Assembly (NCBI GenBank): GCA_013002865.1
Contig: JABDLU010000081.1
Location: 1-56,159 of the forward strand
Source of the DNA: Acidimicrobiia bacterium
GTDB lineage: Bacteria; Actinomycetota; Acidimicrobiia; Spongiisociales; SHLN01
Reading direction: 5' to 3'
Length of the DNA stretch: 56,159 nucleotides
Made by a program: the position numbers and the translations under genes. The notes under the pieces are model-generated. The model was given only the letters and a program-made list of their open reading frames with translations. It was not told the origin of the DNA and ran no database searches. Of the stretch, positions 1 to 56,159 are shown piece after piece (the stretch's first letter is position 1; every line of letters begins with the position of its first letter).

Positions 1-226
1 CAATGGCAGCCCCGGCCGAGACCACGTACCCGGCCACCAGCAGGAGAACAATCCCGACCGGGGACCCGGTGACGTTCCCTTCCACTATGCGGTCGATGAT
101 CAGCTTGATGCTGAGGGCCAGCACCACCGTGAAGACGGTGCGGAGCGCCAGCGTGGCCGCAAGCGCTGCTCCCAGCCAGCGATGCCCGTCCCACAGCGCA
201 GCGATGCGCCGGAAGATGGTGATCAC
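1..226 (-). CDS. 5' part of a probable ABC transporter fused permease/ATPase (truncated by window edge)
   Basis: Open frame from GTG at 226: MITIFRRIAALWDGHRWLGAALAATLALRTVFTVVLALSIKLIIDRIVEG...; hydrophobic helices and a 'KLIID' pattern typical of ABC type-1 transmembrane N-termini; not in ORF track because it runs off the edge. Confidence 0.55.
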   Translation of the reverse strand, partial: MITIFRRIAALWDGHRWLGAALAATLALRTVFTVVLALSIKLIIDRIVEGNVTGSPVGIVLLLVAGYVVSAGAAI

Positions 227-249
227 CGGCTAGCCCGGCGTTGTTCCGC

Positions 250-1011
250 TTAGCCCAATCCGCACGCCTCGAGGGCGGTGGTCAGCAACTCGAAATCGGC
301 TTCCGTCGGCACGTATCCCGGGCCGATATCGGCCGTGAGCAGGGGCTCCAACTCGGTTGTGAGGCACTCGACGGTCGCTTCATCGAGGATGTTGAGAGGT
401 ATCGGAATCCCGAGGGCCGTGGCGAGGTCGGCCAGCGGATCGTCGCCGCTCGAGGTGCCCGGGTCGCTCGCCGGATCGTTGAAGACGACGCCGCACACAT
501 TCTCGGTGAAGTTGTCCAGGTTTAGGGTCGCCGCATCGAGCGCTGGATCGTCGAACGCGGTGTTGAACTCCTCGGAGTCTGCCATTGCCTCCAGGTCCCA
601 ATTCAACTCGTTGCCGAGGTCGATGAATCGGCGGTAGAAGTCCAGCACCACCTGAGCATCGTCTTCAATTTCGCGTGGAGCGATGTCGACCCAGTCTTCG
701 AAGATCTCCAGGTTCTTCTCGAACTGGGCTTGCAGCTGCTCGGGACTTAGGCCGAAGAAGGTGAAGTCGAGCGGGGTCTCATCGGAGTCGGCCGCCTCCC
801 GGACTCGCTCGCAATACGCCGAGTTGCTGTCGCCGGAGGCCGCCTCGGTGGTGGTAGTAGTCGCATCGGCAGCGGTGGTCGTCGTTGCACCGTTGCCTGC
901 GGTGGTGGTCGTGGCGTCCCCCGCCTCACCATCGTCTCCTCCGCATGCCGCCGCCGTGAGCGCAAATGCGAGAACCAACGTGAGCAGGCGAATCCAGCGC
1001 AGCCGGTACAT
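250..1011 (-). CDS. Putative lipoprotein with Thr-rich linker
   Basis: Signal peptide ending LTAAA-C, GGDD, poly-Thr linker, acidic Cys-containing domain; GGAGG SD upstream. Confidence 0.75.
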   Translation of the reverse strand: MYRLRWIRLLTLVLAFALTAAACGGDDGEAGDATTTTAGNGATTTTAADATTTTTEAASGDSNSAYCERVREAADSDETPLDFTFFGLSPEQLQAQFEKNLEIFEDWVDIAPREIEDDAQVVLDFYRRFIDLGNELNWDLEAMADSEEFNTAFDDPALDAATLNLDNFTENVCGVVFNDPASDPGTSSGDDPLADLATALGIPIPLNILDEATVECLTTELEPLLTADIGPGYVPTEADFELLTTALEACGLG

Positions 1012-1099
1012 GTAGTCCCTCCCTTACGACCTGTGTCTACCGGATCACACTAGTTGTGGGCGTCGGAACCCGCGACGCCCCTTGTCACGTCTCACCATC

Positions 1100-1672
1100 A
1101 TGAGGAACGTCGTGGCTCTGGTGGGCGTTGTTGCCCTACTGATGTCGGCCTGTGGGGGAAGTGATCTAACCGGTAATGCTCCGGCTGCAACCGTCGGCTC
1201 CACCGCGCCCGAATCGATCTCAACCGTTCCGCCGGTCGACCCTGCTCCCCGCGATGCCGCCCGGCCTGCCGACCGGGTCAATGAGCCTGCGCTCACACCC
1301 GTGCCGGTGCCCGCGCCCGATCCGGCTGCGAAGCCGATTCGCCCCGGCCTGCCTAACCCTCCGCCGACCCGCCAGCCGGCCCTGTCCGGCGACGGCCCGG
1401 ACCTGGCCGATATCACCGGGGTCATGCGCGACCTCAGCACCCGGTTGTCCATCCCGGTCGAAGAGATCGACGTGCTGGACGCCCGGGCAGTGACCTGGCG
1501 TAACGGGAGTGTCGGGTGCCCTGCCGAGGGCATGGCCTACACCCAGGCTGAGGTCCCCGGCGGGCTCATCGTGTTGGCCGTCGGCAACACCAGCTACCGC
1601 TACCACGCCGCCGCCGGCGCCACCTACTTCCTGTGCGAGACCCCCGAGGCGCCGGCCGAGGGAAGTGCGTAG
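1100..1672 (+). CDS. Putative lipoprotein with Pro-rich linker and WxxGSxGCPxxGxxYTQA motif
   Basis: MRNVVALVGVVALLMSA-C lipobox; C-terminal WRNGSVGCPAEGMAYTQAEVPG motif. Confidence 0.75.
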   Translation: MRNVVALVGVVALLMSACGGSDLTGNAPAATVGSTAPESISTVPPVDPAPRDAARPADRVNEPALTPVPVPAPDPAAKPIRPGLPNPPPTRQPALSGDGPDLADITGVMRDLSTRLSIPVEEIDVLDARAVTWRNGSVGCPAEGMAYTQAEVPGGLIVLAVGNTSYRYHAAAGATYFLCETPEAPAEGSA

Positions 1673-1676
1673 CAAG

Positions 1677-1792
1677 CGTCGCCCGTCGCCCGTCCCCCGT
1701 CGCCAGGAAGAAACTGGCACCCTGACTTGGATTGTGCGACTTAGAGTCGGAATACAGGGGGTATTCGGACCGGCGACCGGCGACCGGCGACC
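1677..1792. repeat. Two heptamer tandem arrays: (CGTCGCC)x4 at 1677-1704 and (GACCGGC)x3.5 at 1768-1792
   Basis: Read directly; the two arrays are near reverse complements; first starts 4 bp after the stop at 1672. Confidence 0.85.
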
Positions 1793-2075
1793 TCGGAAAT
1801 CCGGAGGATTTCCGAAAAGACCAAAGGGCGCCCCGAGGGAGGCGCCCCTTGCTCGTCTACAGGCCCCTCGGCGCCGGCGGTTGGTCCGGCGTCCTCGGCA
1901 CTCCGCCTGTGAACTATCAGCCGACGGTAGTGGCAATTCCGCGCGACCGCCACTCTGAGCGGTGGTGTCTTTTCGCGTTCCGTAGCAGATTTTCGCGTTC
2001 TCATACGGCCGGCTGGAACAGGGGGCGGCCGGCGGACGTTGTTTAGATGAATCAGCCCAGGGGTACCATTCACAC

Positions 2076-2951
2076 ATGAACAACAATCTCAAGACCGTCG
2101 GTTTGCTGGCGGCGCTCGGTGCCGTCATCGTCCTCGTTGGCCAGACGCTCGGTGGCACCAGCGGGGCCGTCATCGCCCTCGTCATTGCCGGCGTTCTGAA
2201 CTTCGGGATGTACTTCTTCTCTGACAAGCTGGCGTTGCGCGCCTCCGGCGCCCGGCCGCTCGAAGAGGGAGAGCTCCCAGAGGTGTGGTCCATCGTGTCG
2301 AAGCTGGCCCTGATGGAGAACATGCCGATGCCGAAGCTGTACTACATCGACTCCCCGCAGCCCAATGCCTTCGCCACCGGGCGCAGCCCAAAGCACGCCG
2401 CAGTGGCCGTCACCGGCGGGATTCTCCAGTTGATGTCGAACGAGGAGCTGGAGGGCGTCCTGGCCCACGAGCTGGCCCACGTGCGCAACCGGGACATCCT
2501 GATCGGGACGATTGCAGCCACCATGGCGGCGGCGCTCTCGATCTTCGCCCGAATGGCGATGTGGGGTGCCCTGGGCGGACGCCGGGACAACAACAACCCG
2601 CTCGGCGGGATCATCGCTCTGGTGAGCGTCATCCTTGCCCCGCTGGCTGCCATGATCATCAAGCTCGCCATCACCCGGGCCCGGGAGTACCAGGCCGACC
2701 GCACGGGGGCGCAGATCACCGGGCAGCCGCTGGCTCTGGCCAGTGCGCTCCGCAAGCTCGAAGCCGGGACCTCCCGTATCCCGATGAACGTCAACCCGGC
2801 CGTTGCCCCGCTCTACATCGCCGATCCGTTGAAGGCCTTCGGCGGCCGGCGCGATGGGGGTGGATCACTCCGCAAGCTGTTCTCCACCCACCCACCTATC
2901 TCCGATCGCGTGGCCCGGCTCGAGGAAATGGCGAGCCCGTTCAGTAGCTGA
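2076..2951 (+). CDS. htpX: Zinc metalloprotease HtpX (M48)
   Basis: PNAFATG, HELAH zinc motif, REYQAD, STHPP; TACCAT -10 box 6 nt before ATG. Confidence 0.95.
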   Translation: MNNNLKTVGLLAALGAVIVLVGQTLGGTSGAVIALVIAGVLNFGMYFFSDKLALRASGARPLEEGELPEVWSIVSKLALMENMPMPKLYYIDSPQPNAFATGRSPKHAAVAVTGGILQLMSNEELEGVLAHELAHVRNRDILIGTIAATMAAALSIFARMAMWGALGGRRDNNNPLGGIIALVSVILAPLAAMIIKLAITRAREYQADRTGAQITGQPLALASALRKLEAGTSRIPMNVNPAVAPLYIADPLKAFGGRRDGGGSLRKLFSTHPPISDRVARLEEMASPFSS

Positions 2952-3111
2952 GAGAACGCTGAGAACGCATGCGTGCCGACGCATGCAGATTGCTGTACTG
3001 TTCCCGTGCCGCTGCCGATAGGCAGGGAAGTGGCGTTCGACTGATAAAGGGGAACTCGGTCGCTCACCGCGTGTCATAGACAACGGAAGCAACACGGAGT
3101 TCTCCAGCGAG

Positions 3112-3804
3112 ATGAACGCTCTGACGACAACGCCGCCTGCAGTTCCTACTGCTGGGGCCCACGAACCCGCCGACCACTTTCACGTCGTCCTTCCCAAGCT
3201 GTGGTCGATGGCCAGGCATGCGCTGCCGAACATCCTCGAAGGCACGGTCTGGCCGTTCGCCATCTTCTACGTCTTTCTCTTCGCCACCAACGTCTGGGGT
3301 GCGCTGCTGGCGGCACTCGCCTACAGCTATATCGGCGTGGCCCGGAGGCTCATCAAGGGCCAGCGAGTCAGCGGATTGCTCGCCCTGACGACCATCACGC
3401 TCACCGTTCGCACCATCCTCGGCCTGGCATCCGGAAGCGTGGTCGTGTATTTCCTGCAGCCCAGCCTCGCTAAGGCCGCCTTGGCCGTCGCTCTGCTGTT
3501 GTCGCTGACCAGGGCCGAGCCGCTGCTCGTCAAGGTCGCTCGGGACTTCGTGCCGCTGTCCGACGAGATGATGGAGCGGCCGTGTGTGCGTCGGTTTTTC
3601 GTCCACGCCACCGTGCTGTGGGTCGTGCTGCTGGTCGTTCACTCCGGCCTCGCCACCTACGTTCTGCTCAACGAAAGCGTCGGCTACTACGTGGCGTTCA
3701 AGTCGGTGCTCAACCTGGTCGTCAAAGGCGGCGGAATCGGACTCTCGTTCGCCTGGTTTGTCTACATCGCCCGCCGCAACGGCATGAAGGTGTCGTTCGC
3801 GTAG
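3112..3804 (+). CDS. Multi-pass membrane protein (VC0807/DUF3159-like)
   Basis: About 6 hydrophobic helices; 'GSVVVYFLQP' and 'S...PL...A.DF.PL' pattern. Confidence 0.6.
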   Translation: MNALTTTPPAVPTAGAHEPADHFHVVLPKLWSMARHALPNILEGTVWPFAIFYVFLFATNVWGALLAALAYSYIGVARRLIKGQRVSGLLALTTITLTVRTILGLASGSVVVYFLQPSLAKAALAVALLLSLTRAEPLLVKVARDFVPLSDEMMERPCVRRFFVHATVLWVVLLVVHSGLATYVLLNESVGYYVAFKSVLNLVVKGGGIGLSFAWFVYIARRNGMKVSFA

Positions 3805-3808
3805 GAAG

Positions 3809-3878
3809 GTCGACCGTCGACTGTCGACTGTCAACGGCCAGAAGCTGCTTGCTGCTTGCTGATAGCTGATAGCTGACG
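3809..3878. repeat. Heptamer arrays GTCGACY/GTCAACG x4 and GCTGCTT/GCTGATA x5
   Basis: Starts 4 bp after the stop at 3804. Confidence 0.8.
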
Positions 3879-3921
3879 GAGATCACGGATCCGTAACCAG
3901 CAACTAACCTCTTTGGCTCAC

Positions 3922-4003
3922 GGTGGGATGCCCGAGCGGACAAAGGGAGCAGACTGTAAATCTGCCGGCACAGCCTTCGGAGGTTCAAATCCTCCTCCCA
4001 CCA
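3922..4003 (+). tRNA. tRNA-Tyr(GTA), CCA not encoded
   Basis: GGTGGGA/TCCCACC acceptor stem, GCAGA-CT-GTA-AA-TCTGC anticodon arm, long variable arm, GGTTCAAATCC T-arm. Confidence 0.95.
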
Positions 4004-4066
4004 CGGCAACCCGGCTTCGCCGGGTTGCTTGCGAGTTCGGCTCCGCCGAACTCGTAGCGATGTCAG

Positions 4067-4150
4067 TCCCCCGGGCGAGCGCAGCGAGCGGGGGAGGCAA
4101 GGAGGGGGGTGGGCAACCGTGCGGGTTGCTGAGCGCGTTCCTGTGCTCCT
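4067..4150 (+). repeat. ~84-bp dispersed REP/MITE-like repeat, copy 1
   Basis: Matches the reverse complement of 11641-11723 with 6 substitutions and 2 small indels (manual alignment). Confidence 0.85.
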
Positions 4151-4186
4151 TAGTCGCGAGCTCTGACGCGCGCCTACCCTCCAGTC

Positions 4187-4612
4187 ATGATCGAAGGGTT
4201 TGCGGTCGTCGAGCGGGTTCCGGTGTTGTGGGGCGACATGGATGCGTTCGGGCACGTCAACAACACCCGGTTCATCCGCTGGTTCGAGACCGCCCGCATC
4301 GCCCACTTCAGGCGGGTCGGGATCAAGACGGCCGAGGCAGTCGGAATCGCCCCGATCCTCGCTCACGTCAGTTGTGACTTCTTGTCACCCGTCGACTTTC
4401 CCGCCGACATCCTGGTTGGGGCCCGGACCACCAAGCTGGGAACCACCAGCATGATCCACGAATATGTCGTCGCACGAGCCGACAATCCGCAGCAGCCCGT
4501 GGCAAAGGGAACCGGCGTGATCGTCATGTACGACTACGACGCCGCCGAGAAAGCACCCATCCCCGAGGATCTGAAACAACGAATTCGAGATTTGGATGGG
4601 GATTCGCTGTAG
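4187..4612 (+). CDS. Acyl-CoA thioesterase (4HBT/YbgC hot-dog family)
   Basis: WGDMDAFGHVNN motif; TACCCT -10 box 6 nt before ATG. Confidence 0.9.
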   Translation: MIEGFAVVERVPVLWGDMDAFGHVNNTRFIRWFETARIAHFRRVGIKTAEAVGIAPILAHVSCDFLSPVDFPADILVGARTTKLGTTSMIHEYVVARADNPQQPVAKGTGVIVMYDYDAAEKAPIPEDLKQRIRDLDGDSL

Positions 4613-4621
4613 GCGTCGGGG

Positions 4622-4814
4622 AGTTGCAGGTTGCGAGGAACCCGAAGGGGTTCCCGGCATCGGGCATCGGGCATCGGGCATCGGGCATCAGGGAGTTGCA
4701 GGTTGCCAGTTGCAAGTTGCAGGTCAGACTCGGGCATCGGCGTCGGGCTCGGGGGACGGGGGACGGGGGACGGGTGACTGGTGACTGGCGACTGGCGACT
4801 GGCGACCGGCGACC
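4622..4814. repeat. Compound heptamer array: AGTTGCA, CGGGCAT, and CGGGGGA->CTGGCGA series
   Basis: CGGGCAT-type x5 (4654-4688), AGTTGCA-type x4 (4694-4721), nine in-register units at 4750-4812. Confidence 0.9.
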
Positions 4815-4864
4815 TCTCGCCACGCGAGAACGGTGACTATCCTCATCCCCGCTCAATTGCGAGT

Positions 4865-4936
<72 letters not shown>

Positions 4937-4937
4937 C

Positions 4938-5012
4938 GGCGGCGTAGCTCAGACTGGTTAGAGCGCTCGGCTCATAATCGAGAGGTCGGTGGTTCAAGTC
5001 CACCCGCCGCTA
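4938..5012 (+). tRNA. tRNA with CAT anticodon (probably elongator Met), CCA not encoded
   Basis: GGCGGCG/CGCCGCT stem, CTCGG-CT-CAT-AA-TCGAG arm, GGTTCAAGTCC. Confidence 0.9.
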
Positions 5013-5033
5013 CGGACAAGAGAGGTCAAAGTC

Positions 5034-5195
5034 ATGCCATCCCAGAAACGACCGGTCATCACCCTTGCGTGTGAAGTGTGCAAGGAACGCAACTACGTGA
5101 CCAACAAGAACAAGACGAACACGCGCGACCGGCTGGAGCTGAAGAAGTTTTGCAACCGGTGCCGAAACCACACGCCCCACAAAGAGACCCGCTAA
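5034..5195 (+). CDS. rpmG: 50S ribosomal protein L33 (Zn-binding C+ type)
   Basis: [13 protein letters not shown]...[21 protein letters not shown]. Confidence 0.97.
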
Positions 5196-5214
5196 TGGGG
5201 CAGGTCCCGGCACG

Positions 5215-6072
5215 ATGAGCGGGGACCTCACCGATCTGGTCGGACGCACCTACGGGCCATTCCACCTGCGCACCTCCGTTGAGAAGGTAGAGGAGTTCGT
5301 CATCGCTACGGGCGACGATCCCGGCCGATGGGAGTTCCATGCTCCGCCCGGATTCGCGGCGGTTGCGCTGTTCAAGTCGGCACCCGCCTTCTTCGAGGAC
5401 GAGGACGCCGCCGACTACGCCCGAACGCTGGTGCACGTCGATCAGACCTTCCGTTGGCATCGCCCTCTGCCCCAGGAGATCGACGCCCGGGTCATCGGTG
5501 AAGTGGAAAGCGTGCGCCACCGCGGCGAGATGTTCTTCGTCACATTCACCACCCGAACCGAGGACGGGGACGGGGGAGTGTTTCAGGAGGCGTCGTCGAC
5601 ATTCCTCATGACCGAAGGATCCTTGCCCAAGGAACGCGTCACGGAAAAGCCGGAACCGGCCTGGGACGAGCGGGCCGAGAACGACCTGCCGACCGCCGTC
5701 GACCTGCCGGCCGTGGGTGAGTCGCTGCCTCCGATGTTGAAGTCGGCCAGCCGGGCCGACCTGGTTCGCTACGCAGGTGCCACCCGGGATTGGAATCCCA
5801 TCCACTGGGACCACAAGGCGGCGGTACAGGCCGGGTTGCCCGGGATCATCGTTCATGGGCTGCTCATGGCCTCCTGGGTCACCCAAGCGGCGGGCCGAAC
5901 CCTCTCCGGCCCTCTGCCGCTGGCGAGCATGCGTCTCCGGTTCCGACAGGCGCTGCGGCCGGCGTTGCAGGCGGAGGTCCTGGCCGAGGTCAAGGCGCCC
6001 GATGCTCTAACCTGCATCATCCGCACCGGGGATATTGACCTGGTGACAGCCGATGCGATGCTCGGAGGCTGA
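5215..6072 (+). CDS. Double hot-dog MaoC-type (R)-hydroxyacyl dehydratase, HadA-HadB-like fusion
   Basis: N-half LVHVDQTFRWHRP (MaoC_dehydrat_N-like); C-half YAGATRDWNPIHWD...AGLPGIIVHG hydratase-2 motif; lies after rpmG as hadAB does in actinomycetes. Confidence 0.8.
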   Translation: MSGDLTDLVGRTYGPFHLRTSVEKVEEFVIATGDDPGRWEFHAPPGFAAVALFKSAPAFFEDEDAADYARTLVHVDQTFRWHRPLPQEIDARVIGEVESVRHRGEMFFVTFTTRTEDGDGGVFQEASSTFLMTEGSLPKERVTEKPEPAWDERAENDLPTAVDLPAVGESLPPMLKSASRADLVRYAGATRDWNPIHWDHKAAVQAGLPGIIVHGLLMASWVTQAAGRTLSGPLPLASMRLRFRQALRPALQAEVLAEVKAPDALTCIIRTGDIDLVTADAMLGG

Positions 6073-6077
6073 CGAAG

Positions 6078-6638
6078 ATGGCCGACCGCAACCCGATCGA
6101 TTCCGCCGAGCTGCTCGATCGCGCCCGGGGCGGTGACGAGGGGGCATTCAACGAGCTGGTGCGGAGCCATCAGCACGAGGTTTTCTCCCTTGCCTTCCGG
6201 TTGCTCGGCAACTACGAACTGGCCGCCGACGCTGCGCAGGAGACATTCATCCGGGCCTGGCGGGCGCTTCCCCGGTTCCGCGGTGACGCCGCCCTATCGA
6301 CCTGGCTGCACCGCATCACCGTCAACACCAGCTGGACCCTCGGCAAGCGGGCTCGCCGCCACTCGGCCGCCACCCTCGACGAAGCAATCCTGCTCGACGA
6401 CGCCTCGGCCCCGACACCCGAGTCCTCGGCGGAGACCGCCGAGCTGGGCGGACGGCTCCGGGCGGCGGTCTCCGAACTGCCCGATCCGCAGCGGGCGGTC
6501 GTCGTTCTCAAGGACATCTACGGCTGGTCCCACGCCGAGGTGGCCAAGGCGCTGGACATCAGCGTCACCGCCGCCAAGGTGCGTCTGCACCGGGCCCGGC
6601 GGCGGCTGAAGGAGAAACTGTGGCGGGAAGTGGACTGA
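6078..6638 (+). CDS. ECF RNA polymerase sigma factor
   Basis: DAAQETFIRAW, STWLHRITVN (region 2); region 4 HTH ending KVRLHRARRRL. Confidence 0.92.
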   Translation: MADRNPIDSAELLDRARGGDEGAFNELVRSHQHEVFSLAFRLLGNYELAADAAQETFIRAWRALPRFRGDAALSTWLHRITVNTSWTLGKRARRHSAATLDEAILLDDASAPTPESSAETAELGGRLRAAVSELPDPQRAVVVLKDIYGWSHAEVAKALDISVTAAKVRLHRARRRLKEKLWREVD

Positions 6639-6946
6639 GCATCGGCTGCGTTGTGCGCTCGCACCTGCTGGCGGCCGACCCGGGCCGTCACGACGCCCAC
6701 ATCGACGAATGCCTTCGCTGCCAGGCGGAGGCCGCCCGCTATCGCACGATGCTGCGCAGCCTGGCGGCTCTGCAGGACACCGTCGTTCCTGCACCGGCCG
6801 GACTGGCGTCGGCCGTCGGGGCCCACATTGGCGGGCTCGACCACGACCCCAGGAAGGCCGCCGGGCGAGAGGTGGCCGTCGCGGCGGCCGGCGTAGTAGC
6901 GGTGGCGAGTGCGCTGGCGCTGTGGCGCCGCACGATCAGCGCCTAA
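6620..6946 (+). CDS. Zinc-binding (ZAS) anti-sigma factor with C-terminal TM helix; start uncertain
   Basis: HIDECLRC = HxxxCxxC motif; overlaps the sigma stop; hydrophobic C-terminus. Confidence 0.75.
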   Translation: MAGSGLSIGCVVRSHLLAADPGRHDAHIDECLRCQAEAARYRTMLRSLAALQDTVVPAPAGLASAVGAHIGGLDHDPRKAAGREVAVAAAGVVAVASALALWRRTISA

Positions 6947-7036
6947 GCTGACCGACCGGCAATACGTTGGCGTCGCGTGTGCTTATACTCGGGCCGTCTC
7001 GCAGGGCACTCGCCCTAGGATTCGGCTTCACAACAG

Positions 7037-7110
7037 AGGGGTGTAGCTCGAATTGGCAGAGCGCCGGTCTCCAAAACCGGAGGTTGTGGGTTCGAGTCCC
7101 ACCGCCCCTG
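7037..7110 (+). tRNA. tRNA-Trp(CCA), 3' CCA not encoded
   Basis: AGGGGTG/CGCCCCT stem, CCGGT-CT-CCA-AA-ACCGG arm; usual position before secE. Confidence 0.95.
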
Positions 7111-7170
7111 CCGGCCTGCGTGGCGTGAAGAGTGGGTTCCCGTACCGGAGCCCCAGGTATAGAGGAACTG

Positions 7171-7479
7171 ATGAACCGAGAACTCCGTCGACAGCAAGCC
7201 CGCCAGGAGCGGCTCGACAAGAAGCAAGGCAAACCCGGCCGGCAGGCTGCGGCGCAGCGCGCCGCCGGCAAGGCCGTCGGCGAGGGCAAGGAGCGCCGCG
7301 GCCTCCGCACCTATCTGCATGAAGTGCGTCAGGAGCTCTCCAAGGTGGCATGGCCGGATCGTCAGACCCTCACGACCTACACCGCAGTCTCTCTCATCGC
7401 CACCATCGCGCTGACCGCTTATACCGCCGGGCTGGACTTCATCTTCAAGCAAGCCTTCGTCGACCTGATTCTGCAATGA
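7171..7479 (+). CDS. secE: Preprotein translocase SecE
   Basis: EVRQELSKVAWP motif plus one TM helix; between tRNA-Trp and nusG. Confidence 0.92.
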   Translation: MNRELRRQQARQERLDKKQGKPGRQAAAQRAAGKAVGEGKERRGLRTYLHEVRQELSKVAWPDRQTLTTYTAVSLIATIALTAYTAGLDFIFKQAFVDLILQ

Positions 7480-8444
7480 CGAGTATGGAAGATCAGGCTG
7501 TGGGCGCCACCGAGGCGCCGGCTGAGGACGCCGCCGAGAACACGGAGTCCGTCGAGGCTGTTCCCGCCGGGGTCGATCCCGATGCGGCCGACGCTCCCGT
7601 CGCCGAGGACGGTGATCCCGGGGGTCTCCTGGCAGCCGCCTTTGCATCGGTTGGGCTGACCTCGAGCGACAAGCTCGATGAGGTCCTGTCCAAAGAGGAG
7701 CAGGAGGCGGCCGATGCCGCCGCCGCCGAGGCCGCCGAGGCCGCCGACGAAGCGGAAGCCGACCAAGCCGACGAAGCTCCGGCAGAAGCCGCGGAAGACG
7801 CTCCCGAGGAGCCGGCCGCCGAGTCCGACGCTGAGGAAGCCGACGAAGAGGAAGAAGAGGAGCCGGAGGAACCAGTCGACACCGGTCCAGCCAGCCCGTA
7901 CGACCTCCCGGGCGACTGGTTCGTCATTCACTCGTACTCCGGCTACGAAAACAAAGTCAAAGCCAACCTCGAGACCCGCATCCACTCCATGCACATGGAG
8001 GGAGAGATCTTCGACGTGCACATCCCGATGGAGGATGTGGTCGAGATCAAAGGCGGCCGCAAGGTCACCGTTCCCAAGAAGGTCTTTCCCGGCTACATCC
8101 TCGTGCGCATGTACCTGTCGGACGACTCCTGGTTCGCGGTGCGCAACACACCGGGCGTGACCGGCTTCGTCGGATCGGGCACCAAGCCGGTCCCGCTGTC
8201 GCGACGGGAAGTCGAGCGGATTCTGGGGGTCAAGAAGGAGGAGGCCGTCGGCAAGGCGGCTCCACGCTTCCAGCCCGCCTGGGGCGTCGGGGAAACCGTG
8301 CGGGTCACCGACGGGCCCTTCGCCGACTTCAACGGTGTCATCGAGGAGATCAACCTCGATCAGTCGAAGGTGCGCGTGCTGGTTAACATCTTCGGCCGCG
8401 AGACCCCCGTCGAGCTCAACTTCGAACAAATCGTCAAGCTCTAG
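7476..8444 (+). CDS. nusG: Transcription factor NusG with ~140-aa acidic N-terminal extension
   Basis: WFVIHSYSGYENKVK, FPGYILV, VRNTPGVTGFVG, KOW domain; ATGA overlap with secE. Confidence 0.95.
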   Translation: MTSMEDQAVGATEAPAEDAAENTESVEAVPAGVDPDAADAPVAEDGDPGGLLAAAFASVGLTSSDKLDEVLSKEEQEAADAAAAEAAEAADEAEADQADEAPAEAAEDAPEEPAAESDAEEADEEEEEEPEEPVDTGPASPYDLPGDWFVIHSYSGYENKVKANLETRIHSMHMEGEIFDVHIPMEDVVEIKGGRKVTVPKKVFPGYILVRMYLSDDSWFAVRNTPGVTGFVGSGTKPVPLSRREVERILGVKKEEAVGKAAPRFQPAWGVGETVRVTDGPFADFNGVIEEINLDQSKVRVLVNIFGRETPVELNFEQIVKL

Positions 8445-8456
8445 CAGAGGCATCCC

Positions 8457-8885
8457 ATGGGACGGAAGAAACTGATGGCAGTGATCAAGCTGCAGGTGCC
8501 GGCCGGCCAGGCCAGCCCGGCACCGCCGGTCGGTCCTGCGCTCGGTCAGCACGGCGTCAACATCATGGACTTCGTGCAGGCGTATAACGCCCAGACCGCC
8601 GACCAGACCGGGACGATCGTCCCGGTGGAGATCAGCGTCTATGAGGATCGCAGCTTCACGTTCATTACCAAGACCCCACCGGCCGCGGTGCTGTTGCGCC
8701 AGGCCGCCCGGGTCCCCAAGGGATCACCTGAGCCCCACCGGGAGAAGGTGGCCTCGGTGACCCGAGCCCAGGTCAAGGAGATCGCCGAAATCAAGATGCC
8801 CGACCTCAATGCCAACGACATCGAGGCGGCCATGAAGATCGTTGAGGGAACCGCCCGCTCGATGGGCTTTACCGTCAGCGGCTAG
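8457..8885 (+). CDS. rplK: 50S ribosomal protein L11
   Basis: [31 protein letters not shown]. Confidence 0.98.
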
Positions 8886-8894
8886 CCAGACAAC

Positions 8895-8923
8895 GTGGGA
8901 GGCCGTTGGGCCGCTTGCACCAC
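8895..8923 (+). promoter_or_regulatory. Probable L1-binding autoregulatory RNA site upstream of rplA
   Basis: GTGG-GAG-GCC...GGC...A-CCAC resembles the 23S rRNA L1-binding mimic; directly before the AAGGAG SD. Confidence 0.65.
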
Positions 8924-8937
8924 AAGGAGACACGTCA

Positions 8938-9654
8938 ATGCCCAAGCATGGCAAACGATTCAGTACCGCCCTCGCCGCCATCGACCGGTCGGCCGCCTAC
9001 GAGGCTCGCCAGGCCCTGGAGCTGGTGAAGGCCAACGCCAGGGCCAAGTTCGACGAGACCATCGAGGCCAATTACCGCCTCGGCATCGACGCCCGGCACG
9101 CCGACCAGAACGTGCGCGGGACGGTCTCGCTCCCGAACGGGACCGGCAAGACCATCCGAGTTGCGGTGTTCGCCGCCGGGGAAAAGGCCACCGAAGCCGA
9201 GCAGGCTGGTGCCGACATCGTCGGCGGCAAGGAGCTCGCCGAGGCGATCCAGGGTGGACGCGATCTCGACTTCGACCTCACCATTGCCACCCCGGACCTG
9301 ATGTCCGAAGTCGGCAAGGTTGGCAAGATCCTGGGACCGCGCGGTCTCATGCCCAACCCCAAGGCCGGGACGGTCACGTTCGACATTGCGAAGACTGTTG
9401 AGGAGTTCAAGGCGGGCAAGATCGAGTACCGCAACGACCGGGCAGGCAACGTCCAGGCGGTGATCGGCAAGGCTTCCTTCGAGCTCGATGCCCTGTTTGC
9501 CAACCTCGCCGCCCTCACCGATGAGATCGTCCGGGCCCGGCCGGCGTCGACGAAGGGGCGGTTCGTCCGCAACCTGTCGGTGTCCTCCACGATGGGCCCC
9601 GGCGTCCGGATCGACGTTTCCTCCATCGAGGATCTGGCCAAAGCCGGTCGCTAG
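8938..9654 (+). CDS. rplA: 50S ribosomal protein L1
   Basis: MPKHGKR, KFDETIE, LGPRGLMPNPKAGTVT, STMGPG. Confidence 0.98.
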   Translation: MPKHGKRFSTALAAIDRSAAYEARQALELVKANARAKFDETIEANYRLGIDARHADQNVRGTVSLPNGTGKTIRVAVFAAGEKATEAEQAGADIVGGKELAEAIQGGRDLDFDLTIATPDLMSEVGKVGKILGPRGLMPNPKAGTVTFDIAKTVEEFKAGKIEYRNDRAGNVQAVIGKASFELDALFANLAALTDEIVRARPASTKGRFVRNLSVSSTMGPGVRIDVSSIEDLAKAGR

Positions 9655-9704
9655 CCCAACGAGACCCGGGGCCGCCAACCGGCGGGGACCGGTAATGTGC
9701 AAGC

Positions 9705-10106
9705 ATGTACCGGCGTGGGTTTCTCGTCCTGGCGGCATGTCTGGTTGGGTTGGCCCTGTGGCTGGGGTTGAAGGATTTCACCGTCACGAGCGGCAACCTG
9801 AGTTCCAACGGGCCCCGCACCCACACGTGCGGCAGCACCATCGGGGTGTTGTTCATGGACGAATACGCCGCGGGTATCGAAGGGTCGTTTCTGCGACCGC
9901 GTTGCTGGTACGAAGCCCGCGATCGGTCGGCAACACAGGGATTCCTGGTCGTGATGGCGCTGGGCTCGGCCATCGTCGGGTTCGTGCGGGGCCCGGCACC
10001 GCCACTGCGGAGCATTCACGTGCTCACGCCGCTGCCCACCGCCGCCGAAATGAGGCGATCACGGTTTCGGGTCATCGGCGACGTTGACGATATCAGTCCG
10101 GGCTGA
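9705..10106 (+). CDS. Hypothetical two-TM membrane protein between rplA and rplJ
   Basis: Two hydrophobic segments flanking a Cys-pair loop; TAATGT -10 box 6 nt before ATG. Confidence 0.6.
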   Translation: MYRRGFLVLAACLVGLALWLGLKDFTVTSGNLSSNGPRTHTCGSTIGVLFMDEYAAGIEGSFLRPRCWYEARDRSATQGFLVVMALGSAIVGFVRGPAPPLRSIHVLTPLPTAAEMRRSRFRVIGDVDDISPG

Positions 10107-10113
10107 TTAACCT
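10084..10113 (+). promoter_or_regulatory. Putative housekeeping-sigma promoter for rplJL
   Basis: TTGACG-N18-TAACCT. Confidence 0.5.
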
Positions 10114-10138
10114 CGGGCCCGACAATTCAACAACTCCT

Positions 10139-10228
10139 GACCGGAGACCGCCGGTGCCCCCCGGGGCCGAAGATGCCTGCGCAGGTCGGAACCTACAAGA
10201 GGCTCCACCCTGTCCGGTCGGAGCCTTT
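10139..10228 (+). ncRNA. L10 leader (ribosomal protein autoregulatory RNA)
   Basis: CCGGAGACCGCCGG...CCTGCGCAGG kink-turn-like core upstream of rplJ, then AGGCTCC/GGAGCCT hairpin. Confidence 0.7.
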
Positions 10229-10246
10229 GCCAATGAAGGAGAAGAC

Positions 10247-11089
10247 ATGGCCAGACCGGAGAAGGTCGCCGTTGTCGACGAGATCAAAGAGAAGCTGGAG
10301 GAGGCCCAAGCCATCTTCGTGACCGAGTACCGGGGTCTATCGGTCGGCCAGCAGCAGCAGTTGCGCCGCTCACTTCGCAAAGCGGAAGCTGAGTACAAGG
10401 TCTTCAAGATGACCCTGGCGCGCCGGGCTGCCGAGGAGGCCGGCATGACCGACCTGCTCGTCTGGCTCGAGGGACCGACCGCGATTGCCTTCACGACCGG
10501 CGACCCGGTCCCGGCCGCCAAGAGCTTGAAGGAATTCGCCGACAATCATGACCAGCTCGTCCTCAAGGGCGGCCTGCTGGCGGGGGCCACGCTCGACGCC
10601 GCCGGCGTGCGGCAGCTGGCCGACGTCGAGCCACGCGAAGTCCTGCTCGCCAAGCTGGCGGGGGCGATGAAGGCTCCGATGGCGAACCTGGCCGGGATGA
10701 TGACCGCCGTGCTACGACAGCCGGTCACCGCCATGCAGCAACTGCTCGAGAAGCGTGAGACCGATCCGGCGTTCGCGGCCGAACCAACTGAGGGGCCTGC
10801 GGCTGCGGACGAGCCTGCGGCTGAGGAGCCTGCGGCTGCGGACGAGCCTGCGGCTGAAGAGGAGCCTGCGGCTGAAGAGGAGCCTGCGGCTGAAGAGGAG
10901 CCTGCGGCTGAAGAGGAGCCTGCGGCTGAAGAGGAGCCTGCGGCTGCCCCGGCTGAGGAGGCTGCGGCTGAGGATGCTCCGGCCGAAGAGCCTGCGGCGG
11001 AGGATGCTGCGGCGGAGGATGCTGCGGCGGAGGATGCTGCGGCGGAGGATGCCGAAGCTGCCACTGATTCTGAAGATTCCGACAAGTAG
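10247..11089 (+). CDS. rplJ: 50S ribosomal protein L10 with ~100-aa acidic repeat tail
   Basis: [36 protein letters not shown]; AAGGAG SD. Confidence 0.97.
10856..11053 (+). repeat. Coding tandem repeats in rplJ: 18-bp GAAGAGGAGCCTGCGGCT x5 and 15-bp GCGGCGGAGGATGCY x4
   Basis: Copies at 10856-10945 (EEEPAA, identical) and 10994-11053 (AAEDA). Confidence 0.95.
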
Positions 11090-11109
11090 TTCACCAAAGG
11101 AGAAATGAC

Positions 11110-11496
11110 ATGGCAAAAATGACCACAGACGATCTGCTCGAGCATTTCGAGACGATGACCGTTCTCGAGCTGTCCGAGTTCGTAAAAGCCTTCGAGGACA
11201 AGTTCGAAGTCACCGCCGCTGCCCCGATGGCCGTTGCCGTGGCCGGTGGCGACGCCGGCGCCGGAGCCGCCGCTGAGGAAGAGAAGGACGACTTCGACGT
11301 CATGCTCAGCTCGGTTGGCGACAAGAAGATCCAGGTCATCAAAGAGGTCCGCGGTCTCACCAAGCTCGGCCTCAAAGAAGCCAAGGAGCTGGTCGAGAGC
11401 GCTCCGGTTGCCGTCCTGGAGGGCGTCGATCAGGAGACCGCCGACAAGGCCAAAGAGGCCCTCGAAGGCGCCGGCGCCCAGGTCGAGCTGAAGTAG
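11110..11496 (+). CDS. rplL: 50S ribosomal protein L7/L12
   Basis: [32 protein letters not shown]. Confidence 0.98.
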
Positions 11497-11516
11497 TAGT
11501 CGGAGCCCTCCGGGCT

Positions 11517-11636
11517 CCGACTGTCGACTGTCGACGGTCAACCGTCAACGGCCGAAGAACGTGAAGGACGTCACCTGTGGGTGGCGTCTTTCTCGTTGCC
11601 GGTTATCGGTCGCCGGTCGCCGGTCGCCGGTCACCC
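11517..11636. repeat. Heptamer arrays GTCGACN/GTCAACN (11517-11552) and GTCGCCG-type x6 (11595-11636)
   Basis: First array continues out of the 11-bp hairpin at 11498-11522 and ends GTCAACGGCC like the 3809 array. Confidence 0.85.
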
Positions 11637-11640
11637 ACCC

Positions 11641-11723
11641 AGGAACACAGGAACGCGCCAAGCAACCCGAAGGGTTGCCCACCCCCCTCCTTGCCTCCCC
11701 CACTCGCTGGCGCTCGCGGGGGA
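11641..11723 (-). repeat. ~84-bp dispersed REP/MITE-like repeat, copy 2
   Basis: Reverse complement aligns to 4067-4150; contains GCAACCC-GAA-GGGTTGC and CTCCCCC...GGGGGAG palindromes. Confidence 0.85.
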
Positions 11724-11730
11724 GGTAATT

Positions 11731-11838
11731 CTGACGCCTGACGCCTTCTGACTGGCAACTTGGAACCTGCAACCGGCAACTTGCCGATTGCCGATTGCCG
11801 ATAGCTGATTGCCGATAGCTGATTGCTGATTGCTGATT
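11731..11838. repeat. Heptamer arrays CTGACGC x2, GGCAACT-type x5, GCYGATW x8
   Basis: Eight in-register GCYGATW units at 11783-11838, ending 1 bp from the minus-strand stop at 11840. Confidence 0.9.
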
Positions 11839-11839
11839 C

Positions 11840-12058
11840 CTACCGCACCGTGGCGAACCGCAGCATGGCGACGAAGAAGAGGACCACGCCGACGGTGATG
11901 AGGGCTCCGCCGGCGATGGGACCGGGGAGGGCGCCGAAGTCGTTGGAGTAGCACGTGGTGAGGCTGCGAGACAGCGACACGGTCTGGCACCCGATGACCT
12001 CGATGCCACGGAAAATCAGGGCAAACCCGCCTGCCATTGCCACAAAAGACAGGAGCAT
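11840..12058 (-). CDS. Small two-TM hypothetical membrane protein; start uncertain
   Basis: Two hydrophobic helices around a C-x11-C loop. Confidence 0.5.
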   Translation of the reverse strand: MLLSFVAMAGGFALIFRGIEVIGCQTVSLSRSLTTCYSNDFGALPGPIAGGALITVGVVLFFVAMLRFATVR

Positions 12059-12156
12059 TATGACCCCCCACGATGGCGATTCTCCTGTACCGGTTTTCGG
12101 CACCCCGGCGGATTTTCTTTACACCCGGCTGGATGGGCCCTCCCTATCCTCACGGC

Positions 12157-14277
12157 ATGGCGGAGGTTCCCATCGCCGTGCTCATCTCCGGGCGCGGATC
12201 CAATCTGCGACGCCTGCTGGAGGAGCAGGAGGGTTCGTCCTATCGGGTAGCCGTCGTCGTCGCCGACCGGGCCGCACCCGGCCTCGATCTGGCTCGCCAA
12301 CGGGGCATCCCGGTTCGCCAGGTGCCGTGGGGCGACCATCCGGACCGGGCCTCCTTCACGACAGCCGTGTGCGATGTAGTCGACGACTACCAGTGCCGCT
12401 TCGTGATCCTGGCGGGCTTCATGCGCATCCTCGCCGCCGAAGCGATTGATCGCTTCCCGGACCGGATCATCAACGTCCATCCGTCCCTGCTTCCCCGATT
12501 CCCGGGAGCCAGGGCGGTCGCCGACGCGCTGGCCGCCGGCGTGGATGAGACCGGCGTAACAGTGCACGTCGTCGTCGAGGATGTCGACGCCGGTCCGATC
12601 ATCGCCCAGCGCCGGGTCCCGATTCTCGGCGGGGACGACGAAGCCCGCCTCCACGCCCGGATCCAGGAACTGGAGCACCAGCTATTCCCCGAGGTGGTGG
12701 ATCAGATCTGTCGCATCGGTGTCGCCGCAGCGATCGAACAAAGGAGTGAGATGAACGATCGAGTCGCCATCAAGACGGCGCTGGTATCCGTCTCGGACAA
12801 GACCGGTCTGACCGAGCTCGGCACAGCGCTGGAAGCCGCCGGCATCACCATCCTGGCCTCGGGCGGCACCGCCCGCACGCTGGAGGAAGCGGGCATTGCC
12901 GTTACCCGGGTGGCCGATGTCACCGGCGCGCCGGAGATGCTCGACGGGCGGGTCAAGACTCTCCACCCCACCATTCATGGAGGCATTCTCGCCAACACCG
13001 AGTCCGCCGAGCACCGCGCCGATCTCGAACAGCGCGGGATCACGCCGATCGACCTGGTGGTCTGCAACCTCTATCCGTTTGAGGCCACGGTCGCCGCCGG
13101 TCGACCGGCCGGGGAGGTCGTGGAGAACATCGACATCGGCGGCCCGGCGATAATCCGGGCCGCGGCCAAGAACCACAGGCGGGTGGCGGTGGTGACCAAT
13201 CCAGCCGACTACCAGACGGTCACCGCGGCGCTGAGCGCAGGGGGCACTACCGGCGAGGAACGGCGCCGGTTGGCTGCTCGCGCCTTCGCGCATACCGGGC
13301 GATACGACGCGCTGATCCATGCCTGGCTGGCGGACGAGGACCTGCCCGAGACAATGCTCGTGGCCCTGGACCAGGCCACTGGACTGCGGTACGGGGAAAA
13401 CCCGCACCAGGAGGCTGCCTTGTACCGGCGGGCCGGGGCGGACGGTTGGCCATTCACCGCCCGGCAACTGCAGGGCAAGGACCTGTCGTTCAACAACTAT
13501 GCCGACACCGACTCCGCCTGGGATCTGGTCCAGCGCATCGCCAGCCCGGGGTGCGTCGTGGTCAAACACCTCAACCCGTGCGGGGTTGCGCAGCGCCCAA
13601 CGGTGCACGAAGCGTTCGTAGCGGCGCGGGATTGTGACCCGCTGTCGGCCTTCGGCGGTGTCGTTGCCACCAACACCGCCATCGACGAAGCCACTGCCAA
13701 GGAGATGGCAGGCATGTTCCTGGAGGTCATCATCTGTCCCGGCGTGAGCGACGAAGCGGCCGCGGTGCTGTCGGCCAAGAAGAACCTCCGTGTCCTGGTG
13801 GCCTCGGCGCCGAGCGGCTGGAAGCACGATGTGCGAGCGGTGGACGGGGGCATGCTCATCCAGGAGGCCGATTCGCGGAACGTGGAGTCGGACGAGTGGC
13901 GGGTCATGTCGAAGACCCAGCCGTCCCCCTCCCAACTCGAGGCGATGCACCTCGCCTGGACGGTGGGCGCGCACTGTAAGTCGAACAGCATCGTGATCGT
14001 CCAGGACGGTGCGGCCGTCGGAATCGGTGTCGGCGACCAGAGCCGGGTGGGGGCCGCCCGCCGGGCCGTCGCCCAGGCCGGTGATCGGTTGGACGGGGCG
14101 GTGGCGGCCAGTGAGGCCCTGATCCCGTTCCGCGATGGCGTCGATGCCCTCGCCGAGGCTGGGGTGAAGGCCCTCGTAGAGACCGGAGGAAGTCGCAACG
14201 ACGACGAGGTCATTGCCGCAGCCGATGAGCATGGGATGGTCCTGGTGTTCACCGGCCGGCGCCACTTCAGGCACTGA
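12157..14277 (+). CDS. purN-purH: Fused PurN (GAR transformylase)-PurH (AICAR transformylase/IMP cyclohydrolase)
   Basis: N-term VLISGRGSNL, LAGFMRIL, INVHPSLLP; from 12751 ALVSVSDKTGL, GRVKTLHP, IDIGGP, LRYGENPHQ, FTGRRHFRH; no stop between. Confidence 0.93.
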   Translation: MAEVPIAVLISGRGSNLRRLLEEQEGSSYRVAVVVADRAAPGLDLARQRGIPVRQVPWGDHPDRASFTTAVCDVVDDYQCRFVILAGFMRILAAEAIDRFPDRIINVHPSLLPRFPGARAVADALAAGVDETGVTVHVVVEDVDAGPIIAQRRVPILGGDDEARLHARIQELEHQLFPEVVDQICRIGVAAAIEQRSEMNDRVAIKTALVSVSDKTGLTELGTALEAAGITILASGGTARTLEEAGIAVTRVADVTGAPEMLDGRVKTLHPTIHGGILANTESAEHRADLEQRGITPIDLVVCNLYPFEATVAAGRPAGEVVENIDIGGPAIIRAAAKNHRRVAVVTNPADYQTVTAALSAGGTTGEERRRLAARAFAHTGRYDALIHAWLADEDLPETMLVALDQATGLRYGENPHQEAALYRRAGADGWPFTARQLQGKDLSFNNYADTDSAWDLVQRIASPGCVVVKHLNPCGVAQRPTVHEAFVAARDCDPLSAFGGVVATNTAIDEATAKEMAGMFLEVIICPGVSDEAAAVLSAKKNLRVLVASAPSGWKHDVRAVDGGMLIQEADSRNVESDEWRVMSKTQPSPSQLEAMHLAWTVGAHCKSNSIVIVQDGAAVGIGVGDQSRVGAARRAVAQAGDRLDGAVAASEALIPFRDGVDALAEAGVKALVETGGSRNDDEVIAAADEHGMVLVFTGRRHFRH

Positions 14278-14296
14278 GCGCCCCGGGTGCTCCGGG

Positions 14297-14695
14297 CTAG
14301 TTCGATCCGGTCGGGTGGGCACGCGGCGGCCGGGGCCGCGGGTGTTCGCACAACTCGTAGTAGTTCCCGTCGGGTGCCCGGAAGTAGAACCAGCGATGGC
14401 CGTCGCGCCCCCGTTCCATTGCCGTGATGTCGGCCACTCCGGCCCGGCTGAGTTCTTCGTGGGCTGCTTCGATGTCGTCGACCCACAGGCCGGCCACCGG
14501 GCCGGTATCGAGGTGGTCGTGTTCAACGGAGTCGGGCCCGAACAACTCGAGCCGGTCCCCGTTTTCCATCGTGAGCTGGGTGAAGCCGGCCACGTTGGTG
14601 GAGACTTCGAGGCCGAGTTGCTTCTCGAAGAACTCGGCGGTGGCGCGCCGGTCGTCTGTGCTCGACCCGACCCAGATGATGCCCTTGACTTGCAC
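14297..14695 (-). CDS. VOC/glyoxalase-family protein
   Basis: FFEKQLGL, VDDIEAAHEEL, FYFRAPDGNYYEL; GTG start with TACACT -10 box 7 nt upstream. Confidence 0.85.
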   Translation of the reverse strand: MQVKGIIWVGSSTDDRRATAEFFEKQLGLEVSTNVAGFTQLTMENGDRLELFGPDSVEHDHLDTGPVAGLWVDDIEAAHEELSRAGVADITAMERGRDGHRWFYFRAPDGNYYELCEHPRPRPPRAHPTGSN

Positions 14696-14758
14696 GGAGG
14701 CCAGTGTACGGAACGCGCCGTCGTCTAGATTGCCCGGCGAGCAGTGGGAAGGAGCCAT

Positions 14759-15820
14759 ATGCCGATCGAGACGGTCGAGGATCTGCGCAGCCACGTGCGC
14801 CTGGCGATTCAGGTTGAGCTGTCGACGATTCCCCCGTACCTGGTGGCGATGTACTCCATCGAGGACCAGCAGTCGGAGGCAGCTCTGCTGATCCGTAGCA
14901 TTGTCGCCGAGGAGATGCTCCACGCCGCCCTGTGTGCCAACCTGCTCGTCGCCATCGGTGGCCGCCCCTCCTTTGCCCCCACCGAGCTGATCCCCAGCTA
15001 CCCGATGTGGCTTCCCCATCACCGGCCGCCCCTGCAATTGCGGTTGGTGGCCTGTTCGATTGACTTGATTCGGGATGTGCTGATGCGGGTCGAGCAACCA
15101 GAGGTGTCGGGTGCGCCCGCCGAGGCGGATGTGTTCGAAACGCTCGGACAGTTCTATCACGCCCTCGAGCTCGCCATCGCCGAACTGGACGACGACTTCG
15201 ACTTGTTTTCCGATCCGCAGCGCGACCATCAGATGGGTGATGCTGCGTTCTATCGGCCGGTCGCCTTCGACGCGGAGGACAGCGGTGGGCTCCTGTTCAT
15301 CGACGACGTGGCATCAGCCGTCGAAGCGCTCGAGATCATCGTGCATCAGGGGGAGGGGCTCAGCACTGATCGCTGGGCAGATCCGGCCCACCAGGAACTG
15401 ACCCACTACCACAAGCTCGCTCAGATCGCTGATGGGACGAGTCCGCTCGGTGATGTGTTTCCGCTTCGGCCGGACGCCGTGACCGCCGGCTACCCGCCCG
15501 ACGTCGCCGCCGTATCGGACCTCTTCAACGCCGCCTACCGGTATCTCTACCTCGTGCTCGACGAGCTGTTTGGCCCGGCGGCGGACAAATCGGGTCCGGT
15601 CGGCCGGCTGTATCGGCTCATGTCCGACGTGATGTCTGAGCTGGCTCATTACCTGGTGAGACAGCAGCTGGAGGATGGCTCCCACGCCGCTCCGACATTT
15701 GAGATCTACGAGTTCGGCGCCGATCCCTCCACCGAGCTGACCGGGCTGGCCGGCCGGGTCGACGAGGTCATCAACCCGGGGTCGAGCACCTTCGTCGACA
15801 AGCTGGCCGCGATCGTCTGA
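14759..15820 (+). CDS. Ferritin-like domain protein (VioB/RebD/StaD-type ferritin-like domain)
   Basis: AIQVELSTIPPYLVAMYSI, EEMLH..CANLL.AIGG, IIVHQGEG, ELTHY motifs; AAGGAG SD. Confidence 0.75.
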   Translation: MPIETVEDLRSHVRLAIQVELSTIPPYLVAMYSIEDQQSEAALLIRSIVAEEMLHAALCANLLVAIGGRPSFAPTELIPSYPMWLPHHRPPLQLRLVACSIDLIRDVLMRVEQPEVSGAPAEADVFETLGQFYHALELAIAELDDDFDLFSDPQRDHQMGDAAFYRPVAFDAEDSGGLLFIDDVASAVEALEIIVHQGEGLSTDRWADPAHQELTHYHKLAQIADGTSPLGDVFPLRPDAVTAGYPPDVAAVSDLFNAAYRYLYLVLDELFGPAADKSGPVGRLYRLMSDVMSELAHYLVRQQLEDGSHAAPTFEIYEFGADPSTELTGLAGRVDEVINPGSSTFVDKLAAIV

Positions 15821-15834
15821 GGGCGGGCAGCCCG

Positions 15835-16836
15835 TTAGGGCTGGAGGCGCACAGTGTTACCAGGAACGACCTCGCCGATGATCCAGGCCGGGTGGTCGGT
15901 CACGGCGGCAAGGGTGGACTCAGCGTGTGCTGCCGGCACCACCAGGGCGAACCCAATACCCATATTGAAGGTCTGGAACATTTCAGCGTGCTCGATCCCG
16001 CCCCGTTCGGCGATGATGCCGAAGATGGCCGGTATTTCCCAGGAAGCGACGTCGAGGTGAGCGGTCAGCCCTTCGGGCAGAACCCGGGGCAGATTCCCGG
16101 GAAGCCCCCCGCCGGTGATGTGAGCCATCGCCCGAATCGGCAACTCGCGAGCGGCCTCCAGCACGGTTGGCGCATAGATCACCGATGGCTCGAGGACTAC
16201 GTCGCCCAGCGTGGTGCCTTCGAAGCTGTCGCGCAGGTCGGATTCGGTGAACACCGACCTGACCAGCGAGAAGCCATTCGATCGGACGTTGGGGCTCGCG
16301 ACGCCGATGATCGCATCGCCGGGTCTGACGTCACCGGGGTCGAACAGCTCGGCCGCTTCGGCGACCCCGAGCGCGGCACCGGCGAGATCGAACTGGTCGG
16401 GCTCCATGACCCCGGGATGGACGGCGGTCTCGCCTCCGAGCAAGGCGCAGCCGGCCAGGCGGCACGCGTCGGCAATAGACCCGATAATGGCCTCATCCCG
16501 TTCCGGTTGGAGAGCACCGACCGCCAGGTAGTCGGTGAATCCGAGCGGGGTCGCTCTCTGGGCGGCAAGATCGTCCACGCACATTGCGACGAGGTCATGG
16601 CCGATTCCGTCGAACTGCCCAAGCCGGCGCGCCAACTCGGCCTTGGTTCCGACCCCGTCGGTCGTCATCATCAGAACCGGCCTGGTGTAGCCGTCGGGGA
16701 TCGTGATGCCGGTCGCAAATCCGCCGAAGGTCCCCACGACGTGTTCGGTCCACGTCGCCGTCACCCGGGAGGCGATCGAGTTCGTGAAGCGGTCGGCGGC
16801 TGCCACGTCTACGCCCGCTCCCGAATAGGTGCTCAT
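15835..16836 (-). CDS. purM: AIR synthetase
   Basis: YSGAGVD, TDGVGTK, LLGGETA, HITGGG, TFNMGIG. Confidence 0.96.
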   Translation of the reverse strand: MSTYSGAGVDVAAADRFTNSIASRVTATWTEHVVGTFGGFATGITIPDGYTRPVLMMTTDGVGTKAELARRLGQFDGIGHDLVAMCVDDLAAQRATPLGFTDYLAVGALQPERDEAIIGSIADACRLAGCALLGGETAVHPGVMEPDQFDLAGAALGVAEAAELFDPGDVRPGDAIIGVASPNVRSNGFSLVRSVFTESDLRDSFEGTTLGDVVLEPSVIYAPTVLEAARELPIRAMAHITGGGLPGNLPRVLPEGLTAHLDVASWEIPAIFGIIAERGGIEHAEMFQTFNMGIGFALVVPAAHAESTLAAVTDHPAWIIGEVVPGNTVRLQP

Positions 16837-18227
16837 TCGAGGACGAACTTGTCCGGGCCGATGGGCGTCGGATAGTCACCGGACAGGCAGGCGGTGCAAA
16901 AGGTTTGGGTGGCGTCCGACACCGAGCCTTCCAGGCCGGCCAGGCTCAGGTAGCCGAGCGAATCGACCCCGAGGAATGCTTCGATTTCCTCCTCCGATTT
17001 CCCGGCCGCCAGCAGAGAGCTGCGGTCCGATGTGTCCATCCCGTAGAAGCACGGCCAGCGATACGGCGGTGAGGATATCCGCAGGTGCACCTCCTGGGCA
17101 CCGGCTGCCCGGACCACCTCGACGAGTTGACGGGTGGTCGAGCCGCGCACGACCGAATCGTCGACCAGAACGATCCGCTGGCCGTCGAGGACATCTTTGA
17201 TCGGGTTGAGCTTGAGCCGGATCCCGCGCTCTCGCAGCATTTGCTCGGGCTCGATGAAGGTGCGGCCCACGTAGCGGTTCTTGACGAGACCGTCCTCGTA
17301 CCGGATACCCGACTCCCAGGAGTATCCCTGGGCGGCCGGGATGCCGGACTCGGGCACGGGCACGACGACGTCGGCCGGAACACCGCTTTCCCGGGCCAAC
17401 TGCCTGCCCATTTCGACTCGGGCAGCCTGGACATTCTGTCCCGCCAGCACGCTGTCGGGTCGGGCGAAGTACACGTATTCGAAGACGCATAGCCGGGACG
17501 GAACGGGGTCCTGGGGAAAGTGCGAGGTCACGCCCCGCTCGTCGAGCACGACCAGCTCGCCGGGCTCAACGTCCCGTTCGAAGGTGGCGCCCACCAGATC
17601 GAGAGCCGCCGTCTCGGAGGCGACCACCCACCCGTCTGGCCCGATCCGGCCGAGGGACAGCGGGCGGAAGCCGTGCGGGTCGCGCACCGCCACCACGGAT
17701 GTGTCGTCCATCACAACAAGTGTGTAGGCGCCTTCAAAATCCGGCACGACGCCGGCGATGGCCTCCCACAGTGGAATGTCGCTCTCCTTGTGGATTCGCT
17801 CGGCGATTGCGCTGGTCATCAGCTCCGAATCGGTGGTGCCGCTCGACCCGAGCCGCTCCGCCAGCGCGGCGGTATTGGTCAGGTTGCCGTTGTGGCCCAG
17901 GGCCACACTGCGGGGCCCGATGGCGCGAAAGGCCGGTTGGGCGTTGGCCCAGGTGCTCGAGCCGGTCGTCGAGTACCGGGTATGGCCGATGCCAATGCCG
18001 CCCTGCAGCCCGGCGAGGGTGTTCCGGTCGAAGACCGACGACAACAGTCCCATGTCTTTGTAGGTCGTGAGACGCTGGCCGTTGGAAACGGCGATTCCGG
18101 CGCTCTCCTGCCCGCGATGCTGGAGGGCGAACAGGCCGAAATAGATGAGGTTGGCGACGTGAGTCTCCGGGACGAACGCCCCGAACACCCCGCAGGCTTC
18201 GCCCGGCTTTCCAAGTGAGTCACTCAT
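16833..18227 (-). CDS. purF: Amidophosphoribosyltransferase (propeptide/Fe-S type)
   Basis: EA-CGVFG after an 11-aa propeptide, LQHRGQE, GHTRYST, VDDSVVRG, FCTAC. Confidence 0.96.
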   Translation of the reverse strand: MSDSLGKPGEACGVFGAFVPETHVANLIYFGLFALQHRGQESAGIAVSNGQRLTTYKDMGLLSSVFDRNTLAGLQGGIGIGHTRYSTTGSSTWANAQPAFRAIGPRSVALGHNGNLTNTAALAERLGSSGTTDSELMTSAIAERIHKESDIPLWEAIAGVVPDFEGAYTLVVMDDTSVVAVRDPHGFRPLSLGRIGPDGWVVASETAALDLVGATFERDVEPGELVVLDERGVTSHFPQDPVPSRLCVFEYVYFARPDSVLAGQNVQAARVEMGRQLARESGVPADVVVPVPESGIPAAQGYSWESGIRYEDGLVKNRYVGRTFIEPEQMLRERGIRLKLNPIKDVLDGQRIVLVDDSVVRGSTTRQLVEVVRAAGAQEVHLRISSPPYRWPCFYGMDTSDRSSLLAAGKSEEEIEAFLGVDSLGYLSLAGLEGSVSDATQTFCTACLSGDYPTPIGPDKFVLE

Positions 18228-20409
18228 GGATCGTCCCTTCCATGCGGCGCCGGATGGCACCGCCCCACACGGTGCGCAACCGCCCGATCGACATCGGGTC
18301 GATGGTCGGGTCGGACAACTCGAGGTCGGCACCACCCGTCTGGCCGATGCGCCGGATGTCACATCCCACCTCGGCCGCCAATTGGGTGACCCGGGCCGCT
18401 TCGGCCGACGGGACCAGGCACAGGAAGCGGTGCGGGTCTTCACCGAACGCGTCGATCGTCGAGGTGCGCTCCAGTACGGCGCCGACGTCATGGCGAATGA
18501 GCAGCTCGACCAGCGCAACCAGGGCACCGCCCTGGGAGACGTCGTGCAGCACCGCGGTCGGCATGACGTGAGCGAGGCGGATGGCCAGTTCAATCGACCT
18601 GCCGCCGGTATCGGGATCGATCGGGGTCGGCCGTCCGCCCAGCGTCCCGAAGATCGTCTTCTGATACGCGGTGCCGGCCAGCGAACGCTGCTGGGCAGGT
18701 CCGGCGAGGAAGATGGTCATGTCGGTGCCCACGTCTCCGATGAAGGCGGGGATCGGCTCGGCCAGTCCGAGCATTCCGACGACGGGGGTCGGGTAGATGT
18801 CGCGTCCGTCGGTTTCGTTGTAGAACGACACGTTGCCGCCAACGATCGGGACACCGAGGGCGTCGCACGCTGCTCCCAGCCCGGCGATGGTTTCCGTGAA
18901 CTGCCACATGACGTCTGGCTTCTCGGGATTGCCGAAGTTGAGGTTGTCGACGACCGCCAGGGGACGGGCGCCGGCAACCGCCACGTTGAGCGCCGACTCG
19001 TAGACGATCCGCTCGGCGCCGCGGCGGGGATCGAGCTGGCACATTCGGCCGTTCCCGTCGGTCGACACGGCGAGGCCCTTGTCCGTTCCCTGGATGCGGA
19101 TCAGTGATCCATCGATTCCCGGAGGCCGCACGGTGTTGAGAAACAGCATGTGGTCGAACTGCTCGTAGACCCACGACCGATCGCCGATGCCGGGATCATC
19201 GAGCAACGCCAGCAGTGCCGTGTCGAGAGGTGTGCGATCCGGTGGGTCGCGGCGCTTGCGCAGGTCGTCGAGCCAGGCGGGCCGTTCGATCGGGCGATGC
19301 AGCACCGGAGCGTCATCGGTCAGAGAGGCGGCCGGTACGTCGACGATCTGTTCACCGTTGTGGTGGACGCGCAGCCGGTCTCCGTCCCGGACGGTGCCGA
19401 CCACGGAGGCGTCGATCTCCCATGTGGCCGCCACGGCGAGCACCTCGTCGACCTTGTCGGGCGAAACGAAGGCCATCATCCGTTCCTGGGACTCCGACAT
19501 CAGCAGCTCTGGTGCCGTCATGTCATCTTCGCGCACATGGACGGCGTCGAGGTTCAGTTCCATCCCCACTCCGGCCCGGGCCGCCGGTTCGCTGGCGGCG
19601 CAGGTCAGCCCGGCGGCGCCCAGATCCTGGACACCGACCACGAGGTCGCGCTCGTAGAGGTCGAGGCACGCCTCGATGAGCTTCTTCTCCTCAAAGGGGT
19701 CGCCGACCTGGACCGAGGGGCGCTTTTCCCCGGCCGTCTCATCGAAGCCGGCCGACGCCAGCACCGAGGCACCGCCGATGCCATCGCGTCCCGTCGATGC
19801 GCCGAGCAGGACGGCAATCGTGCCGGGAGTGCCGGCAGTCCCCAGCACCAGCTGCTCGCGCTGCAAGATGCCGAGACACATGACGTTGACGAGCGGGTTG
19901 CCGGCATACACCGGGTCGAACTCGGTCTCGCCTCCCAGAGTCGGGACACCGACGGCGTTACCGTATCCGGCGATGCCCGACACCACACCGTTGAACAGGT
20001 AGCGATTGTGCGGGTCCGAAAGCTCACCGAACCGAATCTGATTCCAGAGCCCGACCGGCCGGGCGCCCATCGTGAACACGTCTCGCAGAATGCCGCCCAC
20101 GCCGGTGGCCGCTCCCTGATACGGCTCAACGAACGACGGGTGGTTGTGGCTCTCGATGCGCAGCGCGGCCAGCCAGCCGTCGCCCAGGTCGACGACGCCG
20201 GCGTTTTCACCGGGACCGACCACCACCCAGGGTGCGTCGGTCGGGAGGGTCCCCAGGTGCGCGCGGGAGCTCTTGTACGAGCAATGTTCCGACCACATCA
20301 CCGAGTACATCGCCAGTTCCGAATCCTGGGGTCGCCGGCCGAGGATCTCCTGAACGGAGATGAACTCCTCGTCGGTCATTCCGAGCTCGCGGTGCACGAC
20401 GTCGGTCAC
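18220..20409 (-). CDS. purL: FGAM synthase subunit PurL (small type)
   Basis: MWSEHCSYKSS, ESHNHPS, SESQERM, GGNVSFYN. Confidence 0.97.
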   Translation of the reverse strand: MTDVVHRELGMTDEEFISVQEILGRRPQDSELAMYSVMWSEHCSYKSSRAHLGTLPTDAPWVVVGPGENAGVVDLGDGWLAALRIESHNHPSFVEPYQGAATGVGGILRDVFTMGARPVGLWNQIRFGELSDPHNRYLFNGVVSGIAGYGNAVGVPTLGGETEFDPVYAGNPLVNVMCLGILQREQLVLGTAGTPGTIAVLLGASTGRDGIGGASVLASAGFDETAGEKRPSVQVGDPFEEKKLIEACLDLYERDLVVGVQDLGAAGLTCAASEPAARAGVGMELNLDAVHVREDDMTAPELLMSESQERMMAFVSPDKVDEVLAVAATWEIDASVVGTVRDGDRLRVHHNGEQIVDVPAASLTDDAPVLHRPIERPAWLDDLRKRRDPPDRTPLDTALLALLDDPGIGDRSWVYEQFDHMLFLNTVRPPGIDGSLIRIQGTDKGLAVSTDGNGRMCQLDPRRGAERIVYESALNVAVAGARPLAVVDNLNFGNPEKPDVMWQFTETIAGLGAACDALGVPIVGGNVSFYNETDGRDIYPTPVVGMLGLAEPIPAFIGDVGTDMTIFLAGPAQQRSLAGTAYQKTIFGTLGGRPTPIDPDTGGRSIELAIRLAHVMPTAVLHDVSQGGALVALVELLIRHDVGAVLERTSTIDAFGEDPHRFLCLVPSAEAARVTQLAAEVGCDIRRIGQTGGADLELSDPTIDPMSIGRLRTVWGGAIRRRMEGTIHE

Positions 20410-21083
20410 GCCGGCACGGCCTCGAGGGAGGCAACGAACGATTCCAGCAGTATCCGTCCGTCCGTCGAGCCCATGAAGTCTTCGATGGCCCGCTCGGGAT
20501 GGGGCATCAAGCCGGCCACGTTCCCGGCGGTGTTGGCAACGGCGGCGATTGCTCCCTCGGATCCATTCGGGTTGGCGGCGTCGGACAGGGTGCCGGCGGC
20601 GTCGGTGTACCGAAGCATGACCCGGACGGCGTCGCCACCGGTGATGTAGTTGCCCTCGTAGGAGTTGAGCGGAATGGTGAGAACCTGGCCGGGGCGGGCC
20701 GCCCTGGTGAGTATCGAGTCTGGCGACTGGACTCGCACGTGCACCGGACGGCAGATGAACCGGAGGTCACGGTTGGCGATGAGCCCCCCGGGGAGCAGCC
20801 CGGCTTCGCACAAGACCTGAAACCCGTTGCAGATGCCGAGCACCGGCCGGCCTTCGGCGGCCAGCTTTTCGACGGCCGCCATGACCGGCGAGAAGCGGGC
20901 GATAGCCCCGGTGCGCAGGTAGTCACCGTGCGCGAAGCCGCCCGGCAGGACGACGCCATCGATGCCGTCGAGTGAGGTCTCGCGATGCCACACCTGTTCA
21001 GTGTCGGCACCGAGGGCCTCGAATGCGTACGCCACGTCCCGTTCGCAGTTGGTGCCCGGGAAGGTGATGATCCCGATACTCAA
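20406..21083 (-). CDS. purQ: FGAM synthase glutaminase PurQ
   Basis: TTG start overlapping the purS stop; FPGTNC, GGFAHGDYLR, GICNGFQ, MPHPER. Confidence 0.95.
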   Translation of the reverse strand: MSIGIITFPGTNCERDVAYAFEALGADTEQVWHRETSLDGIDGVVLPGGFAHGDYLRTGAIARFSPVMAAVEKLAAEGRPVLGICNGFQVLCEAGLLPGGLIANRDLRFICRPVHVRVQSPDSILTRAARPGQVLTIPLNSYEGNYITGGDAVRVMLRYTDAAGTLSDAANPNGSEGAIAAVANTAGNVAGLMPHPERAIEDFMGSTDGRILLESFVASLEAVPA

Positions 21084-21322
21084 CCGAGGATCTCGATCTC
21101 GTAGTTCTCCATGACGGGATTGGCGAGCATCTTCTCGCACATGGCCCGCACCGCCGACAGCACGTACTCCTGGTCGCGCCCGGGCAAAGACACCTCGATG
21201 GTTCGATTGACGCGAACCCCGTCGACGTCGCCGTAGCCGAGGTCGACGAGTGCCCGCTGGATGGTGGCGCCCTCCGGATCGGCGATTTCCGGCCGGCGGG
21301 TAATCGTCACCAGGGCTCTCAT
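21080..21322 (-). CDS. purS: FGAM synthase subunit PurS
   Basis: DPEG..I, MCEKMLANPVMENY. Confidence 0.93.
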   Translation of the reverse strand: MRALVTITRRPEIADPEGATIQRALVDLGYGDVDGVRVNRTIEVSLPGRDQEYVLSAVRAMCEKMLANPVMENYEIEILG

Positions 21323-22188
21323 CCGGTGCCGTCCGCGAACGATCGGCCGGTGATGCGCTCGAATGCCTCGGTATAGCGGGCGGCGGTGCCGTCACGGACC
21401 TCATCGGGCATGGCCGGGGCGGGCGGCGAATGGTCCCAGCCGGTGGAATCCAGCCAGTCCCGCACGTATTGCTTGTCGAAGGACGGCATGGTCTTGCCGG
21501 GTTGGTACTCGTCGGCCGGCCAATAGCGGCTCGAGTCGGGCGTGAGCACCTCGTCAATGAGCAGCAACTCCCCATCGTCCCAGCCGAATTCGAACTTGGT
21601 GTCGGCGATGAGCAGCCCCTGGGCGGCGGCCGCTTCGGCGGCCCGTTGGTATATGTCGATCGAAAGTGATCGGAGGCGCTCGTATAGCTCGTGGCCGACG
21701 AGATCACGGGCTCCGGCCTCGGTGAGGTTCTCATCGTGGCCGGTTTCCGCTTTGGTGGCCGGGGTGAAGATCGGCTCGGTGAGCTTTTCCCCCATCTTCA
21801 ATCCGTCGGGGAGGTGCTCGGTAGTCGGACCGCCACCGGCCTGGTACTCACGCCAGCTGCTGCCGTATAGGTAGCCCCGCACCACGCATTCCATAGGGAT
21901 GACCTCCGCCCGGCGCACGATCATGGCTCGCCCGTCCAGCACGAGCCGCTCGGCCTGATCCAGCCCCAGGCCGCCGAGTTCGGTGGTGATGAAGTGGTTG
22001 GGGGTGTCCAGGTAGTCGAACCAGTGCAGCGATACGCCGGTGAGAACGCGGCCCTTGTTGGGAATGGCGTCCGGGAGTATGACGTCGTACGCGGAAATGC
22101 GGTCCGTAGCTACGAACAGAAGGCGATGCTCGTCGATCTCATAGATTTCGCGAACTTTGCCCGAAGCGAGATGTGTCAGCGCCAACAC
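21319..22188 (-). CDS. purC: SAICAR synthase
   Basis: [44 protein letters not shown]. Confidence 0.96.
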
Positions 22189-22224
22189 GCTGGCGATTGT
22201 AGGTCGGTGGGTCGCGACCTCTGG

Positions 22225-22698
22225 TTATCCGCGGTGCACCTCGCGAAATGTATCTTTCGCCAGCTGGTCGCGGTGGGCGGCGAGCTGCTTGCGGAGGCTG
22301 TCATCAGTTATCGCCAGGATGGATACGGCGAGCAGGGCGGCATTGCCGGCGCCATCAACGGCCACCGTTGCCACCGGAATTCCCGAGGGCATCTGGACGG
22401 TGGAGAGCAGCGCGTCGAGCCCATCCATCGACGCGCTCAGCGGCACTCCGATGACCGGCAAGGTCGTCCGGGCGGCCATCACTCCCGCCAGGTGGGCCGC
22501 CTTGCCGGCACCGGCGATGATCACACCGAGGTTGTTCTCTTCGGCACCGTCGATGTACGCCAGCGCCTGATCGAGCGACTTGTGCGCCGAGGCAACCAGG
22601 ACATCGTGGGGGATGCCGAATCGCTCGAGGGTCTCGGCGGCCTTCTGCATGATGGGCAGATCCTTCTCCGAGCCCATCAGGACGGCGACCTTTTTCAT
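22225..22698 (-). CDS. purE: AIR carboxylase / N5-CAIR mutase
   Basis: [39 protein letters not shown]. Confidence 0.95.
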
Positions 22699-22723
22699 TC
22701 GTGACTCCTTGTTCGTCGATCGA

Positions 22724-23971
22724 TTACTGGGCGATGTCGGTCCGGTACTGCTTGCCGGAGAAGCTGATCCGGGCGGCCCGATCGTAGGCACGATCGCGGG
22801 CTGCATCGAGATCGGGGCCGAGGCCGACGACGCTGACAACCCGGCCCCCGGCGGTCTCGGTGCGCAACCCGACCCGGCGGGTGGCGGCATGAAAGACCAG
22901 GGTCCCGGGCTCGTCCTCGTCCAGGCCGCGGATCTCGTCACCCAGCACCGGCGCCTCGGGATATCCCTTGGCGGCCAGGACCACGTTCACGGCCATCTGG
23001 CCGGACCAGTGCAGCTCGGTGCCGGCGGCGTTGCCGTCGGTGCATGCCGCGATGACGTCCAACAGGTCGCTCTCGAGTGTCGGCAGCAATGCCTGGGTCT
23101 CCGGATCGCCGAGCCGGCAATTGAACTCCAGCACCTGGGGCCCGGCCTCGGTGAGGACGAGTCCGGCGTAGATGAAACCGGTGTACGTCTCGCCATCCGC
23201 GGCCAGGGTCTCGAGCACCGGAGTGATGACCGTGTCCACGATGCGTCGGACGAAGGTGTCTCCGTGACCCGGTACGGGCGTGTAAGTCCCCATCCCACCG
23301 GTGTTCGGTCCACGATTGCCGTCTTCGAGCCGCTTGTAGTCCCGGGCGGTTCGCAAGCCGAGGACGGTGGTCCCGTCGCATAGCCCAAAGACACTGATCT
23401 CCTCGCCGTCGAGGAAGTCTTCGATGACGACCCGGTTCCCGGCCGGGCCGAACCGGCCAGAAAAGCAGTCGGCGACCCAGCTAGCAGCCTCGCCGAGCTG
23501 CGATGTCACCAGGACACCCTTGCCGGCCGCCAGGCCGTCGGCCTTGACGACATACGGGGGCTTTCGCACCGACAAGTGGTCCAGGGCCGACTCGGCATCG
23601 GCGAACACCTCGGAGGCGGCGGTCGGAACGCCGGCCCGGTGCATGATGCTCTTGGCGAAAGACTTCGACGTTTCCAGCCGGGCGGCCGACCGGCTCGGCC
23701 CGAAGATCGGGATCCTGGCGGTCCGCACGGCGTCGGTCACGCCGGCGGCGAGAGGGGCCTCCGGACCGACGACGACGAGGTCGATCGATTCCCGAAGTGC
23801 CAGGTTGACAACGGCGGCCGGATCCGCCGGATCGATGGCGTGGGTCGGCCCGATCGTGGCGAGACCGGGATTGCCGGGTGCGGTGTGGAGCTGGTCGAGG
23901 CGGGAGCTCTGGGCGAGCTTCCAACCTATGGCGTGCTCGCGGCCACCTCCGCCGAGAAGCAGAACGTTCAC
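22724..23971 (-). CDS. purD: Phosphoribosylamine-glycine ligase
   Basis: GGGGREHA, APGNPG, VGPEAPL, VKADGLAAGKGV, GPNTGGMG, EFNCRLGDPE. Confidence 0.97.
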   Translation of the reverse strand: MNVLLLGGGGREHAIGWKLAQSSRLDQLHTAPGNPGLATIGPTHAIDPADPAAVVNLALRESIDLVVVGPEAPLAAGVTDAVRTARIPIFGPSRSAARLETSKSFAKSIMHRAGVPTAASEVFADAESALDHLSVRKPPYVVKADGLAAGKGVLVTSQLGEAASWVADCFSGRFGPAGNRVVIEDFLDGEEISVFGLCDGTTVLGLRTARDYKRLEDGNRGPNTGGMGTYTPVPGHGDTFVRRIVDTVITPVLETLAADGETYTGFIYAGLVLTEAGPQVLEFNCRLGDPETQALLPTLESDLLDVIAACTDGNAAGTELHWSGQMAVNVVLAAKGYPEAPVLGDEIRGLDEDEPGTLVFHAATRRVGLRTETAGGRVVSVVGLGPDLDAARDRAYDRAARISFSGKQYRTDIAQ

Positions 23972-24099
23972 GGTGCGAGCATAAAGCACCCGGGGGAGCC
24001 CTCCGCCGTGCCGGCGGGACACAGCGTCCCCTAGCCTCGGTGGATGTCGATGAGGCCAACCCCAATGGCACGGACCGCCGGTTGCGGTGAGGACCAGCC

Positions 24100-26016
24100 G
24101 TGACTGGAAGCCTGGGGGTGGACGTCGGCGGCACGTTCACCGACGTCGCCGCCTGGGATGGCTCGACGCTGTCAACCGCCAAGGTGCCGAGTACCCCCGA
24201 CGATCAGAGTCGCGGCGTGGTCGCCGGTGCCGCCGCCTTCACGAACGACGTCGGCCGCTTCTTCCATGGAACCACCGTCGCGACTAATGCCCTCCTGGAA
24301 CGCGCCGGGGCCACCTGCGCGTTGGTCACGAGCCCCGGATTCGAGGATGTCCTCGAGATCGGCCGGCAGGACCGGCCGGCGCTCTACGACCAGCAGGTCG
24401 GCCGCCCGGCCCCGCTCGTCCCGGCGGACCGGCGCGTGACCCCGGATGCCCTCGCCGACCTCGACGACGGGATCGAAGCGGTCGCCGTGTCGCTCCAATA
24501 CTCCTTCGAGGACCCCGCAGAGGAGCTCGCCATCCGCCGGGCACTCCACGCCGCCTGCCCGGGGGTGCCGGTTTCGCTATCCAGCGAAGTCGCCCCCGAG
24601 TTCCGTGAGTTCGAACGGGCATCGACCACCGTGCTCAACGCGTACGTGCAGCCCATCATGGCCCACTACCTGCTGCGCCTGTCTGAGGCCAGCAGCCGGG
24701 CCGGACTGCCCGGCCACGTGCTGGTCATGCAGTCGTCGGGTGGCCTCATTTCGGCGGCCGGTGCCAGCCGCCACCCGGCCGCCGCCCTGCTGTCCGGACC
24801 CGCCGGTGGTGTTGTCGCCGCTGCCGAGCTCGGACGGTCGCTCGGTCGTCCGAGCCTCATCTCGTTCGACATGGGCGGAACCTCAACCGACGTGTGCCGG
24901 ATCGAGGACGGGCGGCCCGAAATCTCGAACGAGCGCCTCATCGACGGTTATCCGTGCCGTCTCCCTGCGGTGGCCGTCCACACGGTGGGGGCCGGGGGCG
25001 GCAGCCTCGGATGGATCGACTCCGGTGGGGCGCTCCGGGTCGGCCCGCGCAGCGCCGGCGCACAGCCGGGCCCGGCGTGTTACGGGAGGGGCGGGGTCGA
25101 GCCGGCCGTGACCGATGCCAACCTGGTGCTTGGTCGCATCAACCCGGCCGGACGGCTCGGATCTGACGTCGTGCTCGAGGCCCGGGCCGCCCACGCTGCT
25201 ATCTCCCGGATCGGTGAGCCGCTCGGGCTCGACAACCCGGCGGCTGCCGTCGGGATGATCGAGGTCGTCGAAGAAGTGATGGCGGGCGCCCTGCGAACGG
25301 TCTCGGTCGAGCAGGGAGCCGATCCACGCGAGGCCACGCTCGTGTCATTCGGCGGTGCGGGCGGGCTGCACGGCTCCTCGCTCGCCCGCCGGCTCGACAT
25401 GGCCGGGATGATCGTGCCGCTCCACGCCGGCGTGTTCTCCGCATTCGGGCTGCTGCTCAGCCCGCCGCGCCAGGACTGGTCGAGATCGGTGTTGACCACC
25501 GAGGAGTCGGTGGTTGACGATGCTCTGCGCAGCCTCGGTGCCGGTGCAACCGACCAGATGACTGCCGATGGCCTCGACACCAGCGTGATCCGCCACAGCG
25601 TGGACATGCGATACGTCGGACAATCCCACGAGTTGACGGTGCCGTACGAGCCCGGGTCGGGCTGGAACGGCCTGGCCGCCGATTTCCACGCCCTCCACGC
25701 CACCCGTAACGGCTTCTCGCGTCCCACCGACCCCGTTGAGGCGGTGACCGTCCGGGTCGAGGCGGTGGGGGAGCCGGCCCTCCGATGGGGCGATTTGCCG
25801 CCGATCGCACCCACCGGCACCCCTGAGCGAGGCTCGCGACCGGTCCAGGGCGGCCGAGGCTCGGTCGATGCCACGGTCTGGTGGCGACCGGCCCTGCGGC
25901 CCGGGGCGGAAGTCATCGGTCCGGCCGTCATCGAGGAGCCTGAGGCAACCACCTTCCTCGGTCACGGAGAACGGGCCGTCGTGCATGACGGCGGTGCCCT
26001 GGTGGTGGACTGGTGA
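24100..26016 (+). CDS. Hydantoinase A / 5-oxoprolinase family, ATP-binding subunit
   Basis: DVGGTFTD, HGTTVATNALLE, LSGPAGG, DMGGTSTD, GAGGGS, GPACYGRGG. Confidence 0.93.
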   Translation: MTGSLGVDVGGTFTDVAAWDGSTLSTAKVPSTPDDQSRGVVAGAAAFTNDVGRFFHGTTVATNALLERAGATCALVTSPGFEDVLEIGRQDRPALYDQQVGRPAPLVPADRRVTPDALADLDDGIEAVAVSLQYSFEDPAEELAIRRALHAACPGVPVSLSSEVAPEFREFERASTTVLNAYVQPIMAHYLLRLSEASSRAGLPGHVLVMQSSGGLISAAGASRHPAAALLSGPAGGVVAAAELGRSLGRPSLISFDMGGTSTDVCRIEDGRPEISNERLIDGYPCRLPAVAVHTVGAGGGSLGWIDSGGALRVGPRSAGAQPGPACYGRGGVEPAVTDANLVLGRINPAGRLGSDVVLEARAAHAAISRIGEPLGLDNPAAAVGMIEVVEEVMAGALRTVSVEQGADPREATLVSFGGAGGLHGSSLARRLDMAGMIVPLHAGVFSAFGLLLSPPRQDWSRSVLTTEESVVDDALRSLGAGATDQMTADGLDTSVIRHSVDMRYVGQSHELTVPYEPGSGWNGLAADFHALHATRNGFSRPTDPVEAVTVRVEAVGEPALRWGDLPPIAPTGTPERGSRPVQGGRGSVDATVWWRPALRPGAEVIGPAVIEEPEATTFLGHGERAVVHDGGALVVDW

Positions 26017-27557
26017 CGATCGATGCGGTGACGCTCGAGGTGGCGAGGAATCGACTCGCTCAGATCGCGACCGAAATGGGAGTGATCCTGCGCCGCACCG
26101 CCTATTCGCCAAACATCAAGGAGCGGGCCGATTGCTCGGCCGCGATATTCGTGCCATCGGGCGAGATGCTCGCCCAGGCCGAGCACATCCCGGTCCACCT
26201 CGGCTCGATGCCGGCCTCGGTCGCCGCGGTAATCGACCGATTTAGAGATGGCGTGGAGCCGGACACCCAGTACGCAGTGAACGACCCGTTCGCCGGAGGC
26301 ACCCATCTCAACGATTTGACCCTGGTGCGGCCGGTGTTCCACGAGGGCGGTCTCATCGGGTGGGCGGCCAACCGGGCTCACCACGCCGATGTCGGCGGCG
26401 AGGCCCCCGGGTCGATGCCCGCCCATGCCACGACCGTCGACCAGGAAGGGCATCGGGTTGCTCCGGTCATCTGCGTGCGGGACGGCAGCTGGCTGCCGGA
26501 GTTTCTCGAGCCGTTCCTGGCCGCCACCCGGACTCCTGCCGAGCGACGGGGTGATCTGTCCGCACAACTTGGCGCCAACGAAGCCGGGGCCAGGCGGCTC
26601 ACCGAGGTGGTCGCCCGGGAAGGCCCCGGCCGGTTTCGGGACGTCACCGCAGCCTTGCTCGACTACGGGGAGCGGCGCATGCGGTCTGCCCTCGATGGTT
26701 TGCCGGATGGCGAGTACCGCTTCACCGATTTCATGGAGTTCGGCGGGGCCCTTGTCCCGATACGGGTCGCGGTCACGATCGAGGACGATGGGCTGCACGC
26801 CGACTTCGCCGGAAGCGCTCGCCAGGTTGCCGGAAACATCAACGCCGTCGAGGCCGTCACCCGGAGCTGCCTGTATTACGCCGTGCGAGTGGCTACCGAT
26901 CCGACGATTCCGGCCAACGGCGGCTGCTATCGGCCCCTCTCGCTGTCCGTGCCGCCGGGCTCCATCGTCGGCGCCGCGCCACCCGCCGCCGTCGCGGCCG
27001 GCAACGTCGAGACCAGCCAGCGCATTGCCGACGTCTTGCTCGGCGCCCTCGCCGCCGCCGCTCCCGACCGGGTGCCGGCCGCCGGCCAGGGAACGATGAA
27101 CAACATCCTCATCGGCAACGACGACTTCGCCTACTACGAGACGGTGGCGGGCGGCCAGGGTGGGAGCCCGTTCGGGCAGGGCTCTTCGGGGATCCAGACC
27201 GGAATGACCAACACGAAGAACACCCCGGTTGAAGCGCTCGAGTCCCACTACCCGCTGCGGGTTGTCCAGTACGGGCTGCGGCGGGGGAGTGGCGGCGCCG
27301 GCCGTCATCGGGGCGGCGAGGGCATCGTCCGGGAGATCGAGTTTCAGACGGCCGCCACCTTGTCGTTGATGGGGGAGCGGCGCGTGCTGCCCCCATGGGG
27401 GCTGGCGGGCGGCTTCCCTGGCAAGCAGGGCGAAGACTGGCTGATCCGCTCCGGCGCCGCTCCCGAGCGGCTGCCCGGCAAAGTGACCGTCGACGTCGGC
27501 CCCGGCGACCGGCTTCTGGTGAAAACCCCCGGCGGCGGCGGCTGGGGAGCTGAGTAA
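26013..27557 (+). CDS. Hydantoinase B / 5-oxoprolinase family subunit
   Basis: AYSPNIKERADCS, HIPVHLGSM, NDPFAGGTHLND, HHADVGG, TPGGGGWG; GTGA overlap. Confidence 0.93.
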   Translation: MTIDAVTLEVARNRLAQIATEMGVILRRTAYSPNIKERADCSAAIFVPSGEMLAQAEHIPVHLGSMPASVAAVIDRFRDGVEPDTQYAVNDPFAGGTHLNDLTLVRPVFHEGGLIGWAANRAHHADVGGEAPGSMPAHATTVDQEGHRVAPVICVRDGSWLPEFLEPFLAATRTPAERRGDLSAQLGANEAGARRLTEVVAREGPGRFRDVTAALLDYGERRMRSALDGLPDGEYRFTDFMEFGGALVPIRVAVTIEDDGLHADFAGSARQVAGNINAVEAVTRSCLYYAVRVATDPTIPANGGCYRPLSLSVPPGSIVGAAPPAAVAAGNVETSQRIADVLLGALAAAAPDRVPAAGQGTMNNILIGNDDFAYYETVAGGQGGSPFGQGSSGIQTGMTNTKNTPVEALESHYPLRVVQYGLRRGSGGAGRHRGGEGIVREIEFQTAATLSLMGERRVLPPWGLAGGFPGKQGEDWLIRSGAAPERLPGKVTVDVGPGDRLLVKTPGGGGWGAE

Positions 27558-27600
27558 ACCGAGCTATCCCGCCGGCTGGCGGATGATCGTCTTCATTTTC

Positions 27601-27803
27601 CGTCCCCGGTCCCCCGTTTCCCGTCCCCTGTCCCCCGACCGGCGTCCGGCGACCGGCGACCGGCGACCGGCGACCACTGACCCCCGTCCCCCGTCCCCCG
27701 TCTCCCGACCGGGGAGTCCCCACCGGCGACCGGCGACCGGCGACCACTGACCACTGACCACTGACCACTGACCACTGACCACTGACCACTGACCACCGAC
27801 CTC
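27601..27803. repeat. Compound heptamer array of 29 in-register units (CGTCCCC / CGACCGG / TGACCAC families)
   Basis: Manual 7-bp phasing from 27601 to 27803 needs no gaps; TGACCAC x7 perfect at 27748-27796. Confidence 0.93.
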
Positions 27804-27830
27804 GGCGGCCCCCGGCCGCCGAGCAACCCC

Positions 27831-27859
27831 TTGACCCCCCACTACCCGCGCGGTATCTT
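27831..27859 (+). promoter_or_regulatory. Putative rpoBC promoter
   Basis: TTGACC-N17-TATCTT, ~140 bp before rpoB. Confidence 0.65.
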
Positions 27860-28000
27860 GCCCAGTAGGACAACTGAACAGACTTCTTGCAGATTGAAGT
27901 CTCCCTTAGCACGTGGGACCCGAAGATTTGTTTATCTTCGCCCGTGTGTTACTCTTGCCGTTCGCCGTCCCATGCCACCCCTTTTTAGGAGGAATCCGCC

Positions 28001-31000
28001 TTGGCCCCTGCGCGTGTCGCCCAGCGTTTGTCCTTTGCCAAGATCCCCGAAGTCCAGCCCCTTCCCGACCTGCTGGCTACCCAACACGAGAGCTTCAACT
28101 GGTTTCTCGAGACCGGTCTCCAGGAGTTGTTCGATGAGGTCTTCCCGATCGAAGACTTCACCGGCAGCCTCGCGCTGGATCTGACCGATCACTGGTTCGC
28201 GGATCCCACCCTCTCCATCGAGGAAGCCAAAGAGCGGGACTCGAACTATTCGCGTCCCCTCTTCGTCACTGCCCGGTTCATGAATCGCCAAACCGGCGAG
28301 ATCAAAGAGCAGCAGGTGTTCCTGGGAGATTTCCCGATCATGACATCGAACGGGACCTTCATCGTCAACGGCACCGAGCGTGTCGTGGTGAGCCAACTGG
28401 TGCGGTCGCCGGGCGTCTACTTCGACGAAGTGGTCGACAAGACCTCGGACAAGGACCTCTACACCGCCAAGGTGATTCCTGGACGCGGCGCCTGGCTCGA
28501 GTTCGACACCGATAAGAAGGACACGGTCGGCGTGCGGGTTGATCGCAAGCGTCGCCAGCTGGTGACCACCTTCTTGCGGGCCCTTGAGATCGGCGAAAGC
28601 GACGAGGAGATCCTCGAGCTGTTTGACGGTGCCGAGTCGATCAAGAACACCCTTGAGAAAGACACCACCGAGGACCGCGACGAAGCGCTGCTCGACCTGT
28701 ATCGCAAGCTCCGCCCCGGTGAGCTGACCACGGTCGAATCGGCTCGTGGGCTGATCAACACCCTCTTTTACAACCCCAAGCGCTACGACCTCACCCGGGT
28801 TGGCCGGTACAAGCTGTCCGGCAAGTTCAGCCGTCCGGTGCTCGACACCAGCCAGTACAACAGCGAAGAGCACGGCCTGCTGTCGCGGGAAGACATCCTC
28901 GACACCATCCGCTACCTGGTTGCCCTGCACGAGGGCCGGGAGGGGTATCGGACCGACGACATCGACCACTTCGGCAACCGCCGCATTCGCACCGTCGGTG
29001 AGCTGATTCAGAACCAGGTTCGGGTCGGCCTCACCCGGCTGGAGCGGGTTGTCCGGGAGCGCATGACCACCCAGGACCCCGAGGTCATCACCCCGCAGAG
29101 CCTGATCAACATCCGGCCGGTTGTCGCCTCCATCAAGGAGTTCTTTGGTACCAGCCAGCTCAGCCAGTTCATGGACCAGCCGAATCCGCTCGCCGGATTG
29201 ACCCACCGCCGGCGCCTCTCAGCGCTCGGCCCGGGCGGGTTGTCCCGGGAGCGGGCCGGGTTCGAAGTGCGAGACGTGCACCCGTCCCACTACGGGCGGA
29301 TGTGCCCCATCGAGACTCCCGAGGGTCCCAACATTGGCCTCATCGGCTCGCTGGCCACCTACGCCAAGGTGAACCGGTTCGGGTTCATCGAGACCCCGTA
29401 CCGGCGGGTAGACAACGGTCGCGTCACAGCCCAGGTCGACTTCCTCACTGCCTCCGAGGAGGAGAACTTCGTCATCGCCCAGGCCAACGCCCCGCTCAAG
29501 GACAACGGCGACTTCGCCAATCCGCGGGTGCTGGTCCGCAAGACGGGCGGCGAGATCGAATATGTAAGCGCCAAGCAGGTCGACTACATGGACGTGTCGC
29601 CCAAGCAGATCGTCTCGGTTGCGACCGCCCTCATCCCCTTCCTCGAGCACGACGACGCCAATCGCGCCCTTATGGGCTCCAACATGATGCGCCAGGCCGT
29701 GCCGCTGCTTCGCGCCGAGGCTCCGCTGGTCGGTACCGGCGTCGAGCCCCGCGCCGCCTACGACTCCGGCGAGATGGTGGTGGCCGAAGGGGCCGGCGAG
29801 GTTGTAGAGATCACCGGCGACCACATTGTCGTCAAGGAATCATCCAACAACCGCAAGAAGACCTACAAACTGCGCAAGTTCGAACGCTCGAACCAGGGCA
29901 CCAACCTCAACCAGAAACCGGTCGTCACCGAAGGTGACAAGGTCAAGCAGGGCGACGTGCTCGCCGACGGGCCGTCGACCGATCTGGGCGAACTCGCCCT
30001 CGGCAAGAACCTGTTGGTGGCGTTCATGCCATGGAAGGGCCACAACTACGAGGACGCCATCGTGCTGTCGGAGCGTCTCGTCAGAGACGACGTGCTCACG
30101 TCGATCCACATCGAGGAGTACGAGATCGAAGCCCGCGACACCAAGCTGGGCGCCGAGGAAATCACCCGGGATATCCCCAACGTCGCCGAAGAGGTCCTGC
30201 GTGACCTCGATGACGAGGGGATCATTCGAGTCGGTGCCGAAGTCGGTCCCGGCGACTACCTGGTCGGAAAGGTCACCCCGAAAGGTGAGACCGAGCTGAC
30301 GCCCGAGGAGCGGCTGCTGCGAGCAATCTTCGGTGAGAAGGCTCGCGAGGTCCGGGACACGTCGCTCAAGATCCCCCACGGCGAAGGCGGCAAGGTCATC
30401 GATGTCAAGGTGTTCAGTCGGGAAGACGGAGACGATCTGCCACCCGGTATGAACGAACTGGTTCGGGTCTACGTTGCCCAGCAGCGCAAGATCTCCGAGG
30501 GTGACAAGCTGGCGGGACGCCACGGCAACAAGGGCGTCATCGCCAAGATCCTCCCCGAAGAAGACATGCCGTTCATGGCGGACGGGACGGCGGTGGACAT
30601 CGTGCTGTCGCCGCTCGGTGTTCCCTCCCGCATGAACCTCGGCCAGGTGCTTGAGACGCACCTCGGCTGGGCGGCGGCACGCGGCTGGTCTGAGTTCAAG
30701 ACCCCCAGCCCTGCCAACGGTGGAGCCAAGCCCTGGCAGCGCGTCGCCACGCCGGTGTTCGATGGTGCGCAGGAGAATGAGATTGCCGAGTTGCTTGCCA
30801 ACACCCTCGAAAACCGAGACGGCGTGAAACTCATCGACGAGGAGGGCAAGGCCCGCCTCATCGACGGGCGCGACGGCAAGCCATTCGACCAGCCTGTCAC
30901 CGTCGGCTACCTATACGTGCTGAAACTGCTCCACCTGGTGGACGACAAGATTCATGCTCGCTCAACCGGCCCGTATTCGATGATCACCCAGCAGCCGCTC

Positions 31001-31348
31001 GGTGGTAAGGCCCAGTTCGGTGGCCAGCGGTTCGGAGAGATGGAGGTGTGGGCGCTCGAAGCGTACGGCGCCGCCTACGCCCTGCAGGAGCTGCTGACGA
31101 TCAAGTCCGACGACGTCAACGGTCGTGTCAAGGTGTACGAGGCGATCGTCAAAGGCGAGAACATCCCCGAGCCGGGAATACCCGAGAGTTTCAAGGTATT
31201 GGTGAAGGAGATGCAATCGCTCTGCCTCAACGTCGAGATGCTCTCGGCCGGTGAGGAAGTCCAGCTCAAGGAGCTGGACGAAGACGTCTTCCGCACGGCC
31301 GAATCGCTTGGAATCGATATTTCCCGTCCTGAGCGGACCGAGGCGTAG
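28001..31348 (+). CDS. rpoB: RNA polymerase beta subunit
   Basis: TTG start after AGGAGG; [45 protein letters not shown]. Confidence 0.99.
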
Positions 31349-31424
31349 GAACGAACACAGATGAGCCGCTGCGGCGGCTCGGAGATCTATTGCGAATCAG
31401 ACGAACTGAGATAAGGGGACCTGC

Positions 31425-35339
<3,915 letters not shown>

Positions 35340-35356
35340 CCCGCCCTGAATCGACT

Positions 35357-35390
35357 CAAGGCCCCCGCTGCGGCGGGGGCCTTGCTTGTT
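35357..35390 (+). terminator. Probable intrinsic terminator after rpoC
   Basis: CAAGGCCCCCGC-tgcg-GCGGGGGCCTTG 12-bp stem followed by CTTGTT. Confidence 0.7.
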
Positions 35391-35436
35391 GGCTGCTCGG
35401 GACCGGGAGTAGGTTCTGGGAACAGAGGAGGTCGCA

Positions 35437-36126
35437 GTGGAAGCAGTTGCCAACGGGGTGTATCAGGTCAAGAAGGGCTTCCGGTCATTTGTCATCGACG
35501 GTGATGAGGGCTTGACGCTGGTCGATACCGGCCTGCCTCGGCGGGCCGGCGCCGTCACCGCGGTGATCGATTCCATCGGGCGTTCGGTCGACGATGTGCG
35601 GGCCATCGTCCTCACCCACAGTCATATGGACCATGCCGGCAACGCCGCCGAGCTGAAACGCGCATCCGGCGCCGAGCTGTACTGCGCGCCGGGCGATGCG
35701 CCGGCGGTACAGGGTGACGAGGCAGCTCCGACGCCCCCCTTCATGGACCGCCCGCCGTTCGGCATGCTCAAACCGCTATTCGGCTTGATGCCGGCCGGCG
35801 AACCGGCTGGGGTCGACCACGAGGTCAATCCGGGAGTCGTGCTGACGCTCCCGGAGGATCTCGTCGCCGTTCCCACCCCCGGCCACACACCGGGGCACAC
35901 CAGCTACCGGCTCGACCGGGCGGGCGGAATCCTGTTCGTGGGGGACGCGGCCAGTCACCGGCGCGGGTCGGTCGCCCGCGGCTGGTTCAACCGGCCGACC
36001 CCTGCCATCGATGGATCCGTCCAGACCCTCGCCGAGCTCGAGTTCGCAATTGCGTGTTTCGGGCACGCCGACCCGCTCACGAGCCGGGCGAGCGCCGCCT
36101 TCCGGGAGTTCGCCCGGTCCTTGTAG
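35437..36126 (+). CDS. MBL-fold metallo-hydrolase
   Basis: LVDTG, THSHMDHAG (HxHxDH), TPGHTPGH, FVGD, FGH. Confidence 0.9.
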   Translation: MEAVANGVYQVKKGFRSFVIDGDEGLTLVDTGLPRRAGAVTAVIDSIGRSVDDVRAIVLTHSHMDHAGNAAELKRASGAELYCAPGDAPAVQGDEAAPTPPFMDRPPFGMLKPLFGLMPAGEPAGVDHEVNPGVVLTLPEDLVAVPTPGHTPGHTSYRLDRAGGILFVGDAASHRRGSVARGWFNRPTPAIDGSVQTLAELEFAIACFGHADPLTSRASAAFREFARSL

Positions 36127-36141
36127 CGGACGGCTGCTCGC

Positions 36142-36429
36142 TCACGAGCCCCGGTCGCATCTTCGACACAGCCACACGGTGCCGGTTGACACCATGCGCC
36201 GTCCGCATACGTGGCAGCGGTGCGTTTCGGCGGGGCCGATCCACACAGCACCCGCATCGTCCGGCCACGAGTGCGATACGACCGCGATCGCCAGCCCGGC
36301 GGTGACCGTCCCAACCATGATGGCGAACAGAAAGGCGGCCGCCTGCGCGTAGCCGGTGCCCGACTGGCTGAAACTCAGTGACAGGTAGGCTGCGGCCGCG
36401 CCGACCACACTGATCTCGAGGACCCGCAT
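36142..36429 (-). CDS. Small membrane protein with C-terminal zinc ribbon
   Basis: GGAGG SD; two hydrophobic helices, then CHVC...CRRC. Confidence 0.6.
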   Translation of the reverse strand: MRVLEISVVGAAAAYLSLSFSQSGTGYAQAAAFLFAIMVGTVTAGLAIAVVSHSWPDDAGAVWIGPAETHRCHVCGRRMVSTGTVWLCRRCDRGS

Positions 36430-36758
36430 GTCGCCTCCAGATTGGACATCTTCGAGCCGGGCATCAGGCCTACCCAGCCTCCTACAACCTACGGAGTTAC
36501 AGCCGCTGGCGCCAGGGTCGAACGTCCATGCCGTCAACCGGCGCCGGGGAGGCGTAACATCCGGTCATGGAACGTGATCGATCAGAGCTCGAAAAGGCCG
36601 AAAAGCACGTCGCCGACGATATTGAGGCTGCCATCCATCAGCCATCCAGTATCGAGGAAGAAGCGATGCTGGAGGCCGCCGAGATAGAAGAAGTCGAATC
36701 CGGCGAGGCGGACTAGATCCGACCGACAGAGTAGGTCGCGAAAACTCTGCCTGATCCT

Positions 36759-36788
36759 TTGCTACTTGGTGACGAAGCGTTCTATACT
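36759..36788 (+). promoter_or_regulatory. Putative str operon promoter
   Basis: TTGCTA-N18-TATACT, ~220 bp before rpsL. Confidence 0.55.
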
Positions 36789-37007
36789 CTCCGGTCCGCG
36801 GTAGCGCGTACGCGTCCGGTTCTAGAGGGTCCTCCAAGTTCCGACCAGCTTGCAGGACTGACCCACGGAAGACGGACCTCATAGGGTCGGCGGTTTTGCT
36901 CGCAGAGAGTGAAGCGCCGACTTTACGCGTGTCTGCGGAAGGTTTGAAACACACGGATTGCCGTGATCGAGCCGGGTCATCCCGGCGCCCGAGAGAGAGC
37001 AGAACGC

Positions 37008-37376
37008 ATGCCAACCATTCAGCAGCTGGTCCGACAGGGCCGGACGCCGAAGGGCAAAAAGGAAAAGACGCCCGGCCTGGGTGGCGCTCCCCAGCGCCGC
37101 GGAGTGTGCACGCGGGTCTATACCGTCACGCCGAAGAAGCCGAACTCGGCGCTTCGCAAGGTGTGTCGCGTGCGGCTCAGCTCCGGCGTCGAGGTCACCG
37201 CCTACATTCCCGGCGAGGGTCACAATCTTCAGGAGCACTCCATCGTGCTCGTCCGCGGCGGCCGTGTGAAGGATCTTCCCGGTATCCGCTACAAGGTCAT
37301 CCGGGGGGCGCTCGACGCCGCCGGCGTCACCGAGCGCAACCAGTCCCGGTCCCGCTACGGATCGAAGAAGGACTAG
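37008..37376 (+). CDS. rpsL: 30S ribosomal protein S12
   Basis: [28 protein letters not shown]. Confidence 0.99.
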
Positions 37377-37378
37377 CC

Positions 37379-37846
37379 ATGCGCCGCTCTGCCGCTGAAG
37401 TTCGCAAGGTCAGCCCCGATCCCGTGTACGGGTCGGTGCTGGTGAGCCAGGTCGTCAACAAGGTGCTCTGGAAGGGCAAGAAGGAGTTGTCGCGCAAAAT
37501 CGTGTACGACGCCCTCAGCCTGGTGGAGCGCCGCCGAGGTGATGACCCGCTCATCACCCTCAAGCGTGCCATCGACAACATCCGCCCATCGGTCGAGGTC
37601 CGGTCCCGCCGGGTGGGTGGCTCCTCCTATCAGGTGCCCGTCGAGGTGCGGCCGCGTCGCGCCAACACCCTGGCCGTTCGCTGGCTCGTCGAGTTCGCCC
37701 GCAAGCGGCGTGAGAACACGATGTCCGAACGGCTCGCCAACGAGATCCTCGACGCTGCCGACAACACCGGCTCGGCCGTGAAGCGCCGTGACGATATCCA
37801 CAAGATGGCAGAGTCCAACAAGGCCTTTGCCCACTACCGCTGGTAA
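37379..37846 (+). CDS. rpsG: 30S ribosomal protein S7
   Basis: [29 protein letters not shown]. Confidence 0.98.
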
Positions 37847-37851
37847 CCACC

Positions 37852-39942
37852 ATGGCGAAGCGTCCCTACCCCCTCGAGAAGGTCCGAAACATCGGGATCA
37901 TGGCGCATATCGACGCGGGCAAGACCACCACCACCGAGCGGATCCTCTACTACACCGGCCGGACCTACAAGATCGGCGAGGTGCATGAGGGCGCCGCCGT
38001 CATGGACTGGATGGAGCAGGAGCAGGAACGGGGCATCACCATCACCTCCGCGGCCACCACGGCGAAGTGGAAAGACAAGTGGATCAACATCATCGACACG
38101 CCCGGCCATGTCGATTTCACCGTCGAGGTTGAGCGGTCGTTGCGCGTGCTCGACGGCGCCGTTGCCGTGTTCGACGGGGTGGCCGGTGTCGAGCCTCAGT
38201 CGGAGACTGTATGGCGCCAGGCAGACAAATACCGCGTGCCCCGGATCTGCTTCGTCAACAAGATGGACCGCACCGGGGCTGATTTTTTTGCCGCCGTCGA
38301 GTCGATCAAGGAGCGATTGGATGCCAAACCGGTTGTGATCCAGCTCCCCATCGGGTCGGAAGCCGATTTTGCCGGAGTCATCGACCTCGTGCGCATGAAG
38401 GCGCTCGTTTGGAAGAACGAGGACCTCGGAGCCGAGTGGGACGAGCTGGAGATTCCGGCCGAGTACGAAGAGCAGGCGCGCCAGTACCACGCCGACCTCA
38501 TGGAAGCCGTAGCCGAGACCGACGACACCCTTCTCACCCGATACATCGAGGAGGGTTTCCTTTCGGAGGCCGACCTGATGGAAGGGCTCCGGTTGGGAAC
38601 GATCGGGCTCGAGTTCACGCCCGTCCTGTGCGGCAGCGCCTTCAAGAACAAGGGCGTCCAGCCGCTACTCGACGCCGTTGTCGACCTGCTGCCGCATCCC
38701 CAGGAGATCCCGCCCATTCAGGGATTCAAGCCTGGAGACGAAGACGAAATCCTCGAGCGCAAGCCGAGCGACGACGAGCCGTTCTCCGCCATTGCGTTCA
38801 AGATCATGAGCGACCCTTACGTCGGCAAGCTCACCTACTTCCGGGTCTACTCGGGCGCGATAGAGAAGGGCGACACGGTCGCCAACAGCACCAGCGGCAA
38901 GAAGGAGCGCTTCGGACGGCTGCTTCGCATGCACGCCGCCACCCAGGAGGACATCGACGCCGTGTTCACCGGTGACATCGTCGCCGCCATCGGCCTCAAG
39001 AACACCAAGACGGGCGACACCTTGTGCGACCCACAGAAGCCGGTCGTGCTCGAGTCGATGACGTTCCCCGAGCCGGTCATCTCGGTGGCCATCGAGCCGA
39101 AGACCAAGGGCGACCAGGAGAAGCTCGGTGAGGCGCTGCAGCGTCTCGCGGAGGAAGACCCGACCTTCGTGGTTCGCTCCGATGACGAAACCGGCCAGAC
39201 GATCATCTCCGGCATGGGTGAGCTGCACCTCGACGTGCTGGTCGACCGGATGGTACGCGAGTTCAACGTAGGCGCCAACGTCGGCCGCCCCCAGGTTGCC
39301 TACAGGGAGACCATCAAGAACGGGGTCGAGAAGATCGACGGCAAGTACGTCAAGCAATCGGGTGGCAAGGGCCAGTACGGCCACGCCGTGATCAACCTCG
39401 AGCCGGCCCTCCCCGGCGAAGGTTTTGAGTTCATCGACAAGATCACCGGCGGTCGTGTGCCGCGCGAGTACATCCCGGCGGTCGAAAAGGGCATTCGAGA
39501 TGCGCTGGAAGGTGGCGTGCTTGCCGGCTATCCGCTGGTCGACCTCCGGGCTACGCTCGTTGACGGCTCGTTCCATGCGGTCGACTCAAACGAAATGGCG
39601 TTCCGGATCGCCGGCTCCATGGCGCTCCAGGCCGCTGCCAAGCGGGCCGGCATCAAGCTGCTCGAGCCGGTGATGGAAGTCGAGGTGGTCACCCCTGAGG
39701 ACTACATGGGCGACGTCATCGGCGACCTGTCGGCGAGACGCGGCAAGATCGAGAGCATGGATCAGCGGGGCAACGCCCGGGTCGTAACGGCCCTGGTTCC
39801 GCTCTCGGAGATGTTCGGGTACGCCACCGACCTGCGGTCCCAGACTCAGGGCCGGGCCGCCTACAGCATGCAGTTTCATTCGTATCAGGAAGTTCCAAAC
39901 ACGATCGCTGAGGAAATCGTCAAGAAGACCCGCGGCGAATAG
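37852..39942 (+). CDS. fusA: Elongation factor G
   Basis: [29 protein letters not shown]. Confidence 0.99.
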
Positions 39943-39961
39943 GTAGAGGGAGAGAAGGGCA

Positions 39962-41149
39962 ATGGCAAAGGAAAAGTTCGAGAGGACGAAACCCCACGTA
40001 AACGTCGGAACCATGGGGCACATCGACCATGGCAAGACGACGTTGACTGCCGCCATCACCAAGGTGCTGGCCGAGAAGGGCGGGGGAAGTGTCTTCACCG
40101 CCTTCGACGAGATCGACAAGGCCCCGGAAGAAAAAGAACGCGGCATCACCATTGCGATTGCCCACGTAGAGTACGAGACCGACAACCGTCACTACGCCCA
40201 CGTCGACATGCCCGGTCACGCCGACTACGTAAAAAACATGATCACCGGCGCCGCCCAGGTCGACGGTGCCATCCTTGTCGTCTCCGCCGCCGACGGGCCC
40301 ATGCCCCAGACTCGTGAGCACGTGCTGCTTGCCCGCCAGGTCGGGGTGCCTGCCATCGTCGTGTTCCTCAACAAGGTCGACATGGTGGACGACGAAGAGC
40401 TCCTCGACCTCGTCGAACTGGAGGTCCGTGAGCTCCTCAGCGAGTACGAGTTCCCCGGCGACGACATTCCCGTCATCCGCGGTTCGGCGCTCAAGGCTCT
40501 CGAAGGCGACGAGGAGGCCGCCGGCCAGATCATGGAGCTGATGGAAGCCGTCGACAGCTACATCGAGCAGCCGGTGCGTGATAAGGACAAGCCGTTCCAG
40601 ATGCCGATCGAGGACGTGTTCTCGATCACCGGGCGCGGCACCGTCGTCACCGGCCGGGTCGAGCAGGGCACCCTGGACATCAACACCGAGGTCGAGATCG
40701 TGGGCATCCGGCCCACCACCAAGACCACGGTTACCGGTGTTGAGATGTTCCGCAAGCTGCTCGACCGCGCCGAAGCCGGCGACAATGTCGGCTTGCTGCT
40801 GCGCGGTACCGGGAAGGACGATGTCGAGCGCGGGCAGGTCATCTGCCAGCCGGGCTCGATCACGCCCCACACCAGGTTCGAGGCCCAGGTCTACGTCCTC
40901 ACCAAGGACGAGGGCGGGCGCCACAATCCGTTCTTCAGCGGCTACCGGCCCCAGTTTTACTTCCGTACCACGGACGTGACGGGCAACGTGACGCTGCCGG
41001 AAGGCAACGAGATGGTCATGCCCGGCGACAACACCGAGATGACCGTCGAGCTCATCGCTCCCATCGCCATGGACGAGGGCCTGCGCTTCGCCATTCGCGA
41101 GGGTGGCCGCACCGTCGGTGCCGGTCGCGTCACCAAGATCCTCGAGTAG
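39962..41149 (+). CDS. tuf: Elongation factor Tu
   Basis: [31 protein letters not shown]. Confidence 0.99.
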
Positions 41150-41171
41150 TTCACAAACAGATAGGCACATA

Positions 41172-41483
41172 GTGGCAACCGGTCAAAAGATTCGCATTCG
41201 CCTAAAGGCGTACGACCACGAAGTGGTCGACGAGTCGGCGCGCAAAATCGCCGAAACGGTGGTGCGCACCCAGGCGAAGATCAAAGGACCGGTGCCGCTG
41301 CCTACCCAGATTCACCGGTACTGCGTCATTCGCGGTCCGCACGTCGACAAGGACTCCCGGGAGCATTTCGAGATGAGGATCCACAAGCGTCTCATCGACA
41401 TCCTGGAGCCGACCGCCAAAACGGTCGACTCGCTGATGCGGCTCGACTTGCCCGCCGGGGTGGAAGTCGAGATCAAGCTATGA
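41172..41483 (+). CDS. rpsJ: 30S ribosomal protein S10
   Basis: GTG start; [26 protein letters not shown]. Confidence 0.98.
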
Positions 41484-42118
41484 ACGCGCTGATCGGCGAG
41501 AAGCTGGGCATGACCCAGCTGTTTGACGAGGAGTCCCGGACGATCCCGGTGACCGTCGTCAAGCTGGGCCCGTGCCGCGTGGTGCAGGTCAAGACCGCCG
41601 AAACCGATGGCTACGACGCCATTCAGATCTCCTACCGGGAGCTCGACGCCCGCAAGGTCAACAAGCCGATGGCCGGCCATTTCGCCAAGGCGAATGTGCC
41701 GCCGTCCCGTCACCTCATCGAGGTGCGGGTGCCGGATGCGTCCGAGTACCAGGTTGGTCAGGAGATCAATGTGGCCGACGTGCTCGAAGTCGGTCAAAAG
41801 GCCGACGTGGCCGGTCTCAGCAAGGGCAAAGGATTTGCCGGCGTCATGAAGCGCCACAACTTTGCCGGCCAGCAGGCCAGCCACGGTGTGCACCGGGTGC
41901 ATCGTGCCCCCGGGGCGATCGGCGCATGCGCCACCCCGGCCCGGGTGTTCAAAGGGATGCCCATGGCCGGCCGGATGGGAAATGAGAAGACGACGGTCAT
42001 GAACCTCGACATCGTCAAAGTCGATGCCGAGCGCGGCCTCGCCATGCTGCGGGGCTCCGTTCCGGGCAATAAGGGGTCTGTGGTGGTCGTGCGCAAGGCG
42101 GTGAAGGCCGGTGGCTGA
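41480..42118 (+). CDS. rplC: 50S ribosomal protein L3
   Basis: [25 protein letters not shown]. Confidence 0.98.
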
Positions 42119-42920
42119 CAAGCTGACCGCTCCGCTGTACGCCGCCGACGGCACCGCCAAAGGTGACGTGTCGCTCGACGCTGCGATCTTCGGGATCGAG
42201 CCGAACGTGTCGGTCATGCATCAGGTGGTGACCGCACAGCTGGCAGCCGCCCGCGCCGGAACCCACAGCACCAAGACCCGCGCCGAAGTGCGAGGCGGGG
42301 GCCGCAAGCCGTGGCGTCAGAAGGGTCTCGGACGTGCCCGGCACGGATCGATCCGCAGCCCGTCCTGGACCGGTGGTGGCGTTGCCCACGGGCCCAAGCC
42401 GCGCGACTACTCGCAGCGGACCCCCAAGAAGATGAAGCAGCTGGCGCTCCGGTCGGCTCTCTCGGCGCGCGCCGCCGATGGCCAGATCCGGGTCGTCGAG
42501 GCGTTCGACTGGGATGGGCCCAAGACCAGGAAGGCCGCCGATCTTCTCAAGGCGATGGAGTCGGGGTCAAAGGTCCTGGTCGTTGTCGATCGGACCGACA
42601 CCGTGGCCAATCGGTCTCTGCGCAACCTCGAGAACGTCATCGTCAACGGCCAGGTCAACCCGTACGACGTGCTGTGGGCCGACACCGTGGTCTTCACGAG
42701 CGCCACCCTCGACGCCGTCACCGGCGCCAGTGACTACTCGGTCGGAGACGAGGATTTTGTCAAGGAGGATGCCGGTCGCCAGTCGCCGGTCGCCGGCAAA
42801 GAAGTCCCCAGTTCCCCGACCCCAGACCCCAGCGAAGATTCTGAGCCGACTGCTGACAGCCGACAGCCGACAGCTGACTCCGACGAGGCAGCGTCAGCTG
42901 CCGAGGAGGAGTCCACGTGA
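42111..42920 (+). CDS. rplD: 50S ribosomal protein L4 with repeat-derived C-terminal extension
   Basis: [28 protein letters not shown]. Confidence 0.98.
42774..42878. repeat. Heptamer arrays inside the rplD 3' end: RGTCGCC x3, AGTCCCC/AGACCCC x4, WGCYGAC x5
   Basis: Same unit families as the intergenic arrays. Confidence 0.85.
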
Positions 42921-43204
42921 AGAACCCTCGCGACATCATCATCGAGCCGGTCGTGTCGGAGAAGGCCTACGACGGCATCGACATGCTCAACGCTTACACC
43001 TTCCTCGTTGACAAGCGTGCCAACAAGACCGAGATCCGCCATGCCATCGAAGAGATCTTCGAGGTCAAAGTTCGGCGGGTCAACACGATCAACCGCAAGG
43101 GCAAGAACCGCCGCTACGGATACAAGGTCGGCAGGCGCCCCGACACCAAGCGCGCCGTCGTCACGCTGGCCGACGGCGATTCGATCGACATTTTCGAGGT
43201 ATAG
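42917..43204 (+). CDS. rplW: 50S ribosomal protein L23
   Basis: PVVSEKA, ANKTEI, KRAVVTL. Confidence 0.97.
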
Positions 43205-43211
43205 GACCGTC

Positions 43212-44045
43212 ATGCCCACCAAGCGATACAAGCCAACATCACCGGGCCGCCGGTTCCAGACGGTATCCGACTTCGCCCAGATCACCACGTCCAAGCCCGA
43301 GAAGAGCTTGCTCGAGCCCAAGAAGCGCTCCAGCGGCCGCAACGTGCACGGGCGAATCACGTCGCGCCATCGGGGCGGCGGACACAAGCAGCGGTACCGG
43401 GTGGTTGACTTTCGTCGCAACAAGGACGGCATCCCCGCCACGGTGGCGAGCATCGAGTACGACCCAAACCGCAACGCCCGAATTGCTCTGCTCAACTACC
43501 ACGACGGTGAAAAGCGCTACATCCTTGCCCCCGTCGGCATCTCGGTGGGCACGGTGCTCGAGTCTGGTTCCGGCGTCGACATCCTGCCCGGCAATGCACT
43601 GCCCCTCCGGAATATTCCGGCCGGTACCACCGTGCACGCCATCGAATTGCGTCCCGGCGGCGGGGCCAAGCTGGCCCGCTCGGCCGGGACGGCCGTTCAG
43701 CTCGTCGCCAAGGAAGGCGACTTCGCCCTCCTGCGCCTCCCGTCCGGTGAGATGCGGAACGTGCCCCTCGATGCCAAGGCAACCGTCGGGCAGGTCGGCA
43801 ACCCCGAGGCCGAGCTGGTCAAGATCGGCAAAGCGGGCCGTAACCGGTGGAAGGGCAAGCGTCCGCAGTCGCGTGGCGTCGTCATGAACCCGGTCGACCA
43901 TCCGCTCGGTGGCGGCGAAGGCAAGAGCTCGGGTGGACGCCACCCGGTGAGCCCGTGGGGCAAGCCCGAGGGCCGCACCCGCAAGAAGAACAAAGAAAGC
44001 GACAAGTACATCGTGCGCCGTCGCTCCAAGAAGCGACGCAAGTAG
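43212..44045 (+). CDS. rplB: 50S ribosomal protein L2
   Basis: [26 protein letters not shown]. Confidence 0.98.
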
Positions 44046-44054
44046 AGGACTGAC

Positions 44055-44333
44055 ATGGCGAGAAGCCTGAAAAAGGGCCCATTCGTTGACGACCACCTCA
44101 TCAAGAAGGTTGAGGAGATGAACTCGCGCAACGAGAAGCGGGTCATCCGAACCTGGAGCCGCCGCTCGACGATCTTCCCCGAAATGGTCGGACACACCAT
44201 TGCCGTCCACGACGGGCGCAAGCACGTGCCCGTGTATATCACCGAGTCCATGGTCGGCCACAAGCTCGGCGAGTTTGCGGCCACCCGCACCTTCCGGGGT
44301 CACGCCGCCGACAGCAAAGCGAGGCGTGGATGA
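44055..44333 (+). CDS. rpsS: 30S ribosomal protein S19
   Basis: [23 protein letters not shown]. Confidence 0.98.
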
Positions 44334-44680
44334 TCGTTAAGGCTCAGGCCCGCCACGTGCGCCAGTCGCCCTATAAGGTGCGCCGGGTGCTTGACCTCAT
44401 CCGGGGACTCCCGGTTGAGGAGGCGCGTACCACGCTGCGGTTCACCAACCGCCGTGCGGCCGAGGCCGTCTCCAAAGTGCTCGATTCGGCCATCGCCAAC
44501 GCCGAGCACAACAACGCCCTCGACGTCGACATGCTGTACGTCGCCGAGGCATATGCCGGGGAGGGCCCAACCCTCAAGCGGTTCCGGGCGCGCGCCCGGG
44601 GTCGCGCCGGACGCATTGATAAACGCACCAGCCACATCGTGGTCGGTGTCGCCGAGCAGGAAGAGGAGGGATCGGCCTAA
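44330..44680 (+). CDS. rplV: 50S ribosomal protein L22
   Basis: [29 protein letters not shown]. Confidence 0.98.
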
Positions 44681-45801
44681 TGGGCCAGAAAGTCCACCCG
44701 TACGGGTTCCGGCTCGGTATTACCACCGACTGGAAGTCCCGCTGGCACGCTGACAAGGGCTACGCCGATCTCGTCAATGAAGATTCTGAGATCCGCGACT
44801 ACCTCAACGGCGAGCTGCTGCGCGGCGCCGTGTCACGCATTGAGATCGAACGCATCGGTGAGCAGATTCAGGTCGACGTCCACACCGCCCGACCGGGTGT
44901 GGTCATTGGCCGTCGTGGCGTGGAGGCCGACCGGCTGCGGGCCGGCCTCGACAAGATCACCGGCCGGCCCGTCAAGCTGAACGTCATCGAGGTCAAGGAT
45001 CCCGAGACCGACGCCAAGCTGCTTGCCCGGGGCATCGCCGATCAGCTGCAAGGTCGCGTGGCGTTCCGGCGGGCGATGAAACGAGCGGTCCAAACCGCCA
45101 TGAAGGCCGGGGCGCTCGGCGTCCGGGTCGAGGCGAAGGGTCGCCTTGGTGGGGCCGACATGGGCCGGCGCGAGTGGTACCGGGAGGGGCGCGTTCCCCT
45201 TCACACCCTGCGGGCCGATGTGGACTACGGCGAGGCAACCGCCCGGACCACGGTTGGGGCGATCGGCATCAAATGCTGGGTCTACAAGGGGGACGTCGTA
45301 CCGTCGCTGTCCAGCACCCGCGAGAAGATCGCTGCCGAGGCTGCGTTGGCGGCGGGTGGTCCGAGCCACATGGCGCCCGTCAAAGCCCGCGCCGAGGAAG
45401 CGGCCGGAGAAGACCGCTCCAAGAAGCTCATTGAAGCCGGTGGCGGAAAGCGGCTCATTGAAGCCGGCGGTGGCCGCCGCAAGGGCGAAGGCCGCCCCGA
45501 GGCCAAGCCGACCCGCGATGACCTCGACGACGATTCTCTGGATGATGCCGAGCCGATCGTTGCCGCCGACGATGTCGAAGAAGTCGCCAGTCCCCAGACC
45601 CCCGACCCCAGCACAGAGCTTTCGGCCCCGTCCGAGCCGACTACCGACGGCGAGGCCTCTGAGCCGGCGACCGGCGACGGGGGACCGGCGACCGATGAGA
45701 GCAAGGGAACAGCTGTCGAGGCTTCTGAGCCGGCGACCGGCGGCGGGGGACAGGCGACCGGCGACGACGAAGGTGCGAAGGCACCTGAGGAAGGCGCCTA
45801 A
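44680..45801 (+). CDS. rpsC: 30S ribosomal protein S3 with long C-terminal tail
   Basis: [32 protein letters not shown]; ~160-aa extension. Confidence 0.98.
45582..45764. repeat. Heptamer arrays and a 44-bp duplication inside the rpsC tail
   Basis: AGTCGCC/AGTCCCC/AGACCCC/CGACCCC at 45582-45609; CCGGCGA/CGGGGGA blocks at 45664-45698 and 45730-45764. Confidence 0.8.
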
Positions 45802-46214
45802 TGCTGATGCCCAAGCGGACGAAGTTCCGCAAGCAACACCGGGGCCGGATGAAAGGCACGACCAAGGGTGGAAACCATGTGACCTTTGGTGACTACGGGC
45901 TGCAAGCCCAGAGCGCCGGTTGGATCACCGCCCGCCAAATCGAGGCCGCCCGTATCGCGATGACCCGCCATATCAAGCGAGGCGGGAAGGTCTGGATCAA
46001 CATCTTCCCGGACAAGCCCGTTACGGAGAAGCCCGCCGAGACCCGCATGGGCTCGGGCAAGGGCAACCCCGAGTACTGGGTTGCGGTGGTTAAGCCGGGC
46101 CGGGTCATGTTCGAGCTCTCAGGAGTCGATGAGGCCCTCGCCCGGGAAGCGATGCGGCTCGCGGGGCACAAGCTCCCCGTGAAAACCAAGTTCGTCAGCC
46201 GGGAGGACATATGA
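45801..46214 (+). CDS. rplP: 50S ribosomal protein L16
   Basis: [25 protein letters not shown]. Confidence 0.98.
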
Positions 46215-46432
46215 AAGCCGCCGAACTGCGCGAGCTGTCCTTCGAGGAGCTCGGTGAGAAGCTCGCCGAGGCCAAAGAGGAGGCCTTCAACCTGCGCTTT
46301 CAGTTCGCAACCAATCAGCTCGACAACACCGCCCGGCTGGCGGAAGTCCGCCGGGAGGTTGCCCGTATCGCCACCGTCATGCGCGAGATGGAAATCGAGG
46401 CCTACTACCAGCAGGAGCAGAGCAATGGCTGA
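46211..46432 (+). CDS. rpmC: 50S ribosomal protein L29
   Basis: [16 protein letters not shown]. Confidence 0.97.
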
Positions 46433-46682
46433 GCGCCCCAGTCGCAAGACCCGGGTTGGAGTCGTGGTGTCGGACACGCGCGACAAGACCGTGACCGTTG
46501 AGATCACCAACTCTGTTCTCCACCCGAAGTACACGAAGACCGTTTTCCGCCAGACCAGGCTGCACGCCCACGATGAAACCAACGACGCAAACGTCGGAGA
46601 CACCGTGCGTGTGGAAGAGACCCGGCCGCTCTCCAAGACCAAGCGATGGAGAGTCGCCGAGGTCGTCGAGCGGGCTCAGTAA
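46425..46682 (+). CDS. rpsQ: 30S ribosomal protein S17
   Basis: [25 protein letters not shown]. Confidence 0.97.
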
Positions 46683-46694
46683 GGAACCGACCAG

Positions 46695-47063
46695 ATGATT
46701 CAGCAGGAAAGCCGCCTCAAAGTAGCGGACAACAGCGGGGCCCGAGAGGTTCTCTGCATCCGCGTGCTCGGCGGTTCGAGCAGGCGCTATGCCGGCATCG
46801 GCGATGAGATCGTGTGCACGGTCAAGGACGCCATTCCCGGAGGCGGTGTCAAACGCGGCGAGGTGGTGCGGGCCGTCGTTGTACGCACCAAAAAGGAGCG
46901 CCGCCGCTCCGATGGCACCTATATCCGCTTCGACGAGAACGCCTGCGTGATCATCAACGAGCAGAAGCAGCCGCGCGGGACCCGCATCTTCGGCCCGGTG
47001 GCTCGCGAGCTGCGCGACAAGCAATTCATGCGGATCGTTTCTCTCGCTCCGGAGGTGCTGTGA
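46695..47063 (+). CDS. rplN: 50S ribosomal protein L14
   Basis: [26 protein letters not shown]. Confidence 0.98.
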
Positions 47064-47368
47064 TGAAGCTCAAATCAGGTGACACCGTTCGGGTCATGAC
47101 GGGCAAGGATGCCGGCAAAGAGGCCAAGATCGCCAAAGTGCTCCCCAAGAAGAACAAGATCATCGTGGAAGGCGTGGCCACGGCGCGTCGCCACGAGCGG
47201 CCGCGCGGTCAGACCATGCAGGGTGGGATCATCGATAAGGACATGCCGATCGATGCATCCAATGTGCAGATCGTGTGCTCGACGGACGGGCCGACCCGCA
47301 TTGGTACCCGGGTCAACGACGACGGCACCAAGCAACGCGTCTGCGTGAAATGTGGTGAGAAGCTATGA
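47063..47368 (+). CDS. rplX: 50S ribosomal protein L24
   Basis: [17 protein letters not shown] motif, PIDASNV. Confidence 0.97.
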
Positions 47369-47922
47369 CACCCCGTCTCAAGGAGCAGTACTACGCCGAG
47401 CTCCAGGCCAAGCTCAAAGAAGAGCTTGATCTGGAGAACATCATGCAAGTGCCGCGTCTCTCCAAGATCTCGATCAACATGGGTCTCGGCGACGCCCTCG
47501 GTGACCCCAAGATCATCGACGGCGCCGTCAAGGACCTGTCGGTCATCACCGGCCAAACCCCGAAGGTGAACCGGGCCCGCAAGTCGATCGCCAACTTCAA
47601 GCTCCGGGAAGGCAATCCGGTTGGCGTGTCGGTGACGCTGCGAGGCGACCGTATGTGGGAGTTCCTCGACCGCCTCATCGCACTGGCGATACCCCGGATC
47701 CGCGACTTCCGCGGACTCAATCCGAACGCTTTTGACGGGCGGGGCAACTACTCGTTCGGGGTGACCGAGCAGCTCATTTTTCCAGAGATCGACTACGACG
47801 AGGTCGGCAAGATCGAGGGGATGGACATCACCATCGTCACGACGGCGACCGACGATGAGGGCGGCCGGGCGCTACTGCGTGCCTTCGGGTTCCCATTCCG
47901 CCGACAGGAGGCGAACGCCTAA
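47365..47922 (+). CDS. rplE: 50S ribosomal protein L5
   Basis: [26 protein letters not shown]. Confidence 0.98.
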
Positions 47923-48107
47923 TGGCCAAGAAATCAATGATTGCAAAAGCGAACCGCACCCCGAAGTTCAAGGTGCGCGGCTACAACCGCTGCCGCCGAT
48001 GCGGACGGGCCCGGGCATACCTTCGCAAGTTCGGGATGTGCCGTATCTGCGTGCGCGAACTGGCGCACAAGGGCGAGCTTCCCGGCGTGAGAAAGGCATC
48101 CTGGTAA
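47922..48107 (+). CDS. rpsN: 30S ribosomal protein S14, Zn-binding type Z
   Basis: RCRRCGR...[14 protein letters not shown]. Confidence 0.97.
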
Positions 48108-48502
48108 TGGCTACCGATCCCATCGCCGACATGCTGACGCGGATCCGCAACGCCAACCTGGCCCTGCAGGAGAAGGTGACGATGCCGTCGTCCAAGGTCA
48201 AAGAAGAGATCGCCAAGCTGCTCGCCGCCGAGGGCTATGTGGGCGGCTTCGAGGTGAAGCCCGCCGACCCCGGCAAGGAGCTGACCGTATCGCTCCGGTA
48301 TACCGAGGATCGCCAGCGGGTTCTGACCGGGTTGAAGCGGATCTCCAAGCCGGGACGCCGCACCTACCGCAGTGCGTCCGACCTGCCCCGCGTGCAGGGT
48401 GGCCTCGGGGTGACCATCGTGTCGACCTCCCAGGGGCTGCTGGTCGATCGTGAGTGCCGCCGCCGCAAGCTCGGCGGCGAGATCATCTGTGAGGTGTGGT
48501 AA
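48107..48502 (+). CDS. rpsH: 30S ribosomal protein S8
   Basis: [25 protein letters not shown]. Confidence 0.98.
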
Positions 48503-49050
48503 TGAGCCGTATCGGCAAACAGCCCGTGGCGATTCCGTCCGGAGTTGAGGTCAAAGTCAGCGGCCAGCATGTGTCGGTCAAGGGCCCGAAGGGCTCGCTG
48601 GAGCGCACCTTTCCCGAGGAAGTCGGCTTCACGCTCGACGATTCCGAGGTGCGGGTGGAGCGCCCGGCCGATGACCGTCGTTCCCGCGCCATGCACGGAT
48701 TGGCCCGGGCGCTGCTCGCCAACATGGTCACCGGCGTTTCGCAGGGATACTCCCGGGAGCTGCAACTGGTCGGGGTCGGCTACCGCGCCGCCCTCAAAGG
48801 CAAAGATCTCGAGCTCCAGGTCGGATATTCCCATCCCGTCGCCATCGAGCCCCCCGACGGGGTCAGCTTCGAAGTGCCGGAGCCGACCAAAGTGATCGTC
48901 AGCGGAATCGACAAGGAGCGGGTCGGCCAGGCATCTGCCAATATCCGCAAGGTTCGCCCACCGGAGCCCTACAAGGGCAAAGGGATCCGCTACGCCGATG
49001 AATATGTCCGTCGCAAGGCCGGCAAGGCCGGAGTGCCGGGAGCTGCGTGA
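48502..49050 (+). CDS. rplF: 50S ribosomal protein L6
   Basis: [26 protein letters not shown]. Confidence 0.98.
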
Positions 49051-49397
49051 TGAACCGACGAGAAGCCCGCGACCGCCGCCACCGGCGAGTACGCAAGAAA
49101 GTTCACGGGACTACCGAACGGCCCCGCCTGGCGGTGTACAAGTCCAACAAGTACATCTACGCCCAGATCATCGACGACCAGACCGGTCGCACCCTGGCGG
49201 CTGCCTCGTCGAGGGAGCCGGCGGTCAGCGTCCGCACCCTGACCGTCGAGAGCGCCGCCGAGGTCGGCAAGCTGCTTGCCAAGCGGGCCAGTGCCGCAAA
49301 CGTCGACGAGGTCGTGTTCGACCGCGGCGGATATCCATATCACGGTCGGGTCAAAGCACTGGCTGAGGCCGTGCGGGAAGCAGGAGTGAAACTATGA
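49050..49397 (+). CDS. rplR: 50S ribosomal protein L18
   Basis: [29 protein letters not shown]. Confidence 0.97.
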
Positions 49398-49972
49398 CGT
49401 CACGACGCCAGCAGGGCCGCGGCCAGCGCAACGGCGGTGACGGACCGCAGTTCGACGAGCGGGTCATCCACATCAACCGGGTCGCCAAGGTCGTCAAGGG
49501 TGGCCGGCGGTTCTCGTTCACCGCACTGGTCGCCGTCGGTGACAACAAGGGCAAGGTCGGTCTCGGATACGGCAAGGCCAAAGAGGTCCCGGCCGCCATC
49601 CAGAAGGCGATCGACATCGCTCGCAAGGAGATGTTCGACGTCCCCATGGCGGGTAGCACGATCATCCACCAGGTCATCGGCCGCCACAGCGCCTCCCGGG
49701 TGTTGCTCAAGCCGGCCGCACCCGGTACCGGCGTCATCGCCGGCGGTGCGGTGCGTCAGATTCTCGAGGCGGCCGGGGTGCGCGACGTGCTGGCCAAGAG
49801 CCTCGGGTCCCCGACGCATATCAATGTGGCGCAGGCAACTATCGCCGGGCTGAAGGGTCAGCGTCGTCCCGAAGACGTCGCCGCGATTCGCGGCAAGACA
49901 TCAGAAGAGGTCACGCCGCCCGCATTGCTCGGTGCGTACCGCTCGACGGAGATCGCCCGGCGCGAGTCGTAG
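49394..49972 (+). CDS. rpsE: 30S ribosomal protein S5
   Basis: [22 protein letters not shown]. Confidence 0.98.
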
Positions 49973-49980
49973 GAACCACC

Positions 49981-50163
49981 ATGGCCAAGAAACTCAAGAT
50001 CACCCTCATGAAGAGCCCGATTGGGCAGCAGCCCAAGACTCGCGCAACGGTGCGCGGCCTCGGCTTGCGGAAAATCCGTCAGTCGGTTGAGCATGCCGAT
50101 AGCCCGGACATTCGTGGCATGATTGACCGCGTCCGGCACCTCGTAGAAGTGGAGGAGCAGTGA
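49981..50163 (+). CDS. rpmD: 50S ribosomal protein L30
   Basis: KSPIG, LGLRKI, IRGMI. Confidence 0.96.
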
Positions 50164-50597
50164 AACTCCATGATTTGAAGCCGGCCGCCGGCTCGAAGAC
50201 CCGCAAGCGACGGGTCGGGCGCGGTGAAGCCGGTCGTCGCGGCAAGACCGCCGGCCGGGGCACCAAGGGCACCGGAGCTCGCAACAAGTTGCGCCCCGGG
50301 TTCGAGGGCGGACAGCTCCCGCTCGCTCGCCGGGTGCCGAAATTGCGCGGATTCAACCGTGCGCAGAAGGAGTACTTCGCGTTGATCAACGTCGGACGGC
50401 TCAATGAGTTCCCCGCCAAGGCGCTGGTCGGGCCCGATGAGTTGCGGTCCGCCGGTCTCGTCAAGAAACGGGGTCGCGTCAAGGTGCTCGGCGAAGGCGA
50501 GATCACACAAGCCCTCACTGTGCGGGCACACGCGTTTAGCCTCGGCGCCGTGGAGAAGATCAAAGCAGCCGGCGGTACCGCCGAAGTGATCGAGTAG
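50160..50597 (+). CDS. rplO: 50S ribosomal protein L15
   Basis: [25 protein letters not shown]. Confidence 0.98.
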
Positions 50598-50607
50598 GGG
50601 ACGGCTG

Positions 50608-51948
50608 GTGCTTTCGGTATTCCGGAACATGTTCCGCATTCCGGACCTGCGCCGGAAGATCTTCTTCACCCTGTTCATCTTCCTGATCTACCGGATCGGG
50701 ACGGCGATCCCCTCGCCGGGAGTTGACCTCGATCGGGTGCGCCAGGTGGCCGAACAGCAGGAGGCCGGTGGTGTCATCGGCCTCATCAACCTGTTCAGCG
50801 GCGGCGCCCTCGAGCAGCTGTCGGTGTTCGCGCTCGGAGTGCTCCCCTACATCACGGCCTCGATCATCATGCAGCTGCTTACGGTCGTCATCCCCCGCCT
50901 CCAGAAGCTGCAGGAGGAGGGAGAGTCCGGCCGCCAGGTCATCACCCAGTGGACCCGGTATTCGACCGTGGCGCTGGCGGTTTTGCAGTCGACCGGCATC
51001 AGCTGGCTGATGGCGAACGGCCGCATCACCGGCGGCATCTCGATCATCCCCGACTACACCGCCGGGACGGCGGTTCTCATCGTCACGACCCTGACCGCCG
51101 GCACCGCCTTCGTCATGTGGCTCGGCGAGCTCATTACCCAGCGGGGCGTGGGAAACGGCATGTCGCTGCTCATCTTCATCAGCATCGTGAGCGCTCTGCC
51201 CGCTCAGTTCGCCAATGCGTGGTCAACGTCGGATCCCCGTGCCGAGTTCGCCATCCTCCTGGCGGTGTTCCTGTTCATGGTGGTCGCCATCATTTACGTC
51301 GAGCAGGGTCAGCGTCGGATCCCGATTCAGTTCGCCAAGCGAGTGCGAGGTCGAAGGGTCATGGGCGGCCAGGCCACCTACATCCCCCTCAAGGTGAATA
51401 ACGCCGGCGTGATCCCGATCATCTTTGCTACCGCCGTGCTGTATTTCCCCACGCTGCTCGTCACGGTGGTTCCGGCGGGGGAGGAGGGCGGCTTTTGGGA
51501 CGGCATTCGTCAGTGGGTGGGTGACTTCGCCGGGGCCGGCCAGAACGTCGGTCACAACGGTGGGCCGGTCAGCCTCGAGATGCAGCTGTTCTACATGCTC
51601 GTGCTGTTTCTCCTCATCGTGTTCTTCACTTACTTCTATACGGCCATTCAGTTCGATCCCGTCAAGCAGGCGGAGACCATCCAGCGCCAGGGCGGCTTTG
51701 TGCCCGGTATCCGGCCCGGCGGGCCGACTGCCCGACACCTCGAATTCATTCTCAGCCGTATCACCCTGCCGGGGTCGATCTTTCTGGGGACGGTGGCGAT
51801 TCTGCCGACGATCGTGTCGATCGTGTTTGATGTCACGTTCGCTTTCGGCGGCATCTCGATTCTCATCGTTGTGGGTGTGGCCCTCGAAACCATGAAGCAG
51901 ATCGAGTCCCAGTTGATGATGCGCAACTATGAGGGCTTCTTGGCGTAG
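50608..51948 (+). CDS. secY: Preprotein translocase SecY
   Basis: PYITASII, GVGNGMSLLIF, AGVIPIIFA, PGIRPG, MRNYEGF. Confidence 0.98.
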   Translation: MLSVFRNMFRIPDLRRKIFFTLFIFLIYRIGTAIPSPGVDLDRVRQVAEQQEAGGVIGLINLFSGGALEQLSVFALGVLPYITASIIMQLLTVVIPRLQKLQEEGESGRQVITQWTRYSTVALAVLQSTGISWLMANGRITGGISIIPDYTAGTAVLIVTTLTAGTAFVMWLGELITQRGVGNGMSLLIFISIVSALPAQFANAWSTSDPRAEFAILLAVFLFMVVAIIYVEQGQRRIPIQFAKRVRGRRVMGGQATYIPLKVNNAGVIPIIFATAVLYFPTLLVTVVPAGEEGGFWDGIRQWVGDFAGAGQNVGHNGGPVSLEMQLFYMLVLFLLIVFFTYFYTAIQFDPVKQAETIQRQGGFVPGIRPGGPTARHLEFILSRITLPGSIFLGTVAILPTIVSIVFDVTFAFGGISILIVVGVALETMKQIESQLMMRNYEGFLA

Positions 51949-51996
51949 AGGAGTTGCGAAGCAACTCCAAAGGAACGCGCATCCTTCCCTAGACGA

Positions 51997-53364
51997 TCAG
52001 CTTCCGGTCGGCAAGGAAACCAACTGGGAACCGGCCGCGAATTGGGCCGCTGCGGCGAGGAATACCTGACTCAGATCCGAGGCGGGCGGCTCGCAGAAGA
52101 AGTGATCGCCATCGCTGTTTTCGGTGCCGGCGGCGCAGTTGTCGCTGGTCGGGCCGGTTGCCATGTCGGCGAGCAGCTCGGCCACCCCGGCCGAGGTGTA
52201 CGGCCCCGAGTCGTCATTGCAGTCCTTGCTCCCGATACCGAATCCGATGGTAAAGATCTCGATGCCGGCGGACTTGGCTGCGTTGGCCATGTGGAGCGCA
52301 TGCTGGCAGGGGTTGTTTCCCGGCTGGTGAGCTGAACCATCGCTCAGGAGAATGATGCCCTTCTTGACGCCTGGACGGCCGTTGGACATCAGCTCCGTAT
52401 ACGCATCGGGCTGGCCATACCAGTCGTCTTTGATCGGGCTGCCGAGGTTGGTGCCGGTCGCCTTGTTCAGGCACTGAATGGTGTTCACGAGTGGGCTGGT
52501 TCCGTCGAGGTCGAGCATGGCGTCGCCGTTGATGTCGACGGTGGGCGTGTCCTTGTAGTCGTTACTGAGGCCGACGAGGAGCCAGCTCCCGCCGCTCGTC
52601 ACGTCCTTACGATCACACTTGCTGTTCAGGTCGCCCGCATGGATGGCCGCCAGTCCGACGTGTTGCAGACCGGGGTCGAAATAGTCGAGGACGGCGAGCG
52701 CCGCCGCCTTGGCGTTTGCGAGGTCTGCGTCGGACATGCTGGTGGTGCGGTCGATAATCATGATCAGGTCGACCGGGCCCGTCGCCGGGCTCCCACATGT
52801 GCCGCGACAGGCGGCCGATACGATGCCGGTGTCCCCGCTGTTCTGCCCGATGACCGGCCCGAATGCATAGTCGACCTGCTTTTCGGTCGCGAGAACGATG
52901 GTGTTGCAGGTGTCGCCGTCCGCCGGAACGCACGGAGCGGCGCACCGGCCGTCCTCGCACACCCAGGGTGGGGCCGACATTCCAACGTCTGGTCCGGGAT
53001 CGCACGCCGCACCGACGTCGAGTGGATCGGGCTGCCCGTTGGCGTCTGCGTCGGACACGAGGCAGCGGAACGTCACGTCTACCGATCCAGCCAATCCCGG
53101 CTCGTTGTCGAGTGCGAATTTAGTCGCCAGCGACTCGGCTGCGAGGCCATCGTCGGGAAGTTGGGAGGCACCCGCCAGCGCGGCCGCGTCGGCGGTGTTC
53201 CATAGCTGCTGGCGCCCCTGCGAGAGCATGGTGCTGTCGACCGCGAGGGCGGCCACGCCCATGACGACCACGAGCAGTACCGCAAACAGCACGAGCATGG
53301 CTCCCTCATCCTCTCGGGCGGCCCGGCTGCGGATGGGCTCCGGTCGGATTTGATTGTGTCGCAT
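51997..53364 (-). CDS. TadG-like pilus-associated protein with VWA domain
   Basis: EDEGA + hydrophobic helix + 'ADAAALAGA' Tad N-terminal motif; MIDAS-like IIDRTTSMS, ILLSDG, IFTIGFG; 14 Cys. Confidence 0.8.
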   Translation of the reverse strand: MRHNQIRPEPIRSRAAREDEGAMLVLFAVLLVVVMGVAALAVDSTMLSQGRQQLWNTADAAALAGASQLPDDGLAAESLATKFALDNEPGLAGSVDVTFRCLVSDADANGQPDPLDVGAACDPGPDVGMSAPPWVCEDGRCAAPCVPADGDTCNTIVLATEKQVDYAFGPVIGQNSGDTGIVSAACRGTCGSPATGPVDLIMIIDRTTSMSDADLANAKAAALAVLDYFDPGLQHVGLAAIHAGDLNSKCDRKDVTSGGSWLLVGLSNDYKDTPTVDINGDAMLDLDGTSPLVNTIQCLNKATGTNLGSPIKDDWYGQPDAYTELMSNGRPGVKKGIILLSDGSAHQPGNNPCQHALHMANAAKSAGIEIFTIGFGIGSKDCNDDSGPYTSAGVAELLADMATGPTSDNCAAGTENSDGDHFFCEPPASDLSQVFLAAAAQFAAGSQLVSLPTGS

Positions 53365-53525
53365 GGGTCCTCACAACGTGATCTGGCTCTCACGAAGTAC
53401 ATCGGCCGACCGGCTAGATGGGGGCGTCGTCAAAACGGCGAGTGCCGAAGGGGCTAGTCAGTCCCGTCGATGCGCCGGGAGTCGGGAGATAGCTGGGCAA
53501 ACTGCCGACAGGCCGGCGAGGCGGG

Positions 53526-53888
53526 TTACTTCTTCGTTGGCTTCGGGGGGAGAGAGCCAATCCATTCCCAGGACTTCTCGAACCACGGGACGAGGTCGGA
53601 GGGGTTGGACAGCAGGTCATCGGGAACGGAAACGTAGCCGCGCATCACGCTGCCGTACTGCTCGACCGGCCCGCTCTCGTATTTCTCCCGGAACTGTTCG
53701 CCGAGCTCGTCGGATAGGCGCAACGCCATCATGCCGTCCGGAGAAAGGAAGCTGAACATGTGCCCGTTGCGCGAGGTGTACGGGTTCTTGGCACCCTTGA
53801 CGATCGCCTCGGTCGACGCGGTCTCCACCGCCGCCTGGTAGCGGTCCAACGCATCGGCCGGTCCGGGATAGTCATGTCCACCGGGCAT
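53526..53888 (-). CDS. TfoX N-terminal-like protein
   Basis: NGHMF, MRGYVSVP, W...LPPK pattern; AGGAGG SD. Confidence 0.65.
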   Translation of the reverse strand: MPGGHDYPGPADALDRYQAAVETASTEAIVKGAKNPYTSRNGHMFSFLSPDGMMALRLSDELGEQFREKYESGPVEQYGSVMRGYVSVPDDLLSNPSDLVPWFEKSWEWIGSLPPKPTKK

Positions 53889-53903
53889 TGGTCCTCCTGT
53901 GGC

Positions 53904-54371
53904 TCACCGAACGGAACTACCCGCCGGTTCTGGAAACGTTGTGCGCAGGTCGAACGCCGCCGCCGTGGGACCGTCGCGCCGCAGCGCGTTGAGGCGGTCG
54001 GCAGCTTCGTTCAAGTCGGGGATGTGGCCTTCTGCTATCCACCACAGCACAGTGGTCGGCTGATCGGCCTTCTCGAACCATTCACGGCGGCGTCGGAGGT
54101 ACATGGCGTGTCCCGAGCGGGTCACGAAATGGTGCAGGGCGTCGATGCTGGTCCAGACCGTCAGGTTGGCGATGTAGCGCTCGTCGTGCTCGTAGCCGGG
54201 AAAGCGCTGTCCGGTAGCGCCCTCTCCGTCCTCATCCTTGAGCATCCAAACGAAGCCGGGGCTGACCTCGCCCAGGCCGTTGATTGGCCCGAGCGCCCGC
54301 ATGAATTCGGCAACGGTGTCAGATTCAGGATCGTCTACCAATCGGCCGACATTGAGCTGAGCGAGGTGCAT
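53904..54371 (-). CDS. DUF3291-family protein
   Basis: HLAQLN, SPGFVW, NLTVW, RRREWF, LWWI..GHIP, GPT..AF. Confidence 0.8.
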   Translation of the reverse strand: MHLAQLNVGRLVDDPESDTVAEFMRALGPINGLGEVSPGFVWMLKDEDGEGATGQRFPGYEHDERYIANLTVWTSIDALHHFVTRSGHAMYLRRRREWFEKADQPTTVLWWIAEGHIPDLNEAADRLNALRRDGPTAAAFDLRTTFPEPAGSSVR

Positions 54372-54592
54372 GGGGCGAGCCTACCGGAGCGTGTTTCGCC
54401 TGATTTGGGCGCCACTCGGGCCGACCGGAGGAGTAGTCCATCCCAGCGACGGCCCCGTGGCCGCAGATGCGGCGCATCAAGTGAATGCGGACTCGGTTGC
54501 CGAGACGTTCGGCTGGGCCCCGTTGTTCCGTCGATCGTGGCGTGTCCGCACCGGAGCCGACCACGTCCCCGACGCCGGTAACCTGACTCCTC

Positions 54593-55156
54593 ATGGGACG
54601 AAGACTTCTGTTGATGGGCCCGCCCGGCGCGGGCAAGGGAACCCAGGCCAGCCGGCTGGCGCGCGCCATCGGGATTCCCCACCTTTCGACCGGCGACATG
54701 CTGCGCTCCAACGTGGCCGACGACACTGAGCTGGGGCGGCAGGCCAAGGCGTTCATGGAGGCCGGCGATCTCGTGCCGGACGAGCTGGTCACCGCGATGG
54801 TCATCGACCGTCTCGGCCAGGACGACGCCCGCTGCGGGTTTCTGCTCGACGGCTATCCCCGCAACCCGGCTCAGGCCGATGCACTGGCCGACGCATTCGG
54901 CGAGGATGTGCTCGAGCTGGCAATTCTGCTCGAAGTCGACCCTGACGAGCTCGTGACGCGTCTGCTCACCCGGGGCCAGCAGCAAGGTCGTACCGACGAC
55001 ACGGAGGAGGTCATCCGCAACCGGCTGGCCGTCTACGAAGAGCAAACGGCGCCGCTGGTCGCATACTACGAGTCCCATGGCCGCCTGGCCTCCCTCGACG
55101 GGCTCGGAAGCATCCCCGATGTTTTTGGGCGCATTATCGAGGTGCTGGCGACATGA
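54593..55156 (+). CDS. adk: Adenylate kinase (short LID)
   Basis: GPPGAGKGTQ, STGDMLR, LDGYPR, GRTDD. Confidence 0.97.
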   Translation: MGRRLLLMGPPGAGKGTQASRLARAIGIPHLSTGDMLRSNVADDTELGRQAKAFMEAGDLVPDELVTAMVIDRLGQDDARCGFLLDGYPRNPAQADALADAFGEDVLELAILLEVDPDELVTRLLTRGQQQGRTDDTEEVIRNRLAVYEEQTAPLVAYYESHGRLASLDGLGSIPDVFGRIIEVLAT

Positions 55157-55902
55157 TCACGATCAAAGACGAGGCCGGCTTCGAGCGTATGCGGACCGCC
55201 AGTCGCACCGTTGCCGAGGTGCTGGGCGAGCTGCGGGAAGCCGCCGCGCCCGGGGTCAGCATGACCGATCTCGACGCCATTGCGGCCCGGATCATCCGCG
55301 ACCGGGGTTGCACGCCATCCTTCCTCGGCTACCACGGGTACCCGGCGACCATATGCGCGTCTCCCAACAATGTGATCGTCCACGGCATCCCCGACGGCTA
55401 CACGTTGAAGGAGGGGGACATCTTGTCGGTGGACGTGGGCGCCATTTACGAGGGATTCCACGGCGACGCCGCCAGAACCTTCGCCATCGGTGAAGTGCCC
55501 GATCAGGTCTCCAAACTCATCCAGGTCACCGAGGAATCGATGAACGCTGGGATCAGCCAGGTCAAGGCTGGCGCCCGGATAGGCGACATCGGAGCCGCCG
55601 TCCAGCAGGTGGCGGAGGGGGCCGGGTTCTCGGTGGTTCGTGAGTACGTCGGACACGGCATCGGGGAAGCAATGCACGAGGAGCCCCAGATACCCAACTA
55701 CGGCGACCGCGGCAGAGGCATGAAGCTGAAAAAGGGCATGGCGATCTGTATCGAGCCGATGGTCAATGTCGGCGACTGGCGCACCGAGGTGCTGGACGAC
55801 GGCTGGACGGTGGTCACCGCCGACGGCAGCCTTTCCGCCCACTTCGAGAACACCATCGCAATCACGACCGACGGCGTCGAAGTGATGACGGCGGACGGCT
55901 AG
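55153..55902 (+). CDS. map: Methionine aminopeptidase type I
   Basis: VHGIP, DVG, GD, GHGIG..MHEEP, IEPM, SAHFENT. Confidence 0.97.
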   Translation: MITIKDEAGFERMRTASRTVAEVLGELREAAAPGVSMTDLDAIAARIIRDRGCTPSFLGYHGYPATICASPNNVIVHGIPDGYTLKEGDILSVDVGAIYEGFHGDAARTFAIGEVPDQVSKLIQVTEESMNAGISQVKAGARIGDIGAAVQQVAEGAGFSVVREYVGHGIGEAMHEEPQIPNYGDRGRGMKLKKGMAICIEPMVNVGDWRTEVLDDGWTVVTADGSLSAHFENTIAITTDGVEVMTADG

Positions 55903-55910
55903 CGCCGTTC

Positions 55911-55959
55911 GGTCAGTGGTCAGTAGTCAGTGGTCAGTAGTCAATGGTCAGTGGCCAGC
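55911..55959. repeat. Heptamer array RGTCAGT-type x7
   Basis: GGTCAGT GGTCAGT AGTCAGT GGTCAGT AGTCAAT GGTCAGT GGCCAGC; a rotation of the reverse complement of the TGACCAC unit at 27748. Confidence 0.88.
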
Positions 55960-56054
55960 GGGTGGCCTTCGGCCGCCCCGCTCAGGCTTGCTGTTACGTA
56001 GTAACCCTTGCTAATATCCTCTGTCTGGCTGCCCGCGGCCTTTTTGGGTCTAGC

Positions 56055-56159
56055 GTGGCTAAACGAGACGACGTAATTGAGATCGAGGGCACTGTCGTCG
56101 AGCCTCTCCCGAACGCCATGTTCCGAGTGAAGCTCGACAACGAGCATGAAGTCCTTGCC
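56055..56159 (+). CDS. infA: Translation initiation factor IF-1 (truncated by window edge)
   Basis: GTG start; [35 protein letters not shown]. Confidence 0.95.

Follow-up and report, generated by a model that had tools for sequence, protein, structure and literature searches.

The window, that is, the whole 56,159-nt stretch of Acidimicrobiia DNA analysed here, is punctuated at gene ends by short tandem arrays with a strict 7-bp period. Tandem Repeats Finder, run over its full length, returned 22 period-7 rows that fall into 9 clusters and comprise more than 10 unit types (Table 1), recovering all of the loci for which a preliminary description had claimed a 7-bp period and at least 10 different units. 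The accompanying claim that arrays lie just past stop codons holds for the intergenic clusters, where the gaps from stop to array are 4, 4, 43, 21, 42 and 8 bp by our own crude gene calls, and fails for 42771-42878 and 45587-45765, which are embedded within the 3′-terminal parts of the L4 and S3 reading frames. The spacer orthologous to the longest cluster is approximately 100 nt long and heptamer-free in a same-genus genome (G005). None of the window arrays has an S23p gene, the cassette gene described below, beside it. Two copies of a C-rich dispersed element of approximately 65-70 nt, core B, are also present; this element has at least 84 copies, but only 17.7% of arrays have one within 90 bp.

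Table 1. Heptamer arrays and associated features of the window, with the period-7 rows reported by Tandem Repeats Finder.
Positions	Strand	Feature	Period-7 rows	Surroundings and remarks
1677..1792		two arrays: CGTCGCC ×4.0 at 1677-1704; GACCGGC ×3.6 at 1768-1792	1677-1704, 1768-1792	onset 4 bp past stop at 1672
3809..3876		two arrays: GTCGACT ×3.4 and AGCTGAT ×4.9	3809-3832, 3843-3876	flanked by stop at 3804 and tRNA at 3922-4003
4082..4150	-	core B copy		inverted relative to copy 11641-11709 (inverted repeat I1, 69 nt, 91% complementary)
4620..4815		hairpin (~4631-4650), then four abutting arrays: GGCATCG ×4.9, AGTTGCA ×4.0, CGGGGGA ×4.1, GACTGGC ×5.4	4656-4689, 4694-4721, 4750-4778, 4776-4813	from stop at 4612 to tRNA at 4865
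11501..11838		convergent spacer: hairpin 11501-11517; arrays 11518-11539, 11598-11635, 11731-11746, 11781-11838; core B copy 11641-11709	11518-11539, 11607-11632, 11731-11746, 11781-11838	past rplL (stop at 11496); last array terminates 1 bp short of stop of minus-strand ORF at 11840
27600..27801		longest cluster, ~200 bp, single 7-bp register: CCGTCCC, ACCGGCG and GACCACT types	27600-27707, 27722-27745, 27742-27801	from hyuB-like gene (stop at 27557) to rpoB promoter region
42771..42884	+	three degenerate arrays in 3′ end of L4 gene (42111-42920)	42771-42796, 42806-42832, 42844-42878	part of a low-complexity acidic tail
45587..45765	+	three degenerate arrays in 3′ end of S3 gene (44680-45801, 373 aa)	45587-45611, 45664-45694, 45730-45765	encode a repeated acidic tail
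55911..55958		array GGTCAGT ×6.9	55911-55958	8 bp past methionine aminopeptidase stop (55902); reverse complement of GACCACT array 27742-27801

Period 7 across the genome and position in spacers

The host genome (G000) is a 2.9-Mb uncultured Actinomycetota MAG in 224 contigs, 90% complete and of 66% G+C, for which gene coordinates come from a crude gene caller. It contains 637 arrays of period 7, 182 of them of perfect (100%) purity, compared with 194 for period 6 and 99 for period 8. Its 284 kb of intergenic DNA hold 557, 13 and 21 arrays of periods 7, 6 and 8, respectively, compared with means of 6.9, 2.5 and 9.0 in ten dinucleotide-matched simulations, which corresponds to an 80-fold enrichment at period 7 and a 2- to 5-fold enrichment at periods 6 and 8. 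The period spectrum suggested in the preliminary description therefore puts 7 far above 6 and 8 genome-wide, and the 7-base runs past gene ends are confirmed as real and far beyond chance. An assembly or binning artefact might be suspected in a MAG of 224 contigs in which 38 of 448 contig ends fall within 100 bp of an array, but we give it next to no chance. Logan contigs from public runs X1-X3 recover the edges of arrays almost or entirely unchanged (X1 record 7 spans 27093-27675 with 0 differences and X2 record 9 spans 11698-12716 with 3), and edges are matched without differences in several runs from three studies; the Logan contigs end within arrays. Similar arrays are present in closed genomes of the order such as G088 and G153 (all of the genomes compared being MAGs or drafts), and the majority of arrays are contig-internal and flanked by intact genes.

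Genome-wide spacer measurements agree that arrays adjoin stop codons, with median positions of 16.5 bp past the stop and 94 bp ahead of the next start; in 94 of the 110 array-bearing same-strand spacers, the arrays are nearer the upstream stop than the next start. Anchoring to the stop, however, is better read as avoidance of the 60-90 bp that precede starts. Arrays occur in 58 of 153 convergent spacers (at least 40 bp) but only 31 of 385 divergent ones, with gaps of approximately 16-17 bp to either stop in the former and approximately 56-60 bp to either start in the latter. Among 162 junctions conserved between the host genome and G005, 11 are array-bearing in the host, where the spacers have a median of 205 nt, versus 140 nt of unrelated sequence in G005; the start-proximal portion is kept and the arrays stand in for the variable portion. 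These comparisons show that arrays take up spacer DNA dispensable for the promoter or leader of the next gene, and their onset lies a few bases past stops because they fill the portion that the next gene does not need.

Proximity to stops and enrichment in convergent spacers could also reflect a selected function, with arrays acting as terminators or insulators, platforms for RNase III or protein binding, G-quadruplexes or backup stops. Certain units have stops in all three frames (junction 5), some are G-rich (GGGGACG, for example), and Xanthomonas and Nostoc units are reported to form G-quadruplexes in vitro (PMC4692102). We nevertheless regard such a function as very improbable: arrays show no strand preference with respect to the preceding gene (90 are G-rich and 122 C-rich), unit types exceed 70, and arrays are not kept at orthologous junctions and are missing in close relatives. 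Units with stops are only modestly enriched (42% versus 27%), and 21.5% of arrays have a perfect hairpin no more than 45 bp away, versus 16.5% of controls.

Unit turnover and membership of a known repeat class

The R-A-Y core pointed out earlier is real, as RAY is present in 97% of arrays versus 58% of random intergenic 7-mers, and YRAY in 85% of arrays (64% when counted over the 70 distinct units) versus 35%, although these counts are not independent because units share descent. The 70 units are distributed among 496 arrays, with ACCGGCG and ACCACTG types the commonest and one unit recurring in 72 arrays. Of 34 cases of abutting arrays, 19.8 keep a common 7-bp register, compared with 14% expected. 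At 80 in-register junctions between unit types, the neighbouring units are a single nucleotide apart in 50 cases and two apart in 20, whereas the corresponding figures for random unit pairs are 1.8% and 3.5%; transitions account for 39 of the 50 single-base changes. New units are thus shown to arise by single-base changes within arrays, with whole units then multiplied or lost through slippage or unequal exchange. The argument that a fixed length with varied sequence needs a length-measuring writer is thereby undercut, ordinary mutation and whole-unit gain or loss being enough.

Nor are the repeats undescribed, as had been supposed: the window arrays are members of the heptameric-SSR/STRR class known from Xanthomonas, Nostoc and Beggiatoaceae, here in a new phylum. 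In the sections of PMC4692102 drawn on here, which also cite Calothrix heptanucleotides and a 2007 survey, heptameric SSRs of Xanthomonas (GGGAATC) and Nostoc (GGGGA(C/T)T) are over-represented, biased towards intergenic DNA, within 50 bp of stops and rare between divergent genes. Our arrays share these properties (tandem 7-bp units in strong excess at period 7 only, intergenic bias, positions within approximately 50 bp of stops, scarcity between divergent genes), and they likewise vary in length and sequence among close relatives and have no function given in those sections. They differ in their host, an uncultured Actinomycetota order with 66% G+C, in having approximately 70 units without a single consensus and only a minority prone to G-quadruplexes, and in being mapped as a near on/off trait over 151 related genomes, linked to S23p cassettes. 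The TAACTGA direct repeats of marine Beggiatoaceae, cyanobacteria and Bacteroidetes are also patchy heptamer repeats lacking in close relatives, with horizontal spread suspected and no mechanism offered in the available part of the report (PMC4679880); they are, however, a single unit, mostly directly upstream of starts and in one orientation, suggesting translational control, whereas the host genome has many units, past stops and without strand bias. Likeness of individual units to STRR heptamers, raised in the preliminary description, is weak evidence, since, when unit sets are compared from one genome to another, matches with at most one mismatch are no commoner than for random 7-mers. REP, BIME and REPIN elements, which are mobilised by RAYT (Y1) transposases, resemble the arrays as short, abundant, mosaic intergenic repeats that gather past gene ends, and some arrays are accompanied by hairpin modules and dispersed core B. 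The arrays, however, are tandem direct repeats and not imperfect palindromes, and searches of the 90%-complete host genome found no Y1 transposase, TnpB transposase or reverse transcriptase.

Distribution in the order, S23p cassettes and origin

A richness index counting GAY or YAG at 7-bp spacing, which misses some unit types, was tallied by hand over 151 genomes of the order and gave 54 genomes without a match, 62 with at least 20 and 35 with at least 100. The trait is thus near on/off, even inside genera, and match-free genomes include same-genus relatives with RpoB N-termini 94-96% identical. This pattern, in partial support of the preliminary interpretation, argues for a lineage-specific factor rather than a general property of replication.

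Within the order, the trait tracks the S23p family. PF05635 occurs in 45 of the 62 array-rich versus 11 of the 89 other genomes (odds ratio 18.8, with genomes counted regardless of phylogeny), and contrasts within genera g1, g15, g45, g31, g9, g37 and g41 point in the same direction. The gene encodes a small four-helix bundle (S23p/TIGR02436/PF05635), kin of the ORF carried by 23S-rRNA intervening sequences, and sits in cassettes between protein genes, directly past stop codons. The window itself contains none of these cassettes, and the candidate element associated with the trait lies outside it. At approximately 25 of 28 cassette loci the arms consist of inverted heptamer arrays (2 of 2 in the host genome, 6 of 6 further loci and approximately 17 of 20 more), as they do at approximately 11 of 13 distinct metagenome loci. 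Heptamer arms occur even in genomes almost free of other arrays. In the array-poor complete genome G043, the arm unit is limited to the arms and a single site at a distance of 6 kb; in the array-poor G155 it is confined, in the regions sampled, to the contig of the cassette, with arrays of the same unit family within 20 kb. Between orthologous cassettes (G000 and G006; G116 and G104), arm units differ while the arms stay complementary.

Our preferred reading, to which we assign a probability of roughly 0.45, is that arrays are seeded by cassettes and amplified by slippage; it does not cover why the unit is 7 rather than 6 or 8. Heptamer arrays would enter a genome with a cassette or be seeded by it, and in permissive lineages they would spread into other free spacer DNA, be amplified and diversified through ordinary unit-wise slippage and outlast loss of the cassette gene; a polymerase-like writer would not be needed. 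Several observations count against seeding. S23p is missing from 17 of the 62 rich genomes, among them a complete genome and at least 9 members of genus g13, and G043, G139 and others have the cassette without genome-wide arrays; S23p is neither necessary nor sufficient for array richness. The host has 2 cassettes versus approximately 500 arrays, its commonest units differ from those of the two assembled cassettes, inverted array pairs in it barely exceed chance (33 versus 24.6 expected), and array density on cassette contigs (0.35-0.37 per kb) is not much above that of the genome (0.22). The correlation could also run in reverse, with cassettes surviving only where arrays exist, or reflect a third factor.

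Slippage alone would dispense with the cassettes: a polymerase-favoured 7-bp slip, an idea cited by Rehm et al. for the replicative polymerase (their reference 33), would make and grow arrays spontaneously, with cassette stems heptamerised like other free DNA or cassettes persisting only in array-rich genomes. The unit-wise mutation and amplification seen in shared registers and junction differences, the heptamer excess in unrelated phyla and the S23p-free yet rich genus g13 all fit. Searches of five genomes of the order found no MutS, ExoVII large subunit (XseA) or RecJ, which may make the background permissive; these five, however, comprise one rich and four poor genomes, with the same negative result in both kinds. 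DinB, Ku and RecQ occur in the host and in all or most of the four poor ones, and NucS, in 136 of 151 genomes, is unlinked to richness. We consider slippage alone unlikely, given also the match-free same-genus relatives, the sharpness of the excess at 7, the heptameric arms in genomes with no further arrays, and the sharing of so few units by so many arrays, which does not fit independent births.

It is improbable, in our view, that S23p confers a transferable heptamer-promoting activity, in which its pentamer or a partner would bind 7-nt-periodic nucleic acid and expand arrays nearby and in trans. The on/off distribution with its S23p association, the arm-family arrays close to cassettes in G155 and G043, and the differing arm units with complementarity retained would suit such an activity. 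The Avd protein of DGRs is a pentamer that binds nucleic acid and reverse transcriptase. The cassette gene shares the four-helix-bundle superfamily with Avd, and the nearest solved structure is a 5-chain Xanthomonas protein (X. campestris XCC0516, PDB 2gsc), but the match to the Avd profile NF033474 reaches only 24-26 bits against a family cut-off of 80, no reverse transcriptase was found in the 90%-complete host genome, and no template/variable repeat pair was seen. S23p-positive genomes without proliferation, rich genomes without S23p and a unit diversity explicable without a template weigh against it too, and the Coxiella S23p is suggested to be probably untranslated (PMC4990558).

The closest counterpart of the cassettes is the Coxiella burnetii IVS, regarded there as selfish and of unknown mobility, in which the TIGR02436/PF05635 four-helix-bundle ORF likewise occupies the loop of a terminal inverted-repeat stem, with 2-3 tandem heptamers in the arm, their number varying by strain (PMC4990558). 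In contrast to that rRNA-borne element, our cassettes lie between protein genes past stops, their arms are entire inverted heptamer arrays, and genomes carrying them tend to have hundreds of solitary arrays at other sites.

Excess of 7-bp tandem arrays

TRF recovered the heptamer arrays of the window at the positions given in the preliminary description, as 22 period-7 rows in nine clusters with more than ten unit types. On reading, the heptads lie strictly head to tail, as in the two long examples in the table. The host is a 2.92-Mb metagenome-assembled genome (MAG) of 224 contigs, 66% G+C and 90% completeness, for which TRF gave array counts of 637 (period 7), 194 (period 6) and 99 (period 8). 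With genes called by a home-made, crude codon-usage caller (2,796 genes, 90% coding), 558 of the 637 period-7 arrays are intergenic, as against 13 of the 194 with period 6 and 22 of the 99 with period 8. The 284 kb of intergenic sequence contained 557, 13 and 21 arrays of periods 7, 6 and 8, and ten dinucleotide-matched simulations yielded on average 6.9, 2.5 and 9.0, respectively. The observed 557 intergenic arrays against 6.9 simulated amount to an excess of ~80-fold, limited to period 7, which bears out the special status first claimed for this period.

Array length has a median of 4.1 copies and a maximum of 19.4, and 182 of the 637 have a purity of 100%. Arrays lie within 100 bp of the contig end at 38 of the 448 ends in this genome, and Logan contigs of public runs end inside arrays; in practice, heptamer arrays are a cause of assembly breaks and MAG fragmentation in this lineage. 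We give almost no credence to an artefact of assembly or binning.

Coordinates of features discussed in the text (contigs other than the window belong to the same genome)
Feature	Contig	Position (nt)	Strand	Remark
Heptamer array	window	27600-27801		~200 bp, single register
Heptamer array	window	4656-4815
Core B	window	4082-4150	-
Core B	window	11641-11709	+
L10 gene	window	10247-11089		C-terminal extension of ~110 aa from 18-bp and 15-bp tandem repeats
Repeats of L10 extension (TRF rows)	window	10788-11052		peptide repeats rich in Glu, Pro and Ala
rplL to rpoB interval	window	11496-28028		~16 kb of unrelated genes
Apparent purN-purH fusion	window	12073-14277		one 734-aa ORF; PurN, residues 34-213; PurH, residues 231-734
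L4 gene	window	42111-42920		269 aa
S3 gene	window	44680-45801		373 aa
S23p gene	C195	1792-2175		intact
S23p gene	C76	12436-12912		intact

The arrays show the features of the heptameric, STRR-like SSR class: tandem 7-bp units, excess of period 7, intergenic bias, proximity to stop codons, rarity between divergent genes and fast change. They are real STRR-like SSRs in free spacer DNA. Heptameric SSRs were found in 2007 to be over-represented in many bacteria (Rehm et al., PMC4692102); that paper describes those of Xanthomonas and Nostoc as intergenic, at most 50 bp from stop codons or starts, rare between divergent genes and different between close relatives, gives an effect of the polymerase footprint on slippage as the sole proposed cause, and reports no function. 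MacGregor (PMC4679880) adds heptamer repeats of the unit TAACTGA, which are patchily distributed and suspected to spread horizontally. By the account of these two papers, neither an origin nor a function of the 7-bp repeat excess in some bacteria was accepted in 2015; we found no later paper that settles either, and none on heptamer arrays in Actinomycetota. The arrays had been put forward as a candidate undescribed repeat-writing system; judged by both papers, they belong to a known, unexplained kind, and their novelty is the addition of an order of Actinomycetota to that class.

Other repeat classes were considered and rejected. CRISPR arrays have repeats of 24–48 bp and unique spacers, whereas the units here are 7 bp and contiguous. 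REP, BIME and REPIN elements, which are imperfect palindromes mobilized by a Y1 (RAYT) transposase, are excluded by the direct tandem arrangement, and a search of the 90%-complete genome for that transposase (PF01797) was negative (its control matched in 6 of 14 genomes). Rfam searches of the window returned only four tRNAs at gathering score and, at E ≤ 1, no credible match in 3800-4860 or 11480-11860.

Placement in spacers and turnover of units

In same-strand spacers with arrays (n = 110), the first array lies a median of 16.5 bp past the upstream stop and the last a median of 94 bp from the next start, arrays being nearer the stop in 94 of the 110. Arrays occur in 58 of 153 convergent spacers (spacers of at least 40 bp) versus 31 of 385 divergent ones, and lie 16–17 bp from both stops in the former and 56–60 bp from both starts in the latter. 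These distances point to exclusion from promoter and leader space, with no anchoring at stops; the placement just after stop codons reported initially therefore holds as proximity, and the anchoring does not. Phase-variation contingency SSRs, which sit in promoters or 5′ coding regions of surface or virulence genes, were rejected, as the arrays follow the stops of housekeeping genes such as rplL, map and a hyuB-like gene; 71 arrays lie inside ORFs, 12 of these in the first fifth. Relative to the upstream gene, 90 of 239 arrays are rich in G and 122 in C, a lack of strand bias that disfavours an RNA-level motif or Rho site. With proximity to stops on one side and the missing strand bias on the other, we see only a slight chance that the arrays have a selected function.

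Gene junctions were compared with 485 kb of G005, a same-genus genome without arrays. Arrays occur at 11 of the 162 conserved adjacent gene pairs, in the studied genome only, and at these 11 junctions the spacer has a median length of 205 nt, versus 140 nt in G005. The start-proximal part can be aligned between the two genomes; the stop-proximal part is unrelated sequence in G005 and heptamers in the studied genome. The preliminary description proposed comparing filled with empty sites; the G005 spacers are not empty. At the hyuB–rpoB junction, where the RpoB N-termini of the relatives compared are 94–96% identical, G005 has ~100 nt free of heptamers, the studied genome 200 bp of heptamers, G004 hairpin modules and G006 hairpins with an array of another kind. 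The differing content of this junction in the four genomes, together with the arrays at the 11 junctions, shows that heptamer arrays change rapidly in length and sequence between close relatives.

Where arrays of different units abut directly, the 7-bp register continues from one into the next in 19.8 of 34 cases (14% expected); a global 7-bp phase across the separate arrays of a spacer was rejected because register is lost even a few bases apart. There are 80 junctions at which two different units, each a perfect dimer, meet in register; the units differ by one base in 50 cases (39 of them transitions) and by two in 20, versus 1.8% and 3.5% of random pairs of those units. Given these one-base steps, the variety of units stems from point mutation and amplification unit by unit: units mutate inside an array, and whole units are then gained or lost. 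The length-measuring writer once proposed to account for varied units is not required. The 496 arrays of at least three copies comprise 70 distinct canonical units, one of which accounts for 72 arrays, so that different loci are not independent births. Templating by a reverse transcriptase or telomerase was likewise rejected, because the 70 units are joined by one-base steps and PF00078 was not found in the studied genome.

The YRAY core noted at the outset is indeed enriched: 85% of arrays have it, as do 64% of the distinct units, versus 35% of random intergenic 7-mers. Between genomes, including the cyanobacterial loci L083 and L085, unit sets are no more similar within one mismatch than random 7-mers, and identical units are shared at 2–3 times the random-7-mer null. 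A sequence-specific mechanism common to the genomes was dropped on this ground, and the suggested likeness to particular STRR units accordingly counts for little. The arrays are also not cyanobacterial STRR in the strict sense, since the host belongs to the Actinomycetota by its unsplit rpoC and its RpoB, and unit similarity within one mismatch is not above random.

The spacers additionally hold hairpin modules with tetraloops and core B, a dispersed C-rich element of 65–70 nt with no Rfam match. Core B patterns match at least 84 times in the studied genome, 0–2 times in same-genus genomes and nowhere in 33 other relatives. The element ends in a strong terminal hairpin; some copies contain an inserted tetraloop hairpin, some form tandem units of 120–160 nt, and folding is stronger for the complementary, G-rich strand (−58 versus −40 kcal/mol). 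A core B copy within 90 bp accompanies 17.7% of arrays versus 4.2% of control sites, hairpins are near 21.5% versus 16.5%, and 108 of 475 arrays have a leader motif, YTCTKRC, versus 34 in an outward control. As heptamers are abundant in genomes without core B, the element is a passenger and not their source; this, with the small share of arrays near core B, also led us to reject a mosaic element.

Distribution in the order and S23p cassettes

TRF on sampled DNA of 19 relatives revealed rich beside poor genomes (36 arrays per 100 kb in G006, 45 in G022 and 1 in G005). We then scored 151 genomes of the order, each at least 80% complete, with an index (GAY at 7-bp spacing, five times) for which our own estimate of the chance expectation is ~0.1 per genome; the pattern and its reversed control were tallied by hand. 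This index, which is blind to units without GAY or YAG, had no match in 54 genomes, 1–19 in 35, at least 20 in 62 and at least 100 in 35, the relatives being drafts or MAGs and kin not independent. Rich and poor genomes stand side by side inside genera g1, g13, g15, g31, g45, g9, g37 and g41. Because the trait is on or off even within genera, its determinant can be mapped by comparative genomics. The pair used for the junctions is too divergent for a contrast of gene content, with reciprocal best matches for 295 of 441 G005 proteins (from the 485 kb) at a median identity of 74%.

None of the repair genes checked is the switch. DinB, Ku and RecQ occur in the studied genome and in most or all of four poor genomes checked, and NucS, present in 136 of the 151 genomes, is unlinked to richness. 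Searches for MutS (PF00488), the ExoVII large subunit (PF02601) and RecJ (TIGR00644) in the studied genome, G005, G034, G058 and G090 found none of the three, with positive controls that for the last two included Corynebacterium. In E. coli, MutS, ExoVII and RecJ stabilize tandem repeats; several such functions may therefore be missing from the order, which may be generally permissive for arrays. Profile searches of the 90%-complete studied genome found no reverse transcriptase (RVT_1), Y1_Tnp, TnpB Zn-ribbon or Uma2; XisH had no match there, and its control likewise matched nowhere.

One gene family does follow the arrays, in line with the initial proposal of a search for co-occurring families. 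PF05635 (S23p, a small four-helix-bundle protein) occurs in 56 of the 151 genomes, comprising 45 of the 62 array-rich genomes and 11 of the 89 others (odds ratio 18.8, Fisher p = 4e-14, on raw genome counts that ignore kinship). Within-genus contrasts in g1, g15, g45, g31, g9, g37 and g41 agree with this link. Exceptions lie in g13, an array-rich genus in which just 2 of 12 genomes have PF05635 (the complete G088 lacks it), in eight further rich genomes that lack it, and in 11 genomes with PF05635 that are not rich by the index.

The studied genome has two intact S23p genes, with 118–119 bits on TIGR02436; both were missed by the codon-usage caller, a hint of foreign composition. Among solved structures, X. 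campestris XCC0516 is the closest (PDB 2gsc, five chains, E = 6e-19). The family also occurs in rRNA intervening sequences (IVS) and is related to the Avd protein of DGRs, as a weak profile score indicates (24–26 bits on NF033474, under the family cut-off). Both genes lie between a pair of heptamer arrays inverted relative to each other, of which the upstream array starts directly past the stop of the neighbouring gene. The same inverted arms were found at 6 of 6 further loci, at about 17 of 20 more (four genomes without an index match included) and, with a single S23p protein as query, at about 11 of 13 distinct metagenome loci (contigs of 47–69% G+C, proteins 35–60% identical). The C195 cassette occupies the same locus as one in G006 with another arm unit, and in this pair, as in G116 and G104, orthologous cassettes differ in units and keep their arms complementary. 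The only publication we found that joins the S23p family with heptamers (PMC4990558) describes the 23S IVS of Coxiella as an S23p cassette. RNase III cuts the 28-bp stem formed by the terminal inverted repeats of this IVS, which holds two or three tandem heptamers depending on the strain. The window arrays are not themselves a cassette: they are solitary, and the window has no PF05635/TIGR02436 gene.

Array presence is thus lineage-specific and correlated with S23p cassettes that have heptamer-array arms. Our main reading, at a rough probability of 0.45, is that the cassettes would introduce heptamer arrays into a genome or seed them, that seeded arrays would spread and lengthen by slippage where the lineage is permissive, and that they would survive loss of the cassette gene. 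In array-poor genomes, the arm unit is almost limited to the cassette. The complete G043 has it at both arms and, apart from these, at a single site 6 kb distant; in G155, the cassette contig carries eight more arrays of the arm family within 20 kb, and 34.5 kb of other contigs carry none. Counted against seeding are that S23p is neither necessary nor sufficient for richness, that the studied genome has 2 cassettes for about 500 arrays, that inverted pairing is weak (33 pairs versus 24.6 expected), so that a picture of hairpin pairs drawn for other phyla fails in this genome, and that array density on cassette contigs is modest (0.35–0.37 per kb versus 0.22 genome-wide). Causality could also be reversed.

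A further-reaching claim, which we hold only tentatively, is that the arrays are a footprint of the cassettes, whose arms, or an S23p pentamer on 7-nt-periodic nucleic acid, would seed arrays in free spacers and drive them there, so that the on/off pattern in the 151 genomes would be gain and loss of the element. Slippage bias alone, which matches the unit-wise turnover and leaves the S23p correlation to one side, seems unlikely. An active expansion activity linked to S23p, which would share that correlation and meet the same g13 genomes without the gene, is distinctly improbable. If causal, the S23p link of our main reading would explain the repeats and a protein family of little-known function alike; if it is not, the arrays are still fast strain markers.

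Host genes and ribosomal protein tails

The gene content of the window is unremarkable, with rplJ/rplL, rpoB, an unsplit rpoC, fusA and tuf, the ribosomal S10/spc cluster, map and an apparent purN–purH fusion, and almost no multi-copy genes or IS elements are assembled in the genome. RpoB has at most 70% identity among the matches listed, the best of which are all from Actinomycetota; the lineage is therefore taken as uncultured, deep-branching Actinomycetota.

S3 and L4 carry long, acidic, low-complexity C-terminal tails. These tails are encoded in part by degenerate heptamer arrays, which the 3′ ends of both genes seem to have absorbed; in practice, arrays thus also lead to ribosomal proteins with extended low-complexity tails. 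L4 scores 288.8 bits against the NCBIfam 'sunset domain variant', below the cut-off of 385. L10 is extended as well, by repeats of other periods (see the table). Finally, rplL and rpoB, usually neighbours, are separated here by genes that include purNH and hydantoinase/oxoprolinase-like subunits.

Follow-up and report, generated by a model that had tools for sequence, protein, structure and literature searches.

The heptamer arrays of this genome, a 2.92 Mb draft (89.8% complete) from an uncultured high-GC bacterium of sand and sediment, follow one fixed order. Among adjacent arrays no more than 300 nt apart, those with a GTC/GTT/ATC-type core (RTY) precede those with the complementary core (RAY) in 53 cases and follow them in 2 (binomial p = 8.6e-14); chance is excluded as the source of this order. 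The ratio is 21:2 at up to 50 nt and 55:3 at up to 500 nt. An RTY-then-RAY order within intervals was the original prediction, made from a 56,159-nt stretch of the DNA (the window), and it holds genome-wide; far from being as common, the reverse order accounts for only 2 of 55 pairs. The account that we hold with slightly better than even confidence is that the arrays are heptanucleotide long simple sequence repeats (LSSRs) that change by 7-nt slippage in place and survive when the T-C strand points outward, the orientation reflecting a mutational asymmetry. We know of no explanation so far for the origin and strict gene-relative orientation of bacterial heptamer microsatellites. This genome states the polarity rule more cleanly, as a matter of the T-C word and not of G-richness, and simple explanations by hairpin arms, by seeding from base composition, by replichore direction, or by a mobile or telomere-like origin can be set aside here.

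Arrays were defined by a net score of at least 10 in a period-specific detector run over the whole draft, and TRF was run as well. The detector found 379 arrays of period 7, compared with 7, 58, 5, and 50 at periods 5, 6, 8, and 9, respectively, and TRF gave 637 rows at period 7 versus 99 at period 8. By core, the 379 arrays divide into 167 RTY, 169 RAY, 38 with both cores, and 5 with neither, a class that base composition predicts to hold 54% of random heptamers. In a profile of 325 units aligned on the core, which itself fixes T at position 2, there is C at position 3 in 284, a purine at position 4 in 289, and G or C at position 5 in 322. All units in this genome are variants of one oriented word, R-T-C-R-S-C-N. 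The variants number in the dozens (40 distinct units are listed among the 325), and neighbouring blocks differ by one or two bases. The arrays are mainly intergenic, with 349 of 379 outside gene calls; of the 30 inside called ORFs, 23 are no more than 150 nt from a start that was called too far upstream, the gene calls being crude (GC3-based, 86% coverage) and some start boundaries possibly mis-called. Short-read assemblies are broken by heptamer arrays, and contig ends here hold 41 of the 379 where 5.8 are expected.

The features of the window are given below, where + means that the T-C strand lies on the + strand.

1677..1704, + strand: RTY array of CGTCGCC in about 4 copies, its start 5 nt beyond the stop of the ORF at 1082-1672
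1768..1792, - strand: RAY array of GACCGGC, 3.6 copies, upstream of the M48 peptidase gene at 2076-2951
3809..3832, no strand assigned: GTCGACT array with both cores, its orientation uninformative, 5 nt after the stop of the ORF at 3112-3804
3843..3876, - strand: RAY array of GCTGATT, upstream of tRNA-Tyr (3922-4004)
4615..4740, + strand: RTY block directly after the thioesterase stop (4612), with AGTTGCA and GGTTGC units, a GGAACCC...GGGTTCC hairpin, five GGCATCG units, and AGTTGC-type units again
4750..4814, - strand: RAY block of GGGGGAC, GTGACTG, then GACTGGC and GACCGGC, ahead of the promoter region of tRNA-Thr
11518..11552, + strand: GTCGAC and GTCAAC units, preceded by the rplL stop and a hairpin
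11598..11635, + strand: RTY array of GGTCGCC
11640..11730, - strand: reverse-oriented copy of Element A with an inserted hairpin, at the spacer centre
11731..11838, - strand: RAY block of CTGACGC, GGCAACT, TTGCCGA, and GCTGATT, 2 nt short of the minus-strand gene stop at 11840
27596..27637, + strand: RTY array of CCGTCCC type, 39 nt downstream of the hydantoinase B stop (27557)
27636..27675, - strand: RAY array of CGACCGG, first copy of a duplicated RTY/RAY module of about 70 nt
27676..27707, + strand: RTY array of CCCCCGT, second module copy, creating a reversed step, of which the genome has only two
27722..27801, - strand: RAY arrays of ACCGGCG, then GACCACT (8.6 copies), ending about 45 nt upstream of a conserved rpoB promoter-like CTTGACC...TATCTT
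42771..42796, + strand: RTY array of GCCGGTC, in the translated C-terminal tail of ribosomal protein L4 (rplD)
42844..42884, - strand: RAY array of GACAGCC and GACTGCC, also in the L4 tail, immediately ahead of the overlapping start of rplW
45575..45765, no strand assigned: S3 tail with GTC-type units (GTCGCCA, GTCCCCA), then GAC-type units (GACCCCC, and GACCGGC twice), degenerate and under the detector threshold
55911..55958, + strand: RTY array of GGTCAGT, 7 copies, 9 nt beyond the map stop (methionine aminopeptidase gene, 55153-55902)

The heptamer units that had been singled out are all present where they were placed and are listed by TRF, and the rplD tail, the minus-strand gene ending at 11840, and map have the layout described for them. 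One interval is more elaborate than the single RTY-then-RAY step read there: within 27596-27801, the duplicated module (TRF period 70, 2.0 copies) makes the order RTY, RAY, RTY, RAY. Arrays lengthen the tails predicted for ribosomal proteins L4 and S3; the L4 ORF has 269 aa with its Pfam domain ending at residue 204, and the S3 ORF has 373 aa with its Pfam domains ending at residue 201. The layout had also been called strand-symmetric, which is a tautology for any inverted pair; the informative part is the fixed choice of layout.

That choice is made relative to genes, a relation put forward for checking with the original prediction. The T-C strand runs 5' to 3' away from the nearest gene by 55 to 9 at stops and by 22 to 3 at starts. 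With an outward rule at each flank, every spacer therefore has the T-C type first and the G-A type second. The T-C strand leaves the gene in family after family: GTCGCCG 28:1, ATCAGCA 17:4, GTCAGTG 16:2, GTCAACG 11:1, and GTCCCCC 7:0. Units containing both cores had been dismissed as uninformative, which is right for the GTCGAC type but not for the GTCAAC type, as the fourth of these ratios shows. Across arrays, the predictor of polarity is T-C (126:22) and not G count, for which leaving and entering strands are 47:50; in the GTCCCCC family the strand with five Gs enters the gene. A rule that tracks the T-C word while ignoring G-richness cannot have G-quadruplex formation as its shared cause. 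Background spacers are free of T-C/G-A bias (4545:4526 and 5824:5538), and compositional seeding of the arrays is not supported. A suggested link to the replichore found no backing either, there being no association with GC skew (p = 0.49). TAG stops are enriched beside arrays (49 of 78, versus 34% genome-wide), and selection therefore acts at these junctions.

Arrays are 2.6-fold commoner beside stops than beside starts (64 versus 25). By quartile of codon adaptation (about 181 genes each), the arrays after stops number 7, 18, 30, and 29, making them commoner behind genes with ribosomal-protein-like codon usage, a trend that points to transcription or residence time. Outward ribosome-free transcription, meaning read-through past stops and divergent transcription upstream of promoters, could set the polarity if arrays expanded or were kept only with the T-C strand as the non-template strand. 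The excess at stops and its codon-usage trend fit such a process, as do the lack of a GC-skew link and the position of the minus-type arrays before rpoB and tRNA-Thr, which lie upstream of promoters and not in 5' UTRs. However, start-side arrays have no trend across the same quartiles (13, 10, 13, 11), and RTY-then-RAY order is kept in the L4 and S3 tails of the S10 operon, where leftward transcription is unexpected. On balance, transcription is a decidedly improbable source of the rule.

Many spacer centres in this genome contain hairpin elements, the commonest centre element being Element A, a dispersed sequence of about 70 nt at 121 loci. The arrays could then be hairpin arms, as terminator extensions or cruciforms, with one arm mirrored by template switching at a central palindrome. 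The rplL spacer of the relative G004 has just such a form, with complementary GTTACCG and CGGTAAC arms around a hairpin, and stem-loop potential is described for paired repeats in the available portion of Rehm et al. 2015 (PMC4692102). Here, though, the best unit match between an RTY arm and the complement of its RAY arm averages 3.91 of 7, against 4.13 +/- 0.14 in shuffled pairings, and only 2 of 53 pairs match at 7 of 7; hence, the arms are generally non-complementary. Mirroring would, moreover, account for an inverted pair and not for which order it takes. As a general explanation, hairpin arms are already contradicted in this genome, and they are very improbable as the basis of the arrays.

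The dispersed centres also bear on whether the arrays form the termini of a mobile element (MITE- or REP-like) or telomere-like templated additions at the ends of a break or insert. The geometry is compatible with addition at 3' ends, arrays are on or off among congeners, and a CAGA motif caps the inner end in 54 of 262 oriented arrays, its complement in 6. Yet Element A is itself non-polar (36 leaving versus 45 entering), the arrays flanking its copies differ in units from copy to copy, the many unit variants do not suit one template, and orthologous spacers show stepwise growth in place. The 89.8%-complete genome has no match to a Y1/RAYT transposase (PF01797) or to the reverse transcriptase family RVT_1 (PF00078). 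An origin of this kind is scarcely credible. Repeats at both ends of a break had been proposed at the outset, and that geometry does fit; the telomere-like mode of addition is unsupported given dozens of unit variants and no RVT_1 match, and an inserted piece is at odds with in-place growth and with the copy-to-copy differences around centres.

The growth in place is seen by comparison with relatives. Three tandem copies of GTCGCCG occur 53 times here, once in G006, and in none of the 39 other relatives searched. Samples of 100 kb from G006, 140 kb from G004, and 140 kb from G005 contained 21, 9, and 0 arrays, respectively. The order in G006 is again RTY-then-RAY (4:0), with units other than those of this genome. 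Upstream of the rpoB promoter, G005 has no array, G004 has a degenerate three-unit GAC-type proto-array, and this genome has long arrays; a GACTGGC array upstream of tRNA-Thr is common to this genome and G004. In the convergent spacer after rplL, G005 has no array, G004 has its GTTACCG arms, G006 has GTCACCG, and this genome has a mosaic, with array order identical in all three genomes that have arrays. Arrays in the rplL spacer arise independently with the same polarity. A 7-nt deletion allele at 3844, in the GCTGATT array before tRNA-Tyr, is present in one public sequencing run. Turnover among congeners is fast, and slippage by 7 nt in place is well supported. The genus offers a natural experiment, with array-rich species, one array-poor species, and one with none in its sample, and gene-content comparison or long-read population data across it could reveal the cause of the polarity.

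In the favoured account, slipped-strand mispairing by 7 nt in dispensable spacer DNA would give rise to arrays, resize them, and rewrite them. An array would survive or grow almost only when its T-C strand runs 5' to 3' from a functional unit, which may be an ORF end, an ORF start or promoter, or a tRNA gene, into the spacer. More tentatively, and with real doubt, we infer that this polarity stems from a mutational asymmetry in some conserved step of DNA synthesis, with no selected function behind it. Arrays would expand when extension of the T-C strand's 3' end proceeds into the spacer, and would shrink in the other orientation. A possible setting is gap or break repair synthesis primed from the conserved flanks on both sides, which would be a conventional version of the earlier idea of repeats added at both ends of a break. 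Genes are much longer than spacers, and breaks within them would promote the reverse orientation; the model therefore requires that breaks or gaps be concentrated in spacers.

In triplet repeats, a fold asymmetry between strands makes nascent-strand expansion orientation-dependent. Here the T-C strand folds more readily than its complement in 229 of 336 arrays, which favours a DNA-level asymmetry over a selected function. Also favouring it are the RTY-then-RAY order kept inside the translated L4 tail of the S10 operon, here and in G006, and the array-free 140 kb sampled from G005; the same polarity published for Xanthomonas and Beggiatoaceae, in the portions available of PMC4692102 and PMC4679880, favours it as well. 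Several observations run against the polarity model: the fold asymmetry fails in two strongly polar families, ATCAGCA and GTCCCCC; stop-side arrays follow codon usage; and there is selection on TAG stops.

If the function were selected instead, the arrays might be oriented binding sites at gene borders, an idea also raised at the outset, where the T-C strand would be coated by a protein that recognises one trinucleotide per 7-nt period. The bound strand would insulate, terminate, or stabilise what leaves the gene, and the binder could be an OB-fold, ring, or ribbon-helix-helix protein acting on RNA, ssDNA, or dsDNA. A conserved 3-nt core with four free positions and a strict period is a known layout of periodic sites: HutP, for instance, recognises UAG-N4 repeats, and the omega repressor occupies 7-bp heptads, for which relative orientation is important. 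The sequence-specific, noncompositional polarity, the unbiased background spacers, and the position of arrays behind better-expressed genes are all in keeping with binding, and S1, Csp, or CsrA binding is proposed for TAACTGA repeats in the available text of MacGregor 2015 (PMC4679880). Binding sites are nonetheless unlikely, as the units vary at four of seven positions and among congeners, one of which (G005) has no arrays in the 140 kb sampled, and as arrays also lie upstream of promoters and tRNA genes and within the translated tails of proteins. No candidate binding protein emerged, and Rho is present in array-rich and array-free congeners alike. A wider version, in which R-T-Y plus four free bases at a 7-nt period is a cross-phylum signal for a conserved machine at gene borders, is a long shot; candidates are a polar barrier or a loading site for replication, repair, or transcription. 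If it were true, the T-C strand would leave genes in Actinomycetota-like, gamma-proteobacterial, cyanobacterial, and Bacteroidota genomes for a function, e.g., insulating neighbours, and arrays would come and go among congeners as the reader was gained or lost.

The arrays very probably belong to the same repeat class as the heptamers of Xanthomonas, Nostoc (STRR-type), and Beggiatoaceae. Neither the class nor its polarity rules are new: in the part of Rehm et al. 2015 (PMC4692102) that was available, the same rules are given for GGGAATC repeats of Xanthomonas campestris and X. axonopodis, with GGGGA(C/T)T in Nostoc PCC 7120. Paired GGGAATC sites in Xanthomonas are convergent in 70 and 75 cases, and the repeats average 28 nt from the ORF on their 5' side versus 160 nt from the other. 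Those repeats and the present ones form strict 7-nt tandem arrays that are dispersed and mostly intergenic, sit near whichever ORF lies 5' of the named strand, regardless of how that ORF is oriented, are convergent when paired, have no replichore bias, and vary in length and sequence among close relatives. Tandem GGGAATC contains A-T-C, so the same strand leaves the gene as here. Unlike the repeats in that account, with their one unit family, this genome has dozens, its leaving strand is not G-rich, and its arms are non-complementary. Membership in a G-quadruplex-forming GGGNATC subclass is rejected on the G count and on the gene-entering G5 strand of GTCCCCC.

Mrazek, Guo, and Shah 2007, as summarised in the available portions of PMC4679880 and PMC4692102, found heptanucleotides to be the most abundant prokaryotic LSSR class and proposed polymerase slippage as the origin. 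Their LSSRs resemble the present arrays in the over-representation of 5-11 nt units with 7 dominant, in a sporadic taxonomic spread, and in having high-GC genomes among the richest; as summarised there, they come without the polarity rule or shared oriented word seen here. The TAACTGA repeats of marine Beggiatoaceae and some Cyanobacteria and Bacteroidetes, in what is available of MacGregor 2015 (PMC4679880), are likewise sporadic among relatives and strongly oriented relative to genes. In Beggiatoaceae, 147 of 170 sets point toward the start codon, so the G-A/A-A-C strand enters the gene; this strand contains A-A-C and, in tandem, G-A-T, and the complementary strand reads as an ATCAG-type word resembling the ATCAGCA family here. 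In that source, TAACTGA is a single unit, mostly in 2-6 copies a few nucleotides from start codons, with a proposed translational role, whereas the arrays here are commoner after stops, some lying upstream of promoters.

Membership in the cyanobacterial STRR family is rejected, although the repeat type is of the same kind. That family belongs to heterocystous cyanobacteria, and this organism is no cyanobacterium: the RpoB (1115 aa) and RpoC (1304 aa) ORFs are unsplit, and RpoB is closest to Actinomycetota and Bacillota (59-74% identity). With REP, BIME, REPIN, and MITE sequences, the arrays share abundant intergenic mosaics, often at gene 3' ends, with hairpin elements in both orientations; unlike REP and MITE elements, they are tandem microsatellites with no palindromic unit and no conservation of sequence from locus to locus. 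REP/REPIN assignment fails on the missing PF01797 match and the non-complementary arms, MITE assignment on the differing arrays around copies of one centre element, and telomere-like templated repeats on the diversity of units and the missing PF00078 match. What is specific to this genome is the T-C predictor, the non-complementary arms, presence or absence among congeners, the independent origin in one spacer with unchanged polarity, and the enrichment of TAG stops.

The source genome (G000) is a draft from an uncultured bacterium, with 224 contigs, 2.92 Mb and 66.4% GC; the window spans one of these contigs (C209) from end to end. Its RpoB shares 59–74% identity with the best-matching named genomes (Actinomycetota and some Bacillota). 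DNA nearly identical to this genome is carried by beach-sand and marine-sediment metagenomes, and there is no RNA run among the 21 runs listed. Arrays were detected as matches at distance p, using +1/−4 scoring and a net score of at least 10. Across the 2.92-Mb draft this gave 379 arrays at period 7, against 7, 58, 5 and 50 at periods 5, 6, 8 and 9, and TRF returned 637 rows at period 7 versus 99 at period 8. All of the units cited in the original prediction were found in their places in the window, and TRF lists them too.

The period-7 arrays sum to 12 kb; their median length is 28 nt, the longest has 107 nt, and 349 of the 379 lie outside gene calls, which are crude and based on GC3. Contig ends are rich in them: 41 arrays fall within 100 nt of an end where 5.8 are expected, and 33 of the 448 ends have an array inside 100 nt. 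Arrays rank among the main reasons why the assembly breaks, so the counts are lower bounds, and the true arrays at contig ends may be longer than assembled. In the window, an Rfam scan found four tRNA genes and nothing else. Pfam assignments for the genes beside arrays include M48 peptidase, thioesterase, L7/L12, hydantoinase B, L4, L23, S3, L16, adenylate kinase and methionine aminopeptidase.

A common word underlies the many units. Only 5 of the 379 consensus units lack GTC, GTT, ATC or a complement of these, as compared with 54% of random heptamers of the same composition. When 325 units were aligned on this core, which fixes T at position 2, position 1 was G (228) or A (97), position 3 mainly C (284) and otherwise T (41), position 4 usually a purine (289), and position 5 nearly always G or C (322); position 6 was mostly C and position 7 was free. 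The strand that carries this RTY-type core is called the T–C strand here, and its RAY-type complement is called G–A. A stop triplet is present on the T–C strand of 15 of 336 arrays and on the complement of 159.

The original prediction held that RTY-type arrays come first and RAY-type arrays second within an interval, and the genome as a whole bears this out. Among neighbors no more than 300 nt apart, the order was seen 53 times versus 2 reversals (p = 8.6e-14). The window spacer 27636–27707, where a two-arm module of ~70 nt is duplicated, accounts for one of these reversals. The companion claim of a strand-symmetric layout stands in part. Symmetry as such is a tautology for inverted pairs; what stands is that two strand-symmetric layouts are possible and only one is used, which gives the order finding its content.

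The polarity can also be stated relative to genes, using arrays that have one called gene boundary no more than 40 nt away and the other 100 nt away or farther. In these arrays, the T–C strand read 5' to 3' away from the nearest gene ("leaving" rather than "entering") by 55:9 at stops, as had been proposed, and by 22:3 at starts; the start boundaries are the weakest part, with the ORF start taken as the first start codon past a stop and some calls perhaps on the wrong strand. The leaving:entering counts hold family by family: 28:1 for GTCGCCG, 17:4 for ATCAGCA, 16:2 for GTCAGTG, 11:1 for GTCAACG and 7:0 for GTCCCCC. The exception is the small GACCCCC family, which opposes the rule by 4:1. Array orientation was not associated with the GC skew of contigs (p = 0.49), so the replichore comparison suggested alongside the order gave a null result. 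The dominant gene strand has a modest excess of G–A-type arrays (odds ratio 0.36, p = 0.004).

The T–C word itself is the best predictor of orientation (T–C versus G–A, 126:22; R-T-C, 121:21). Orientation was not predicted by G-richness (47:50), purine content (68:91) or a generic R-Y-Y-R pattern (78:68). Compositional seeding was rejected, with T–C versus G–A words in array-free spacers at 4545:4526 for stops and 5824:5538 for starts, and no strongly asymmetric 5- or 6-mers were left once arrays were masked. RNA folding was rejected as the determinant as well: the T–C strand is the more stable in 229 of 336 arrays, while 97 show the reverse and 10 a tie, and two strongly polar families go the opposite way. 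A separate feature is an inner cap, CCAGA(G/A), at the end facing the spacer in roughly one T–C array in five (54 of 262, versus 6 for the complement). The cap recurs in the congener G006, for example in the L4 tail (sampled stretch L112). Away from arrays, the CAGA motif has no polarity.

Oriented binding sites are one rival account of the polarity, and an unlikely one. Another, in which outward, ribosome-free transcription sets the polarity, is rather doubtful. Mirrored growth of hairpins is improbable: the two arms match at 3.91 of 7 unit positions versus 4.13 of 7 in shuffled pairs, and the match is perfect in 2 of 53 pairs.

The leaving rule also holds upstream of tRNA-Tyr, tRNA-Thr and the rpoB promoter, and so it is not due to translation or 5' UTRs. 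Rho is present in G000 and in the congeners G004, G005 and G006; it occurs in array-rich and array-free congeners alike and thus does not discriminate. The Rho RNA-binding domain has two matches in G000 (C31:12977–13192 and C105:3–140, the latter at a contig start), which may reflect one gene interrupted where the assembly breaks, or else two copies. Arrays following stops rise with ribosomal-protein-like codon usage, from 7 to 18, 30 and 29 per quartile of ~181 genes, a trend confounded by gene age because GC3 differs as well; start-side arrays have no such trend. TAG is used at 49 of 78 stops within 15 nt of an array, versus 34% genome-wide (odds ratio 3.4, p = 1.7e-7). Strong stops may be favored where none of the frames of the downstream array supplies a back-up stop; alternatively, TAG may come from CAG or TGG in the first, degenerate unit.

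Some repeats lie within translated sequence. The L10 ORF is 311 aa long, with its Pfam domain at residues 32–129. The relevant features of the window are as follows.

Repeat-bearing tails of ribosomal protein genes in the window
10788–11052: L10 (rplJ) tail, in-frame 18-nt and 15-nt tandem repeats, ~9 and 7 copies
42111–42920: L4 ORF, acidic C-terminal tail of 65 residues past the Pfam domain, partly encoded by heptamers
44680–45801: S3 ORF, acidic C-terminal tail of ~170 residues past the Pfam domains, partly encoded by heptamers

Comparison with relatives shows how quickly the arrays turn over. The triplicated unit (GTCGCCG)x3 occurs 53 times in G000, once in G006 and not at all in 39 other relatives, including the unpublished G016. 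G006 has 21 arrays in a 100-kb sample; in a larger sample of 333 kb it has 44, of which 42 carry the core, with the order at 4:0. In 140 kb sampled from each of the other two congeners, G004 has 9 arrays, mostly of a core-less CCACCGC type, and G005 has none. Most arrays in the G004 samples L084, L085 and L087 are without the R-T-C core (CCACCGC and GGTGGGC type), and one G004 pair (L087, 15004–15095) places a G-A-C type before an A-T-C type, the reverse of the rule.

Individual sites show the same range. Before the conserved rpoB promoter, G005 has ~100 nt without arrays, G004 has a degenerate three-unit G-A-C proto-array and G000 has long arrays. A GACTGGC array upstream of tRNA-Thr is common to G000 and G004. 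In the convergent spacer after rplL, G005 has no array, G004 has complementary GTTACCG arms around a hairpin, G006 has GTCACCG right behind the stop and G000 has a mosaic; the T–C strand comes first in every genome with arrays. The translated acidic L4 tail carries T–C and then G–A arrays in G000 and G006, at the same place and with different units, and in the further relative G007 the tail is present without heptamer arrays. Contigs from four public DNA runs mostly break at arrays, and the sole usable allele is a 7-nt deletion in the array at 3843–3876 in one run.

Growth of the arrays in place by slippage is well supported. For the polarity, a DNA-level mutational asymmetry is the preferred reading, though a tentative one, in which arrays would expand while synthesis lengthens the T–C strand from its 3' end toward the interior of the spacer. 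It is preferred because a translated junction inside an operon keeps the order, because new origins in different species and phyla show the same sign, and because one congener has no arrays in the 140 kb sampled. Reading directional growth from the decay of period 7 at array ends proved to be confounded by gene-side coding sequence.

The spacer centers between two array arms often hold dispersed elements of their own. Element A, of ~70 nt, has 121 loci in G000, many copies being 96–100% identical and some clustered at a spacing of 120–180 nt. It is made up of a G/C-rich stem of 8 bp, a loop of 15 nt and then a purine-rich tail.

Copies of Element A
Window 4067–4111: Element A
Window 11640–11730: Element A
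G000:C107:39514–39584 (L103:215–285): an example of the best copies elsewhere

Diverged copies are found in 9 of 13 relatives within the family and in none of 27 outside it, and the four clusters searched gave no Rfam match at E ≤ 1. Element A lies disproportionately often between convergent genes (30 of 81), and in tandem gene contexts it is antisense by 31:13, under an arbitrarily defined orientation. As a carrier of the polarity it was rejected, its own orientation being 36 leaving versus 45 entering. A second dispersed element consists of two adjacent hairpins, GGAACCC...GGGTTCC and GGAGTTGC...GCAACTCC, and lies between two arms in several spacers (window 4641–4658 and, on other contigs, for example G000:C100:3444–3486).

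A mobile or telomere-like origin is very improbable. Telomere-like addition at both ends of a break, raised in the original prediction, fits poorly with dozens of unit variants in blocks that differ by 1–2 bases. The same variety speaks against a mobile element, as does the lack of polarity in the commonest center element. Searches of the 89.8%-complete genome turned up neither a Y1 transposase nor a reverse transcriptase.

Similar repeats have been published. Rehm et al. 2015 (PMC4692102) describe two such repeats, GGGAATC from two species of Xanthomonas and GGGGA(C/T)T from Nostoc, mostly intergenic and variable between close relatives. They lie "almost exclusively" nearer the 5' ORF, however that ORF is oriented (mean 28 versus 160 nt), and 70 and 75 paired sites are oriented convergently; these rules equal the polarity rule of the original prediction. 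In MacGregor 2015 (PMC4679880), TAACTGA sets are oriented toward the start codon in 147 of 170 cases, and the complement is an ATCAG-type word like that of the ATCAGCA family in G000. As cited in both papers, Mrazek et al. 2007 found heptanucleotides to be the commonest long simple repeats and are credited with the idea of polymerase slippage. The full-text literature searched for bacterial heptameric or heptanucleotide repeats yielded Rehm et al. and MacGregor as the sole relevant papers, and no published explanation of polarity. The first 50 kb of the Nostoc plasmid pCC7120alpha holds 3 arrays, too few for a test of the rule; one is a CTTCTGC/CCTCTGC array (L106, 4150–4185) 24 nt past the stop codon that ends a "four helix bundle protein" gene.

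The G000 arrays differ from the expectation of a G-quadruplex reading, as the GTCCCCC family has its G5 strand entering the gene, opposite to the prediction. Specific to G000 are a rule that tracks the T–C word rather than G-richness, the many unit families, arms without complementarity, and presence or absence within one genus. The observation is real and strong, and it adds a new case to a published, still unexplained class of repeats.
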